Source: a virus | Virus genome (UHGV): UHGV-1652597 | Strand: one strand, 5' to 3' | DNA: 18,470 nt | Shown here: piece after piece, positions 1-18,470 of the stretch | Layout: each line of letters starts with the position of its first letter | Position numbering within the stretch: position 1 is the stretch's first letter | The notes under the pieces: model-generated | Databases searched by the model: none | What the model was told of the DNA's origin: nothing | What the model saw: only the letters and a program-made list of their open reading frames with translations | Translations under genes and position numbers: made by a program

Positions 1-67
1 CGTGTCATAAGGCGAAGACGGCCCGTGAACGGTTTAAGTGATAATAATTCTCAACTGTCTGAGGGGA

Positions 68-127
68 GGGGCGGGTCAAATCTCTGCGGCCTGACGTCTT
101 CCGGACTGCCCGCCCCATCGTTTTTTT
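68..127 (+). terminator. Terminator-like inverted repeat (GGGGCGGG ... CCCGCCCC) followed by a T7 run, upstream of terS; alternatively part of the packaging (cos) region
   Basis: Perfect 8-bp inverted repeat at 68-75 and 109-116 separated by about 33 nt, then ATCG and seven Ts at 121-127. The loop is long for a canonical intrinsic terminator, hence low confidence. Confidence 0.3.
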
Positions 128-166
128 ATACCCGCGAAAAATGAAATTTAACCAGGAGTGCCGCAT

Positions 167-661
167 ATGGCTGGAACGGCGGGGCGTTCCGGGCGTCGCC
201 CCAAGCCAACGGCGCGCAAGGCGCTGGCCGGAAACCCCGGCAAGCGAGCCCTGAACAAAGATGAACCTGTTTTTACGCCCATCAAAGGTGTTGAGCCACC
301 GGAGTGGTTCGCTGAAGAAGATCTCCCTCTCGCCACGATCATGTGGCAACTGACAACCAAAGAACTCTGCGGTCAGGGCCTGTTGTGCGTGACTGACCTG
401 GCGGTACTTGAGCGGTGGTGCGTGGCCTATGAGTTCTGGCGACGTGCCGTGAAAAATATTGCCAGCCAGGGCAACACCATCACCGGTGCAATGGGCGGTA
501 TGGTCAAAAACCCGGAGCTGACCGCCAAAAAAGAACAGGAGTCCGAGATGAGCAGCACGGGGGCAATGCTCGGACTCGACCCCAGCAGCCGCCAGCGTCT
601 GATTGGCCTGGCGGGGCAGAAGAAAGCCACTAACCCGTTTCTGAAAATCATCGAATCATGA
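167..661 (+). CDS. terS: Phage terminase small subunit, P27 family
   Basis: Track ORF 158..661; N-terminus [33 protein letters not shown] is typical of P27-family small terminases. AGGAG at 154-158 sits 8 nt before ATG 167, so ATG 167 is preferred over GTG 158. Position is immediately upstream of the large terminase. Confidence 0.8.
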
Positions 662-698
662 GCCGGAAATCTTACCCCAACGTAAATGCTGCCAATTT

Positions 699-2345
699 GT
701 GATGCAGGCCTGCCAGCGCCATCTTGATGACCTGATGGCGGAAAAAAGTAAGTCGTTTCGTTACCGCTTCGACAAGGACCTGGCTGAACGGGCCGCCAAA
801 TTTATTCAGCTGTTGCCGCACACCAAGGGTGAGTGGGCATTCAAGAGGATGCCCATCACGCTGGAGCCGTGGCAGCTCTTTGTGATCTGCTGCGCGTTTG
901 GCTGGGTCAATAAAGGCTCCCGGCTGCGCCGCTTCCGTGAGGTGTATACCGAAATCCCCCGTAAGAACGGCAAATCGGCAATCTCTGCCGGTGTCGCCCT
1001 GTATTGTTTTGCCTGTGATAACGAGTTTGGCGCGGAAGTGTATTCCGGTGCCACGACAGAGAAACAGGCGTGGGAAGTCTTTCGCCCGGCGCGACTGATG
1101 TGTAAACGCACACCCATGCTGACGGAAGCGTTCGGGATTGAGGTTAACGCCTCAAACATGAACCGTCCGGAGGATGGCGCGCGGTTTGAACCGCTGATCG
1201 GTAACCCCGGTGATGGATCATCACCCCACTGTGCGGTGGTGGATGAATATCACGAGCACGCCACCGATGCGCTTTACACCACGATGCTTACCGGGATGGG
1301 GGCGCGACGTCAGCCACTGATGTGGGCCATTACTACTGCCGGGTACAACATTGAGGGGCCGTGCTACGACAAGCGGCGGGAAGTCATCGAGATGCTCAAC
1401 GGCTCGGTGCCCAACGATGAACTGTTCGGGATCATCTATACCGTTGATGAAGGTGACGACTGGACCGACCCGCAGGTGCTGGAAAAAGCCAATCCAAATA
1501 TTGGCGTGTCGGTTTATCGCGAATTTTTGTTAAGTCAGCAGCAGCGTGCGAAAAATAACGCCCGTCTGGCAAACGTCTTTAAAACAAAACACCTCAATAT
1601 CTGGGTGTCGGCGCGTTCGGCGTATTTCAACCTGGTGAGCTGGCAGAGCTGCGAGGATAAATCACTGACCCTTGAGCAGTTTGAGGGGCAGCCGTGCATT
1701 CTGGCCTTTGACCTGGCGCGTAAGCTGGATATGAACAGTATGGCGCGACTTTATACCCGCGAGATTGACGGTAAAACGCATTACTACAGTGTGGCTCCGC
1801 GCTTCTGGGTACCGTATGACACGGTGTACAGCGTCGAGAAAAATGAAGATCGCCGGACAGCCGAGCGCTTTCAGAAATGGGTGGAAATGGGCGTTCTGAC
1901 CGTTACCGATGGTGCGGAGGTGGATTATCGCTACATCCTCGAGGAGGCCAAAGCGGCGAACAAAATCAGCCCGGTCAGTGAGTCACCCATCGACCCCTTC
2001 GGGGCGACCGGGCTGTCGCATGACCTTGCGGATGAAGACCTGAACCCCATCACCATCATTCAGAACTACACCAACATGTCCGACCCGATGAAAGAGCTGG
2101 AAGCGGCAATTGAATCGGGGCGTTTTCATCATGACGGCAATCCCATCATGACCTGGTGTATCGGCAACGTGGTCGGCAAAACCATTCCGGGTAACGATGA
2201 TGTGGTGAAGCCCGTCAAGGAGCAGGCGGAAAACAAAATTGATGGTGCAGTTGCGCTGATTATGGCGGTTGGCAGAGCCATGCTGTACGAGAAAGAAGAC
2301 ACGCTGTCTGATCACATTGAGTCCTACGGGATCCGCTCGCTTTAA
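699..2345 (+). CDS. terL: Phage terminase large subunit (ATPase/nuclease)
   Basis: 548-aa ORF directly after terS; Walker A-like motif PRKNGKS near residue 90; acidic motifs (VVDEYHEH) consistent with terminase ATPase; size and position. Start is GTG 699 or ATG 702; an in-frame stop at 642-644 precludes a longer N-terminus. Confidence 0.9.
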
Positions 2346-2356
2346 CTGAGGTAATT

Positions 2357-2539
2357 ATGATCATGCTGATTCTCGCGCCTCTGGTGGGCGTGCTGGGTGC
2401 GCTTTTGCTGGCGTATGGTGCCTGGCTGATTTATCCCCCGGCGGGGTTTGTTGTTGCCGGGGCGCTGTGCCTGTTCTGGTCGTGGCTGGTGGCGCGATAT
2501 CTCGACCGTACACAGCCGTCTGTCGGCGGAGGTAAATAG
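2357..2539 (+). CDS. Small hypothetical membrane protein (two predicted transmembrane helices)
   Basis: 60-aa ORF with two hydrophobic stretches ([23 protein letters not shown] and [16 protein letters not shown]); GAGG at 2348-2351 is 5 nt upstream of ATG 2357; stop overlaps the portal GTG start. No family recognised. Confidence 0.5.
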
Positions 2540-3780
2540 TGTTCTTTTCGGGATTATTTCAACGAAAAAGTGACGCACCGGTGACCACGCCAGCAGAGCT
2601 GGCGGATGCTATCGGGCTGTCATATGACACCTATACCGGAAAGCAGATCAGCAGCCAGCGGGCCATGCGACTGACGGCGGTTTTTTCCTGCGTCAGGGTG
2701 CTGGCGGAGTCGGTCGGGATGTTGCCCTGCAACCTGTATCACCTGAACGGCAGCCTGAAACAGAGAGCCACCGGCGAACGTCTGCATAAGCTGATCTCCA
2801 CGCATCCCAATGGCTATATGACGCCGCAGGAGTTCTGGGAGCTGGTGGTCACCTGTCTGTGCCTGCGGGGAAACTTTTACGCCTACAAAGTGAAAGCATT
2901 TGGCGAAGTGGCTGAACTGCTGCCCGTCGACCCAGGTTGTGTGGTACCGAAGCTTAACAGTAGCTGGGAACCGGTTTACCAGGTCACATTCCCGGACGGC
3001 TCCACGGATGTACTGAGCCAGGAAGATATCTGGCATGTGCGCACGCTGACGCTGGACGGTCTGGTGGGACTGAATCCCATCGCCTATGCCCGCGAGGCAA
3101 TATCGCTGGCAGCTGCGACCGAAGAGCACGGGGCCAGACTGTTCAGCAATGGTGCGGTGACGTCCGGTGTGTTGCGTACAGAGCAGACGCTGTCGGATCA
3201 GGCTTATGAGCGTCTGAAGAAAGATTTTGAGGAGCGTCACACCGGGCTTGGTAATGCTCACCGCCCGATGATCCTTGAGATGGGGCTGGACTGGAAGTCG
3301 ATGGCGCTGAACGCCGAGGACAGCCAGTTCCTGGAAACCCGCAAGTTTCAGCTTGAAGAAATCTGTCGTCTGTTCCGTGTGCCATTGCACATGGTGCAGA
3401 ACACCGATCGCGCCACCTTCAACAATATCGAAGAACTGGGGCTGGGATTTATCAACTATTCACTGGTGCCGTATCTGACCCGCATTGAGCAGCGGATCAA
3501 CACCGGACTGGTACGAAAAAGTAAGCAGGGCGTTTATTACGCCAAATTTAACGCCGGGGCGTTACTGCGCGGGGATATGAAGTCCCGTTTTGAAGCCTAC
3601 GCCACCGGGATTAACTGGGGAATTTACTCTCCCAATGACTGCCGCGACCTGGAAGATATGAATCCGCGTCCCGGTGGGGATGTCTATCTCACACCGATGA
3701 ACATGACCACGAAACCCTCCGATGGCAGTAAAGCCGGTAAGCAGAAGGATAACGCCAATGCAGACGAAACAACGTCTTGA
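2539..3780 (+). CDS. Phage portal protein, HK97 family
   Basis: 413 aa; N-terminal region RLTAVFSCVRVLAESVGMLPCNLY resembles the conserved HK97-family portal N-terminus; located between terminase and prohead protease. GTG start at 2539 overlaps the preceding stop. Confidence 0.9.
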   Translation: MFFSGLFQRKSDAPVTTPAELADAIGLSYDTYTGKQISSQRAMRLTAVFSCVRVLAESVGMLPCNLYHLNGSLKQRATGERLHKLISTHPNGYMTPQEFWELVVTCLCLRGNFYAYKVKAFGEVAELLPVDPGCVVPKLNSSWEPVYQVTFPDGSTDVLSQEDIWHVRTLTLDGLVGLNPIAYAREAISLAAATEEHGARLFSNGAVTSGVLRTEQTLSDQAYERLKKDFEERHTGLGNAHRPMILEMGLDWKSMALNAEDSQFLETRKFQLEEICRLFRVPLHMVQNTDRATFNNIEELGLGFINYSLVPYLTRIEQRINTGLVRKSKQGVYYAKFNAGALLRGDMKSRFEAYATGINWGIYSPNDCRDLEDMNPRPGGDVYLTPMNMTTKPSDGSKAGKQKDNANADETTS

Positions 3781-4408
3781 TGTACCGCTGAGTCTGAAAT
3801 CTGTCAGTGACTCCGGTGAGTTTGAAGGGTATGGCTCCGTCTTTGGTGTAAAGGACAGCCACGATGATGTGGTGATGTCCGGGGCATTTGCTGCTTCCCT
3901 GCGGGCGTGGAGTGACAGAAAAGCGTTACCTGCGCTGCTCTGGCAGCACCGCATGGATGAACCCATCGGTGTTTACACCGAAATGAAGGAAGACGATGTC
4001 GGGCTTTACGTCAGGGGGCGGTTGCTCATTGATGATGATCCCCTCGCAAAACGCGCACATGCACACATGAAGGCCGGTTCGTTAACCGGCCTTTCTATTG
4101 GGTACGTCCTGAAAGACTGGGAATACGACCGGAGCAAAGAAGCCTTTCTGTTGAAAGAAATCGACCTCTGGGAAGTCAGTCTGGTGACGTTTCCGTCTAA
4201 CGACGAGGCGCGGATCAGCGACGTCAAGAACGCGCTGGCCCGCGGGGAAATCCCCGAACAGAAAAAAATCGAAAGAGTCCTGCGTGATGTCGGACTCTCC
4301 CGTACCCAGGCCAAAGCATTCATGGCCGGGGGCTATGGCGCACTGTCCCTGCGCGACGCTGAGTATGTGGGCTCTGCACTGAATGCACTGAAAAATCTGA
4401 ACTTCTAA
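3758..4408 (+). CDS. Prohead maturation protease, HK97 family
   Basis: Motif FEGYGSVFGVKDSHDDVVMSGAF matches the HK97-family prohead protease N-terminal signature. The track ORF starts at 3722, but ATG 3758 has an AAGGA Shine-Dalgarno about 8 nt upstream and is preferred. Overlaps the portal 3' end. Confidence 0.85.
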   Translation: MQTKQRLDVPLSLKSVSDSGEFEGYGSVFGVKDSHDDVVMSGAFAASLRAWSDRKALPALLWQHRMDEPIGVYTEMKEDDVGLYVRGRLLIDDDPLAKRAHAHMKAGSLTGLSIGYVLKDWEYDRSKEAFLLKEIDLWEVSLVTFPSNDEARISDVKNALARGEIPEQKKIERVLRDVGLSRTQAKAFMAGGYGALSLRDAEYVGSALNALKNLNF

Positions 4409-4422
4409 TCAGGAGAAATACG

Positions 4423-5628
4423 ATGGCGGTTGATATTAAAGATGTCGAACAGGTCGCGCAGGAGCTGCAGCAGAAGTTTGACGACTTCAAAGCAAAGAAC
4501 GACAAGCGCGTGGATGCGATTGAGCAGGAAAAAGGCAAGCTTGCCGGGCAGGTGGAAACCCTGAACGGGAAACTCAGCGAGCTGGAAAATCTCAAAAGCG
4601 ACCTTGAAAAAGAGCTGCTTGAGCTGAAACGTCCGGCAGGTGGAGCGCAAAATAAACTGGCCACCGAGCATAAAGAGGCGTTTGTGGGCTTTCTACGTAA
4701 AGGCCGTGAAGACGGTCTGCGCGATCTGGAGCGTAAGGCATTGCAGGTGGGTACCGATGAAGACGGTGGCTACGCCGTGCCGGAAGAACTGGATCGCAAC
4801 ATTCTTAACCTGCTGAAAGATGAAGTGGTGATGCGTCAGGAAGCCACGGTGATCACCGTTGGCGGTTCCGACTACAAAAAACTGGTGAATCTGGGCGGTA
4901 CGGCTTCCGGATGGGTGGGGGAAACGGATACGCGATCCCAGACTGCCACCTCCAGACTGGAGCTGATTGAACCTCTCATGGGGGAAATCTACGGCAACCC
5001 GCAGGCTACCCAGAAAATGCTGGACGATGCCTTCTTCAACGTGGAGGCCTGGATTAACAGCGAGCTGGCAACCGAATTTGCCGAACAGGAAGAAATTGCC
5101 TTTACCTCAGGCGATGGCACCAAGAAGCCGAAAGGGTTCCTGGCGTATGAATCCACTGATGAAACCGACAAGGTCCGGGCGTTCGGCAAACTTCAGCATA
5201 TTGTATCCGGCGAAGCGACCGCGGTGACCGCAGACGCCATTATCAAACTGATTTACACGCTGCGTAAGGCACACCGCACTGGCGCGAAGTTCATGATGAA
5301 CAACAACAGCCTGTTTGCCATCCGTCTGCTGAAAGACACCGAGGGTAACTATCTGTGGCGTCCGGGGCTGGAACTGGGGCAGCCGTCCTCTCTGGCGGGT
5401 TACGGTATCGCTGAAAACGAACAGATGCCGGATATCGCCGCTGATGCGAAAGCCATTGCATTTGGTAACTTCAAACGGGGTTACACCATCGTTGACCGTA
5501 TCGGCACCCGCATTCTGCGTGACCCGTACACCAATAAACCGTTTGTCGGTTTTTATACCACCAAGCGCACCGGCGGGATGCTGGTCGATTCGCAGGCCAT
5601 CAAACTGCTGAAGATTGCAGCGGCGTAA
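4423..5628 (+). CDS. Major capsid protein, HK97 family, with N-terminal coiled-coil (delta/scaffolding-like) domain
   Basis: 401 aa; N-terminal about 100 residues are highly charged and heptad-like (EQVAQELQQKFDDFKAKNDKRVDAIEQEKGKLAGQVETLNGKLSELENLKSDLEKELLELK), followed by a body typical of HK97-fold capsid proteins; AGGAG Shine-Dalgarno before ATG; follows the protease. Confidence 0.9.
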   Translation: MAVDIKDVEQVAQELQQKFDDFKAKNDKRVDAIEQEKGKLAGQVETLNGKLSELENLKSDLEKELLELKRPAGGAQNKLATEHKEAFVGFLRKGREDGLRDLERKALQVGTDEDGGYAVPEELDRNILNLLKDEVVMRQEATVITVGGSDYKKLVNLGGTASGWVGETDTRSQTATSRLELIEPLMGEIYGNPQATQKMLDDAFFNVEAWINSELATEFAEQEEIAFTSGDGTKKPKGFLAYESTDETDKVRAFGKLQHIVSGEATAVTADAIIKLIYTLRKAHRTGAKFMMNNNSLFAIRLLKDTEGNYLWRPGLELGQPSSLAGYGIAENEQMPDIAADAKAIAFGNFKRGYTIVDRIGTRILRDPYTNKPFVGFYTTKRTGGMLVDSQAIKLLKIAAA

Positions 5629-5634
5629 TCACTC

Positions 5635-5659
5635 AGGGGGGCGGAACCGCGCCCCCTGT
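5635..5659 (+). terminator. GC-rich hairpin immediately downstream of the major capsid gene (possible partial terminator or RNA-stabilising stem-loop)
   Basis: CAGGGGG (5635-5641) pairs with CCCCCTG (5653-5659), with further internal GC pairs around a GAAC loop; followed by TGTTCT, which is only weakly T-rich. Confidence 0.35.
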
Positions 5660-5677
5660 TCTGACGGGTGAAGAATC

Positions 5678-5878
5678 ATGATCCTGAAACAAGATCTGAA
5701 ATGGTCACCGGACGGTATGCGTGTTGAGGTCATTCGGGCCGGTGAGTATGACGACGGGGCGCTTCCTGCCCGGGTGCAGGAGATTGCACTTCAGGCCGGG
5801 TTAGCAGAGCGCGGAACCAGTGCAAAAAGCAGTAAAGCGGCAAAAGAGAAAAAAGCCACGACCAGTAAAGAGGGCTGA
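5678..5878 (+). CDS. Hypothetical small protein with Lys/Ser/Thr-rich C-terminal tail
   Basis: 66-aa ORF between the capsid and head-tail connector genes, same strand and tightly packed; no family recognised. Confidence 0.4.
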   Translation: MILKQDLKWSPDGMRVEVIRAGEYDDGALPARVQEIALQAGLAERGTSAKSSKAAKEKKATTSKEG

Positions 5879-5880
5879 GT

Positions 5881-6204
5881 ATGCTTCTGACAATGGAAGA
5901 GATTAAAGCCCAACTCCGGCTGGATGAGGATTTCGATGCTGATGACCGCCATCTGCAACTGCTGGCCTGTGCGGCGCAAAAGCGGACGGAAACGTATCTG
6001 AACCGGAAGCTCTATGCACCGGATGAAACCATTCCGGAGAGCGATCCGGACGGGCTGCACCTGCCGGATGATATTCGTCTGGGGATGCTGATGCTTATCA
6101 GCCATTTTTACGAAAACCGCTCGTCGGTTACGGAAGTGGAGAAACTCGACATGCCGCAGAGTTTTGGCTGGCTTGTCGGCCCGTACAGGTACTTTCCGCA
6201 ATGA
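5881..6204 (+). CDS. Head-tail connector protein (gp6-like)
   Basis: N-terminus MEEIKAQLRLDEDFDADDRHLQLLACAAQKRTETYLNRKL matches the characteristic pattern of gp6-like head-tail connector proteins; position right after the capsid gene. Confidence 0.75.
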   Translation: MLLTMEEIKAQLRLDEDFDADDRHLQLLACAAQKRTETYLNRKLYAPDETIPESDPDGLHLPDDIRLGMLMLISHFYENRSSVTEVEKLDMPQSFGWLVGPYRYFPQ

Positions 6205-6611
6205 AAATTCGTCAGGCGCAGACCAGCGCAACCTACATTCTGCCGGACCCCGGTGAACTGAATAAACACGTCCTGATCCGCCTGCGGGTGGATATGCCCG
6301 CGGATAACTTTGGCGTGGAGCCTCAATACCCGGTTACGTTCCGGACATGGGCGAAGGTTATCCAGACCAGTGCCACCACCTGGCAGGAAACCGCGCAGAC
6401 CGGGGACGCCATCACCCATTACATCACCATTCGTTACCGCCGGGGGATCACCGCTGATTATGAGGTGGTCTGCGGTGACAGTGTGTACCGGGTGAAACGT
6501 CAGCGTGATCTGAACGGGGCGCGGCGCTTTCTGCTGCTGGAGTGTACGGAGCTGGGCGAATGTAGGCAGAGTCACGGAGGCAGCAATGGCGACTCCCTTT
6601 TTTCACGTTGA
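6201..6611 (+). CDS. Head closure / head-tail joining protein
   Basis: 136 aa; ATGA overlap with the connector gene; internal segments (ITIRYRRGIT, RRFLLLECTEL) resemble head-tail joining (head closure) family proteins; conserved position. Confidence 0.6.
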   Translation: MKIRQAQTSATYILPDPGELNKHVLIRLRVDMPADNFGVEPQYPVTFRTWAKVIQTSATTWQETAQTGDAITHYITIRYRRGITADYEVVCGDSVYRVKRQRDLNGARRFLLLECTELGECRQSHGGSNGDSLFSR

Positions 6612-7092
6612 TGTTCAGCAGCCCGCCGAGATGCGCTTTAACCGCGCCCGTGTCCGGCGGGCGTTTGTCACGATTGGGCAGCGTCATATGCGTGATGCCC
6701 GTCGGCTGGTGATGCGCCGTGCGCGGTCGGCACCGGGTGAAAACCCCGGTTATCAGACCGGACGCCTGGCTCGTTCGATTGGTTATATGGTGCCGAGAGC
6801 CAGTAAAAAGCGAGCCGGTTTTATGACACGCATTGCCCCTAACCAGCGCAACGGGAAGGGGAACCGGATGATCTCTGGTGACTTCTATCCGGCGTTTCTG
6901 TTTTTTGGTGTCCGGGGAGGAGCAAAACGTCGTCGTAGTCATCATCGTGGTGCATCCGGTGGCAGCGGCTGGCGACTGGCTCCACGTAATAACTTCATGG
7001 TGGAAACTCTTGAAAAGAACCGCAGCTGGACACGCTATTTTCTGGCGCGGGAATTGCGTAAATCACTGAAGCCGGAGCGACGACACAGATGA
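6586..7092 (+). CDS. Putative neck / tail-completion protein (HK97 gp10-like)
   Basis: 168 aa, basic; segment PGYQTGRLARSIGY resembles the D/TG-x-L-x-x-S-I motif I associate with HK97 gp10-family tail components; position between head-closure and tail genes. Confidence 0.45.
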   Translation: MATPFFHVDVQQPAEMRFNRARVRRAFVTIGQRHMRDARRLVMRRARSAPGENPGYQTGRLARSIGYMVPRASKKRAGFMTRIAPNQRNGKGNRMISGDFYPAFLFFGVRGGAKRRRSHHRGASGGSGWRLAPRNNFMVETLEKNRSWTRYFLARELRKSLKPERRHR

Positions 7093-7649
7093 AACTGACG
7101 CCTGTTATTGCTGCGCTGCGTGCCCGCTGCCCGTATTTTGAAAACCGGGTGGCAGGCGCGGCACAGTTCAAAAATCTGCCGGAGGTCGGAAAGCTGAGAC
7201 TCCCGGCGGCGTATGTGGTACCGGGTGATGACTCTCCGGGAGAAAACAAAAGCCAGATCGACTACTGGCAGGAGCTGAAAGAGGGCTTCTCCGTGGTTGT
7301 CATACTGAGTAACGGGCGTGATGAGCGCGGTCAGTTTGCCTCGTATGATGTGGTGGACGATGTCCGGCAGATGCTCTTTAAGGCCCTGCTGGGCTGGAAC
7401 CCGGAAGCGTGCGGTAACCCGATTACCTATGACGGCGGCACGCTGCTGGATCTGAATCGTCATGAGCTGATTTATCAGTTCGATTTTTCGGTCATCAGCG
7501 AGCTGACTGAAGACGATACCCGCCAGCAGGATGATCTGAACAGTCTGGATGAACTGCAAACGCTGGCGATTGATGTTGATTATCTCGAGCCCGGTAACGG
7601 GCCTGACGGCGATATCGAACATCACACCGAAATAACCCTTCCTTCCTGA
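7089..7649 (+). CDS. Hypothetical phage neck/tail protein (positional equivalent of Mu-like gp37)
   Basis: 186 aa; ATGA overlap with the upstream gene; acidic C-terminus; call is based on synteny (two genes upstream of the tail sheath in Mu-like tail modules), not a recognised motif. Confidence 0.4.
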   Translation: MKLTPVIAALRARCPYFENRVAGAAQFKNLPEVGKLRLPAAYVVPGDDSPGENKSQIDYWQELKEGFSVVVILSNGRDERGQFASYDVVDDVRQMLFKALLGWNPEACGNPITYDGGTLLDLNRHELIYQFDFSVISELTEDDTRQQDDLNSLDELQTLAIDVDYLEPGNGPDGDIEHHTEITLPS

Positions 7650-7657
7650 GGATCCTC

Positions 7658-7825
7658 ATGTTTGTCAAACCTGTTAAAGGGCGGTCAGTTCCTGACCCTG
7701 CCCGCGGCGACCTTTTGCCCGCCGAAGGGCGAAATGTTGACGAGAACAACTACTGGCTGCGCCGTGAAGTAGCGGGTGATATCCGGCGCGTGAATAAAAA
7801 GGTGAATACCGATGACGAGCTTTAA
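7658..7825 (+). CDS. Small conserved protein preceding the tail sheath (Mu-like gp38 / DUF2635-like); not in the supplied ORF track
   Basis: Hand-translated 55-codon ORF ATG 7658 to TAA 7823-7825: MFVKPVKGRSVPDPARGDLLPAEGRNVDENNYWLRREVAGDIRRVNKKVNTDDEL. It overlaps the sheath start by 14 nt and resembles the small proteins found upstream of sheath genes in Mu-like tail clusters. Confidence 0.45.
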   Translation: MFVKPVKGRSVPDPARGDLLPAEGRNVDENNYWLRREVAGDIRRVNKKVNTDDEL

Positions 7826-9305
7826 CACCATTCCGTCGAATACGCTGGTTCCGCTGTTTTATGCGGAAATGGATAATCAGGCGGCGAATACTGCACAGGA
7901 CAGCGGAGCATCGCTGCTGATTGGTCATGCCAATAACGGTGCAGAGATTGTTGCCAACAGTCTGGTACTGATGCCGTCGGCAGACTATGCACGCCAGATT
8001 TGTGGTGCGGGAAGTCAGCTGGCGCGTATGGTCGAGGCTTATCGCCAGACCGACCCGTTTGGCGAGCTATATGTGATTGCCGTTCCTGAATCCACAGGCG
8101 CGGCGGCAACGGTTACGCTGACGGTGACCGGGGCGGCAACCGAAACCGGCACGGTGAATGTCTATGTGGGACGTACCCGCGTGCAGGCTCCGGTGACCAA
8201 CGGCGATAACGTCACGACGATTGCCAGCAGTATCAAAGATGCCATCAATGCCGTTCCGGCCCTGCCGTTTACGGCTTCATCTTCGGCAGGCGTGGTCACA
8301 CTGACCGCGCGTCATAAGGGGCTTTGCGGGAATGAAATTCCTGTCAGCCTCAATTACTACGGCTTTGGTGGGGGCGAAGTGCTGCCAGCGGGCGTACAGA
8401 TTGCCGTGGCGACGGGTACCGCCGGAACGGGTGCTCCGGTTCTCACCGGCGCGGTGGCTGCAATGGCGGATGAGCCGTTTGATTATATCGGTCTGCCGTT
8501 CAACGACACGGCCTCCGTTAACACGCTGGTGACCGAGATGAACGATACCAGCGGTCGCTGGAGCTATGCGCGTCAGCTGTATGGTCATGTGTATACGGCA
8601 AAGATCGGCACGCTGTCAGAACTGGTGACCGCAGGTGACCAGTTTAACCAGCAGCACATTACCCTGGCGGGGTACGAAAAAGAGACCCAGACGCCTGCCG
8701 ACGAACTGGCGGCAAGCCGTACCGCCCGCGCAGCGGTGTTTATTCGCAACGATCCGGCACGTCCCACGCAGACCGGTGAGCTGGTGGATATGCTGCCTGC
8801 GCCGAAGGGGAAACGGTTCACGATGACCGAACAACAGACCCTGCTGTCTCATGGCGTGGCAACGGCGTATGTCGAAAGCGGGGTACTGCGCATTCAGCGT
8901 GATGTCACCACGTACAGGAAAAACGCTTACGGGGTTGCGGATAACAGCTACCTCGACAGTGAGACACTGCATACCAGCGCGTATGTACTGCGCAAACTGA
9001 AATCCGTCATTACCAGTAAGTACGGGCGTCACAAGCTTGCCAGTGACGGTACCCGCTTTGGTCCCGGTCAGGCGATTGTCACCCCGGCGGTGATCAAAGG
9101 GGAACTGCTGGCAACCTACCGTCAGCTTGAGCGTGCGGGGATCGTGGAAAACTACGAACTGTTTAAGCAGTACCTGGTTGTGGAGCGTGATGCCAGCGAT
9201 CCGAACCGCCTGAACACGCTGTTCCCGCCTGACTATGTTAACCAGTTGCGTGTCTTTGCCGTGGTTAACCAGTTCCGTCTTCAGTATTCAGAGGAGTCTG
9301 CATAA
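7812..9305 (+). CDS. Contractile tail sheath protein (Mu gpL-like)
   Basis: 497 aa; N-terminus TSFNTIPSNTLVPLFYAEMD is typical of sheath proteins; immediately followed by a tube gene with TAATG overlap. Confidence 0.9.
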   Translation: MTSFNTIPSNTLVPLFYAEMDNQAANTAQDSGASLLIGHANNGAEIVANSLVLMPSADYARQICGAGSQLARMVEAYRQTDPFGELYVIAVPESTGAAATVTLTVTGAATETGTVNVYVGRTRVQAPVTNGDNVTTIASSIKDAINAVPALPFTASSSAGVVTLTARHKGLCGNEIPVSLNYYGFGGGEVLPAGVQIAVATGTAGTGAPVLTGAVAAMADEPFDYIGLPFNDTASVNTLVTEMNDTSGRWSYARQLYGHVYTAKIGTLSELVTAGDQFNQQHITLAGYEKETQTPADELAASRTARAAVFIRNDPARPTQTGELVDMLPAPKGKRFTMTEQQTLLSHGVATAYVESGVLRIQRDVTTYRKNAYGVADNSYLDSETLHTSAYVLRKLKSVITSKYGRHKLASDGTRFGPGQAIVTPAVIKGELLATYRQLERAGIVENYELFKQYLVVERDASDPNRLNTLFPPDYVNQLRVFAVVNQFRLQYSEESA

Positions 9306-9661
9306 TGGCCCGTATCGGGGGAACCTGTTATTTCAAAATTGACGGTCAGCAGCTATCGCTGACCGGCGGCATTGAGGTGCCCATGAACAGGACGGTCAAT
9401 GATGACATCATCGGCCTGGACGGTTCAGTGGACCGCAAGGAAACTCACCGTGCGCCCTATGTCAAAGGGACCTTCAAGGTGCCGAAGAATTTTCCGGTGA
9501 GCAAAATCACCTCGTCTGATGAGATGACCATCACTGCCGAGCTGGCGAACGGTCAGGTCTATGTACTGTCGTCTGCCTGGCTGCACGGCGAAGCGAACCA
9601 TAATGCCGAAGAAGGCACGGTTGATCTTGAGTTCCACGGTGAAGAAGGGGATTACCAGTGA
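9305..9661 (+). CDS. Tail tube protein (Mu gpM-like)
   Basis: 118-aa ORF directly after the sheath gene with overlapping stop/start; size and position typical of the tube protein of Mu-like contractile tails. Confidence 0.8.
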   Translation: MARIGGTCYFKIDGQQLSLTGGIEVPMNRTVNDDIIGLDGSVDRKETHRAPYVKGTFKVPKNFPVSKITSSDEMTITAELANGQVYVLSSAWLHGEANHNAEEGTVDLEFHGEEGDYQ

Positions 9662-9981
9662 TTGAGCTTGTACTTAAAAAACCGATCATCGCCCACAAAG
9701 AAACACTGCATGTGCTGGAAATACGTGAGCCTACGTATGACGAGATTGAGGCGCTGGGGTTCCCTTTCTCTGTTTCACCTGATGGTGGTATGAAAATGGA
9801 CAGTCAGGTAGCGCTGAAATATATCCCGCTTCTGGCCGGGATCCCGCGCTCGTCTGCAGCGCAGATGACGAAGCTGGATATTTTCAAGGCAGGCATGATT
9901 GTAATGCGTTTTTTTACCGGCTTGGAGACGGAAGAGACCTCCGGAAGCGATTCTACAATGTCGCGTGGTTCTGGAAATTAA
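9658..9981 (+). CDS. Tail assembly chaperone (gpG / P2 gpE-like)
   Basis: 107 aa, acidic; located between the tube and tape measure genes; contains an in-frame T7 run at 9909-9915 (candidate slippery site). Confidence 0.7.
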   Translation: MIELVLKKPIIAHKETLHVLEIREPTYDEIEALGFPFSVSPDGGMKMDSQVALKYIPLLAGIPRSSAAQMTKLDIFKAGMIVMRFFTGLETEETSGSDSTMSRGSGN

Positions 9982-10073
9982 ACCCCCTTGAACTTCGCCG
10001 GACGGCTATTTCCCACTTTGCTGATCTGGAGGCAGAGGCCGTCCGTATAAATGAGGAGATGAAGCATGGCTGA
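9658..10073 (+). CDS. Putative -1 frameshift product of the tail assembly chaperone (G-T / E-E' type fusion); slip at T_TTT_TTT 9909-9915
   Basis: Heptamer T TTT TTT lies in the zero frame (codons TTT 9910-9912 and TTT 9913-9915). The -1 frame is open from 9783 to TGA 10071-10073, giving about 52 extra residues (YRLGDGRDLRKRFYNVAWFWKLNPLELRRTAISHFADLEAEAVRINEEMKHG) that end just inside the tape measure start. Confidence 0.45.
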
Positions 10074-11973
10074 TAATTTTCAGCTGAAAGCCATCATCAC
10101 CGCCGTTGACAGGCTGTCCGGCCCGCTTAAAGGTATGCAGCGTCAGCTTAAGGGGTTTCAGAAAGAAGTCTCCAGCCTTGCTCTGGGCGCTGCCGGGGCG
10201 GGTACTGCAATAATGGGGGCACTGGCACTCCCTGTAAAATCAGCCATCACCCTTGAATCGAAGATGGCTGATGTCCGCAAAGTGGTAGACGGTCTGGATA
10301 CGCCGGATGCGTTTAAGGCCATGACGGAGCAGGTACGCGCTTTGTCTACTGAGCTTCCCATGTCTGCAGACGGGATCGCGGAAATTGTGGCGGCTGGCGG
10401 TCAGGCCGGGATTGCACGTGATGAACTGATGCAGTTTGCCACTGATGCGGTGAAGATGGGCGTGGCCTTTGATACCACGGCTGAAGAGTCCGGGCAGATG
10501 ATGGCCCAGTGGCGTACTGCGTTTAATATGACGCAGGATGAAGTGGCCGGGCTGGCTGACAAAATCAACTACCTTGGTAATACCGGCCCGGCGAATGCGA
10601 AGAAAATCTCCGATATTGTTACGCGTATTGGTCCTTTAGGTGGTGTTGCAGGTGTGGCTTCCGGCGAAATCGCGGCAATGGGGGCAACCATTGCCGGGAT
10701 GGGCGTGGAGTCAGAAATTGCCGCCACAGGGATCAAGAACTTCATGCTTTCCCTGACCGCGGGAAATTCCGCGACAAAATCGCAGAAACAGGCATTACGT
10801 TTTCTGCGGATCAATCCGAAGAAATTAGCTGCTGATATGCAGAAAGATGCCCGGGGAACCATGCTGTCTGTACTGGATGCGATGGCTAAAGTGCCCAAAG
10901 AAAAACAGGCAGCTGTGCTGAATGCCCTGTTCGGGAAAGAGTCTCTGGGCGCGATAGCACCTCTGCTGACTAACCTTGATTTGTTGCGTACCAACTTCAG
11001 GCGGGTTGCGGATTCCCAGCAGTATGGCAGTTCGATGCAGAAGGAATATGCTTCGAGGGCAGCGACGACGGAAAACCAGCTTTTACTTCTGCAAAATCAA
11101 CTTGATGCCATTTCTTCCACGCTGGGGGAAACGTTTCTTCCTGAGGTTAATGATGGTCTTGAAGCGGTAAAACCGCTCCTTGAGGAAGTGAGAACGTTTG
11201 TCCGTGAAAACCCGGAGCTCGTTAAGACCATTGCTAAAATCGGTCTGGCCTTACTGACGGTGGGAGCCGCTGCAGGCTCTTTGTCCAGAATTATGAAAGT
11301 TCTCGGCGGTGTGATGAATATGACGCCTGCTAAGGGGCTGATTGCTCTTCTGGTTGGTGGCGCTTACCTCATTATTGATAACTGGGAAACCGTAGGTCCT
11401 GTCATAAAAAAAGTCTGGCACGTGGTGGATGAAACGGCGCAGGCGATGGGGGGATGGGAAACTGTTCTGAAAGCGATTGCCCTGTTTATGGCAACCAAAT
11501 GGGTTGCTGACGTTACCAAATCCATTACCGCAGTGACCAGAGAGATGCGTACGCTGGGGAAGGTATCGGCAGAAACGGGATTGATGGGGAAAGGCCGCGG
11601 CTTTATCGGGAAGGCCGGGGTATATGGTTTTCTGGGAACCCTGATGTATGAGCCGGTTAAAGATACTCTGGAAAGTGTTGTTCCTGAAGATACGGTTAAC
11701 TGGCTGGATAATAAAGGGCTGTTTCTGGCTTCAGACTGGACGCCTTTTTTTGATCGTAAAGAGTACGAGCAGTATCAGGCCAGCCTGAGTCAGTACAAAC
11801 CCAATGTTCCGCTGCTGAATCCATCTTCTTCCATGACACAGCACAGCGAGCTGAAAGTCACGTTCGAGAATGCTCCGCCAGGTATGAAGATAATTGATGT
11901 ACCGGGCAAAGCCGATCCCCTGATGAAAATCACGCACGATGTGGGGTATTCCCCTTTTCGTTTTCCACGATAA
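10066..11973 (+). CDS. Tail tape measure protein
   Basis: 635 aa; Ala/Gly-rich N-terminal helical region and hydrophobic central segments; GAGGAG Shine-Dalgarno 7 nt upstream of ATG; positioned after the chaperone as in all long-tailed phages. Confidence 0.9.
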   Translation: MADNFQLKAIITAVDRLSGPLKGMQRQLKGFQKEVSSLALGAAGAGTAIMGALALPVKSAITLESKMADVRKVVDGLDTPDAFKAMTEQVRALSTELPMSADGIAEIVAAGGQAGIARDELMQFATDAVKMGVAFDTTAEESGQMMAQWRTAFNMTQDEVAGLADKINYLGNTGPANAKKISDIVTRIGPLGGVAGVASGEIAAMGATIAGMGVESEIAATGIKNFMLSLTAGNSATKSQKQALRFLRINPKKLAADMQKDARGTMLSVLDAMAKVPKEKQAAVLNALFGKESLGAIAPLLTNLDLLRTNFRRVADSQQYGSSMQKEYASRAATTENQLLLLQNQLDAISSTLGETFLPEVNDGLEAVKPLLEEVRTFVRENPELVKTIAKIGLALLTVGAAAGSLSRIMKVLGGVMNMTPAKGLIALLVGGAYLIIDNWETVGPVIKKVWHVVDETAQAMGGWETVLKAIALFMATKWVADVTKSITAVTREMRTLGKVSAETGLMGKGRGFIGKAGVYGFLGTLMYEPVKDTLESVVPEDTVNWLDNKGLFLASDWTPFFDRKEYEQYQASLSQYKPNVPLLNPSSSMTQHSELKVTFENAPPGMKIIDVPGKADPLMKITHDVGYSPFRFPR

Positions 11974-11997
11974 CGCAGTCCTTTTTGAGGTCAGTCT

Positions 11998-13374
11998 ATG
12001 GATTTATCCTCATTTCCCACCCGACCTTCATTACTTTCGTCGTCTTCAGGCTGGCGTGACAGACTTCAGGACGCGTCATTTCGCGGCGTGCCGTTTAAGG
12101 TTGAAGAAGAAAGTGCGGGAACCGGTCGCCGTGTGGAAACACATGAATACCCGAACCGCGACAAACCCTATACCGAAGACCTGGGGAAAATCACTTTTCG
12201 CCCGTCCATCACGGCTTATGTGGTGGGAGATGACTGCTTTGACCAGCGCGATCGCCTGATTGAAGCGCTGAATAAACCCGGTCCCGGCACGCTTGTCCAC
12301 CCGACATATGGTGAGCTGAAAGTCTGTGTTGACGGGGAAGTTCGGGTCAGCACATCGAAAAGTGAAGGGCGTATTGTCCGCTTTGACCTGAAGTTTGTCG
12401 AAGCAGGAGAACTCTCTTACCCCACATCAGGTGCGGCGACGGCGCAGACGCTGATGTCATCCTGTTCTGCACTGGATGACTGCATCAGTGACAGCTTCAG
12501 CGGTTTCAGTATCGATGGTGTGGCGGATTTCGTGCAGAACGACGTTATCGGTAATGCCAGCATAATGCTGGGGTATGTTTCTGATGCGATGAAAGTGGTG
12601 GATTCTGCCGTATCGGATGCCGCCAGGCTGTTGCAGGGGGATATCTCGGTACTTCTGCCGCCGCCATCGTCAGGCAAAAATTTCGTTGAGCAGGTGCAGA
12701 AAATGTGGCGTACCGGGAAACGCCTTTATGGTAACGCCAGCGACCTGGTCACCATGATCAAAACGCTTTCCGGTGTCAGCCTCGGCAGCGATCTGCAACC
12801 GCGCGGCGTCTGGAAAACGGACAGTAAAACCACCGCCACGGCGACGCAGCAGCGTAACGTGGTTGCCAGCACCCTTCGTACGACCGCAATCAGCGAAGCG
12901 GCGTATGCCGTCACCCGATTGCCTGCGCCAATAACTTCCGCGGTGATGCAGAATTCCGCAGTGGGGCAGGCAACAACACCCGCGCAGAGCACTGGCTGGC
13001 CTTCCGTCACGCATCCGGCACTGAACAATGCACCGGCGGTGAAAAACACGGTTGACCTGCCGACGTGGGAAGAACTGACTGACATTCGCGACACACTGAA
13101 TACGGCAATTGATAAGGAGTTGTCCCGTACAACCAGTGATGCGCTGTTTCTGGCGCTGCGCCGGGTGAAAGCAGATCTGAATGCGGATATCAACACGCGC
13201 CTTGAACAGTCTGCACGGATCATTCAGCGCACACCGGATGAGGTTTTACCCGCGCTGGTGCTGGCGGCGACCTGGTTTGATAACGCGGCGCGTGACGCGG
13301 ACATTATCCGGCGTAATGCCATTACGCATCCCGGCTTTGTGCCGGTGATCCCTCTGAAGGTGCCAGTGCAATGA
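11998..13374 (+). CDS. DNA circulation protein (Mu gpN-like) / baseplate hub component
   Basis: N-terminal segment WRDRLQDASFRGVPFKVEEESAGTGRRVETHEYPNRDKPYTEDLG matches the conserved N-terminus of Mu N-family proteins; follows the tape measure. Confidence 0.85.
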   Translation: MDLSSFPTRPSLLSSSSGWRDRLQDASFRGVPFKVEEESAGTGRRVETHEYPNRDKPYTEDLGKITFRPSITAYVVGDDCFDQRDRLIEALNKPGPGTLVHPTYGELKVCVDGEVRVSTSKSEGRIVRFDLKFVEAGELSYPTSGAATAQTLMSSCSALDDCISDSFSGFSIDGVADFVQNDVIGNASIMLGYVSDAMKVVDSAVSDAARLLQGDISVLLPPPSSGKNFVEQVQKMWRTGKRLYGNASDLVTMIKTLSGVSLGSDLQPRGVWKTDSKTTATATQQRNVVASTLRTTAISEAAYAVTRLPAPITSAVMQNSAVGQATTPAQSTGWPSVTHPALNNAPAVKNTVDLPTWEELTDIRDTLNTAIDKELSRTTSDALFLALRRVKADLNADINTRLEQSARIIQRTPDEVLPALVLAATWFDNAARDADIIRRNAITHPGFVPVIPLKVPVQ

Positions 13375-14450
13375 ACGACAATGTCACGCTACGGGTAAAT
13401 GGCCGGGAGTGGAATGGCTGGACATCGGTGCGCATCGGTGCCGGTATTGAACGGCTGGCGCGGGATTTCAGTGTGGAGATCACTCGCCAGTGGCCGGGAG
13501 ATGAGGGTATCACCACGCTTCAGCCGCGCATTAAAAACGGTTCAAAAGTGGAAGTGCTGATTGGTGATGAGCTGGTGATTACCGGCTGGGTGGAGGCGAC
13601 TCCCGTTCGTTACGATGCCCGTTCGGTCAGTACCGGTATTGCCGGACGTAGTCTGACGGCTGACCTGATTGACTGTGCAGCCGAACCGACACAGTTTAAC
13701 GGACGCTCGCTGGTGCAGATTGCGCAGGCGCTTGCTGCGCCTTTCGGCATTGAGGTGGTGAACAGCGGTGCGCCGTCGGGTGTTATTCCTGATGTTCAGC
13801 CTGATCACGGTGAAACGGTGATTGAGGTAATCAACAAAATACTCGGTCAGCAGCAGGCGCTGGCTTACGACGACCCGCACGGCAGGCTGGTGATTGGCGG
13901 TATTGGCTCAACGCGGGCACATACCGCGCTGGTACTTGGGGAAAACATCCTTTCCTGTGATACGGAGAAGAGTATCCGGGAGCGGTTTTCTGTTTACCAG
14001 GTGGCGGGGCAGCGTGCCGGAAACGACGATGATTTCGGTGAGGCCACCACCACCGCGCTGCGGGCCCGCACAGAGGACGCATTTATTGCCCGTTACCGTC
14101 CGATGTATATCAGGCAGACAGGGCAGGCCACGGGGGCAGGTTGTATTGCGCGTGCTGACTTTGAAGCCCGACAACGGGCGGCGCGGACGGATGAAACCAC
14201 CTATGTGGTGCAGGGCTGGCGACAGGGTAACGGTACGCTGTGGCAGCCCAACCAGCGGGTGATTGTCTTCGATCCGGTCTGTGGTTTCGACAATACCGAA
14301 CTGCTTGTCTCGGAAGTCACGTTTACTCAGGACCAGAACGGCACTCTGACGGAAATCCGTGTCGGCCCACCTGATGCTTATCTGCCTGAACCCGAAGCCC
14401 CCGGCGCGCGGAAAAAGAAAAAAGCCAGAGTACAGGAGGACCCGTTCTGA
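13371..14450 (+). CDS. Tail/baseplate protein (Mu gpP-like, late control D-like family)
   Basis: 359 aa; ATGA overlap with the upstream gene; position after the N-like gene as in Mu-like tails; N-terminal VTLRVNGREWNGW pattern. Confidence 0.7.
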   Translation: MNDNVTLRVNGREWNGWTSVRIGAGIERLARDFSVEITRQWPGDEGITTLQPRIKNGSKVEVLIGDELVITGWVEATPVRYDARSVSTGIAGRSLTADLIDCAAEPTQFNGRSLVQIAQALAAPFGIEVVNSGAPSGVIPDVQPDHGETVIEVINKILGQQQALAYDDPHGRLVIGGIGSTRAHTALVLGENILSCDTEKSIRERFSVYQVAGQRAGNDDDFGEATTTALRARTEDAFIARYRPMYIRQTGQATGAGCIARADFEARQRAARTDETTYVVQGWRQGNGTLWQPNQRVIVFDPVCGFDNTELLVSEVTFTQDQNGTLTEIRVGPPDAYLPEPEAPGARKKKKARVQEDPF

Positions 14451-14998
14451 TGAGGACGATTGAAGCCATGCAGCGACAACTTCTCGGCCTGATTGGGCGG
14501 GCAGTGGTGAAAAGCATCAGTGCCGCCACGAAATGTCAGACCGTGGATGTGTCCCTGATTGCCGGTGAACCCAAAGCCGGGGTTGAACATCTTGAACCCT
14601 ACGGTTTTACCGCAAGGGCAAACAGCGGTGCGGAAGCGGTGGTGTTGTTTCCGGATGGCGACCGTTCTCATGCGGTGGTTGTTACGGTGTCGGACCGGCG
14701 CTACCGCCTGAAAGGGCTGCAGACGGGTGAGGTGGCTGTCTATGACGATCAGGGGCAGTCTGTGACGCTGACCCGGGAGGGGATCGTGGTGGACGGTGCA
14801 GGTAAAACGATCACGTTTCGCAATGCACCTGAAGCACGTTTTGAAATGGACCTGGAAGTGACAGGACAGGTGAAAGACCTGTGCGACTCCGGCGGCACCA
14901 CCATGTCAGCGATGCGGCTTGCCTATAACGGGCATCGTCACAGAGAGAACGGTCAGGGCAGTAACACCGACAAACCGGATAAAGCGATGGAGGCATGA
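14450..14998 (+). CDS. Baseplate assembly protein V (central spike, gpV-like / Mu gp45-like)
   Basis: 182 aa; N-terminal region IGRAVVKSISAATKCQTVDVSLIAGEPKAGVEHLEPYGFTARANSGAEAVVLFPDGDRSHAVVV is typical of gpV spike OB-fold domains. Confidence 0.8.
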   Translation: MRTIEAMQRQLLGLIGRAVVKSISAATKCQTVDVSLIAGEPKAGVEHLEPYGFTARANSGAEAVVLFPDGDRSHAVVVTVSDRRYRLKGLQTGEVAVYDDQGQSVTLTREGIVVDGAGKTITFRNAPEARFEMDLEVTGQVKDLCDSGGTTMSAMRLAYNGHRHRENGQGSNTDKPDKAMEA

Positions 14999-15423
14999 TG
15001 GAACTGTGGCTGACGGTGAACGGTAAACGCACCTGCGCCAGCGCACCGCTGGATCCGCTGACCCGCTCCGTGGTGATTTCCCTGTTTACCTGGCGGCGGG
15101 CGGAGCCTGATGACAACGCCGACGTCCCGATGGGATGGTGGGGGGATACCTGGCCTGCGGTACAGAATGACCGTTACGGCTCCCGACTGTGGCTGCTTCA
15201 GCGCAGCAAACTGACCAATCAGCTGGTGCAGACGGTAAGGGGGTATATCCGCGAATGCCTGCAATGGATGATTGATGATGGCGTGGTGTCCCGTATTGAT
15301 CTGGATATCCGCCGCACCGGGATTAATGAACTGGGTAACAGTATCACTCTCTGGCGTCGTGACGGACCGGTAATGATTTCTTTTGATGATCTGTGGAGTG
15401 CGATAACGCATGGCGGACAGTGA
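14995..15423 (+). CDS. Baseplate protein, GP46 family (gpW-like)
   Basis: 142 aa; ATGA overlap; size and position between V-like and J-like genes match the Mu-like gp46 family. Confidence 0.7.
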   Translation: MMELWLTVNGKRTCASAPLDPLTRSVVISLFTWRRAEPDDNADVPMGWWGDTWPAVQNDRYGSRLWLLQRSKLTNQLVQTVRGYIRECLQWMIDDGVVSRIDLDIRRTGINELGNSITLWRRDGPVMISFDDLWSAITHGGQ

Positions 15424-16468
15424 ATTTCAGCGCCCGACGCTGGCAGAAAATATCAGTATGCTCCGTAACGATTTATTCGCCAGGCTGGACGTCAGCGACA
15501 CGCTCCGGCGCATGGATGAAGACGTGCGGGCAAAGGTGTATGCGGCGGCGCTGCATACGGTTTACGGGTACATCGATTATCTGGCAATGAACATGCTGCC
15601 TGACCTGTGCGATGAGTCCTGGCTGGCGCGACATGCTGCGATGAAACGGTGTCCGCGCAAGGGGGCCACGGCTGCCAGCGGGTATATGCGCTGGGAAGGT
15701 GTCAGCGATGGCCTGAAGGTGACTGCCGGGAGCGTGATTCAGCGCGATGACCTGGTTCAGTACACGGCAACTGCCGATGCAACCAGCTCCGGTGGTGTCC
15801 TGCGTGTGCCGATCGCCTGCTCAAATGCAGGCGCGGTCGGTAACACTGACGACGGTACGGCATTAATCCTGGTCACGCCGGTGAATGGTCTGCCGTCTTC
15901 CGGTGTGGCTGACACCCTGACAGGCGGATTTGATGCTGAAGATCTGGAAACGTGGCGCGCCCGCGTCATTGAGCGGTATTACTGGACGCCTCAGGGCGGG
16001 GCTGACGGGGACTATGTCGTCTGGGCTAAAGAAGTGCCCGGCATTACCCGCGCATGGACATACCGACACTGGATGGGAACGGGGACTGTCGGTGTGATGA
16101 TTGCCAGCAGTGACCTGATTAATCCCATTCCGGAAGAGTCAACGGAAACGTCGGCAAGACAACATATCGAGCCACTGGCCCCGGTGGCAGGCTCTGATTT
16201 GTATGTATTCAGGCCGGTGGCGCATAAAGTGGATTTTCATATCCGCGTGACGCCGGACACACCGGAAATACGGGCTGCCATCACCGCCGAGTTGCGTTCG
16301 TTCCTGCTGCGTGATGGTTATCCGCAGGGAGAACTGAAGGTGTCACGTATCAGTGAAGCGATTTCCGGTGCGAACGGGGAATACAGCCATCAGTTGCTTG
16401 CCCCGGCGGACAATATCTCCATTGCGAAAAATGAACTGGCGGTTCTGGGGACGATTTCATGGACGTGA
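15410..16468 (+). CDS. Baseplate J-like protein (Mu gp47-like)
   Basis: 352 aa; position and size typical of the baseplate J wedge protein; overlaps flanking genes. Confidence 0.85.
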
Positions 16469-17043
16469 CAAACGATGATTACATCCGTCTGTTGTCGGCA
16501 CTGTTGCCCCCTGGTCCGGCGTGGTCAGCCAGCGATCCGGCGATTGCCGGTGCAGCACCGTCATTAACCCGCGTTCATCAGCGTGCGGATGCCCTGATGC
16601 GGGAGCTGGATCCGCGCACCACCACTGAACTGATAAACCGCTGGGAGCGTCTGTGCGGTCTGCCGGATGAATGTATTCCGGCGGTAACGCAGACCCTTCG
16701 CCAGCGTCAGCAACGGCTGGATGCGAAGGTTAACCTGGCGGGCGGCATCAACGAGGATTTTTATCTTGCACAGCTTGCTGCCCTGGGCAGACCAGATGCC
16801 ACCATCACGCGATACGACAAAAGCACGTTCACCTGCTCATCGGCCTGTACTGACGCGGTGAATGCGCCGGAATGGCGGTATTACTGGCAGATCAACATGC
16901 CAGCCGACACCAACACCACCTGGATGACATGTGGCGATCCCTGTGATTCCGCACTGCGTATCTGGGGCGACACCGTTGTCGAGTGTGTGCTTAACAAACT
17001 CTGCCCGTCGCATACCTACATAATTTTTAAATATCCGGAGTAA
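16459..17043 (+). CDS. Tail protein, YmfQ / DUF2313 family (Mu gp48-like, P2 gpI-like)
   Basis: 194 aa; N-terminus [19 protein letters not shown] and segment [13 protein letters not shown] are characteristic of the YmfQ/gp48 family; precedes the tail fiber gene. Confidence 0.75.
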
Positions 17044-17046
17044 TCC

Positions 17047-17838
17047 ATGCATCGTATAGACACGAAAACCGCGCAGAAGGATAAGTTCGGCGCGGGTAAG
17101 AACGGTTTTACCCGTGGTAACCCCCAGACCGGCACACCTGCCACCGATCTGGATGATGACTACTTTGACATGTTGCAGGAGGAGCTTTGCAGCGTGGTGG
17201 AGGCCTCCGGTGCCAGCCTGGAGAAGGGGCGGCATGACCAGCTGCTTACCGCGCTTCGTGCGCTGCTGTTAAGCCGCAAGAATCCGTTTGGCGATATCAA
17301 ATCGGATGGCACGGTGAAAACGGCTCTCGAAAACCTTGGTTTGGGAGAAGGCTCTGCATTACCGGTTGGGGTGCCTGTTCCGTGGCCTTCAGCCACTCCG
17401 CCAACAGGCTGGCTGAAATGCAACGGTGCCGCTTTTTCTGCTGAAGAATACCCGGAACTGGCAAAGGCTTATCCGACAAATAAATTGCCTGATTTACGTG
17501 GTGAGTTTATTCGTGGCTGGGATGACGGGCGTGGTATTGATGCTGTACGTGCCTTGCTAAGTCTTCAGAATGGAGGAGTGGAATCACACACCCACCAAGG
17601 GCAGCTCTTCAGAGTTAGTGATTATCGTACAAAAGAAATACCAGCATCAGAAGTTATGGGAAGAGGATATATTGCAAGCCTGACGCCGGGTGCTGATAGC
17701 CCACTTGATTTTGATGATTATTCTGTATCTTCTAATCCAAATGGATATTTTGTCGGGAATCAGAGAACAACAGCATATGGGATAAATGAAACCCGTCCAC
17801 GGAATATTGCATTTAACTATATCGTGAGGGCTGCATAA
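17047..17838 (+). CDS. Tail fiber protein with C-terminal tail-collar-type domain
   Basis: 263 aa; N-terminus ([46 protein letters not shown]) resembles the conserved baseplate-attachment region of fibers; C-terminal part ([21 protein letters not shown] ... [12 protein letters not shown] ... ETRPRN) matches the tail-collar fold signature; followed by a tail fiber assembly gene. Confidence 0.8.
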
Positions 17839-18440
17839 TGGATAACGCTGTATTAAATAGCGAGTTTATTGCTACAAAGGCGGGGAATATTACCGTCTAT
17901 AACTATGATGGCGAAACACGGGAATATATTTCCACATCAACTGAATATCTTGCCGTTGGTGTCGGTATCCCTGCATATTCCTGTTTAGATGCCCCTGGCA
18001 CATACAAAGCTGGTTATGCAATCTGCCGATCTGTAGATTTTAACTCATGGGAATATGTGCCAGACCATCGCGGTGAAATCGTCTTTAGCACCGAAACAGG
18101 AGAATCAAAAGAAATCACAGTTTCGGGTGATTACCCTGATAATACAACCACTATCGCCCCTTTATCTCCATACGATAAATGGGATGGTGAGAAATGGGTG
18201 ACCGATACTGAGGCACAGCATAGCGCCGCAGTAGACGCGGCAGAAGCACAGCGCCAGTCACTGATTGATGCTGCAATGGCTTCCATCAGTCTGATTCAGC
18301 TGAAATTAAAGGCCGGACGGAAACTGACGCAGGCAGAAACAACCCAGCTTAACGCTGTGCTGGATTACATTGACGCGGTGACGGCAACAGATACCAGCAC
18401 CGCGCCGAATGTCATCTGGCCTGAACTGCCGGAGGCGTAG
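17838..18440 (+). CDS. Tail fiber assembly protein (Tfa chaperone)
   Basis: 200 aa; TAATG overlap with the fiber gene; C-terminal region (KWDGEKWVTDTEAQHSAAVDAAEAQRQSLIDAAMASISLIQLKL ... DTSTAPNVIWPELPEA) is characteristic of enterobacterial Tfa proteins. Confidence 0.9.
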   Translation: MDNAVLNSEFIATKAGNITVYNYDGETREYISTSTEYLAVGVGIPAYSCLDAPGTYKAGYAICRSVDFNSWEYVPDHRGEIVFSTETGESKEITVSGDYPDNTTTIAPLSPYDKWDGEKWVTDTEAQHSAAVDAAEAQRQSLIDAAMASISLIQLKLKAGRKLTQAETTQLNAVLDYIDAVTATDTSTAPNVIWPELPEA

Positions 18441-18470
18441 GCCATTCAATATCTGGAGCACTGGAGGGAT

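Follow-up and report, generated by a model that had tools for sequence, protein, structure and literature searches.

The virus genome UHGV-1652597 carries, in the short interval before its small terminase gene, a G/C-rich inverted repeat followed by a run of T residues, and the question raised by this locus is whether such an arrangement serves to end transcripts or to end packaged genomes. The stretch of DNA analysed, referred to here as the window, is 18,470 nucleotides long and is read on one strand from 5′ to 3′, with position 1 as its first letter. The initial annotation had considered the locus to be either a packaging (cos) region or, equally, a transcription terminator. All of the features on which it drew are present on direct reading of the sequence: GGGGCGGG at 68-75 and CCCGCCCC at 109-116 are perfect reverse complements with 33 nt between the two arms, a GACGTC palindrome is found at 93-98, seven T residues occupy 121-127, AGGAG is located at 154-158 and the ATG of terS at 167. 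Positions 63-145 very probably represent the cos packaging site of an SfV/SfI-type prophage, a type that is very common in E. coli and Shigella, with an HK97-like, HNH-assisted terminase. This assignment is based on identity to a mapped cohesive end, on positional homology to the genome ends of HK97, phiP27 and EPP-1, on the gene context and on the pattern of conservation; that this particular copy of cos is active is something that we infer.

The first 41 nt of the window (1-41, plus strand) form the 3′ end of a gene for an HNH endonuclease, which is read in the frame ...CHKAKTARERFK up to a TGA stop at 39-41, and the remainder of which lies upstream of the window. The full homologous gene in Shigella phage SfI is annotated as an HNH endonuclease, matches Pfam PF01844 (E 2e-16) and is homologous to HK97 gp74 (E 3e-10), and an HNH endonuclease is also annotated under the match in Escherichia coli records. 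An HNH gene had been anticipated upstream, and its 3′ end is indeed there. Downstream, the ribosome-binding site AGGAG (154-158, plus strand), recognised from its sequence, ends 8 nt before the ATG of terS (167-661, plus strand). The product of terS is a P27-family small terminase, as had been proposed (PF05119, E 4e-21), in agreement with the SfV and SfI annotations. It is followed by terL (658-2345, plus strand), which encodes an HK97-like large terminase with TerL ATPase and nuclease domains (PF03354 and PF20441; HK97 TerL 6Z6D, E 4e-25). An HNH gene upstream and a terS gene downstream are found at 167 of 192 loci that contain the cos block.

In a megablast search of phage records, positions 1-696 are 98% identical to the Shigella flexneri phages SfV, SfIV, SfI and SfII, and match several Escherichia and Salmonella phages at 94-98% identity. 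Positions 107-116 read TGCCCGCCCC on the plus strand, which is identical to the 10-nt cohesive end of SfI. The termini of SfI virion DNA were sequenced directly with outward primers, and in comparison with the prophage the 10 nt 5′-TGCCCGCCCC-3′ were missing (PMC3636060). Its authors concluded that SfI packages its DNA by a cos mechanism with defined ends, and not by headful packaging (PMC3636060). The SfI sequence was linearised by convention, as the same authors state (PMC3636060); the record ends with ...CTGCCCGCCCC and restarts with GTCGTTTTTTT at window position 117. Among the four Shigella phages, the linear records open at window positions 100 (SfV), 100 (SfIV), 117 (SfI) and 42 (SfII). 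Since those of SfV, SfIV and SfII were opened elsewhere, record ends alone are not proof of physical ends. The 98%-identical SfI has its mapped cohesive end exactly at 107-116, and the proposal of a cos site upstream of terS has therefore held up. The element is one and the same as the cos published for SfI and SfV; as such it is already known and ordinary. Because 107-116 coincides with the gap mapped in SfI, the right arm of the inverted repeat (109-116) belongs to the cohesive end itself, the equivalent of cosN.

More distant phages place their ends at the same position. A misc_feature annotated as 'cos-site' in the GenBank record of phiP27 (10 nt, CGCCCGCCCC) aligns with window 107-116, and the present element is, as judged from this alignment, a close homologue of it. 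The record of Edwardsiella phage EPP-1 ends with ...TGCCCGCCTC, a homologous 10-mer, and starts at the equivalent of window position 117. When the right and left ends of HK97 are joined, they align without gaps to window 59-150, and the end of the HK97 record falls on window position 116. These comparisons fix the predicted genome ends of this prophage at the junction 116/117, and the class to which the site is assigned by homology is that of HK97-type, HNH-assisted 3′-cos sites.

To what extent the inverted repeat itself contributes to this site was assessed by statistics, folding and comparison of natural variants. The 18.5-kb window contains 32 perfect 8-mer inverted pairs with a loop of 3-60 nt, and a repeat search of the window returned 61 inverted pairs of at least 8 nt within 60 nt, the 68-75/109-116 pair among them. 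A perfect 8-mer inverted pair also arises in 6.9% of 5000 dinucleotide-preserving shuffles of the intergenic region 42-166. When folded as RNA, positions 55-135 reach -26.3 kcal/mol, which is no different from shuffled sequences (z = 0.06), and positions 60-125 folded as DNA give z = -0.76 against shuffles. The inverted repeat does not exceed chance expectation, and it is neither statistically nor evolutionarily special.

Natural variation supplies the evolutionary side of this statement. IMG/VR relatives found via TerS were only those of 99-100% identity, and were of no use for covariation. IMG/VR was therefore scanned with the pattern GTCAAATC-N(20-50)-ACCCGCGAAA, from which the arms were left out to avoid biasing them, and the hits were combined with phage records into an essentially gap-free alignment of 70 unique versions of the block. 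Pairing between GGGGCGGG and CCCGCCCC is intact in 34 of these 70 variants, and pairs are lost in the other 36. The left arm changes to GGGGGAGG, GGGGGTGG, GGGGGTAG, GGGGGTTG, AGGGCAGG or GGGGCGAG where the right arm is unaltered, and the right arm changes to CCCGCCTC, CCAGCCCC, CCGCTTCA, CCACCTTG or AGCCCTCA where the left arm is unaltered. Not one compensated change between the arms was found when the eight proposed pairs were checked across the 70 variants. Many variants still pair in silico in shifted registers, which is expected from composition alone, since one side is G-rich and the other C-rich. The initial annotation had described a structured inverted repeat, a description that agrees neither with the fold stability nor with the lack of compensatory changes. 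The absence of compensation, together with the presence in HK97 of the same boxes beside an overhang that does not pair, indicates that the hairpin is not a selected structure. The apparent hairpin is a by-product: the cohesive end and part of a G-rich box are separately conserved, and are complementary by chance.

An alternative view would assign a function of its own to the complementarity of the G-rich box with the C-rich cohesive end, either as a DNA hairpin or cruciform, or as inverted half-sites about four helical turns apart that are recognised by the terminase or the HNH protein. A distance of 41 bp separates the centres of the two arms, and the left arm, GGGGCGGGTC, is similar to the overhang's complement, GGGGCGGGCA. 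Most relatives keep both a G-run on the left side and a C-run that closes the overhang, many of them being able to pair in a shifted register. A G-run and a C-run are complementary by composition anyway, however, and covariation that preserves the register is absent from the 70 variants. Furthermore, HK97 (overhang CGCCGCCAAA) and distant members of the group (with CCGCTTCA, CCACCTTG or AGCCCTCA) have no such complementarity and yet keep both flanking boxes. We regard a functional role of the complementarity as very unlikely, and a cruciform or DNA hairpin was rejected as the main explanation because the DNA fold of 60-125 is no better than that of shuffled sequences and covariation is lacking.

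Less likely still is a Rho-independent terminator, formed by the inverted repeat and the T-run between the lysis/HNH genes and terS, which late-gene antitermination would have to overcome. The U-tract lies on the correct strand for rightward late transcription, and the minimum-free-energy RNA fold extends the eight G-C pairs by G66-C119 and A67-U118, so that U121-127 begins one base past the stem. This spacing is obtained only if the two extra pairs across a bulge are counted; from the perfect stem, the seven U residues begin 5 nt away. An intrinsic terminator has a short-loop, G+C-rich stem, whereas 33 nt separate the arms here, and the consensus terminator scan, which permits loops of 3-8 nt, makes no call on the hairpin that the initial annotation had put forward for such a check. 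Stability above background and pairing kept in relatives are likewise missing, given the shuffle-level fold of RNA 55-135 and the uncompensated arm changes that cost pairs in 36 of the 70 variants. Variants with arms that are unable to pair in this register retain the T-run, and its conservation is explained by its place in a conserved block at the left genome end. HK97 shows the same architecture without the repeat, and an Rfam search of window 1-700 returned no match at E <= 1. As the HNH protein, TerS and TerL act together, a strong terminator between their genes would also be counter-productive. Since three of the four defining features of an intrinsic terminator fail, we conclude that the element is not one; a terminator was rejected on the combined results of RNA folding against shuffles, the consensus scan, Rfam and covariation over the 70 variants. 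The equal weight once given to this possibility is therefore not justified. More generally, a G/C-rich inverted repeat with a T-run beside terS should not be annotated as a terminator without comparative support.

The polarity of the ends follows from the way in which the SfI termini were sequenced. Run-off synthesis stops at the 5′ ends of the template, and the result in SfI was a gap rather than an overlap, which implies recessed 5′ ends and therefore 3′ overhangs. The SfI paper is silent on polarity, and the predicted 3′ overhangs are derived from this gap and from the homology to HK97. Least likely of all is a cos of the lambda type, which would have 5′ overhangs, or headful packaging from a pac site. 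The SfIV paper loosely calls packaging 'lambda like', and the gene order cos, terS, terL is as in lambda; but run-off from both sides of SfI left a gap and not an overlap, the SfI authors found defined ends (PMC3636060), the terminase and HNH protein are HK97-like, the DNA aligns with the HK97 ends, and the 5′ overhangs, lack of an HNH partner and Nu1/gpA-type terminase of a lambda-type cos are not what is found here.

With the site read as an HK97-type cos, the conservation across the 70 variants becomes informative about its parts. It is concentrated in three blocks, at 63-85, 102-112 and 121-145. The first of these, GGGGAGGGGCGGGTCAAATCTCT at 63-85, comprises a G-rich stretch and TCAAATC, is nearly invariant (consensus GGGGAGGGG..GGTCAAATC.CT), and has the left arm of the inverted repeat (68-75) within it. 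Next comes a variable spacer (86-101), which holds the least conserved columns of the alignment and reads CTGGCTGTCC, CGCGCGCC or otherwise in relatives. The GACGTC palindrome at 93-98 is thus present as described, but it sits in this poorly conserved spacer and is replaced in many relatives. The second block, 102-112, has the consensus GGACYGCCCGC; it includes a conserved CGGAC directly 5′ of the cohesive end (102-106), of which GAC is common to HK97. The third block, at 121-145, corresponds to +5 to +29 from the left end, is the best conserved of all, and consists of the T-tract (121-127), ACCCGCG (130-136) and an A-tract (137-141).

The block as a whole behaves as a signal in DNA. TerS shares only 48% identity with its counterpart in phiP27 and 43% with the TerS of Pseudomonas phage PARCL1pr, and the terS genes of both are unmatched by blastn beyond window position 139. 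Positions 63-139, by comparison, share approximately 76-77% DNA identity with phiP27 and PARCL1pr, and in the Pseudomonas phage they are the sole part that matches. That the cos block matches at the DNA level in spite of diverged TerS proteins argues that it is a DNA-level signal. Block 121-145 is most likely a putative binding site for the small terminase, equivalent to cosB, to which the T-run would belong. In HK97, the minimal TerS site spans +15 to +29, within which a C:G pair at position 21 and an A/T tract are essential (PMC11331095); CTAACCCGATTTTTT at that site compares with ACCCGCGAAAAAT at +14 to +26 here. TerS has no detectable similarity to HK97 gp1 (BLASTP E 6.4), and gp1 has no Pfam match, PF05119 included. 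Searches of TerS against the PDB by phmmer and with a 9-sequence profile returned no relevant match, and a single-sequence AlphaFold model of TerS was of too low confidence (pLDDT 38.9) for a fold search. The transfer of the binding site from HK97 therefore relies on position and motif resemblance.

Box 63-85 is a putative accessory cos subsite, which would precede the first nick by 22-44 bp at the right genome end. It is also found in phiP27, PARCL1pr and HK97, at an equal distance from the genome end. The fixed distance is kept across HK97, SfV/phiP27, Pseudomonas, Paenalcaligenes and other genera despite unrelated or highly diverged TerS proteins, which would fit recognition by the conserved HNH-TerL pair and not by TerS, with a cosQ-like role in termination or a role in nicking. 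It is possible, though on balance doubtful, that the box constitutes a second and so far undescribed subsite of HK97-type cos sites. A literature search, the scope of which did not extend to the original HK97, SfV and phiP27 papers, did not find the box described as a subsite; a full-text search for the motif strings returned unrelated papers only, and two other papers citing phiP27 dealt with unrelated cos sites.

These elements can be combined into a proposed packaging mechanism. On concatemeric DNA, TerS and TerL together with the HNH endonuclease would nick the top strand at 116/117 and the bottom strand at 106/107, which would leave 10-nt single-stranded 3′ ends, with TGCCCGCCCC on the right end. 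The packaged chromosome would then begin at position 117, with terS starting 51 nt inside, and end at position 116. The small terminase would most likely bind the T-tract/ACCCGCG/A-tract block at 121-145. Box 63-85, on the end that is packaged last, would most likely serve as a second recognition element for the cut at the end of a packaging round; it may have a cosQ-like role or provide a docking site for HNH-TerL.

A separate observation concerns the terminase genes of this copy. Relative to SfV, SfI and all best E. coli matches, terL carries a 46-bp deletion between positions 695 and 696, flanked by CTGCCA microhomology. The deletion shifts the reading frame, so that translation from ATG 658 ends at TGA 700-702, and what remains of terL is read in a different frame, starting at GTG 699. 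None of the 5426 complete E. coli genomes has the deletion junction, and it is likewise missing from the fetched loci, 128 of them with the undeleted sequence. Because of this frameshift the present cos copy may no longer serve its own terminase, and, if the deletion is not an assembly error, this copy of the prophage is probably defective in packaging.

The module itself is widespread. A region comprising HNH, cos, terS, terL and portal (window 1-3000) is found in 1612 of 5426 complete E. coli genomes (approximately 30%), with identities of mostly 95-99%; plasmids account for 14 of the matching places. In RefSeq, the E. coli match also carries the annotation of a 'ymfR' gene, beside terminase and portal genes. 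Beyond this species, a scan of one genome per species (596 billion bases) with an 18-base gapped pattern yielded mostly chance matches, and these were then filtered for the G-rich box, which left at least 11 real cos blocks among the matches listed. True copies reside in prophages of Citrobacter, Mangrovibacter, Rouxiella, Atlantibacter, Pseudomonas zhanjiangensis and the betaproteobacterium Paenalcaligenes (L213, L223, L240, L242, L271 and L279). These copies from other genera differ in the 10-nt overhang but retain the flanking boxes. A further apparent copy, in an Anaerolineales MAG contig (L276), might be contamination.

Six or seven loci (L140, L126, L155, L194, L176, L208 and L111) have the cos block with neither HNH nor terS adjoining. 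At L140, the block is located at 2018-2082 on the minus strand, its overhang carries one substitution (TGCCAGCCCC), and genes for a D5-type primase, a ClpP-protease/capsid fusion and a DUF1441 protein are found just upstream; at L176, a PerC-like gene adjoins the block. These loci look like PICI-like phage satellites that borrow this cos, and box 63-85 is copied in them together with the cut site. Carriage of the cos of a helper phage is a known strategy of P4 and some SaPIs (bioRxiv 10.1101/2022.09.08.507074).

As a discovery the locus carries little weight, since the cos of this phage group has been known for years from experimental mapping, and its use lies in annotation. A DNA signature consisting of the G-rich box with TCAAATC, approximately 23 nt, GAC, the 10-nt end and then T-tract-ACCCGCG-A-tract can serve to recognise HK97-type cos sites and the satellites that borrow them.

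Compared with known systems, the site is closest to the cos of SfI, SfV, SfII and SfIV, which match it fully in the cohesive end TGCCCGCCCC and in both flanking boxes and share the order HNH-cos-terS-terL. The differences include a few bases of the variable spacer, with GCGGCC here against GTGACC in SfV and SfI, A at position 117 against G in the SfI record, and the terL deletion, which none of the four phages has. The Stx2e phage phiP27, the namesake of the P27 small-terminase family, shares the G-rich/TCAAATC box and the TTTTTACACCCGCGAAA block with the present site, and has an HNH-type ORF upstream and a P27-family TerS downstream, as here. Its overhang begins with C and not T, its spacer differs, and its terS has diverged beyond detection by blastn.

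HK97 is the more distant relative for which the biochemistry is known: it has 10-nt 3′ overhangs, and cos cleavage by its terminase is stimulated by the HNH protein gp74 (PMC11331095, PMC9410871). The latter paper gives the HK97 overhang as 10 nt in the legend of Figure 1, and as 12 nt, with 10 nt for lambda, in its discussion, which looks like a swap. HK97 and the present phage share a G-run followed by ATCAAATCT 33 nt before the end, with G-run plus (A/G)TCAAATCT at exactly this distance in both; they also share GAC just before the overhang, ACCCG with an A/T tract at about +14 to +30, and homologous HNH and TerL proteins. The ATG of terS is at +50 in HK97 and at +51 here. In contrast, the HK97 overhang CGCCGCCAAA forms no inverted repeat with the G-box, the distance from the end of the HNH gene to the G-box is approximately 320 bp in HK97 as against 22 bp here, and HK97 TerS has no detectable sequence similarity to the TerS of this phage and no PF05119 match. 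The cos flanks of HK97 and of SfV/phiP27 are thus homologous at the DNA level though their small terminases show no sequence similarity.

Finally, in the cos of lambda (cosQ-cosN-cosB) the nicking site lies between an upstream termination element and a downstream binding region for the small terminase, upstream of the small terminase gene. Lambda has 12-nt 5′ overhangs and needs no HNH protein. The arrangement proposed here, with a cohesive end between box 63-85 and block 121-145, would follow the same logic as lambda cos, including a possible counterpart of cosQ (cited as reference 38 in PMC11331095), with no sequence in common.

Follow-up and report, generated by a model that had tools for sequence, protein, structure and literature searches.

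The phages SfV, SfI, SfII and SfIV are contractile-tailed myoviruses whose head proteins belong to the HK97 family (PMC3851460). A Mu-like tail has been attributed to SfV (PMC4542187), and the pairing of an HK97-type head with a Mu-type tail in this phage goes back to papers of 2002 and 2003, as cited in PMC4542187 (see also PMC3851460). The morphogenesis genes of SfI share 94-100% protein identity with those of e14 (PMC3636060).

Extent and relatives of the virion block

The window analysed here, a stretch of 18,470 nucleotides from the virus genome UHGV-1652597, very probably corresponds to the late (virion) operon of a temperate phage of E. coli/Shigella of the SfV/SfIV/e14 type, with an HK97-family head and a Mu-type contractile tail. 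It contains 24 late genes, all on the + strand, and the packaging, head and tail genes listed in a preliminary description are present at the coordinates given below, with the families expected of them. That description had also attributed the hybrid architecture to SfV and considered it probably not new, which is borne out since the top phage matches of the window are SfV, SfI, SfII and SfIV and the literature agrees. By DNA comparison, SfIV covers 92% of the window, colinearly and with 97.5% identity, and vB_EcoM-720R4 covers 93% with 98.1% identity; about 80% is covered by SfII and SfI and 60% by SfV, and a prophage of E. coli D1 is 98.8% identical to the block. Identity this high to an isolated phage (SfIV) and to the D1 prophage means that a chance match is of no concern.

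From cos to the constant region of the fibre (window 100-17350), SfIV (NC_022749), SfII, SfI, vB_EcoM-720R4 and the D1 prophage are colinear with the window at 96-98% DNA identity, and the SfIV group has the window's gene set, with the same alleles of the portal-protease-capsid genes and of the tape measure. SfIV differs in its 168-aa neck gene (~6550-7100), which is another allele (52-84% DNA identity in 50-base windows), in its fibre tip and Tfa, which are unlike those of the window, and in its intact terL start. SfV (NC_003444) has the same architecture, gene order and cos region, with 93-100% protein identity for terS, terL, Hc1 to tube and N to gp48, but is divergent in portal (28%, against 32% between the window portal and HK97 gp3), capsid (25%), Ad1 (62%), chaperone (44%) and tape measure (24%, against ~99% DNA identity to SfIV). 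The window protease found no match in SfV by tblastn, and SfV is without the ymfR-like and 66-aa genes.

In D1, lysis genes of lambdoid type lie upstream of the block together with an HNH gene, and inverted fibre genes and pinE lie downstream. At least 80% of the window was found in 805 of 5,426 complete E. coli genomes. The window also matches, at the same coordinates, the ENA metagenome contig ERZ1744522 NODE_890, and is probably the opening 18.5 kb of a metagenome contig or nearly identical to it; such assemblies do contain chimeric joins. That two phages were wrongly joined in this contig is nevertheless refuted, its probability being negligible, as the same colinear arrangement is found in isolated, sequenced phages (SfIV, SfII, SfI, SfV and vB_EcoM-720R4), the 805 complete genomes hold it too, and D1 is 100% identical in every 200-base window across 6200-7100, where head and tail genes meet.

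Head, neck and tail genes

Between terL and the neck lie the following features:

2357..2539, + strand: YmfR-like small membrane protein, 60 aa, moron-type (phrog_502 'membrane protein'), between terL and portal
2539..3780, + strand: portal, HK97 type (PF04860, E 4e-108)
3722..4408, likely start 3758, + strand: prohead serine protease (S78; PF04586, E 1e-31)
4423..5628, + strand: major capsid protein, HK97 family (PF05065, E 4e-79, residues 115-398)
5634..5658, + strand: GC-rich hairpin directly after the capsid gene (predicted fold; z -0.7 vs shuffled)
5678..5878, + strand: 66-aa protein (phrog_1020, function unknown)
5881..6204, + strand: head-tail adaptor Ad1, gp6-like (PF05135, the HK97 gp6 family; phrog_40)
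6201..6611, + strand: head closure Hc1, HK97 gp7-like (PF05521, E 6e-20, the HK97 gp7 family; phrog_25)

The Pfam families of TerL, portal, protease, capsid, Ad1 and Hc1 are exactly those of HK97 gp2-gp7 (NC_002167), in the same gene order, and the head proteins are only 26-36% identical to those of HK97. The protease shares 36% identity with gp4, and the capsid protein is a weak direct match to gp5 (26% over 42% of its length) within the same Pfam family. The best solved relative of the portal is the HK97 portal (8cez, E 9e-52); that of the capsid protein is the Rhodobacter gene transfer agent capsid (6tb9, E 5e-76), gp5 being absent from its solved-relative results. None of the Mu head families (Portal_Mu, Mu F, Mu-like_Pro and Mu-like_gpT) occurs in the window, and tblastn found no match between window proteins and Mu head proteins. 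The HK97 lineage proposed for the head thus holds. The capsid protein has an N-terminal extension of ~114 aa, and a gene for a separate scaffold is missing. The protease start at 3758 is the one used in gene calls for D1 and the metagenome contigs, and the 66-aa protein shares 80% identity with its Salmonella phage 118970_sal3 counterpart. The hairpin is no more stable than shuffled sequence, and lies where putative terminators are annotated in SfV and HK97; it might be a terminator candidate, on weak evidence. The small membrane protein has a counterpart annotated ymfR in D1; ymfR, ymfQ, tfaE and pinE, the RefSeq names in this near-identical prophage, were presumably first given to genes of e14, the defective prophage of E. 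coli K-12, which belongs to the same family as the window and is a remnant in that strain.

Neck and tail are encoded by the following genes:

6586..7092, + strand: neck/tail-completion protein, 168 aa
7089..7649, + strand: tail terminator (PF23840; Mu gp37-like fold)
7658..7825, + strand: DUF2635 protein, Mu gp38 homologue (PF10948; 38% to Mu gp38, E 2e-10)
7812..9305, + strand: contractile tail sheath, Mu L-like (three sheath Pfam domains; 36% to Mu L over 100% length)
9305..9661, + strand: tail tube, Mu M family (PF10618, E 2e-33, same family as Mu M)
9658..9981 (shifted product to 10073), + strand: tail assembly chaperone (PF10109, a family also matched by Mu gp41)
10066..11973, + strand: tape measure protein (PF10145; phrog_28)
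11998..13374, + strand: Mu N-like 'DNA circulation'/baseplate hub protein (PF07157; N-terminal part 42% to Mu N)
13371..14450, + strand: baseplate hub, Mu P/gp44-like (GpP-like and Gp44-like Pfam domains; 35% to Mu P over 100% length)
14450-14998, 14995-15423, 15410-16468 and 16459-17043, + strand: gp45-, gp46-, gp47- and gp48-like baseplate genes (PF06890, PF07409, PF04865 and PF10076)

A clear HK97-type family is seen for the last time at Hc1, and direct sequence similarity to Mu (NC_000929) begins with the DUF2635 gene. Eight proteins have direct tblastn matches, at 30-42% identity and in Mu order, to Mu gp38, L, N, P, gp45, gp46, gp47 and gp48 (30-41% for the last four), and the whole succession of terminator, gp38, sheath, tube, chaperone, tape measure, N, P and gp45-48 is that of Mu gp37-gp48. 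In the PDB, the sheath is closest to the sheath chain of the Mu structure 9khy (E 2e-78), and the hub at 13371..14450 is related to MuSo2 3cdd and Mu gp44 1wru (E 2e-50). No sequence-level match to Mu gp37 was found for the terminator; the best PDB match of its AlphaFold model (pLDDT 70) is 9khy_1, the Mu terminator gp37 (E 3e-7, TM 0.58-0.61), to which its predicted fold is closest. The Mu-like tail order put forward earlier is therefore upheld for gp38, L, M, gp41, N, P and gp45-48 and for a gp37-like fold, but fails for gp36, the fibre tip and Tfa. The 'gp36-like' label for 6586-7092 found no support in searches, which returned instead a weak likeness to HK97-gp10-type tail-completion proteins, and Mu gp36 has no homologue in the window. 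Judged by family, the tape measure is a positional analogue only of Mu gp42, because PF10145 differs from the gp42 family PF20155. In the chaperone gene, a computed slippery heptamer (T TTT TTT, 9909-9915) with an open -1 frame probably allows a -1 frameshift giving a 138-aa product that ends at the TGA at 10071-10073. The head, transposition and pac-type packaging genes of Mu are absent from the window, and the lambda-like, non-contractile tail of HK97 has no match to its tail genes.

The preliminary description placed a module exchange at roughly 6200-7100. Breakpoints are indeed found there, as similarity to SfV, SKA5, sal3 and SfIV breaks at ~6200, 6250, 6550 and 7100, at gene borders, and these could be read as traces of a recent exchange by which a siphovirus head and a myovirus tail came together in this very genome. 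Such a new, non-inherited fusion is highly improbable: all the exchange partners (SfV, SKA5, 118970_sal3 and SfIV) themselves carry an HK97-type head and a Mu-type tail, and the discontinuity in G+C or codon usage that had been suggested as a check is absent (G+C of 0.553 in head genes and 0.559 in tail genes, with no step in G+C or GC3 at 6200-7100). Since every partner has the same head and tail types, present-day mosaicism consists of gene-border swaps between alleles of one architecture. With only 26-42% protein identity to HK97 and Mu, the head/tail combination is old and fully ameliorated, and is 'hybrid' only relative to these type phages.

Packaging region and state of this copy

The upstream end of the window comprises the following:

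1..41, + strand: HNH endonuclease gene, 3' end (stop TGA 39-41), just upstream of cos and terS
107..116, no strand: probable cos TGCCCGCCCC, a decamer read from the sequence
158..661 (annotated ATG 167), + strand: terS, P27 family (PF05119, E 4e-21; phrog_83)
658..702, + strand: remnant of the normal terL start (14 codons, stop TGA 700-702, 46-bp deletion)
702..2345 (also given 699), + strand: terL (PF03354 and PF20441; phrog_9; 547-aa ORF)

Positions 1..41 match the annotated HNH endonuclease of the D1 prophage (L006 5691-6041); in HK97 an HNH gene likewise adjoins cos. For SfI, experiment has established a 10-nt cohesive end with exactly the sequence of the cos decamer (PMC3636060); an inverted repeat flanks cos, GGGGCGGG (68-75)/CCCGCCCC (109-116), and the linear records of SfV and SfIV start at window position 100. 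The terS product is 98% identical to SfV orf1. It is P27-type, while HK97 gp1 has no Pfam family match, and no link between the two is apparent.

The 5' truncation of terL is rare. The ORF is without the first ~30 residues of the family's 577-aa TerL, shares 26% identity with HK97 gp2 over residues 28-526 and keeps a PRKNGKS motif (residues 86-92) that reads as a putative Walker A motif. Aligned against SfV, SfIV, E. coli D1 and sal3, the gene shows a 46-bp deletion in its 5' end, with CTGCCA microhomology at its edges. The start is full in 4/4 of these relatives, and the deletion is private to the window lineage. Of the 1,123 complete E. coli records with a match, not one spanned the deletion junction at 99% identity, all 15 of those listed aligning as two pieces there, and the junction was not found in IMG/VR or in GTDB representative genomes.

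A normal terminase may therefore not be made by this copy, which could be a prophage in decay and defective in packaging, or one that is being reduced to a tail-only or cryptic element of the e14 kind, and not a working module. The deletion would destroy the normal terL start, the canonical ORF ending after 14 codons, and e14 of K-12 provides a defective relative in the same family (PMC3636060; gene names ymfR, ymfQ, tfaE and pinE). This possibility deserves consideration but is rather unlikely. Both TerL domains, and all that can be aligned with HK97 TerL, are retained in the 547-aa ORF; its ATG, made by a private T-to-G change, overlaps the upstream stop (TGATG), so that re-initiation is possible; and the same TerL protein variant is seen on two ENA metagenome contigs from separate assemblies. 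Moreover, compared with SfIV and D1, none of the remaining 23 genes is shortened. Unlike the e14 remnant, the window has a gene set that is complete except for the 5' end of terL.

The fibre cassette and the proposed working of the module

The downstream end comprises the following:

17047..17838, + strand: tail fibre (PF07484), constant N-terminal part to ~17350, then variable collar and C-terminal part
17322..17347, no strand: probable invertase crossover site CTCTCGAAAACCTTGGTTTGGGAGAA, core AAACCTTGGTTT
17838..18440, + strand: Tfa, tail fibre assembly protein (PF02413)
18412..18470, - strand: 3' end of an alternative inverted tfa' gene, by correspondence to D1 (L006 24467-24886, minus); runs off the window

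The N-terminal 41% of the fibre is 93% identical to the SfV fibre. Beyond it, 17323-17543 shares 94% DNA identity with HK97 stf, ~90% DNA matches to the variable part are found in P2-like and Klebsiella phages, and GC3 drops to 0.45 in the fibre. This variable part is a horizontally mobile, promiscuous cassette. Tfa shares 90% protein and 93% DNA identity with HK97 Tfa (93-94% DNA identity to HK97 stf/tfa over 17323-17543 and 17889-18465), and has no match to Mu U. A Mu-like fibre tip and Tfa were hence rejected in favour of HK97 stf/tfa (~93% DNA identity), lambdoid and P2 cassettes, Mu S and U being unrelated in sequence. The crossover core AAACCTTGGTTT is the sole perfect match in the window, and the site lies exactly at the end of SfV similarity. 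In D1 a partner site, TTCTCCCAAACCAACGTTTATGAAAA, adjoins the pinE invertase gene, and phage SKA5 carries the same segment in the opposite orientation. The site probably marks the left boundary of an invertible segment for host range, and the entry point of the cassette; in Mu the fibre tip is likewise under invertible control, by the G segment.

By homology, the module would most likely work as follows. HNH endonuclease, P27-type TerS and TerL would cut at cos, and DNA would be packaged via the HK97-type portal into a head built of an HK97-family capsid protein with its own N-terminal scaffold-like extension, processed by the S78 protease and sealed by Ad1 and Hc1. The tail-completion protein and the terminator of Mu-gp37 fold would connect this head to a Mu-type contractile tail made of gp38-like protein, sheath, tube, frameshifting chaperone, tape measure, N/P hub and gp45-48 baseplate. 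Host range would be set by the fibre, whose tip and chaperone lie in the putative invertible, horizontally mobile cassette. The earlier interpretation is thus supported as essentially right and already known: the virion block is ordinary for a prophage family that is very common in E. coli/Shigella (SfV, SfIV and e14) and in which this pairing of head and tail has been described before.

Head and tail genes of the module

The window holds 24 tightly packed genes, all on the + strand between 158 and 18440, and nearly all could be named by Pfam and PHROG searches, which together with the gene calls confirmed the gene list and coordinates of the preliminary description.

Genes of the window (window coordinates, strand, product and supporting match)
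158/167-661, +, terS, P27 type (PF05119)
699/702-2345, +, terL (PF03354 and PF20441)
2357-2539, +, 60-aa YmfR-like predicted membrane protein (phrog_502, category 'moron')
2539-3780, +, portal (PF04860)
3722/3758-4408, +, S78 protease (PF04586)
4423-5628, +, capsid protein (PF05065)
5678-5878, +, 66-aa protein, function unknown (phrog_1020)
5881-6204, +, gp6-like head-tail adaptor Ad1 (PF05135)
6201-6611, +, HK97 gp7-like head closure protein Hc1 (PF05521)
6586-7092, +, 168-aa neck protein (phrog_879 only)
7089-7649, +, tail terminator (PF23840)
7658-7825, +, DUF2635 protein (PF10948)
7812-9305, +, sheath (three sheath domains)
9305-9661, +, tube (PF10618)
9658-9981, +, chaperone (PF10109)
10066-11973, +, tape measure (PF10145)
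11998-13374, +, N-like protein (PF07157)
13371-14450, +, P-like hub (GpP / Gp44 domains)
14450-17043, +, gp45-, gp46-, gp47- and gp48-like proteins (PF06890, PF07409, PF04865, PF10076)
17047-17838, +, fibre (PF07484)
17838-18440, +, tail fibre assembly protein Tfa (PF02413)

The head belongs to the lineage of phage HK97 (NC_002167), as had been proposed, and not to that of Mu (NC_000929). TerL, portal, protease, capsid protein, Ad1 and Hc1 share their Pfam families with HK97 gp2, gp3, gp4, gp5, gp6 and gp7, with identical family sets for gp2-gp5; the order TerL, portal, S78 protease, capsid is HK97-type, and the genes for the adaptor and the head closure protein both lie 3' of the capsid gene. 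By tblastn, identity to HK97 is 26% for TerL, 32% for the portal, 36% for the protease and 26% for the capsid protein over 42% of its length. The closest solved relative of the portal is HK97 gp3 itself (PDB 8cez, E 9e-52), and that of the capsid protein is the HK97-family capsid of the Rhodobacter gene transfer agent (E 5e-76); in the same PDB search HK97 gp5 did not reach E 0.001 against the capsid protein because it is too distant. There is no scaffold gene, the capsid gene directly following that of the protease as in HK97. The Pfam capsid domain is preceded by an N-terminal extension of ~114 residues and begins at position 115 of 401 (113 of 385 in HK97 gp5); this extension would act as a delta-like scaffold. 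In HK97 gp5 the covalent cross-link of the isopeptide chainmail joins residues K169 and N356. Mu's own head proteins strongly match the families Portal_Mu (PF06074), Mu F (PF04233), Mu-like_Pro (PF10123) and Mu-like_gpT (PF10124), none of which is matched by any window protein, and tblastn against the Mu head genes found no match in the window; there is thus no sign of a Mu-like head. The description of the packaging genes as HK97-type holds for terL and is not borne out for terS: no link could be shown between its P27-type product and HK97 gp1, a protein that matches no Pfam family and gave no tblastn match.

The tail, on the other hand, is of the Mu type. Tblastn matched gp38 (38% identity), the sheath protein L (36%, full length), N (42%, N-terminal part), P (35%, full length), gp45 (33%), gp46 (41%), gp47 (31%) and gp48 (30%), and these eight genes all stand in Mu's order, as had been expected. 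The tube (PF10618) falls in the family of Mu M and occupies the place of M in that order, and the chaperone (PF10109) has its family in common with Mu gp41. Among solved structures, the closest are the Mu sheath (PDB 9khy, E 2e-78) and, for the hub, Mu gp44 and MuSo2. The tape measure differs from Mu gp42 in Pfam family and is a positional analogue only. Apart from stf and tfa, no HK97 tail gene was matched by tblastn, so the tail genes do not side with those of a non-contractile-tailed phage.

The chaperone gene carries a canonical -1 slippery heptamer (T TTT TTT, 9909-9915), from which the -1 frame is open to a TGA at 10071-10073, 5 bases past the tape-measure start codon; frameshifting at this site would yield an extended chaperone of 138 aa. 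An Rfam scan of the window gave zero matches, promoter and terminator scans showed no enrichment over shuffled sequence, and a hairpin 3' of the capsid gene folds no better than shuffled sequence.

Relatives and prevalence

In megablast searches of phage records, Shigella phage SfIV (NC_022749) covers 92% of the window at 97.5% identity and Escherichia phage vB_EcoM-720R4 93% at 98.1%; coverage is lower for SfII and SfI (~80%) and SfV (NC_003444; 60%), and more distant matches include Salmonella ST64B (59% at 82.5%) and E. coli phiP27 (50% at 78%). A single colinear HSP to SfIV spans 100-17350. Some match is present in 3,075 of 5,426 complete E. coli genomes, and 80% or more of the window in 805; the best match is to a prophage of strain D1 (98.8%), in which the module is flanked upstream by lambdoid lysis genes and an HNH endonuclease gene and downstream by inverted fibre genes and the pinE invertase gene. 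RefSeq names within the D1 module include ymfR, ymfQ, tfaE and pinE, coined originally for genes of e14, a defective K-12 prophage. DNA colinearity places the window in the SfV-like family of virion modules (SfV, SfI, SfII, SfIV, e14, ST64B, phiP27), and few virion modules are as common among E. coli prophages as the SfV type. That the stretch is an assembly chimera of two phages was considered and rejected, the colinear arrangement being present in SfIV and in those 805 genomes.

The combination of an HK97 head with a Mu tail is already known. The head proteins of SfI, SfII, SfIV and SfV have been assigned to the HK97 family and the phages described as contractile-tailed myoviruses, with electron microscopy reported for all four (PMC3851460); the myovirus particle expected of the family has an isometric head and a contractile tail. 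In a later paper, which also cites Allison et al., one reads that 'SfV harbors a Mu-like tail' (PMC4542187), and later citing papers trace the HK97-family head and Mu-type contractile tail of SfV to publications of 2002 and 2003. The statement in the preliminary description that this hybrid had been reported for SfV was therefore correct. For the window, a contractile-tailed particle is predicted from the sheath, tube and baseplate genes.

Several gene-content differences set individual relatives apart. The YmfR-like gene (2357-2539), between terL and portal, occurs in Salmonella phage 118970_sal3 (NC_031940) and in E. coli prophages but not in SfV. The 77-kb sal3 record (L002) has a split portal gene call and, at 16604-16636, an annotated attR that separates terL from the portal gene in its counterpart of the module; the record may represent a prophage composite or an insertion at this attR. 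Where the tape measure gene gives way to the N-like gene, with a gap of just 24 bases in the window, some relatives carry an extra small gene (L011/L012, 4443-4889; L015, 4397-4909; L003, 9396-9908), encoding a minus-strand tRNA_anti-like OB-fold protein in two relatives and a 170-aa unknown protein in others, and this gap may be a moron insertion site. Downstream of the invertase, at ~12500-15500 of prophage loci L010-L012, the cargo varies by copy (a GmrSD-type restriction enzyme, an AbiTii-domain protein or a LEM-3-like GIY-YIG nuclease), and the prophage end beside the fibre and invertase genes looks like a variable slot for defence genes.

The neck and the joints among relatives

The last clearly HK97-type family is that of Hc1 (6201-6611) and the first direct similarity to Mu is in the DUF2635 protein (7658-7825), which places the lineage boundary, by homology, within ~6600-7650, with two genes in between. 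The second of these, the terminator (7089-7649), had been called gp37-like, which holds for its predicted fold and not for its sequence families: it belongs to PF23840, versus PF08873 for Mu gp37, and the PHROG families also differ, whereas an AlphaFold model of moderate quality (25 homologues, pLDDT 70) has Mu gp37 (9khy_1) as its best PDB match (E 3e-7, TM 0.58-0.61, full length). The first, the 168-aa neck protein (6586-7092), had been taken for a counterpart of Mu gp36 (PF07030 / phrog_195), for which no support was found, since it belongs to phrog_879, matches no Pfam family and aligns to gp36 with an hhalign probability of 0.1%. Phmmer and profile searches of PDB sequences with this protein were empty, its model had no Foldseek match, and hhalign against HK97 gp10 and Mu G was negative.

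A compositional discontinuity had been suggested as a check on a junction at 6200-7100. No step in G+C or codon usage is present there, G+C being 0.553 in the head versus 0.559 in the tail genes and GC3 0.65 versus 0.60; the sole deviations are in the chaperone and tape measure genes (0.49-0.52) and at the fibre end, where GC3 is 0.44 across the fibre tip and Tfa.

Similarity profiles against living relatives, in contrast, switch sharply and at gene borders. DNA identity to SfV and SKA5 rises from ~60% to 98% at ~6200, the border of Ad1 and Hc1, that to 118970_sal3 falls from 90% to ~62% at ~6250, and that to SfIV is 52-84% exactly across the 168-aa gene (~6550-7100). Further joints relative to SfV bound the replaced segments ~2284 to 5880 (portal to 66-aa gene) and ~9686 to 12058 (chaperone and tape measure), and another lies at 17350. 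The head-plus-tail architecture is the same in SfV, SKA5, sal3 and SfIV. Because all exchange partners have it, the switches in the neck region are swaps between alleles and not the original fusion. A recent joining of head and tail in this very genome, which would also set a breakpoint in the neck, was rejected on the same ground, the partners at the breakpoints already sharing the architecture.

The ends of the module and the value of its annotation

At the 3' end, the first ~100 residues of the fibre are SfV-like (93%), and from 17323 onward the similarity is to HK97 instead. The stretch 17323-17543 is 94% identical in DNA to HK97 stf and 17889-18465 is 93% identical to HK97 tfa, with further DNA matches of ~90% in P2-like and Klebsiella phages and the drop in GC3 already mentioned. 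The fibre and Tfa had been expected to be Mu-like; no tblastn match to a Mu S/U-type fibre or assembly protein was found, and the tip and Tfa go instead with HK97 stf/tfa and the P2-like cassettes. DNA-level similarity to HK97 is confined to the fibre tip and tfa and does not extend to the head genes. The very point in the fibre gene at which similarity to SfV stops is occupied by CTCTCGAAAACCTTGGTTTGGGAGAA (17322-17347), whose core AAACCTTGGTTT has the form of Hin/Gin/Pin-type crossover sites. In the D1 prophage a partner site (L006, 25238-25263) adjoins pinE, beyond inverted tfa' and fibre-tip genes, and in SKA5 the homologous fibre stretch is in inverted orientation. Together, these observations indicate that the 3' end of the window falls within an invertible segment that governs host range. 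The control logic resembles that of the invertible G segment of Mu, but the S/U sequences of Mu are unrelated to the fibre and Tfa found here.

At the 5' end, bases 1-41 correspond to the 3' end of the D1 HNH endonuclease gene, and HK97 has an HNH gene at the same position. HNH proteins of HK97-type systems assist cos cleavage. Upstream of terS, the decamer TGCCCGCCCC (107-116) exactly matches the 10-nt cohesive end of SfI, and would be the putative cos cohesive end, as in SfV-type packaging; the SfI end was determined experimentally (PMC3636060). Its complement, GGGGCGGG (68-75), is found 34 bases further upstream and makes an inverted repeat, which folds no better than shuffled sequence.

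The terL gene of this copy is unusual. Compared with SfV, SfIV, D1 and sal3, 46 bp are missing just past the normal start (658-704 region), with CTGCCA microhomology at the edges of the deletion; the normal ORF (ATG 658) ends after 14 codons at a TGA (700-702), and a private T-to-G change (ATT to ATG) creates a start codon at 702 that overlaps the stop (TGATG). The ORF from this ATG encodes 547 aa and keeps both TerL domains and all that aligns to HK97 TerL, which itself lacks the N-terminal extension present in SfV-type TerL. Of 1,123 matching complete E. coli records, none attained 99% identity over the junction, the 15 matches listed all aligning in two pieces, and exact-pattern scans of IMG/VR and of GTDB representatives were empty. 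An exact-protein look-up found the terL product in two ENA metagenome contigs, so that two independent assemblies have the variant; in one of them (ERZ1744522 NODE_890, 23,851 bp) terL is at the coordinates of the window and one base differs in the first 5,345, which makes the window either the initial 18.5 kb of this contig or a copy nearly identical to it. Position 695, right at the junction, is A in the window and G in both contigs. It is conceivable, if rather doubtful, that this rare allele is alive, TerL minus ~30 N-terminal residues being made by termination-reinitiation at TGATG and still packaging DNA.

Taken as a whole, the observation of a mosaic module is confirmed and its interpretation supported, with corrections concerning terS, gp36, the fibre and Tfa, and composition. 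It carries little weight as a discovery, and its use lies in a clean annotation of the window, to which are added the putative cos site, the predicted chaperone frameshift site, the presumed invertase crossover site, the allele-swap joints among the neck genes and a flag on the 5' deletion in terL. Should the truncated TerL indeed package DNA, the N-terminal extension of SfV-type TerL would be dispensable. The neck joints illustrate once more that the boundaries of phage mosaics fall at gene borders, between parts that need to fit: in these joints the adaptor moves with the head and the head closure protein with the tail.

Follow-up and report, generated by a model that had tools for sequence, protein, structure and literature searches.

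Organization of the TerL-portal junction

The window, that is, the whole stretch of viral DNA that was analyzed (UHGV virus genome UHGV-1652597; 18,470 nucleotides), opens with a canonical HK97-type head module. TerS (158-661; Terminase_4) is followed by the large terminase subunit TerL (699-2345, plus strand; PF20441, E=4.7e-34; PF03354, E=3.1e-26), an open reading frame (ORF) of 60 codons, the HK97-family portal (2539-3780, plus strand; PF04860, E=4.4e-108), the S78 prohead protease (3722-4408), and the major capsid protein (4423-5628). The identity of the window is 95-98% to ST64B, SfI, SfII, SfIV, and related E. coli phages, and 86% to P27. This head module is matched at 95-99% identity by three further records: a 1,764-bp sequence named "Enterococcus phage Efm 3-10" (OR844959.1, H18), a "Bacillota bacterium" MAG contig (JAEWTL010000102.1, L086), and an Edwardsiella hoshinae contig (NZ_BAUC01000041.1, L088). 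These matches are probably due to contamination or mis-binning, or to very recent transfer in the case of Edwardsiella.

The small gene between TerL and the portal (2357-2539, plus strand) encodes a protein of 60 amino acids that belongs to PHROG 502. Its limits, an ATG at 2357 and a TAG at 2537-2539, are taken from the ORF list, and its status as a gene is backed by dN/dS. Direct reading of the sequence gives a gap of 11 nt between the stop of TerL (TAA, 2343-2345) and the small ORF, with a Shine-Dalgarno GAGG (2348-2351, plus strand) 5 nt before the ATG. At the opposite end, the pentanucleotide TAGTG (2537-2541, plus strand) joins the stop of the small ORF to the GTG start of the portal (2539-2541), and base 2539 is common to both codons. 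The Shine-Dalgarno sequence of the portal, GGAGG (2528-2532, plus strand), is embedded in the small ORF. An earlier note on this DNA had described a 60-aa ORF between the two genes, a reasonable Shine-Dalgarno sequence, and a stop overlapping the portal start, and all three are present as described.

The TAGTG junction is consistent with translational coupling of the small ORF and the portal, as judged from the sequence. A one-base stop/start overlap (TGATG, TAATG, or TAGTG) was found in 40 of 43 distinct junctions of the family. Enterobacterial members of the family end in an invariant Gly-Gly (G58, G59) because the portal GGAGG is embedded there, and the constraint on these two residues acts at the DNA level. 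On the minus strand, a 78-aa ORF rich in Arg, Gln, and Pro (2342-2578) spans the whole small gene. No sign was found that it is a gene, and it most likely arises as a shadow of the hydrophobic, GC-rich frame on the coding strand. A second small ORF of 66 aa with a Lys/Ala/Glu-rich tail lies between the major capsid and head-tail connector genes (5678-5878, plus strand), and a 62-aa hypothetical protein is annotated at the matching place in phi467 (L002, 6326-6514).

The small gene is already catalogued, and for some twenty years its product has been listed as a hypothetical membrane protein. GenBank names it "putative integral membrane protein" (P27 L37, SfII_03), Sb3 (ST64B), or "hypothetical protein", and in SfIV (KC814930) it is unannotated. 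Four records (ON470584.1, ON470603.1, ON470580.1, and PQ793804.1) call it "head-tail joining protein W". This label appears to be a mis-annotation by map position, as the protein is a predicted membrane hairpin that has no gpW match. Residues 1-55 match positions 3-57 of the 58-position profile of PHROG 502 (E=1.7e-28), and a distant tandem-duplicated member of the family also matches this profile; the PHROG is named "membrane protein" and is filed under "moron, auxiliary metabolic gene and host takeover". No match was found in Pfam, NCBIfam, PDB sequences, or PADLOC for the small protein or 44 diverse relatives (45 members), and the PADLOC defence models matched none of the three proteins scanned, namely those of the window, of SfV, and of a Reyranella locus. 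Searches of the literature found nothing on the gene and no virion-proteome report of its product. As far as was found, the size of the family, its cross-phylum motif, its tie to the portal, and its repeated loss are undescribed in the literature searched, Pfam, and NCBIfam. In S. Typhimurium UK-1, the ST64B "portal gene STMUK_2003" was predicted to be trafficked to the cell surface, and a dam mutant shows de-repression of the ST64B region as a whole (PMC4213855). The surface prediction may stem from the small membrane ORF, or from a start that was mis-called at the junction.

Predicted membrane hairpin and selection on its sequence

Kyte-Doolittle hydropathy peaks over residues ~3-24 and ~31-46 of the 60-aa protein, and an AF2 model built with 26 homologues contains helices at residues 2-25 and 27-52 (pLDDT ~74). 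The agreement between the two supports the two hydrophobic helices proposed in the earlier note. Predicted transmembrane (TM) helix 1 (residues ~2-24; 2360-2428, plus strand) is placed by hydropathy, column conservation, and the first AF2 helix, and contains the conserved residues Gly11, Gly14, and Gly21. It is followed by the IYPPAG turn (residues 25-30; 2429-2446, plus strand) and by predicted TM helix 2 (residues ~31-46; 2447-2494, plus strand), which is placed by hydropathy and AF2 and in which Gly35 is invariant in the family. The last 14 amino acids (2495-2536, plus strand) form a variable, basic C-terminal tail that is predicted to be cytoplasmic and contains Lys or Arg in 131 of 138 family members.

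Across 138 family representatives, the N-terminal extension contains a mean of 1.6 Lys and Arg residues and the C-tail 2.4, as against 0.11 in the six-residue loop. A loop nearly without Lys and Arg between tails rich in them points, by the positive-inside rule, to an N-in/C-in orientation. The protein is accordingly modelled here as a helical hairpin in the inner membrane, its two termini cytoplasmic and its IYPPAG turn predicted on the trans side. The family signature (residues 20-35, 16 aa; 2414-2461, plus strand) is located at the turn between the helices and, according to the codon table and column frequencies, is near-invariant across phyla, with the core motif YGAW(L/M)IYPPAGF(I/V)xGG. 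In the family profile, the glycines matching Gly14, Gly21, Gly30, and Gly35 are 90-100% conserved and Trp23 is 85% conserved (column frequencies). The tails are the least conserved parts of the protein, and the C-tail is poorly conserved in alignment A1.

The window protein scores 82.8 bits against the family HMM. An exhaustive profile search recovered at least 382 representatives at 50% identity, nearly all of 45-90 aa. At 90% identity, a word-indexed search recovered at least 1,802 clusters, whose names go no further than hypothetical, prophage, or membrane protein. With tblastn of the small protein against isolated phages, only close relatives were reached, since the low-complexity filter masks helix 1. 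Among the matches listed, no fusion to the portal or to another domain was found, only tandem self-duplications. These are rare four-helix members of ~102-122 aa (P0152, P0167, P0174, and P0214), and the tandem duplication suggests that the hairpin unit acts as a dimer or higher oligomer. Foldseek searches against PDB and BFVD returned only non-significant helical hairpins.

The predicted architecture raises the question of a role in lysis. Class II holins have two TM helices, an N-in/C-in orientation, glycine-rich helices, and a short basic C-tail, and pinholins such as S21 of phage 21 resemble the small protein in these predicted features and in length (~60-70 aa). A class II holin, pinholin, or antiholin-like hairpin would modulate membrane integrity or lysis timing, and one structural neighbor is labelled holin, at a non-significant E=6.3. 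However, no holin family in Pfam, NCBIfam, or PHROGs matches the protein, and its gene sits between TerL and the portal, outside any lysis cassette and not beside an endolysin. SfII has a complete cassette of class I holin, lysin, and spanin elsewhere (37.5-38.8 kb), and the lysis genes of the phi467 and Marinobacter loci lie upstream of terS. The holin-like role raised in the earlier note is thus very unlikely.

The small ORF is, to judge from substitution patterns, a genuine protein-coding gene under purifying selection. Divergent enterobacterial pairs (55-65% identical) give a dN/dS of 0.07-0.25 over codons 1-50, and pS in the same pairs is 0.5-0.68, so that synonymous differences are near saturation. 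The 16-residue core is invariant from E. coli to Reyranella, Shinella, Rhodoferax, and Ruminococcaceae, and its third codon positions use all synonymous codons (codon table). Fixed residues with free third positions indicate selection on the peptide and not on an RNA or DNA element, and an element of this kind in place of a protein was rejected on the same ground. A terminator-like hairpin at 2433-2447 was likewise set aside as a by-product of the PPAGFVV codons inside the ORF. The "terminator" annotated in SfII also lies within the small ORF.

Many database variants of the small protein (P0128, P0133, P0141, P0156, P0170, and P0179) are frameshifted just 3' of the PPAG motif, at C5/G4 homopolymer runs (window 2435-2446, CCCCCGGCGGGG). 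One Shigella flexneri copy (L095, 4001-4179) is 1 nt short, and some frameshifted versions enter a +1 frame ORF (2448-2573). These frameshifts may be sequencing errors or may mark a mutational hot spot.

The same codon evidence bears on the idea that the small gene is mainly an expression-tuning upstream ORF, which would relay ribosomes from TerL to the portal and so set portal dosage or bring late mRNA to the membrane, with the peptide itself being secondary. Such a function would account for the near-universal overlap with the portal start and for the portal Shine-Dalgarno sequence inside the small ORF, and phages without the small ORF couple the portal directly to TerL. That direct coupling also shows that the small ORF can be dispensed with for this purpose. 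No significant RNA structure was found that would occlude the portal start (z = -0.75), and strong conservation of residues across phyla over free synonymous sites means that the peptide sequence matters. Tuning of portal expression as the main function is therefore distinctly unlikely.

Linkage to the portal gene and patchy distribution

A profile-derived scan with one genome per species yielded 33 loci, and in 31 of them a family member lies directly upstream of a PF04860-type portal. These 31 loci span Enterobacterales, Alpha- and Betaproteobacteria, Lysobacterales, and Ruminococcaceae. Outside the enterobacteria, the portals are 29-39% and TerL ~21-37% identical to those of the window. Among isolated phages that do not belong to the ST64B group, the same layout is present in Azospirillum phage Cd (gp30), Klebsiella phage ST101-KPC2phi6.3, and Marinobacter phage AS1 (gene 3, AS1_3). 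A Marinobacter prophage has a portal-adjacent member though its protease is S49 and not S78.

The small gene diverges together with the portal. Across 42 loci left after dereplication, the distance between small ORFs is correlated with that between portals (Spearman 0.65; partial 0.55 given TerL), and its partial rank correlation with TerL distance given the portal is weak (0.15). Pairs with a distant TerL and a similar portal have a small-ORF distance of 0.27, as against 0.74 for pairs with a similar TerL and a distant portal. In phi467 and vB_EcoM-606R7, TerL is unrelated, the small ORF and portal are as in the window, and nucleotide homology begins at ~2328, just 5' of the ORF. SfV shows the reverse arrangement: its TerL has ~90% nucleotide identity to that of the window, homology stops at ~2265, and the portal is different.

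SfV was at first sight a case of the same TerL without the small ORF, and this was rejected. Between its TerL and portal lies an unannotated 53-aa two-helix ORF (L003, U82619.2, 2289-2450) whose ATG overlaps the TerL stop and whose end overlaps a better portal GTG. It scores 21 bits against the family profile and is a divergent member. The annotated portal start of SfV (GTG 2392) probably lies too far 5'. Translation from GTG 2440, which is preceded by a Shine-Dalgarno sequence, yields an N-terminus (MLLDALFRSK) that resembles other portals.

Insertions at the junction follow the same pattern. Two Reyranella prophages carry opposite-strand cargo between TerL and the small ORF, namely Usp and a Fic/DOC protein with an HTH domain (L113, 1815-3868, minus strand) and an alpha/beta hydrolase (L112, 2818-3618, minus strand). 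This cargo represents textbook moron-type insertion. In both loci the small ORF still overlaps the portal start, and the insertions fall on the TerL side, never between the small ORF and the portal. Two E. coli prophage remnants (L085 and L087; CP178306.1 and CP178308.1) retain an intact small ORF between a 5'-truncated TerL (residues 171-548) and a portal cut after 139 residues. The genomic comparisons indicate that the small gene is inherited with the portal and not with TerL.

The gene is nevertheless absent from many related head modules. A portal-seeded scan, for which a four-sequence portal alignment was used because one spanning SfV, HK97, and Ruminococcaceae was too diverse, gave 76 viral contigs with enough upstream sequence, and 47 of them carry the small ORF. 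Carriers number 22/50, 13/33, and 7/18 when the portals are dereplicated at 90%, 70%, and 50% identity, respectively. All portals at least 70% identical to that of the window have the small ORF. About 40% of the dereplicated portal clusters of the clade therefore carry the gene, and about 60%, HK97 included, do not. The earlier statement that HK97-like modules normally run from TerL into the portal holds for HK97 itself, in which TerL runs straight into the portal, but not for this sizeable fraction. Thirty non-carriers were examined (28 dereplicated contigs of the portal-seeded scan, L160, and HK97). TerL and the portal are immediate neighbors in most of these, and none has another small hydrophobic ORF at the junction.

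In a neighbor-joining tree of portals, carriers occur on almost all deep branches, with non-carriers interspersed. This distribution is most simply explained by an ancient association of the small gene and the portal with repeated loss. Where the gene is present, it is always of the same family, in the same place, and co-diverging with the portal, and ancient presence with repeated losses fits better than repeated insertion. The choice between conserved and sporadic thus has a mixed answer: the family is conserved beside the portal in 31 of 33 loci and is missing from about 60% of portal clusters. Its absence from HK97 and many related head modules indicates that the gene is dispensable for portal function as such. 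No feature of the portal N-termini separates carriers from non-carriers.

Three exceptions to portal adjacency were found. A single-unit member (L111, 534-749) and the one tandem member examined (P0174; L202, 1500-1808, and L203) still belong to a head module, separated from a downstream S78 prohead protease by one or two genes that could not be recognised, and neither a portal nor TerL was identified nearby. These loci could belong to another kind of capsid-encoding element, such as a satellite, or contain a divergent portal. The third exception, L115, is a degraded prophage.

These data bear directly on the proposal of the earlier note that the gene is a candidate moron inserted here. Lambdoid morons bring a promoter and terminator with them, frequently stand out in composition, and turn up sporadically as insertions in single lineages; an example is the inner-membrane superinfection-exclusion protein HK97 gp15. 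A moron product or host-directed membrane peptide would act on the envelope, by superinfection exclusion or in a toxin-like manner, from a permissive site between TerL and the portal. Like lambdoid morons, the small gene encodes an inner-membrane protein within a late structural operon, and it is dispensable and patchy across the portal tree. The filing of PHROG 502 in the moron and host-takeover category, the orientation of the most conserved segment toward the membrane or periplasm instead of the cytoplasm, and the tolerance of the TerL-portal junction to insertions in other phages also favor this view.

In contrast to such morons, the small gene has no promoter of its own before 2357 by a consensus scan, a simple method by which weak signals could be missed. 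The scan also found no terminator after 2539, the only terminator-like hairpin being the one inside the ORF. Its GC content of 0.589 (2341-2520) does not differ from the 0.53-0.60 of flanking windows. It is packed tightly against both neighbors, with its stop overlapping the portal start, and a single homologous family, co-diverging with the portal, is found in exactly this place across phyla. Real morons (Usp, Fic, and the alpha/beta hydrolase) insert upstream of it, and PADLOC gives no match. Receptor-specific exclusion is also at odds with a motif common to phages of Gram-negative and Gram-positive hosts. The lack of its own promoter and terminator, the flank-like GC, the tight packing, and the single family at a fixed position leave the moron reading unsupported, and a function of this type is unlikely. 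The two-helix membrane protein of the earlier note thus stands, and its assignment as a moron does not. The small gene is very probably an integral, portal-linked late gene.

Possible roles and comparison with known systems

When two genes stay adjacent across genomes and are coupled in translation, this strongly predicts that their products are physical or functional partners. The small protein thus probably acts together with the portal. By analogy with known assembly systems, it may, as the favored but tentative proposal, be a membrane-anchored accessory factor for formation of the portal ring or initiation of the prohead. The gene is probably co-transcribed with TerL and the portal as a late gene of the head-morphogenesis operon, and the hairpin would be translated in step with the portal. 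It would then insert into the cytoplasmic membrane, as other short hairpins do using YidC or Sec, and hairpins would self-associate via their conserved glycine-rich helices. The variable cytoplasmic tails would provide a membrane-bound assembly site or chaperone for the portal ring and thereby for the initiation of the prohead. On this proposal the protein would improve assembly without being essential to it.

Some observations count against an assembly factor. Chief among them, the most conserved part of the protein is membrane-embedded on the far side, and the cytoplasmic tails, by which it could touch the portal, are the least conserved. A conserved far-side motif is explained no less well by self-assembly or by a conserved target in the membrane than by portal binding. 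Related portals without the small gene (about 60% of clusters) and with unchanged N-termini show that portals do not need it. The two elements (L111 and L202/L203) in which a family member is found close to an S78 protease, but no portal could be recognised beside it, also count against the proposal. HK97-type prohead assembly is not known to be membrane-associated. A wider form of the proposal, in which the family is a widespread, unrecognised class of portal-assembly factors whose hairpin nucleates or chaperones the portal ring at the cytoplasmic membrane, is doubtful.

Linkage to the portal could also be explained if the hydrophobic peptide were a virion or ejection component, packaged with the portal and aiding DNA in crossing the inner membrane of the next host. 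Hydrophobic ejection proteins are carried by other phages. The small protein, however, lacks any signal by which it could be extracted from the membrane, is missing from many close relatives with the same portal type, and appears in no virion-proteome report in the literature searched, so that a role in ejection is extremely improbable.

The accessory-factor proposal concerns a step that is poorly understood in HK97-like phages, namely how the portal ring forms and is placed at one capsid vertex, and the small protein offers a genetically testable handle on it. If its wider form is true, the proheads of many HK97-type phages of Proteobacteria and Firmicutes begin to assemble at the membrane, in the manner of T4 with gp40 and YidC. 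The results also affect annotation: "head-tail joining protein W" labels appear to be wrong, some records, among them SfIV and SfV, lack the small gene, and the SfV portal start is probably misplaced.

Among known systems, the closest are P27 L37, ST64B Sb3, SfII_03, Cd gp30, and AS1_3 (PHROG 502), which are the same gene with the same size and TerL-portal position and differ in nothing; their records give only "membrane protein" or "hypothetical protein", without a function. Lambda gpW, the head-tail joining protein encoded between terminase A and portal B, has a similar length and the same map position. In contrast to gpW, which is soluble, the small protein is a predicted hydrophobic two-helix membrane hairpin and has no match to the gpW family.

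For the proposed role, the relevant system is T4, whose portal gp20 is assembled at the inner membrane together with the viral chaperone gp40 and is in contact with YidC (PMC9958956). No homology of the small protein to gp40 was found in PHROGs, Pfam, or the other libraries scanned. The likeness lies in the proposed role only, that of a phage-encoded, membrane-associated, non-structural helper of portal ring formation and prohead initiation (PMC9958956). The role of gp40 was established experimentally, whereas that of the small protein, whose family lies strictly beside the portal gene, is inferred from genomic linkage.

What the first reader, a model, noticed from the sequence alone, without database searches (positions are those of the whole stretch)
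7658..7825. Unannotated 55-codon ORF overlapping the tail sheath start
The supplied track has a 60-aa cutoff and misses an ATG-initiated 55-codon ORF that fills the gap between the gp37-like gene and the sheath gene and ends 14 nt inside the sheath ORF. Small proteins at this position are conserved in Mu-like tail clusters, and their function is essentially unknown (possibly sheath or neck assembly).
Basis: partly seen in the sequence, partly recalled or inferred. Interest (0 to 1): 0.4.

Follow-up and report, generated by a model that had tools for sequence, protein, structure and literature searches.

The report
Known small tail gene (DUF2635/Mu gp38)
The 55-codon ORF is a real, conserved phage gene of the already catalogued DUF2635 / Mu gp38 family; its function has never been tested, and the evidence here points to a helper for building the contractile tail that does not stay in the finished particle.

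Summary
The ORF (7658-7825, +) is exactly as described: ATG start, GAGGA ribosome-binding site, stop 14 nt inside the sheath gene. It is a genuine gene. It scores 57 bits against Pfam DUF2635 (cut-off 26.6), is intact in 82 of 82 close relatives, and has dN/dS of 0.04-0.26 in its own frame only.

It is not new. The window is an SfV-type prophage; SfV orf10 has long been annotated "similar to Mu GP38", and RefSeq calls these genes "DUF2635 domain-containing protein". It was missed only because of the 60-aa cut-off.

New points on function:
- A 43-residue folded core carries an unconstrained tail, and that tail contains the sheath gene's Shine-Dalgarno sequence.
- The gene always abuts a Mu-type sheath gene.
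- It is retained, under purifying selection, in headless Pseudomonas R-tailocin clusters, so its role lies within the tail.
- It was not found in the Mu virion cryo-EM or the BZS1 virion proteome, and a probable remote homologue is absent from both data sets for phage 7-7-1.

Best reading: a transient tail (sheath or terminator) assembly factor. Rare fusions to fibre-like domains remain unexplained.

The parts
7648..7652 (+). Shine-Dalgarno sequence (GAGGA) of the DUF2635 gene, 5 nt upstream of the ATG
   Evidence: Read directly from the sequence.
7658..7825 (+). DUF2635 / Mu gp38-family gene, 55 codons plus stop
   Evidence: Pfam PF10948 57.4 bits; PHROG 208; orthologue of SfV orf10.
7658..7786 (+). 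Codons 1-43: the conserved, folded core (strand 2-5, short bridges, helix 31-39, strand 42-45). Signature positions: P5, G8, D13-P14, L20-P21, G24, V27, W33, R35-R36, G40-D41.
   Evidence: Alignments A2 and A3; AlphaFold2 block-mean pLDDT 91-94 over residues 1-40; dN/dS 0.04-0.26.
7787..7822 (+). Codons 44-55: variable, predicted-disordered C-terminal tail with no detectable protein-level constraint
   Evidence: pLDDT below 50 from residue 48; dN/dS about 0.45-3 on few sites; tail length and composition vary across the family.
7797..7805 (+). Shine-Dalgarno sequence of the sheath gene (AAAAGGTGA, 6-nt spacing), embedded in codons 47-50 (K-K-V-N) of the DUF2635 ORF
   Evidence: The same arrangement is found in nearly all lineages examined.
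7812..7825 (+). 14-nt overlap between the DUF2635 stop and the sheath start. A 3-nt deletion relative to SfV and SfIV lies between 7817 and 7818 and preserves both frames.
   Evidence: The overlap is 17 nt in 77 close relatives and 14 nt in 4.
7089..7649 (+). Tail terminator gene (Mu gp37/K-like), immediately upstream
   Evidence: Pfam PF23840, 91.4 bits.
7812..9305 (+). Mu-type tail sheath gene, immediately downstream; its start is overlapped by the DUF2635 stop
   Evidence: Pfam PF04984, PF17482, PF17481; PHROG 165.
9305..9981 (+). Tail tube gene (9305-9661) and tail assembly chaperone gene (9658-9981), the rest of the conserved block
   Evidence: Pfam PF10618 and PF10109.

Best explanation
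The ORF encodes a member of the DUF2635 / Mu gp38 family. It consists of a 43-residue folded core and a short disordered tail.

Shown directly: it is a real, selected gene of the Mu/SfV-type contractile-tail module. It always sits directly against the sheath gene. Its 3' end carries the sheath gene's ribosome-binding site and overlaps the sheath start.

Inferred: the protein is made alongside the sheath and acts only during tail assembly. It would bind sheath subunits (or the terminator) to keep polymerisation or capping orderly, and would be released rather than built into the finished tail. That would make it an assembly factor in the same sense as the tail assembly chaperone. The partner and the holdase mechanism are hypothesis.
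For: Identity.

Selection on the protein: core dN/dS 0.04-0.26 against 0.8-9 in control frames; confident fold.

Linkage to the sheath gene:
- The distance from the DUF2635 stop to the sheath start is -56 to +6 nt in all Mu-type loci.
- The gene stays against the sheath gene when a 1-kb AntA moron (L102) or a hairpin plus T-run (L104, L106, L107) separates it from the terminator gene.
- The sheath Shine-Dalgarno sequence lies inside its last codons.

Role lies within the tail: the gene is retained in headless R-tailocin clusters of P. fluorescens, P. protegens and P. entomophila, which begin exactly at terminator -> DUF2635 -> sheath, with dN/dS 0.24-0.31. SfV-syntenic Rp4 tailocins are functional bacteriocins (PMC4684702).

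Not found in the particle:
- Mu virion at 3.3-3.8 A: gp37 alone caps tube and sheath, and gp38 was not resolved. The tail assembly chaperone gp41 was also unresolved (PMC11915804).
- BZS1 virion MS found p11, p13 and p14 but not p12.
- Probable remote homologue 7-7-1 gp125: absent from MS that detected 3-4 kDa proteins, and absent from the 3.0-3.6 A models.
- No PDB chain matches the family profile.
Against: There is no genetic or biochemical test of any family member. The virion negatives are absences: the Mu paper did no MS, the BZS1 MS used excised gel bands, and 7-7-1 gp125 is only a probable homologue (hhalign probability 40%).

Rare family members carry the domain at the N-terminus of 171-737-aa proteins with Fn3 or fibre-like parts, in neighbourhoods with no sheath gene. 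That layout looks like a particle-docking domain, not a chaperone.

P2-type contractile tails assemble without such a protein. No interaction partner could be modelled.
Confidence: 0.5

Rival explanations
1. It is a minor, labile or disordered structural component: a small docking module at the proximal end of the tail or on the sheath surface, with its C-terminal tail displayed outwards. In some phages the same module anchors larger Fn3, lectin or propeller-type fibre proteins.
For: The domain is always at the extreme N-terminus, followed by a variable and expandable tail. Fusions exist: P0165 (DUF2635 + Fn3, 402 aa), P0207 (737 aa), P0237 and P0242. They lie next to head-tail adaptor, Neck1, Gly-rich fibre and Laminin_G_3 genes. 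The signature residues are kept in the fusions.
Against: It was not seen in Mu at 3.3-3.8 A in either the neck/tail or the baseplate maps, nor in the BZS1 or 7-7-1 virion proteomes. The standalone form is retained in tailocins that lack all neck genes, so it cannot be an adaptor or neck dock there. The fusions are few (7 of 361 proteins above 110 aa) and come from short metagenomic contigs.
Confidence: 0.2
2. It is the sheath terminator, as the curated Mu GenBank record labels gp38: a ring that caps the last sheath layer.
For: The AF083977.1 annotation 'putative sheath terminator protein', given without a supporting note; its position between the terminator and sheath genes.
Against: In the Mu virion the gp37 hexamer caps both tube and sheath, and its C-terminal beta-hairpin completes the last sheath ring. 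No further protein is present. The same architecture is seen in 7-7-1.
Confidence: 0.04
3. The peptide itself does not matter: the ORF is a translated leader whose only job is to deliver ribosomes to the sheath start (translational coupling).
For: The stop overlaps or abuts the sheath start in all lineages, and the sheath Shine-Dalgarno sequence lies inside the ORF. The tail is unconstrained.
Against: There is strong amino-acid-level purifying selection on the 43-residue core, with invariant W33 and conserved P, G, D and R positions across more than 2,300 cluster representatives. The fold is predicted with confidence. The sheath has its own Shine-Dalgarno sequence, and no RNA structure occludes it. 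Coupling may be an added role of the tail but does not explain the core.
Confidence: 0.05
4. It is a chance ORF in an intergenic gap.
For: 92 ORFs of at least 55 aa occur in the window.
Against: Everything listed above: family match, selection in one frame only, synteny and RBS.
Confidence: 0.01

Closest known systems
Phage Mu gp38 (Mup38) and Pfam PF10948 DUF2635 / PHROG 208
   Same: Same family (57.4 bits against a cut-off of 26.6; 38.5% identity to Mu gp38). Same position between the terminator (gp37/K) and the sheath (gp39/L). Same architecture of N-terminal core plus variable tail. The stop overlaps the sheath start.
   Different: 55 aa against 67 aa in Mu. Here an 8-nt gap separates it from the terminator gene, whereas Mu has a 14-nt overlap. 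The head module here is HK97-type, not Mu-type. Function is untested in both.
SfV orf10, ST64B Sb12, and the equivalent genes of SfI and SfII
   Same: Direct orthologues: 96% (SfV) and 85% (ST64B) protein identity, with identical synteny.
   Different: One codon shorter than SfV, because of a 3-nt deletion in the overlap with the sheath gene.
Orf10 / PFL_1215-type genes of Pseudomonas SfV-like (Rp4) R-tailocin clusters
   Same: Same family (67.3 bits) and the same terminator -> DUF2635 -> sheath block.
   Different: They sit in headless bacteriocin clusters rather than a complete prophage. tblastn identity of the window protein to the Q8r1-96 tailocin gene is 57% over residues 1-42.
Tail assembly chaperones (lambda gpG/gpGT, Mu gp41; window 9658-9981)
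   Same: Functional analogy only: a small protein encoded inside the tail operon that is absent from the finished virion (Mu gp41 and gp38 are both unresolved).
   Different: There is no sequence or fold relationship. The position is different (between tube and tape measure), and tail assembly chaperones use a programmed frameshift and act on the tape measure. This ORF is not a member of that family.
Agrobacterium phage 7-7-1 gp125
   Same: Same slot (terminator gp124 -> gp125 -> sheath gp126), similar size (68 aa), best fold match in BFVD, and conserved signature positions.
   Different: It falls below Pfam's threshold; hhalign gives only 40% probability. Homology is probable, not shown.

Membership tests
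DUF2635 (Pfam PF10948) / Mu gp38 family | Scores above the Pfam gathering threshold over the whole domain | tested here: met
   57.4 bits against 26.6; residues 3-47 match profile positions 1-45 of 46. PHROG 208, E 4.5e-25.
DUF2635 (Pfam PF10948) / Mu gp38 family | Detectable homology to Mu gp38 itself | tested here: met
   tblastn finds Mu, D108 and SfMu at 38.5% identity over residues 3-54, E 1e-5. The reciprocal search with Mu gp38 finds the SfV group, E about 1e-6.
DUF2635 (Pfam PF10948) / Mu gp38 family | Conserved core positions (P5, G8, D13-P14, L20-P21, G24, V27, W33, R35-R36, G40-D41) | tested here: met
   All are present in the window protein. W33 is invariant and the others are at least 90% conserved in the 113-sequence alignment.
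DUF2635 (Pfam PF10948) / Mu gp38 family | Encoded between a PF23840-type tail terminator gene and a Mu-type sheath gene | tested here: met
   Window; relatives.
Sheath terminator / tail completion protein (label in the Mu GenBank record) | Forms an ordered cap on the last sheath ring of the mature tail | tested here: not met
   From the literature, not computed here: in the Mu cryo-EM structure gp37 alone caps tube and sheath and gp38 is not resolved. No PDB chain matches the family profile.
Virion structural or decoration protein | Detected in purified particles | tested here: not met
   From the literature, not computed here: not found in the BZS1 virion MS, the Mu cryo-EM, or, for the probable homologue gp125, the 7-7-1 MS and cryo-EM. 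These are absences, so the result is not conclusive.
Tail assembly chaperone (gpG/GT, PF10109 type) | Located between the tube and tape-measure genes, with a programmed frameshift; matches a TAC profile | tested here: not met
   That role belongs to 9658-9981 (PF10109). The ORF has no TAC match.
Transient sheath or terminator assembly factor (proposed function) | Binds sheath or terminator subunits and is required for normal tail assembly | not testable with these tools
No genetics or biochemistry was found in the literature.

The most novel reading that the evidence does not exclude
The DUF2635 core is a portable protein-docking module. In Mu/SfV-type tails and Rp4 tailocins the free form would be a so far unrecognised, dedicated chaperone that holds sheath subunits (or the terminator) until they join the growing tail. 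In some phages without a sheath gene nearby, the same module would anchor Fn3, lectin or propeller-type fibres to the particle.
Probability: 0.25. Interest if true: 0.5.

Novelty: already known. Interest (0 to 1): 0.22.

Why it matters
As a gene call it adds nothing: the family, its position and its 'unknown function' status are all on record. Its value is modest and practical.

Mu gp38 is one of the last unassigned genes of a model contractile tail. The combined evidence narrows the question to a simple experiment. That evidence is: retention in headless tailocins, constant abutment to the sheath gene, absence from three virion data sets, and a tail that doubles as the sheath RBS. The experiment is to delete the gene in a tailocin producer or in Mu and look at the tails.

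People engineering SfV/Mu-type tailocins should keep this small gene, and should note that its 3' end carries the sheath gene's translation signals.

Tried and rejected
- NCBIfam: no model matches.
- PDB sequence searches with the single protein and with a 113-sequence profile: nothing.
- Literature: 'DUF2635' returns 0 papers and 'Mup38' nothing relevant. The SuMu proteomics paper is uninformative. No cryo-EM of a Mu/SfV-type tailocin was found. The BW11M1 tailocin MS concerns the other (Rp1-Rp3) tailocin types, not the SfV-like Rp4 type.
- The L105 'terminator-DUF2635 fusion' is a single stop-codon change (TGA to GGA) relative to L106 and L107, across a spacer carrying a hairpin plus T-run. 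I rejected it as evidence of interaction.
AFDB50 was unavailable.
- Tests for relatedness between the C-terminal parts of the fusion proteins and neighbouring genes (P0207 against the L096 441-aa protein; P0165 against the L099 Laminin_G_3 protein): not significant.
- MT121967.1 was suspected to be a second tailocin but is a partial phage with head genes.
- RNA structure around the sheath RBS (z = +0.46) and promoter/terminator scans: nothing above chance.
- The genome-contig scan with the family alignment failed, and the single-protein scan gave only 2 loci.

Full report
**1. The observation**

ATG at 7658 and TAA at 7823-7825 give 55 codons. A GAGGA Shine-Dalgarno sequence lies at 7648-7652. 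The upstream gene ends at 7649, and the sheath ATG is at 7812, so the two genes overlap by 14 nt.

Length alone is not evidence, because the 55%-GC window holds 92 ORFs of at least 55 aa in six frames. The evidence that it is a gene is independent of length:
- Pfam PF10948 (DUF2635): 57.4 bits against a gathering score of 26.6, E 1.2e-15, covering profile positions 1-45 of 46.
- PHROG 208 ('unknown function'): E 4.5e-25.
- 120 homologues in the word-indexed protein search.
- 2,346 cluster representatives at E <= 1e-3 in the exhaustive profile search.

**2. What the window is, and whether the gene is already known**

The region is 97-99% identical to the serotype-converting Shigella/E. coli phages SfV, SfI, SfII and SfIV. 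It is present in 1,098 of 5,426 complete E. coli genomes.

The window joins an HK97-type head module to a Mu-type tail module:
- Head: TerS, TerL, portal, S78 protease, capsid, gp6-like adaptor, head-completion protein.
- Tail: terminator PF23840, this ORF, sheath, tube, chaperone, tape measure, DNA-circulation protein.

The orthologue is annotated in RefSeq as 'DUF2635 domain-containing protein'. In the SfV record it is 'orf10, similar to phage Mu GP38'. The SfIV and phiP27 records leave the intact ORF uncalled, and in VIT_AJPSC the match overlaps only the sheath gene. So 'unannotated' reflects the 60-aa cut-off of the supplied track. It is not a gap in knowledge.

**3. Is it under selection as a protein?**

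Among 82 close relatives the ORF is intact in all. It has 6 protein variants and 33 DNA haplotypes, and 13 of the 16 polymorphic sites fall at third codon positions.

Nei-Gojobori estimates against SfV, ST64B, EPP-1 and phiP27:

| Region / frame | dN/dS |
|---|---|
| Codons 1-43, ORF frame | 0.04-0.26 |
| Same nucleotides, the other two frames | 0.8-9 |
| Codons 44-52 (few sites) | 0.45-3, i.e. unconstrained |

AlphaFold2 with a 34-sequence alignment gives block-mean pLDDT of 91-94 for residues 1-40. The model has strand 2-5, short bridges, helix 31-39 and strand 42-45, and the tail falls below pLDDT 50 from residue 48.

Across 113 diverse members W33 is invariant. P5, G8, D13, P14, L20, P21, G24, V27, R35 and R36 are at least 90% conserved.

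In a census of 361 family proteins the domain sits 0-5 residues from the N-terminus. Median length is 61 aa. The median tail is 16 aa and is rich in Ala, Lys, Pro and Glu.

**4. What the tail is**

In the window the sheath gene's Shine-Dalgarno sequence (AAAAGGTGA, 7797-7805, spacing 6) is codons 47-50 (K-K-V-N) of this ORF. In nearly every lineage examined the sheath Shine-Dalgarno sequence lies in the last 3-8 codons and reads as NKGA, SKEK, KKGA, PKED, AKE and so on. The Lys/Gly/Glu-rich tips are therefore largely the sheath RBS read in another frame.

A 3-nt deletion in the window relative to SfV and SfIV falls inside the overlap and shortens both proteins by one residue.

There is no RNA structure (z = +0.46) and no promoter or terminator signal above chance. 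The gene sits inside the late operon, and the sheath has its own accessible RBS.

**5. Genomic linkage**

I built custom HMMs for sheath, terminator, adaptor and DUF2635 and ran them over 181 loci. In every Mu-type locus the ORF's stop lies -56 to +6 nt from the sheath start; the typical overlaps are 1, 4, 11, 14 or 17 nt.

Its distance from the terminator gene varies more, from -17 to +63 nt. In L102 it reaches 1,034 nt, because an AntA/AntB antirepressor moron is inserted there. In L104, L106 and L107 a hairpin plus T-run separates the terminator gene from DUF2635. The tightest linkage is therefore to the sheath gene.

The block travels with at least three head types: HK97-like, lambda-like with a decoration protein, and Mu-like.

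**6. The most discriminating test: headless tailocins**

EU982300.1 (P. fluorescens Q8r1-96) is an R-type tailocin cluster: prtR ... holin ... lysozyme ... cinA-recA. It has no capsid, portal, terminase, adaptor or head-closure genes. Its structural block nevertheless starts terminator (100.9 bits) -> DUF2635 (67.3 bits) -> sheath.

In P. protegens and P. entomophila L48 a P2-type tailocin set is followed directly by a Mu/SfV-type set. The second set begins exactly at terminator -> DUF2635 -> sheath, and the P2-type set has no DUF2635.

A search with the tailocin protein returned 214 homologues at E <= 1e-5; every source name in the 120 listed is a Pseudomonas. Within the tailocin lineage dN/dS is 0.24-0.31, against 0.8-2.7 in control frames. 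SfV-syntenic 'Rp4' tailocins are functional bacteriocins (PMC4684702).

The function is therefore intrinsic to the Mu/SfV-type tail. It is not connected with head-tail joining or the neck.

**7. Is the protein in the particle?**

- Mu virion cryo-EM (3.3-3.8 A, extended and contracted): portal gp29, adaptor gp36, terminator gp37, sheath, tube, tape-measure C-terminus and the baseplate proteins were all modelled. The gp37 hexamer caps both tube and sheath, and its C-terminal hairpin completes the last sheath ring. gp35, gp38 and gp41 'could not be resolved' (PMC11915804). gp41 is the tail assembly chaperone. No MS was done.
- BZS1 virion MS: 13 proteins were found, including p11 (terminator-like) and p13-14 (sheath, tube), but not p12, which is the DUF2635 protein. 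The method used excised gel bands, so this is weak evidence.
- Phage 7-7-1: the best fold match in BFVD (probability 0.99) is the 68-aa gp125, encoded between terminator gp124 and sheath gp126. It misses Pfam's threshold, but it aligns to the family profile over 54 columns with the signature positions kept (hhalign E 3e-4, probability 40%). The 7-7-1 virion proteome used whole-lane slices and a six-frame database. It detected 24 proteins, including ones of 3.2 and 4.3 kDa, together with gp124, gp126 and gp127, but not gp125 (PMC3517404). The 3.0-3.6 A neck and tail models do not contain gp125 either (PMC12796354).
- No PDB chain matches the family profile.

Each of these is an absence, but together they contradict the 'putative sheath terminator' label in the curated Mu record. 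They favour a factor that is not retained in the particle.

**8. Best explanation and its limits**

The most economical reading is a small assembly factor of Mu/SfV-type contractile tails. It would be made alongside the sheath, act transiently on sheath subunits or the terminator, and be absent from the finished particle.

Shown: gene reality, family membership, protein-level selection, constant abutment to the sheath gene, retention in tailocins, and the dual-coding tail.

Inferred: non-virion status (from absences), the partner, and the holdase mechanism. I give the assembly-factor reading about 0.5.

**9. What does not fit**

Seven of 361 family proteins exceed 110 aa. Four of them come from short metagenomic contigs with no sheath gene. 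In these the domain is at the N-terminus of 171-737-aa proteins carrying an Fn3 domain or fibre-like segments:
- P0165, 402 aa, DUF2635 + Fn3
- P0207, 737 aa
- P0237, 268 aa
- P0242, 171 aa

They lie beside phrog_442 head-tail adaptor, head-closure, Neck1, Gly_rich_2 and Laminin_G_3 genes. That is the layout of a particle-docking domain.

Their core domains are 52-57% identical to one another, and the P0165 domain is 56-65% identical to sheath-linked ones, so they do not form a distinct clade by domain sequence. I could not establish the tail type of these phages or any relationship among their C-terminal parts.

This keeps a structural or docking rival alive at about 0.2. It is also the basis of the most novel reading not excluded: a portable docking module used as a free chaperone in one context and as a fibre anchor in another.

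**10. Verdict**

The feature is already known as a family and is routinely annotated, and its function remains untested. Interest is low to modest. The useful outcome is a sharper, directly testable hypothesis for Mu gp38-type proteins, plus a practical note that the gene's 3' end carries the sheath gene's translation signals.

Noticed in passing
window 7812-7825 (between 7817 and 7818): A 3-nt deletion (ATA) relative to SfV and SfIV lies inside the 14/17-nt overlap. It removes one residue from both the DUF2635 protein (56 to 55 aa) and the sheath (498 to 497 aa). The 14-nt form occurs in 4 of 81 close relatives scored.
   Followed up: yes
window 7797-7805; relatives: The sheath gene's Shine-Dalgarno sequence is embedded in the last codons of the DUF2635 ORF in nearly all lineages. 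The Lys/Gly/Glu-rich C-terminal tips of the family are therefore largely a dual-coding by-product.
   Followed up: yes
L181 6866-7048; L183 and L185 10001-10183: The DUF2635 gene is retained, under purifying selection, in headless SfV-like R-tailocin clusters of fluorescent Pseudomonas. The adjacent P2-type tailocin clusters lack it.
   Followed up: yes
L096 3036-4244 (P0165), L097 1580-3793 (P0207), L098 769-1575 (P0237), L099 2958-3473 (P0242): Rare proteins have a DUF2635 domain at the N-terminus followed by an Fn3 domain or fibre-like segments (P0207 has an Asp-box-like motif by eye). They lie next to head-tail adaptor, Neck1, Gly-rich fibre and Laminin_G_3 genes, with no sheath gene on the contig. 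This is unexplained under the chaperone reading.
   Followed up: partly
window 7089-7649; Mu, SfMu and D108 RefSeq records: The tail terminator (PF23840; shown to be the terminator by the Mu cryo-EM) matches PHROG 209, whose label is 'portal protein'. RefSeq Mu, SfMu and D108 carry 'portal protein' on gp37. This looks like a propagated misannotation.
   Followed up: partly
L002 2070-2240 (SfIV), L088 2501-2662 (phiP27), VIT_AJPSC record: The ORF is intact but uncalled in the SfIV and phiP27 records. In VIT_AJPSC (96% protein identity over residues 1-54) only the sheath gene is annotated under the match; that DNA was not fetched.
   Followed up: yes
L102 6970-8003: A 1-kb insertion carrying an AntA/AntB antirepressor-type gene (93 bits) sits between the terminator gene and DUF2635. 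The DUF2635-sheath junction is left intact.
   Followed up: yes
L104, L106, L107 (spacer between the terminator gene and DUF2635); L105 1850-2680: A GC-rich hairpin plus T-run, resembling an intrinsic terminator, lies between the tail terminator gene and DUF2635 in one lineage. In L105 a single TGA-to-GGA change fuses the two ORFs across this spacer.
   Followed up: partly
L186 36733-36939 (Agrobacterium phage 7-7-1 gp125): A 68-aa protein in the same slot is the best fold match in BFVD and a probable remote homologue. It was not detected in the published virion proteome or cryo-EM models.
   Followed up: yes
P0120 (protein database); window frame 7662-7772: One database cluster (2 members) is a frameshifted version of this gene that runs into the +1 frame. 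It may be a sequencing error or a rare pseudogene.
   Followed up: no
window 5678-5878: A 66-aa ORF directly after the capsid gene has no Pfam match. ST64B has a small ORF (Sb7) in the equivalent position. In a Pseudomonas relative (L184) a 141-aa HeH-domain protein occupies that slot. The DUF2635 model shows weak, non-significant fold resemblance to YqbF/HeH-type proteins.
   Followed up: no

Follow-up and report, generated by a model that had tools for sequence, protein, structure and literature searches.

A probable programmed -1 ribosomal frameshift of the P2 type in the tail assembly chaperone gene of an SfIV-like Escherichia coli/Shigella prophage

Does a phage tail assembly chaperone gene that is overlapped by a long open -1 frame encode one product or two? 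This question was addressed for an 18,470-nt stretch of viral DNA (UHGV virus genome UHGV-1652597), hereafter referred to as the window. The window comes from an SfIV-like E. coli/Shigella prophage. Over the 1.1 kb tested, its identity is 100% with Escherichia phage vB_EcoM-720R4 and 99.2% with Shigella phage SfIV, and the same allele of the chaperone region is found in 212 of 5,426 complete E. coli genomes. Comparison with related loci indicates that a programmed -1 ribosomal frameshift at positions 9909 to 9915, yielding a 138-aa chaperone-T fusion homologous to P2 E/E+E', is highly probable.

The chaperone gene lies in the canonical position between the tube (PF10618) and tape measure (PF10145) genes, and its GTG start overlaps the stop codon of the tube gene. 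The 107-aa product matched PF10109 (Phage_TAC_7) with an E value of 1.2e-07 and 32.1 bits (cut-off, 25), residues 5 to 86 aligning with positions 3 to 78 of the 79-position profile. Pfam describes this family, which is that of P2 E and Mu gp41, as "tail assembly chaperone proteins E, or 41 or 14." The product also matched phrog_166 ("tail protein"; E value of 3.9e-22) and carries the PGAP label "phage tail assembly protein," and an NCBIfam scan of the chaperone gave no match. Features of the locus are listed in Table 1.

Table 1. Positions of features at the chaperone locus, in coordinates of the window
Feature	Position	Strand	Basis or remark
Tail sheath	7812-9305		Phage_sheath domains
Tail tube	9305..9661	+	PF10618 Tail_tube, E value 2.4e-33; upstream neighbor of the chaperone gene
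Tail assembly chaperone, 0-frame product of 107 aa (E/G-like short form)	9658..9981	+	ORF and translation
Slippery heptamer T_TTT_TTT (mRNA U_UUU_UUU)	9909..9915	+	Sequence and phasing
-1 frame extension (T- or E'-like domain), 52 codons, YRLGDGRDLRKRFYNVAWFWKLNPLELRRTAISHFADLEAEAVRINEEMKHG	9915..10073	+	TGA at 10071-10073
Predicted frameshift product, 138 aa	join(9658..9915, 9915..10073)	+	Base 9915 read twice; 86 + 52 aa
Dual-coding overlap	9916..9981	+	0-frame tail of 21 aa (TGLETEETSGSDSTMSRGSGN plus stop) versus first 22 codons of the extension
GAGGAG, putative Shine-Dalgarno-like element for the tape measure gene	10053..10058	+	Read from sequence
Tape measure	10066..11973	+	PF10145 PhageMin_Tail, E value 2.2e-42

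Chaperone codons begin at positions 9910 and 9913, which phases the run of seven T residues (T7) as X_XXY_YYZ; it consists of the codons for Phe85 and Phe86 plus the T of the preceding CGT (Arg84). The -1 frame is open from position 9783, and its post-heptamer portion (YRLGDG...EEMKHG) carries the tape measure ATG within its last codons, ATGGCTGA, for an overlap of 8 nt. The GAGGAG upstream of that ATG coincides with two Glu codons in the conserved ...NEEMKHG end of the extension. The 138-aa product would read ...MRFFYRLG... across the junction and would give AGMIVMRFFYRLGDGRDLRK as its Lys-C junction peptide. A first-pass annotation of the window had proposed the same heptamer in the zero frame, a -1 frame open from 9783 to a TGA overlapping the tape measure start, and products of 107 and about 138 aa; phasing, coordinates, and product lengths (107 aa, and 86 + 52 = 138 aa) all proved correct.

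Within the window alone, a T7 run combined with an open -1 frame is a weak signal. Five T7 runs were observed on the two strands versus 2.98 expected, and 44 of 200 shuffles reached five. The approximately 6,005 codons of the window include 15 in-frame XXXYYYZ heptamers, and at least 52 open -1 codons lie downstream of 6% of codon positions. Only two heptamers, at 9909 and 11952, are followed by a -1 frame that stays open beyond the 0-frame stop. Since these window-only statistics are weak, the case for a frameshift rests on conservation among relatives.

Relatives were identified by tblastn using the chaperone and the extension as queries and were then compared at the heptamer column. They included phages of Escherichia/Shigella, Salmonella, Yersinia, Pantoea, Edwardsiella, Pseudomonas/Stutzerimonas, Burkholderia, and Paraburkholderia hosts. 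The 31 loci compared were 29 related loci with the heptamer, P2, and one exception, Paraburkholderia phage IPK. An in-frame T_TTT_TTN was present in a single alignment column in 30 of the 31 loci, which range from 31 to 99% in protein identity (P2 included). Leaving P2 aside, the other 29 of these loci have a -1 extension of 51 to 64 aa that stops a few nucleotides from the tape measure start. Ten phage relatives (31 to 99% identity) have T_TTT_TTT, T_TTT_TTC, or T_TTT_TTG at residues 84 to 89, followed by an extension of 52 to 64 aa; the annotated phage relatives, nine in number with 31 to 76% identity, are SfV, phiP27, ST64B, YeP1, AH07, EPP-1, PG1, DVM-2008, and BgVeeders33. Chromosomal loci were found by scanning one genome per species, and all 19 (from Shigella, E. 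coli, Pantoea, Mixta, Erwinia, Buttiauxella, Leclercia, Mangrovibacter, and uncultured Enterobacterales) have T_TTT_TTT and an extension of 51 to 54 aa. At these loci, the extension stops 5 to 8 nt downstream from where the tape measure start codon begins; at one of them (L028), a scripted search saw no tape measure start nearby.

The residue before the two Phe codons is any of five amino acids (R, N, G, S, or P), yet all 30 of 30 loci, counting P2, have T as the X base of the heptamer. This is selection at the nucleotide level, as tandem tRNA slippage requires. Both frames are open over only about 40 nt in AH07 and EPP-1, and the heptamer lies inside this shared stretch, so the site of the shift is pinned in these phages. 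The sole exception is phage IPK (an UNVERIFIED record), in which GGC TTC TTC takes the place of a canonical heptamer; even so, the T-like domain of IPK remains in the -1 frame. The first-pass annotation had suggested looking for stop codons in the -1 frame of close homologs as evidence against frameshifting; the result was negative in all relatives except one unverified record.

Codon-position analysis of 16 sequences from the SfIV/phiP27/ST64B subgroup indicated that the extension is evolving under protein-coding constraint in the -1 frame. Past the 0-frame stop, mean pairwise differences at -1-frame codon positions 1, 2, and 3 were 0.243, 0.170, and 0.497, respectively, and among the 27 gap-free codons in this region, third positions were variable in 26 and second positions in 10. 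The synonymous share of pairwise codon differences was 57% in the -1 frame versus 7.5% and 1.8% in the other frames. In the 66-nt overlap, the most variable site was position 3 of the -1 frame, which is position 2 of the 0 frame (0.361); constraint in the overlap is thus mainly on the -1 frame. The acidic and Ser-rich 0-frame tail of 21 aa looks weakly constrained from these patterns, and in the SfV subgroup the 0-frame tail extends only 3 aa past the heptamer.

The extension has protein similarity in relatives by tblastn down to 39% identity (E value of 3e-6), with a shared motif, [YF]xxAx[FY]Wx[ILV][ND]P...AxR[IL], that in the window (YNVAWFWKLNP) begins 12 codons past the heptamer. It matched phrog_32181, a small family of unknown function (E value of 4.5e-6), presumably as a result of some annotators calling the extension ORF separately. 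A Pfam scan of the extension alone gave no match, and a PDB sequence search returned nothing meaningful. The predicted structure of the fused protein, for which P0001 served as a 99% proxy with a 24-row alignment, was too poor to use (mean pLDDT of 47.3 and pTM of 0.27).

No stimulatory element was found by the searches performed. The 92 nt downstream of the heptamer did not fold into a stable structure relative to shuffled sequences (z = -0.15), and 45-nt downstream folds for 13 relatives, including P2, likewise did not outperform shuffled sequences (z scores of +0.53 to -1.43). A consensus fold of 13 aligned sequences placed four pairs far downstream with no covariation support (covariation term of +0.13), and an Rfam scan gave no match. 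The downstream stem-loop or pseudoknot that the first-pass annotation had proposed looking for did not appear in the single-sequence secondary-structure folds, the consensus fold, or the Rfam scan. A hairpin noticed by eye at 9922 to 9944 (UUGGAG/CUCCGG, 6-nt spacer) was rejected, as it was not better than shuffles and not kept in relatives. Upstream, inspection of the 24 nt preceding the heptamer in 30 loci revealed no conserved Shine-Dalgarno-like (GGAGG-like) element. By these analyses, the locus is not a canonical stimulated -1 frameshifting cassette with a downstream stem-loop or an upstream Shine-Dalgarno element.

The fusion could also be made by RNA polymerase stuttering on T7, which would produce an mRNA with U8 (or U5) and hence a 138-aa (or 137-aa) protein. 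Distant relatives and P2 keep the architecture with only six T residues (T6C or T6G), against this explanation, although within the SfIV/phiP27/ST64B subgroup the full T7 is always present (21 of 21 loci, YeP1 included), T6C or T6G occurring elsewhere. That no ribosomal stimulator was found is in its favor, the protein product would be identical to the ribosomal one, and E. coli genes contain fewer UUUUUUU heptamers than expected in each of the three frames, a rarity for which the authors named transcriptional slippage or indel mutation as possible causes (PMC4066793). The X_XXY_YYZ register is, however, invariant and the T at X silent, features that a ribosome needs and a polymerase does not, and the corresponding site of Mannheimia PHL101 is G_GGA_AAG, which is not a homopolymer. 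For E. coli RNA polymerase to slip efficiently, a run of about nine or more is generally required, longer than the run here. The T6C and T6G relatives, the invariant register, and the GGGAAAG variant all point to a ribosomal basis for the conserved mechanism, and we regard transcriptional slippage as decidedly unlikely. With low probability, the strict T7 and the lack of a detected stimulator could instead mean that ribosomal and RNA polymerase slippage on the run both contribute to the long form, or that an unrecognized stimulator, such as the nascent ...MIVMRFF peptide or the tape measure protein, tunes the ratio. If that were true, the Shigella flexneri lineage with a constitutive fusion, described below, would be a natural loss-of-ratio mutant.

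Two further explanations dispense with slippage. The -1 ORF might be a separately translated small gene, or a non-coding spacer, with T7 incidental; within the window, neither T7 runs nor long open -1 stretches are rare, phrog_32181 is consistent with a separate small ORF, and in some records, such as those of Yersinia and Acidovorax phages, the downstream ORF is called separately ("P2 GpE tail family protein"). In the window, no ORF of at least 20 aa starting with ATG, GTG, or TTG exists in the extension frame, and the YNVAWFWKLNP motif comes too soon after the heptamer to favor a separate gene; independent initiation was rejected on the lack of such a start. The strong synonymous bias indicates that the extension is translated in the -1 frame, and the retention of heptamer and phase in 30 of 31 loci also weighs against an incidental T7, making this explanation very improbable. 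The last explanation, that the real gene is a single ORF of 137 to 138 aa and T7 a miscount or inactivating mutation, draws on read-through proteins in databases, namely P0001 (T5; 137 aa) and S. flexneri P0003 to P0007 (140 to 142 aa). Three of the four T5 loci among those listed, however, are in assemblies with fragmented neighboring genes, and the S. flexneri fusion results from a separate downstream 1-nt insertion that leaves T7 intact. T7 recurs within the same flanks in 212 complete E. coli genomes, and T7 is also found in the isolated phages SfIV and vB_EcoM-720R4 and in 19 of 19 chromosomal loci. The 81 nt around T7 are identical in 148 of 213 records, and all of the 25 matches listed, including those at 97.5 to 98.8% identity, span exactly 81 nt, so there is no net length change at T7 among them. 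Given the breadth of the T7 allele and this constant length, sequencing error and pseudogene status were rejected, and we consider this explanation scarcely credible.

Under programmed ribosomal frameshifting, most ribosomes would read 9658 to 9981 and release the 107-aa chaperone, and a minority would pause at U_UUU_UUU with tRNA-Phe on UUU in both the P and A sites. Both tRNAs could then slip back by one base and re-pair perfectly with UUU/UUU, after which 52 codons of the -1 frame would be read to the UGA at 10071 to 10073, giving a 138-aa protein that shares its 86 N-terminal residues with the short form. Work on lambda and P2 assigns tape measure binding to the N-domain and recruitment of the tube protein to the extension (PMC5009743). 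If lambda G/GT and P2 E/E+E' are a guide, the N-domain common to both forms would coat the tape measure protein, and the extension would recruit the tail tube protein so that the tube polymerizes around the tape measure. Both chaperone forms would be absent from the virion, and a fixed ratio between them, set by frameshift efficiency, would matter. On the same analogy, tail assembly very likely depends on the 138-aa product. What the sequences show directly is the anatomy of the locus, its conservation, the coding constraint on the -1 frame, and the homology to P2 E+E'; frameshifting by ribosomes at this site, its efficiency, and the binding partners are inferred.

Efficiency is one of the points that count against this reading. 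U_UUU_UUU and U_UUU_UUC both fall in H_HH.U_UU.Y, a class that is efficient in E. coli (PMC4066793). In E. coli reporters, the -1 shift at U_UUU_UUU was 0.33% unaided, 0.45% when the IS911 stimulator was present, and 10.2% when the IS3 pseudoknot was, the corresponding values for UUUUUUC being 0.12%, 0.89%, and 7.6% (PMC4066793). The lambda products are reported to have a molar ratio of 30:1, and efficiency in P2 and related phages is reportedly 2- to 3-fold higher (PMC5009743). The unstimulated level of about 0.3% is below those of lambda and P2, which implies either that an unrecognized stimulator exists or that the product ratio is very skewed. Frameshifting efficiency here may be well below 1%, or it may be set by a factor undetectable by the sequence methods used.

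The first-pass annotation had also held that automated callers miss such frameshifts, and records of relatives agree. The 138-aa form is annotated in none of the records for SfIV, vB_EcoM-720R4, SfV, phiP27, ST64B, and an E. coli PGAP genome, nor in those for YeP1, AH07, EPP-1, PG1, DVM-2008, and BgVeeders33, and the 33 listed E. coli matches over the site are all labeled only "phage tail assembly protein." The long form is annotated in the P2 RefSeq record and in Burkholderia phage Mana. A survey of -1 frameshifting in E. coli by Sharma et al. reported five prophage clusters, and the cluster of the window is not among them (PMC4066793). In the literature searched on SfV, SfIV, and ST64B in connection with frameshifting, not covering a possible tabulation by Xu et al. 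2004, nothing on the site was found. Chaperone -1 frameshifting is a well-known feature of long-tailed phages, and the locus described here is at most an unannotated case. Its significance lies mainly in annotation, and the finding raises no new question. In practice, the T run and its phase must be kept when engineering prophages or building tailocins and considered when judging prophage intactness.

Among known frameshift systems, dnaX and IS3/IS911 share the X_XXY_YYZ tandem-slippage heptamer with the window, and U_UUU_UUC is the heptamer of some IS elements (PMC4066793). Those systems use an upstream Shine-Dalgarno-like element and/or a downstream hairpin or pseudoknot, whereas none was detected or conserved at this locus. 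Lambda G/GT resembles the window in having a chaperone gene ahead of the tape measure gene and a low-level -1 shift near its 3' end, the extra domain of the long form recruiting the major tail (tube) protein and the product ratio being critical (PMC5009743). Its heptamer is G_GGA_AAG, decoded by Gly and Lys tRNAs versus Phe and Phe in the window, and the lambda tail is non-contractile. No membership in the lambda gpG/gpT family was found (the Pfam scan gave PF10109 only and NCBIfam nothing), and lambda G/GT is best described as a functional and positional analog with no detectable sequence relationship.

The correspondence with P2 is much closer. In P2, a -1 shift at TTTTTTG is reported to yield E, of 91 aa, and E+E', of 142 aa, with no RNA structure downstream of the site (PMC3091744, citing Christie et al. 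2002 for the frameshift). NC_001895 annotates E+E' as a -1 frameshift; the heptamer, T_TTT_TTG, falls at residue 84 in the sequence ...VVGFL, and an extension of 57 aa follows it. In L014 numbering, tape measure gene T begins at 851 and E+E' runs to 858, an 8-nt overlap. Like the window, P2 has a PF10109 N-domain in the slot between the tube (FII) and tape measure (T) genes, a T_TTT_TTN heptamer at residue 84 to 85 in a ...V(A/V)GF(F/L) motif, a shift in the -1 direction, and an extension stop that overlaps the tape measure ATG by 8 nt, and the lack of a detected downstream RNA structure in the window agrees with what has been reported for P2. They differ in the Z base (T in the window, with UUU for Phe in the A site, versus G in P2, with UUG for Leu), in the length of the extension (52 versus 57 aa), and in the 0-frame tail past the site (21 versus 6 aa), and sequence identity in the profile alignment is low, at about 13 to 23%.

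Profile comparison of 17 fused sequences from the family of the window with nine P2-like fused sequences supported homology. The nine P2-like heptamers are TTTTTTG in seven, TTTTTTT in Zymomonas pZM36, and GGGAAAG in Mannheimia PHL101. Full-length fused profiles aligned with 97.4% probability (E value of 1e-11) over 130 collinear columns, passing collinearly through the extension, and the junctions, GFF| in the family of the window and GFL| in the P2 family, fell in the same profile column. The N-domain profile alone matched the P2-like profile at 95.3% (E value of 2.4e-8). The extension-only profile comparison reached 68% probability (E value of 4.8e-5), in register (A..F.W.P...[ST]E[LF]...A.R), and a profile comparison against the single P2 sequence reached only 13.9%. 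Collinear fused profiles, a shared junction column, and the same gene slot bear out the analogy to P2 E/E+E' that the first-pass annotation had drawn. Of the two extensions with which it had suggested comparing the one here, that of P2 E+E' lies in the same frame and aligns collinearly within the full-length profiles, and the Mu equivalent is reported to use a -2 frameshift (PMC2628397, PMC5009743), so that P2 E/E+E' is the precise analog.

The Mu extension lies in the +1/-2 frame with the T run absent, versus the -1 frame in the window. Mu gp41 is otherwise like the window in its slot ahead of the tape measure gene and, by family name, in PF10109. Record annotations describe the sheath, tube, DUF2635, and gp38-like genes next to the chaperone as Mu-like, and the sheath, tube, and DUF2635 genes are accordingly not P2-like. 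On sequence grounds, the locus is a Mu-like tail module bearing a P2-type slip site, and it adds a well-sampled clade with this combination to the comparative picture of chaperone frameshifting.

Apart from the T7 run (the T_TTT_TTT heptamer at 9909-9915, the proposed -1 frameshift site), the C_CCT_TTT heptamer near the end of the tape measure gene is the only one in the window whose -1 extension outruns the stop, its 33-codon run reaching past the end of the tape measure frame. Slippage at the A_AAA_AAA and T_TTT_TTT heptamers within the same gene would merely truncate the tape measure protein, given where their -1 frames stop. The U_UUC tetramer upstream of T7 is a conceivable secondary slip site, and the -1 frame is already open there. 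In phage phiP27 the -1 frame opens just 21 nt ahead of the heptamer, so a shift at the equivalent tetramer position would be unproductive in that phage.

Candidate slip sites in the window and heptamers at the equivalent site in the P2-like family (L numbers are related loci, in their own coordinates)
Site	Location	Remarks
C_CCT_TTT, in-frame	11952-11958	7 codons ahead of tape measure stop
A_AAA_AAA, in-frame	11406-11412	Inside tape measure gene; -1 frame stops after 6 codons
T_TTT_TTT, in-frame	11745-11751	Inside tape measure gene; -1 frame stops after 0 codons
U_UUC tetramer, in-frame (Ile-Phe, ATT TTC)	9882-9885	27 nt 5' of T7
G_GGA_AAG (lambda-type heptamer)	L047 315-321	Mannheimia phage PHL101, equivalent site
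T_TTT_TTT	L049 324-330	Zymomonas pZM36, equivalent site

Judging from the sequences of the P2-like family, one heptamer can take the place of another with no change in the architecture. Paraburkholderia phage IPK (L010, an UNVERIFIED record; 1195-1500 and downstream) has GGC TTC TTC and is the sole relative lacking a T run. Its -1 frame contains two stops past the FF codons and then a T-like domain, which is likewise in the -1 frame. In IPK both frames are open together only across GAG GGC GCG, ahead of TAA, where there is a possible G_GGC slip tetramer.

Two sets of loci encode the chaperone and its extension as a single reading frame. Database protein P0001 (loci L038-L041) is a 137-aa read-through version caused by T5 in place of T7. 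Of the four T5 loci shown, three are from assemblies with fragmented sheath, tube, or tape measure genes as well, and the shortened run is therefore likely a homopolymer sequencing error. T7 is intact in a widespread Shigella flexneri prophage allele (L035-L037; protein P0007), which is indexed in 754 collection blocks. This allele has one additional G about 30 nt 3' of T7 (CCGGAAAC to CCGGGAAAC, at about 1798-1800), which brings the T-domain into frame with the 0-frame ORF. The only product it can yield is a 142-aa constitutive fusion, the short form being impossible; the prophage is thus probably defective and a natural loss-of-ratio mutant.

A mosaic junction lies at about 9686-9695. SfV, SfI, SfII, and SKA5 share 96-97% identity with the window across the sheath and tube genes until about 30 nt inside the chaperone gene, and no megablast match to the window was found for them beyond that point; their chaperone proteins are only 44-46% identical to that of the window. 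Because identity drops at this position, the chaperone and tape measure genes appear to have been exchanged as one module.

The putative Shine-Dalgarno sequence (GAGGAG) and the start codon of the tape measure gene fall within the extension's conserved terminus, ...NEEMKHG* (10053-10073). With this embedded start and an 8-nt overlap between the extension and the tape measure gene (ATGGCTGA), ribosomes completing the predicted long form would terminate on the tape measure start. E+E' and T of phage P2 overlap by the same 8-nt length.

Follow-up and report, generated by a model that had tools for sequence, protein, structure and literature searches.

A tail fiber gene of an SfV-like phage is split by a Pin-type crossover site and is very probably an invertible fiber of the e14/SfV type

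The short tail fiber gene close to the right end of the virus genome UHGV-1652597 raises the question of whether its 263-aa product is an unusually compact receptor-binding fiber, the remnant of a longer one, or one of two forms between which a phage can switch. An initial annotation of the 18,470-nucleotide stretch analyzed here, referred to as the window throughout, took the first view and described a conserved N-terminal baseplate-attachment region combined with a C-terminal segment that carries a tail-collar signature; it overlooked a Pin-type crossover site that splits the fiber gene at codons 93-101. Our analysis indicates that the protein is very probably an invertible fiber of the e14/SfV type, in which a Pin-type flip would swap the Collar C-terminus together with its chaperone.

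The window covers the complete structural module of a temperate myovirus that resembles SfV and has a Mu-type baseplate. Homologs of Mu gp44, gp45, gp46, gp47, and gp48 were detected by Pfam 5' of the fiber gene, and the remaining genes encode, on the head side, the small and large terminase, portal, prohead protease, capsid, and connector proteins and, on the tail side, the sheath, tube, tail chaperone, tape measure, and a DNA-circularization protein. Bases 1-17350, which reach from the terminase to the crossover site, share 97-98% identity with SfIV, SfII, SfI, SfV, and vB_EcoM-720R4. Together with the gene content, this match to SfV-family phages identifies the window as an SfV-like structural module and the open reading frame (ORF) at 17047-17838 as its tail fiber gene; the features discussed below are collected in Table 1. 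Elsewhere in the module, an ORF with a Phage_TAC_7 tail assembly chaperone match (9658-10066) is separated from the tape measure gene by an 84-bp gap, the usual location of a programmed frameshift product like E/E' of P2, and a 168-aa ORF between the head completion and tail terminator genes (6586-7092) gave no Pfam match at E<0.001.

Table 1. Positions in the window of the fiber gene, its parts, and the neighboring features
Feature	Position	Strand	Basis
Baseplate_J gene, Mu gp47-like wedge	15410-16468	+	Pfam E=3e-53
Mu gp48-like/YmfQ wedge gene, immediately 5' of the fiber gene	16459-17043	+	Phage_Mu_Gp48 E=9e-26 (Pfam)
GGAG ribosome-binding site, 6 nt 5' of the fiber ATG	17037-17040	+	Sequence reading
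Tail fiber gene, 263 aa, ATG to TAA, Collar-expressing orientation	17047-17838	+	ORF, Pfam, PHROG, StfP2 comparison
Constant N-terminal part (aa 1-97), not on the invertible segment; putative module for baseplate attachment	17047-17337	+	StfP, SfV-family, and Mu S comparisons
26-bp Pin-type crossover site CTCTCGAAAACC-TT-GGTTTGGGAGAA, central TT at 17336-17337	17324-17349	.	Exact match; K-12 identity; inversion breakpoint
Variable C-terminal part (aa 98-263), inside the invertible segment	17338-17838	+	Start of P2-like match; silent copies beside invertases
Collar domain PF07484, aa 108-155, full profile 1-57	17368-17511	+	Pfam E=1.2e-15
Hypervariable tip, aa 166-247, presumed receptor-binding surface	17542-17787	+	Alignment A1; K-12 StfE comparison; GC
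Invariant C-terminal stretch, aa 248-263	17788-17835	+	Alignment A1
Tfa, TfaE-like tail fiber assembly chaperone, 200 aa, coupled via TAATG, on the invertible segment	17838-18440	+	Caudo_TAP E=1.8e-31
tfa' 3' end, convergent second chaperone gene, cut by the window end; stop at 18412-18414	18412-18470	-	Reverse-strand translation

The identity of the product as a tail fiber held up, since tail-fiber families of PHROG matched the 263-aa protein with E values down to 1e-76 and sequence homology to T4 gp37 and gp12 was found. All of the motifs quoted in the initial annotation were present, at aa 122-142, aa 147-158, and aa 248-253 (ETRPRN), and its tail-collar assignment was borne out by the Collar domain, which scored 57.6 bits against a gathering score of 24. 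The stop codon of the fiber gene overlaps the ATG of the next gene. In an alignment of diverse homologs (alignment A1), a block at aa 75-165 that spans the crossover-site codons and the Collar domain was invariant, and at least four unrelated N-terminal modules stood ahead of the common Collar end. The tip, by comparison, varied in both sequence and length among otherwise identical proteins, with an invariant His-x-His motif formed by H181 and H183 (17587-17595). The constant part had a GC content of 56%, the tip and the 5' half of the chaperone gene one of 43%, and the whole window one of 55%. Because the tip is hypervariable and different from the K-12 version, the distinct receptor specificity that had been suggested for this fiber is plausible. 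The 23 residues upstream of the crossover site (aa 75-97; 17269-17337) were kept in homologs P0006, P0007, and P0013 despite their unrelated N-terminal modules, an observation that points to a conserved linker preceding the crossover site across different phage lineages.

Sequence homology to T4 fibers extended over much of the C-terminal part. The T4 gp37 tip (PDB 2XGF) matched residues 90-203 of the query at E=2.5e-18, covering the collar and the first His-x-His; a short tail fiber (9CUY) matched residues 101-261 at E=2e-17, and the T4 gp12 short tail fiber (1OCY, 1PDI, and 5IV5) was also detected, 1OCY with E=1.6e-5. The C-terminal NIAFNYIVR stretch is common to T4 gp37, yet on its own it is nonsignificant (i-Evalue of 53). 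Compared to the T4 fibers, the window fiber has only about 80 aa from the collar to the C-terminal stretch and only one conserved His-x-His. Through His-x-His motifs, gp37 binds iron ions along its trimer axis; the metal of gp12 is zinc. As the SHTH of the query aligns with the HSH (AHSH) of gp37, His181 and His183 probably form a metal site above the collar. An AlphaFold2 monomer computed with a 13-sequence alignment reached a mean pLDDT of 36, too low for use; the homologs were too alike, and an intertwined trimer is the state to be expected.

Database records of this fiber family carry misleading names. The NCBI PGAP pipeline describes the gene as "incomplete; missing C-terminus", i.e., as a pseudogene that stops at codon 174, in L001 (6589-7380), which among annotated E. 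coli genomes is the closest to the window (97.4% identity), and in L006 (3589-4380). The fiber ORF of both is actually intact and encodes 263 aa, of which 1-2 are substituted compared to the window, and because it is intact in all three sequences, the label is probably an annotation artifact of the hypervariable tip. Many database copies of the family are named "integrase" (e.g., P0002, P0038, P0041, and P0046), which looks like a propagated misannotation.

At positions 17324-17349 the fiber gene reads CTCTCGAAAACCTTGGTTTGGGAGAA, a crossover site of the Gin/Cin/Pin/Hin type. The 26-mer is present as a single copy in the window; 200 shuffles gave an expectation of 0. Prophage e14 of E. coli K-12 has the same 26 bases as the left site of its P segment, and bases 17336-17351 are the inverted repeat TTGGTTTGGGAGAAGG given for that segment (PMC12529663). 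In 9 of the 10 best records, matches of SfV-family phages to the window stop at 17350. Matches of P2-like phages, i.e., pro483, P2 of E. coli O157:H43, and several Klebsiella phages, begin only at 17325-17336. With the SfV-family match running to 17350 and the P2-like match starting from 17325, the fiber can be read as a constant N-terminus joined to a Collar C-terminus, and, as judged from these alignments, the crossover site is a sharp mosaic boundary.

This arrangement has a well-described counterpart in the e14 P segment of K-12 (stfP/ycfK, tfaP, tfaE, stfE, and pinE), which shares not only the left site but also the order of genes, i.e., ymfQ, fiber, tfa, reverse tfa, reverse fiber fragment, and pin. 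When the window fiber was compared with K-12 StfP2, a reconstructed inversion product of 262 aa, 96 of the first 97 residues were identical, as were aa 98-165 and aa 248-263, whereas the tip was unrelated in sequence to that of StfP2/StfE. By this comparison, the window fiber is a homolog of e14 StfP2 that differs from it in the tip. The MG1655 record of K-12 shows the opposite orientation, in which StfP is expressed and the Collar part is listed as the pseudogene stfE, and e14 is a defective remnant, unlike the complete structural module of the window. The N-terminal conservation noted in the initial annotation was likewise found: the constant part is common to the SfV family, being identical in SfV orf21 and SKA5 except for 1-2 residues, and it is distantly related to Mu S (aa 38-100 versus 42-110, 25% identity, pairwise E=1e-6), a weak similarity that fits attachment to a Mu-like baseplate. 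The SfV-family phages SfV, SfI, SfII, SfIV, and SKA5 are recorded with a gp53-like or other C-terminus expressed, in fibers of 215-216 aa.

The same logic of organization is seen in the G segment of phage Mu (S/U, S'/U', and Gin), where a constant N-terminus lies outside, two opposed C-termini and their chaperones lie inside, and a serine recombinase adjoins; the C segment of P1, with Cin, follows the same inversion logic. Mu differs in scale, with an S protein of 504 aa, a constant part of about 170 aa, and a G segment of about 3 kb, compared to 263 aa, 97 aa, and about 1.8-1.9 kb for the window fiber. Mu Sv is unrelated to the fiber C-termini, and the similarity of Tfa to Mu U is marginal (E=0.055). 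P2-like phages, i.e., pro483, P2 of E. coli O157:H43 T22, and Klebsiella Kp48xx, carry the same cassette of Collar part and 200-aa Tfa with 89-92% DNA identity, starting at the crossover site, but on another, longer constant part (the expressed fiber of pro483 has 399 aa). Prototype P2 H showed no significant similarity to the window fiber, so a comparison with P2 H is valid only for those P2-like phages that carry the Collar cassette.

The chaperone genes downstream also follow the e14 plan. The 200-aa Tfa matched PHROG 105 with E=1e-96 and is identical to K-12 TfaE at 179 of 200 residues. In the final 59 bases of the window, the last 18 codons of tfa' are visible on the reverse strand, encoding a C-terminus ending in PSSAPDIEWPTPPAVQAR that is identical to that of Tfa' in Shigella L016 and nearly identical to that in L001. 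The forward chaperone gene appears to be a mosaic in itself (18147-18446): identity to L001 is 100% over 17347-18046 and then 92-95% in the 3' part, where the GC content rises from 42% to 55%, and the N- and C-terminal halves of Tfa apparently have separate histories.

The window ends at 18470, about 0.7 kb short of the expected right site, so that the right site and recombinase would lie beyond it, and the layout of the full segment was read from relatives. In the contig collection, 80 blocks are indexed for the identical 263-aa protein, and an exact-protein look-up retrieved six contigs with this fiber, whose DNA differs at 32-63 of 1424 bases, no contig being identical. All six encode Tfa, a reverse-strand Tfa', and a resolvase-family gene, and in each of them a right site in inverted orientation lies at a distance of 1859-1912 bp from the left one, with 5-7 mismatches. 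An inverted second site with the same central dinucleotide is also found in L001, K-12, and SKA5. In L001 the order of genes is ymfQ, fiber, tfaE, reverse tfa', a reverse 116-aa gp53-like fragment, and pinE; pinE also adjoins in L005 and L006, and an invertase does so in SKA5 and pro483. The right site of L001 departs from the left one at 9 positions, a number of mismatches that about 9% of shuffles reached in a mismatch scan, and a repeat finder run on L001 did not report the two sites, the right one being too degenerate. That the L001 right site is real is supported by its position, the inversion breakpoints, and the better-conserved right sites elsewhere rather than by its sequence alone.

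In these relatives a silent C-terminal fragment is present that would be fused in frame after a flip. For L001, a flip is predicted to join codon 97 in frame to the alternative C-terminus, yielding a 199-aa fiber. The Collar fragment itself is the silent one beside an invertase in pro483, SKA5, K-12, and Shigella L016, and SKA5, a complete phage, has the same segment layout with an invertase and a silent cassette of the Collar type. Several side observations were made in the same region. In L004 (Escherichia phage vB_EcoM-689R6; 3589-5870), the fiber follows the window into the Collar region, as far as 17534, and stops there, with mcrA and a DNA invertase gene directly after it, most of the invertible segment apparently having been deleted. 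The slot past the pin gene holds varied defense cargo, including a LEM-3-like GIY-YIG nuclease, AbiTii, GmrSD, and McrA (L008, 8870-11526; L009, 8495-10384; L001, 9386-10159; L004, 4381-5214; L007, 6347-7180), and this pin-distal slot at the prophage end is apparently a variable hotspot for defense genes. Three contigs with the identical fiber (L010, L012, and L013; ~8900-11500) end with DinI and an integrase beside a Dus-family (tRNA-dihydrouridine synthase) gene, which may mark the integration site of this prophage lineage.

Inversion was shown in near relatives of this prophage, not in the prophage itself. The sister E. coli isolates Z1323PEC0011 and Z1323PEC0013, recovered from South Korean dogs, agree in their flanking coordinates, and their sole difference across 7.3 kb is an inversion: 1815 bases differ, with 0 mismatches once the segment is reverse-complemented and 0 mismatches outside it. 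The breakpoint falls inside the 26-bp site, the exchange being confined to the TTGGTTT core common to both sites. Among complete E. coli genomes, the predicted flipped junction was found full-length in 6 and the window-type junction in 517. When one genome per species was scanned for an exact 30-mer, the sole match came from Shigella flexneri SFBU0723; it is a locus other than that of the window and is in the flipped orientation. The 1797-bp e14 P segment is reportedly inverted by PinQ, PinE, and PinR (PMC12529663), and both of its orientations are reported to coexist in clonal MG1655-derived cultures (PMC4272514).

From these data, the following mechanism is proposed for the window. Codons 1-97 would lie outside, and codons 98-263 with the coupled chaperone gene inside, an invertible segment of about 1.8-1.9 kb. 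The right site is expected near 19160-19250, about 1.83-1.91 kb from 17336, and should resemble TTCTCCCAAACCAAC.TTTATGAAAA. A Pin-type serine recombinase encoded just past the window end would cleave the two 26-bp sites at the central TT/AA dinucleotide, and the flip would put the same N-terminus in frame with an unrelated gp53-like C-terminus, whose own chaperone gene would then gain the expressed orientation. The prophage population would then give rise to two kinds of virion that differ in receptor specificity. As oriented in the window, the gene product would be a short homotrimer made up of an N-terminal attachment part, a metal-holding collar, and a small hypervariable tip, the putative receptor-binding end. 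A Fis-dependent recombinational enhancer is established for Gin, Hin, and Cin; here it would be situated within or close to the recombinase gene, past the window end.

As the main alternative, the gene might encode a fixed, nonswitching short fiber, with the site a relic left after loss of the recombinase or the second site, so that only the Collar form is made. We consider this unlikely, even though SfV is without an invertase, an IS element replaces the silent half in SfIV, and the DNA of the window stops ahead of the right site and recombinase gene. The resolvase-family gene speaks on both sides, as it is truncated in two of the six loci with the identical fiber but is full-length, with Resolvase and HTH_7 domains, in the other four. 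The convergent tfa' end in the window argues that the segment was not deleted as it was in SfV, and Pin homologs of other prophages are reported to invert the e14 segment in trans (PMC12529663). Altogether, the features of an e14-type P segment that can be checked inside the window are present there, and the remaining ones were found in every close relative examined, except for the silent fragment, a reverse-strand promoterless Gp53-like_C fragment called in four of the six exact-protein contigs. The invertible fiber of e14/SfV type thus remains the preferred reading.

It is very unlikely that the product serves mainly as a host anti-phage blocker of adsorption, as reported for the e14 inversion products StfE2 and StfP2, rather than as a virion fiber. 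StfP2 made from a plasmid is reported to protect 107-fold against T2 and 290-fold against Bas69 (PMC12529663), but the main effector in that study is StfE2, not StfP2, and the tip of the window fiber is unlike the K-12 version. Moreover, the gene belongs to a module whose packaging, head, and tail genes are complete and share 97-98% identity with those of the infectious phages SfI, SfII, and SfIV, and this module is no cryptic remnant.

The description of the fiber as unusually short holds against Mu S (504 aa; 1515 nt) and P2 H (669 aa; 2010 nt) and fails within its own family, where the best 120 database homologs, which come from E. coli, E. albertii, E. fergusonii, and Salmonella, have 227-279 aa (common lengths being 275, 279, 263, 260, and 256 aa) and the fibers SfV orf21, SKA5, and K-12 StfP have 216, 215, and 209 aa, respectively. 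Similarly, the suggestion of a compact receptor-binding module stands as far as the Collar receptor-binding end is concerned, and what had been taken for a special compact design is the standard layout of an e14/SfV-type invertible fiber. That the gene is instead a truncated remnant, produced by deletion from a longer Mu S- or P2 H-type fiber, can be rejected with very little doubt: P2-like phages do carry the same Collar cassette, and PGAP calls the gene incomplete in L001 and L006, but the ORF is intact in both of these and in the window, the identical protein recurs throughout the contig collection, homologs fall in the length range given above, infectious SfV-family phages make do with 215-216 aa, the pro483 cassette is likewise a promoterless fragment next to an invertase, and the conserved C-terminal stretch is retained.

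Invertible fibers of the e14/SfV type are already known, and the locus is an ordinary one, with nothing beyond prior descriptions; its sole individual feature is the tip variant, and the exact protein is already common in databases. There is a small chance that this tip variant binds a receptor so far unassigned to Collar-type fibers or that the prophage-made fiber blocks the adsorption of other phages; if the latter were true, the invertible segment would be a joint switch for host range and defense in an intact, inducible phage. Host-range switching through Pin-invertible fiber genes is textbook knowledge for e14, Mu, P1, and P2-like phages. When the present ORF is read as a fixed gene, its swappable 3' two-thirds are overlooked by gene callers and readers alike. 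In close relatives, the NCBI pipeline wrongly enters the gene as a partial pseudogene even though it is intact, and in some records it appears as an integrase. With its conserved frame and a hypervariable tip of about 80 residues, this fiber family offers a handy natural scaffold on which receptor specificity can be studied or engineered.

Follow-up and report, generated by a model that had tools for sequence, protein, structure and literature searches.

A prophage sequence that very probably ends inside an invertible host-range segment of the e14 P type

The DNA analysed here, a stretch of 18,470 nucleotides from the virus genome UHGV-1652597 (hereafter the window), very probably ends inside an invertible host-range segment of the type known as the P segment of e14, in an E. 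coli prophage of the SfV/e14 type with a Mu-like tail. The G segment of Mu and the C segment of P1 are counterparts of the e14 P segment. The features that bear on this reading are the following.

16459..17043, plus strand: ymfQ / Mu gp48-like baseplate gene (Pfam Phage_Mu_Gp48, E = 8.6e-26), immediately upstream of the fibre gene; constant backbone, G+C-rich
17047..17838, plus strand: tail fibre open reading frame of 263 amino acids (Pfam Collar at residues 108-155, E = 1.2e-15)
17047..17335, plus strand: constant (Sc-like) part of the fibre, outside the presumed invertible segment; GC3 0.65
17324..17349, strand not applicable: left 26-bp crossover site of the pix/gix/hix type, CTCTCGAAAACC TT GGTTTGGGAGAA
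17350..17541, plus strand: collar-domain stretch opening the presumed invertible segment, a conserved portion of the variable C-terminus; GC3 0.40
17461..18180, strand not applicable: maximum-likelihood low-G+C block; G+C 0.428 against 0.557 outside
17542..17787, plus strand: putative hypervariable receptor-binding tip (fibre residues 166-247), the part lowest in G+C; GC3 0.17-0.30
17788..17838, plus strand: last residues of the fibre, conserved; homology to pro483, PSUO2 and K-12 is back at 17785-17788
17838..18440, plus strand: tfa, a tail fibre assembly chaperone of the TfaE type, 200 amino acids (Pfam Caudo_TAP at residues 78-199, E = 1.8e-31)
17838..18195, plus strand: N-terminal domain of Tfa (fibre-binding according to the literature); G+C 0.427, GC3 0.35
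18196..18440, plus strand: conserved C-terminal (oligomerisation) domain of Tfa; G+C 0.558, GC3 0.575, the level of the backbone
18412..18470, minus strand: 3' end of the convergent gene tfa' (last 18 codons, translated PSSAPDIEWPTPPAVQAR, and the stop codon), the remainder lying beyond the window

The baseplate gene is 96.5% identical to ymfQ of the K-12 element e14, with a GC3 of 0.63. Downstream of it, the assignment of a fibre gene followed by tfa, made in the earlier note from the letters alone, is borne out by Pfam: the fibre frame carries a Collar domain (PF07484, 57.6 bits for a cut-off of 24) and the frame directly behind it a Caudo_TAP domain (PF02413, 109.4 bits for a cut-off of 22.1). 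The stop codon of the first overlaps the start codon of the second (TAATG). In its present orientation the fibre frame is intact, a constant N-terminal part being joined to a variable C-terminal part of the collar type, and an exact look-up found the identical protein indexed in 80 blocks of a public assembly collection. The intact fibre of close relatives is labelled as a truncated pseudogene in RefSeq records.

The left crossover site lies inside the fibre frame, where it encodes ..ALENLGLGE.., with its central dinucleotide at 17336-17337. It occurs once in the window, and shuffling gave no match in 200 trials. It overlaps TTGGTTTGGGAGAAGG (17336-17351), the inverted repeat that was experimentally shown to bound the inversion of the e14 P segment (PMC12529663). 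All 13 related loci with this backbone have kept the left site, and in 11 of them an inverted partner (TTCTCCCAAACCAA...) is found about 1.8-1.9 kb downstream, the two without it being SfV and pro483.

The continuation of the window can be followed on a twin contig, L010, which is 99.96% identical to positions 11047-18470 (7,424 bp, up to the window end). Only three positions differ, one of them altering a residue of Tfa (S95 in one, P in the other); this is why an exact-protein look-up of the 200-residue Tfa returned no record. Beyond the window the twin carries Tfa', an inverted alternative fibre tip, the right site and a stump of the pin gene, and from the near-identity of the two contigs we infer that the DNA past 18470 holds the right site, second cassette and invertase gene in the same form. 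The 3' ends of tfa' and tfa overlap by 29 bp, and PSSAPDIEWPTPPAVQAR is the C-terminus of a 147-residue Caudo_TAP protein encoded at 7366-7809 on the minus strand of the twin. The right site, at 8151-8176 of that contig, reads TTCTCCCAAACC AA CATTTATGAAAA (also written TTCTCCCAAACCAACATTTATGAAAA); its central AA is the dinucleotide of the left site on the minus strand, and right sites are present in 10 further related loci too. In the relatives, neither a search with the left site at three mismatches nor a generic inverted-repeat search detected it, because the outer half-sites differ too much; it was located by reading the sequence and with a regular expression for the core motif.

This layout recurs among the relatives. 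Each of the eight listed contigs with an identical fibre has an inverted Caudo_TAP gene and a resolvase-family frame, and six of the eight an inverted fibre-tip frame. When L001 and L002 are counted with them, an inverted tfa and a resolvase-family frame are present in all, and the inverted fibre tip in 8 of 10. Among complete E. coli genomes, the two closest show the full set: inverted tfa, inverted fibre tip and full-length invertase gene. An invertase and an alternative fibre/Tfa pair had been expected downstream of the window: both are found in relatives, and the pair (inverted tfa' and fibre tip) in the twin as well, but the invertase gene of the twin is a stump of about 42 codons.

These observations suggest the following scheme. 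The fibre gene is split at 17324-17349, its constant, G+C-rich N-terminal part upstream serving to join the fibre to the baseplate, and downstream of the site there very probably follows a segment of about 1.87 kb, lower in G+C, with two convergent cassettes. The first, presumably expressed in the window, would supply a collar/T4-gp37-like fibre C-terminus and the 200-residue Tfa. The second, inverted, would supply a gp53-like fibre C-terminus and the 147-residue Tfa', of which the window holds the last 18 codons and the stop codon. A serine invertase of the Pin/Gin family would cut both sites at the central AA/TT and swap strands, so that the segment flips; this cleavage chemistry is presumed. 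The flip would fuse the constant part to the other tip, the predicted junction being in frame and the predicted fibre 216 residues long, with the matching chaperone behind it.

The e14 P segment of E. coli K-12 has the same backbone as the window (96.5% identity over ymfQ and the fibre N-terminus) and an identical left 26-bp site; the right site is of the type seen in the twin, and the two convergent fibre-tip/tfa cassettes are arranged as in the window and its twin. Its gene order is ymfQ-stfP-tfaP-(tfaE-stfE')-pinE-mcrA, where stfE' and tfaE, inverted, are 96% and 92% identical to the window. The collar/TfaE cassette stands in the expressed position in the window and in the silent position in the MG1655 reference. 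A length of 1,797 bp is reported for the e14 segment; that of the twin measures 1,875 bp. Across the tip (17542-17787) nucleotide homology to stfE' of K-12 is absent, and the second cassette of the twin is unlike stfP/tfaP of e14, except in the 3' part of tfa'. Whereas e14 is a remnant, the morphogenetic module of the window's prophage is apparently complete, and whereas pinE of e14 is intact and followed by mcrA, pin of the twin is truncated and followed by GmrSD.

The G segment of Mu (Sc/Sv-U, U'-Sv', gin) and the C segment of P1 (cin) follow the same logic: a site within the fibre gene, a constant N-terminal part and two C-terminal parts, each with its cognate Tfa. Mu also shares the serine-invertase type, the intact enzyme of the relatives matching Mu Gin (3UJ3) at E = 4e-93, and the Mu-like baseplate genes gp45, gp46, gp47 and gp48. 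In contrast, Mu S has 504 residues and the window fibre 263; only the N-terminal part aligns, and weakly (5YVQ, E = 0.039), and the fibre tip of the window is collar/T4-gp37-like, unlike that of Mu S. Tfa itself had no match among PDB sequences even at E = 1, TfaMu (5YVQ) included. With the tip of T4 gp37 (2XGF) and with short fibres of the gp12 type, the window fibre shares the collar domain, an HxH motif of the metal-binding type and the C-terminal NIAFNYIVR. Residues 90-203 match 2XGF at E = 2.5e-18, the fibre also matches 9CUY at E = 2.2e-17, and in the alignment with 2XGF, which includes NIAFNYIVR, 'shth' stands opposite 'hshs'. The HxH motif is H181-T-H183 (17587-17595), and the motif at the fibre C-terminus (16 residues) is common to the C-terminus of T4 gp37 (11 residues). 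The stretch between these two motifs is much shorter in the window fibre than in gp37, and the chaperone is Tfa (Caudo_TAP) in the window but gp38/gp57A in T4.

Two further groups share one side of the crossover site each. In SfV, SfI, SfII and SfIV the tail and baseplate backbone is 96-97% identical to the window through the site, and homology ends at 17350; SfV has neither a second cassette nor an invertase gene; its one fibre tip is fixed, and behind its only tfa come the gtr genes for O-antigen modification. The P2-like phage pro483 and its relatives carry the same collar-type cassette, a 200-residue Tfa (89% protein identity) and an TTCTCCCAAACCAACGTTTATGAAAA site beside an invertase gene. 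Their tail backbone is another one (the constant part of the P2 H-type fibre), the cassette is silent and the hypervariable tip is different.

The state of the invertase gene varies among the relatives. It is full-length in L001, L002, L003, L005, L007, L008 and L009, the L005 protein having both Resolvase and HTH_7 domains. In L010, L004, L015 and L016 the pin frame is homologous for about 42 codons only, most of the catalytic domain and the entire HTH domain being absent; truncated invertase genes are also found in L006 and L012. In the twin, GmrSD, a type IV restriction gene, comes after the stump and occupies a slot for defence genes, and this stump junction occurs in 286 of 5,426 E. coli genomes. 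Judging from the twin, the invertase gene of the window's own lineage very probably breaks off after codon 41-42, with GmrSD behind it, and the element is probably unable to flip itself.

Both orientations of the segment nevertheless exist in nature. E. coli ET201 (L016) and L010 differ only in that the 1,875 bp from one site to the other are inverted: the two flanks run collinear with 99.8% identity, the inverted 1,875 bp agree at 99.9%, the breakpoints fall exactly at the sites, and the same stump and junction go with opposite orientations of the segment. YZ22PE67 shows the same pattern of a shared stump and an opposite orientation. The invertase gene neighbouring a second copy of the prophage region in ET201 was checked and found to be the same stump, not an intact gene. 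The collar-type cassette stands in the 'off' position beside pin in 829 genomes, and in 467 genomes the whole of 16400-18470 is covered, the cassette being fused to the constant part in the arrangement of the window. Since a genome with the same stump carries the 1,875-bp segment flipped, inversion probably continues by means of an invertase acting in trans. Indeed, PinE, PinQ and PinR each invert the e14 P segment in trans (PMC12529663). In the window's prophage, flipping would need Pin-family invertases of other resident prophages, and we tentatively suggest that the segment is an 'orphan' switch, in which the invertase gene has been replaced by GmrSD and the segment flips under the Pin-family invertases of other prophages.

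Alternatively, the switch might be a frozen relic: with the invertase gene lost to the insertion of GmrSD or to replacement by it, the collar-type fibre would be permanently expressed and the cassette would be a fixed host-range module, as in SfV, which retains the left site without invertase or second cassette. The pin stump of the four contigs and its junction in the 286 genomes are consistent with this idea, as are the truncated genes of L006 and L012; with a stump for an invertase gene, the present orientation may indeed be fixed unless another invertase acts. We nevertheless regard this course of events as unlikely, since ET201 (and YZ22PE67) and L010 have the same stump yet opposite orientations with breakpoints at the sites, and since PinQ and PinR inverted the e14 P segment in trans in experiments (PMC12529663). 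A third point comes from analogy with Hin, where a Fis-bound enhancer is part of the 5' end of the invertase gene; it measures 65 bp and sits some 100 bp away from hix (PMC3798978). The equivalent position in L010 would be about 8263-8330, inside the retained stump (which ends at about 8357); on this purely positional argument, inversion may depend on Fis here too and the 42-codon stump may survive as the carrier of a cis-acting enhancer.

The segment could also be a switch domesticated by the host, which would keep it for superinfection exclusion and not for the host range of the prophage. This has been reported for the homologous segment of K-12 e14, where a chimeric Stf protein produced through inversion by PinQ prevents T2 from adsorbing (PMC12529663), and the loss of the element's own invertase gene, with a type IV restriction gene adjoining in a defence-gene slot, would agree with it. 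It is improbable for the window's prophage, in which, unlike in e14, the terminase, portal, capsid, sheath, tube, tape measure and baseplate frames are all intact and apparently complete; the fibre and Tfa frames are intact as well and appear to be translationally coupled, which would fit a functional phage that switches its adsorption.

The base composition follows the segment. The earlier note had seen by eye a drop in G+C from about 17500 through the N-terminal two-thirds of Tfa and a return to the G+C-rich norm in the Tfa C-terminus, and computation upholds this description. Between 17500 and 18200 the G+C content is 0.434, against 0.557 at 1-17499 and 0.552 at 18201-18470. In 300-bp windows it is 0.39-0.40 at 17600-18000 and 0.557 ± 0.03 elsewhere, the minimum being 0.39 at 17606-17905 (z = -5.3 relative to all 300-bp windows lying wholly before 17350, whose own minimum is 0.467). 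On another scan grid than that used for the block listed above, the maximum-likelihood segment is 17606-18195, with a G+C of 0.412. The log-likelihood ratio is 23.4, and none of 300 shuffles in which 60-bp blocks were permuted reached it (maximum 12.9). The recovery comes at about 18196, that is, at codon 120 of the 200 of Tfa, which is close to two-thirds, and G+C is 0.558 at 18196-18440.

At third codon positions the change begins earlier, at about 17340: GC3 is 0.65 at 17047-17349, 0.40 at 17350-17500 and 0.29 at 17503-17838, then 0.35 at 17838-18200 and 0.575 at 18201-18440 within tfa. The drop therefore coincides with the crossover site; at 17350-17500 it is masked in total G+C because the second positions of the Gly/Pro/Ala-rich collar domain have a G+C of 0.60. 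On this GC3 result, amino-acid composition as the sole cause of the dip was rejected. AT-rich tail-fibre tips and Tfa N-domains are common in many phages, and lowered G+C alone is no proof of foreign origin. In every relative checked, G+C is below the backbone level over the invertible segment as a whole, in pin and in the defence genes that follow, and K-12 e14 shows the same contrast (0.456 against 0.567); the low G+C is therefore a stable family trait and no evidence of recent import.

That same family-wide trait, together with somewhat lowered first and second codon positions in the tip and the Tfa N-terminus (GC12 0.38-0.50), would also fit a dip without horizontal exchange, arising as a side effect of what the protein does, or of relaxed codon adaptation, in a receptor-binding region that evolves fast. 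This is highly improbable, since the largest change is synonymous (GC3 from 0.65 to 0.29) and starts at the recombination site and at no protein-domain border, homology independently places joints of the mosaic at 17331-17350, near 17541 and near 17787, and the same segment is found on three unrelated tail backbones.

The joints can be read from the alignments. The constant part of the fibre is 96-97% identical to SfV orf21 and to the 5' part of K-12 e14 stfP, with homology stopping at 17350/17351, and SfV, SfI, SfII and SfIV cease to match the window after 17350; the P2-like phages and e14 stfE/tfaE match it from 17331 on. At least three tail backbones carry the same segment. Over 17350..17541 the window shows 93.6% identity with pro483, 95% with E. 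coli PSUO2 and, read in inverted orientation, 96.2% with K-12 stfE'. From 17542 to 17787 no nucleotide homology to K-12 e14, pro483 or PSUO2 was found, although both flanks align at 90-96%, and the tip proteins of these cassettes are barely alignable. Behind the tip, tfa is 92.3% identical in nucleotides to K-12 tfaE, and its protein is 89-92% identical to the Tfa of PSUO2 and pro483.

Within Tfa, the two domains differ in their distribution. The N-domain, found in 1,831 genomes, mainly at 80-95% identity, has no counterpart in the alternative Tfa' (28% identity overall, only the C-terminal part aligning). The C-domain, which occurs at 3,632 places in 2,465 genomes, mainly at 90-99% identity, is the only part that can be aligned with Tfa' and with the Tfa of SfV. 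The tip allele of the window is far rarer, being present in 140 of the 5,426 E. coli genomes, where the region as a whole is found in 2,883. According to North et al. (2019), as summarised in PMC9608196, the N-domain of Tfa binds the fibre and the C-domain is conserved. The conservation pattern seen here fits such a modular build, with a variable N-domain and a conserved C-domain, the fibre-binding role being taken from that literature. The AT-rich block would then be the part that determines specificity, consisting of the hypervariable tip, the presumed seat of receptor specificity, and the Tfa N-domain, which binds the fibre tip in Mu; the C-domain, normal in G+C, would be a generic oligomerisation module common to many Tfa proteins.

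The view that the AT-richer stretch is an exchangeable host-range module is thus sustained by the homology joints and by the three or more backbones, but its start has to be moved from 17500 to the crossover site at 17324-17349, about 150 bp upstream, and it is not a single module, for the tip at 17542-17787 swaps independently of the Tfa N-domain. A single co-inherited cassette of tip and Tfa N-domain was rejected, the N-domain being about 90% conserved where the tips cannot be aligned. As judged from these alignments, exchange takes place at three nested levels: that of the invertible segment in its entirety, that of the hypervariable tip (17542-17787) and that of the Tfa domains. The segment would move between phage backbones with the conserved site and the collar region as the joint, and the tip would be exchanged as a smaller unit.

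The system is already known from Mu G, P1 C and e14 P. A textbook mechanism has been found where it was expected, and the main value of the analysis is therefore annotation, in that the true boundary of the module is set at the crossover site at 17324-17349. In addition, the element's own invertase gene is probably dead and a restriction gene stands in its place, while the segment has evidently flipped all the same, in agreement with the recent report that e14 is inverted by Pin invertases from other cryptic prophages. If the segment is indeed an orphan switch, the adsorption specificity of one prophage, or a host superinfection exclusion of the StfE2 type, would be governed by another mobile element, and the replacement of pin by a defence gene, for which 286 of 5,426 E. 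coli genomes give examples, would be an exchange that recurs and is tolerated.

The fall in base composition that the earlier note had placed by eye at about 17500 is borne out both by sliding G+C and by a likelihood scan. G+C is 0.434 over 17500-18200, compared to 0.557 over 1-17499 and 0.552 over 18201-18470. The best low-G+C segment is 17461-18180 (0.428); scanning with a finer grid gives 17606-18195 (0.412). The log-likelihood ratio reaches 23.4, versus a maximum of 12.9 in 300 shuffles of 60-bp blocks. The lowest 300-bp window (0.39, 17606-17905) lies at z = -5.3 relative to the 300-bp windows lying wholly before 17350, whose floor is 0.467. The second lowest stretch of the window, 10761-12040, covers the end of the tape-measure gene on its 3' side and is much weaker (0.496; log-likelihood ratio 10.5 versus 23.4). 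The return to the G+C-rich norm in the Tfa C-terminus was also correctly noticed, recovery occurring at Tfa codon 120, and the fibre and Tfa genes are what they were said to be.

Features of the window, with G+C at third codon positions (GC3)
17047-17838: tail fibre ORF, 263 aa, Pfam Collar
17838-18440: Tfa ORF, 200 aa, Pfam Caudo_TAP, its start overlapping the fibre stop codon
17324-17349: left crossover site, 26 bp, CTCTCGAAAACC-TT-GGTTTGGGAGAA, within the fibre ORF
17047-17349: fibre, GC3 0.65
17350-17500: GC3 0.40
17503-17838: GC3 0.29
17838-18200: tfa, GC3 0.35
18201-18440: GC3 0.575

The GC3 values show that the synonymous-site shift starts about 150 bp ahead of the visible dip; between 17350 and 17500 it is masked in total G+C by a Gly/Pro/Ala-rich collar domain (second-position G+C 0.60). 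The step coincides with the 26-bp sequence at 17324-17349, which occurs once in the window and in none of 200 shuffles. This sequence overlaps TTGGTTTGGGAGAAGG (17336-17351), mapped in 2025 as the inverted repeat at the ends of the 1,797-bp inversion of the P segment, the invertible tail-fibre/tfa segment of the K-12 prophage e14 (PMC12529663). The boundary of the module is therefore this site and not position 17500, as had been proposed.

The probable continuation past the window end can be read from L010 (Logan SRR27315114_88), a contig 99.96% identical to window 11047-18470 up to the final base.

Features of the contig L010
minus strand: tfa', the alternative chaperone gene, 147 aa; its last 18 codons and stop are window 18412-18470
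minus strand: 131-aa ORF with a marginal Gp53-like_C match
8151-8176: right crossover site, TTCTCCCAAACC-AA-CATTTATGAAAA
beyond the right site: pin (invertase) ORF
8231-8357: pin stump, the same in L004 (a related locus), E. coli YZ22PE67 and E. coli ET201
8456-10345, minus strand: GmrSD gene, 629 aa, full-length match to a PADLOC type IV restriction model

The inner half-sites of the two crossover sites are perfect inverted repeats and their central dinucleotides agree; when inversion is simulated, the constant, N-terminal part of the fibre becomes joined to the alternative tip with the reading frame kept, and the resulting fibre has 216 aa. Both sites are so arranged in 11 of the related loci examined, K-12 e14 included; SfV has the left site only and pro483 a right-type site only. 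The identical 263-aa fibre is present in 80 indexed blocks of a public assembly collection. Among the matches listed, the Tfa gene is followed in 8 of 8 by a Caudo_TAP gene in inverted orientation and by a resolvase-family ORF, with an inverted fibre-tip ORF called between them in 6 of 8. In the complete E. coli genomes nearest to the window (97%), tfa is inverted, as is a gp53-like fragment, and the invertase gene is full length; in one of them (L001) this gene bears the annotation pinE. The intact invertase of one relative matches Mu Gin (E = 4e-93). Thus the predicted inverted fibre/tfa pair is indeed there in these relatives, and the predicted invertase gene as well, except that in L010 it is truncated. 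The convergent tfa and tfa' share 29 bp at their 3' ends (18412-18440), and a ..WP..P.. motif ends both, on opposite strands. In L001 (6645-7166) and L002 (6648-7169), RefSeq calls the fibre gene 'incomplete, missing C-terminus', yet its ORF of 263 aa is intact there, with only 2-3 substitutions relative to the window. The label probably arises as an artefact of annotating fibre genes that are split and invertible.

Comparison with other phages places mosaic joints at the left site. SfV, SfI, SfII and SfIV are 96-97% identical to the window up to 17350, and the match of P2-like phages (pro483 and others) begins at 17325-17331. K-12 e14 is collinear over 15681-17351 (96.5%; jayE, ymfQ and the 5' part of stfP), then matches in inverted orientation at 17331-17541 (96.2%) and 17788-18465 (92.3%), that is, stfE' and tfaE. 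The window is therefore an element of the e14/SfV type whose P segment lies the other way round from that of the MG1655 reference. The low G+C of the segment relative to the backbone, 0.47 versus 0.57 in L010 and 0.456 versus 0.567 in e14, makes the contrast a family trait. Within the cassette being expressed, the AT-rich block is the portion that sets specificity: a T4 gp37-like tip (match to 2XGF, E = 2.5e-18, with an HxH motif) and the Tfa N-domain. In the literature (PMC9608196), the N-domain of Mu Tfa is described as binding the fibre tip, and the Tfa C-domain, G+C-normal here, as a generic oligomerisation module.

The idea of an exchanged host-range cassette agrees with these joints; a single co-inherited block is excluded. 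At the nucleotide level the tip (17542-17787, fibre aa 166-247) lacks homology to K-12, pro483 and E. coli PSUO2, while its flanks and the entire Tfa are 90-96% identical to them.

Matches among 5,426 complete E. coli genomes
17542-17787: tip allele, 140
Tfa N-part: 1,831, mostly at 80-95% identity
Tfa C-part: 2,465, mostly at 90-99% identity
16400-18470: whole region, 2,883

The block therefore comprises two or more units that differ in their history, the tip being a separately exchanged sub-module. The segment as a whole is common to three tail backbones: the Mu-like SfV/e14 type, that of the P2-like phage pro483 and that of a prophage whose baseplate is of the DUF2612 type. In YZ22PE67 (L015, 335-2996) the segment, pin stump and GmrSD gene sit on the DUF2612-type backbone, and in pro483 (L011) the segment sits on a P2-like tail. 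Since both backbones are unrelated to the SfV/e14 type, the segment moves between phage types.

In L010, pin is homologous to intact pin for about 42 codons only, followed by unrelated sequence and then GmrSD. The breakpoint is identical in L004, YZ22PE67 and ET201, and 286 of the 5,426 complete E. coli genomes contain the stump-GmrSD junction. The invertase gene of the window's own element is probably a stump too, and the element probably unable to make an invertase. Nevertheless, ET201 (NZ_CP100994.1, 2642-4515) and L010 (6290-8164) differ by a clean inversion of 1,875 bp at 99.9% identity, with flanks collinear at 99.8% on both sides. As both carry the dead gene, the simplest reading is that inversion came after the truncation, with the enzyme acting in trans, a plausible route given that the e14 P segment is inverted by PinE, PinQ and PinR alike (PMC12529663). 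In the Hin system the enhancer spans 65 bp at a distance of about 100 bp from hix (PMC3798978); by analogy, the equivalent position would fall within the retained stump. The prophage region is present twice in ET201, the copies lying about 40 kb from each other and each bearing frameshift annotations; a duplication or a problem of assembly may be responsible.

Downstream of pin (seen in L001, L002, L003, L010, L012 and L014), the defence-type gene differs from one relative to the next (McrA in K-12 e14; elsewhere GmrSD, the LEM-3-like GIY-YIG PD-T4-3, DUF4145, or AbiTii plus DUF6650), and this end of the prophage resembles a hotspot for defence genes. Another site, 11974-11997, between the tape measure (10066-11973) and DNA-circulation (11998-13374) genes, is a moron-type insertion hotspot: empty in the window, it holds unrelated small genes in relatives (for a hypothetical protein of 162-170 aa, for a tRNA_anti-like protein encoded on the other strand, or for a bPH_1 protein).

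The fibre gene is thus split by a Din-type site, with two convergent tip/chaperone cassettes, and both orientations are found in nature. Judging from what is established for Gin, Hin and Pin, four serine invertase subunits would assemble as a tetramer with Fis at the enhancer and cut at the central dinucleotide, after which the strands would rotate; inversion would exchange the tip and Tfa placed behind the constant part. The element is the e14 P segment, of the Mu G/P1 C kind. The window itself contains the site in the fibre ORF and, of the two cassettes, the first and the beginning of the second, and L010 supplies the remaining features save for the truncated invertase gene. The system is known and little here is new; what is mildly interesting is an orphaned switch, evidently still flipped, beside a defence-gene slot.
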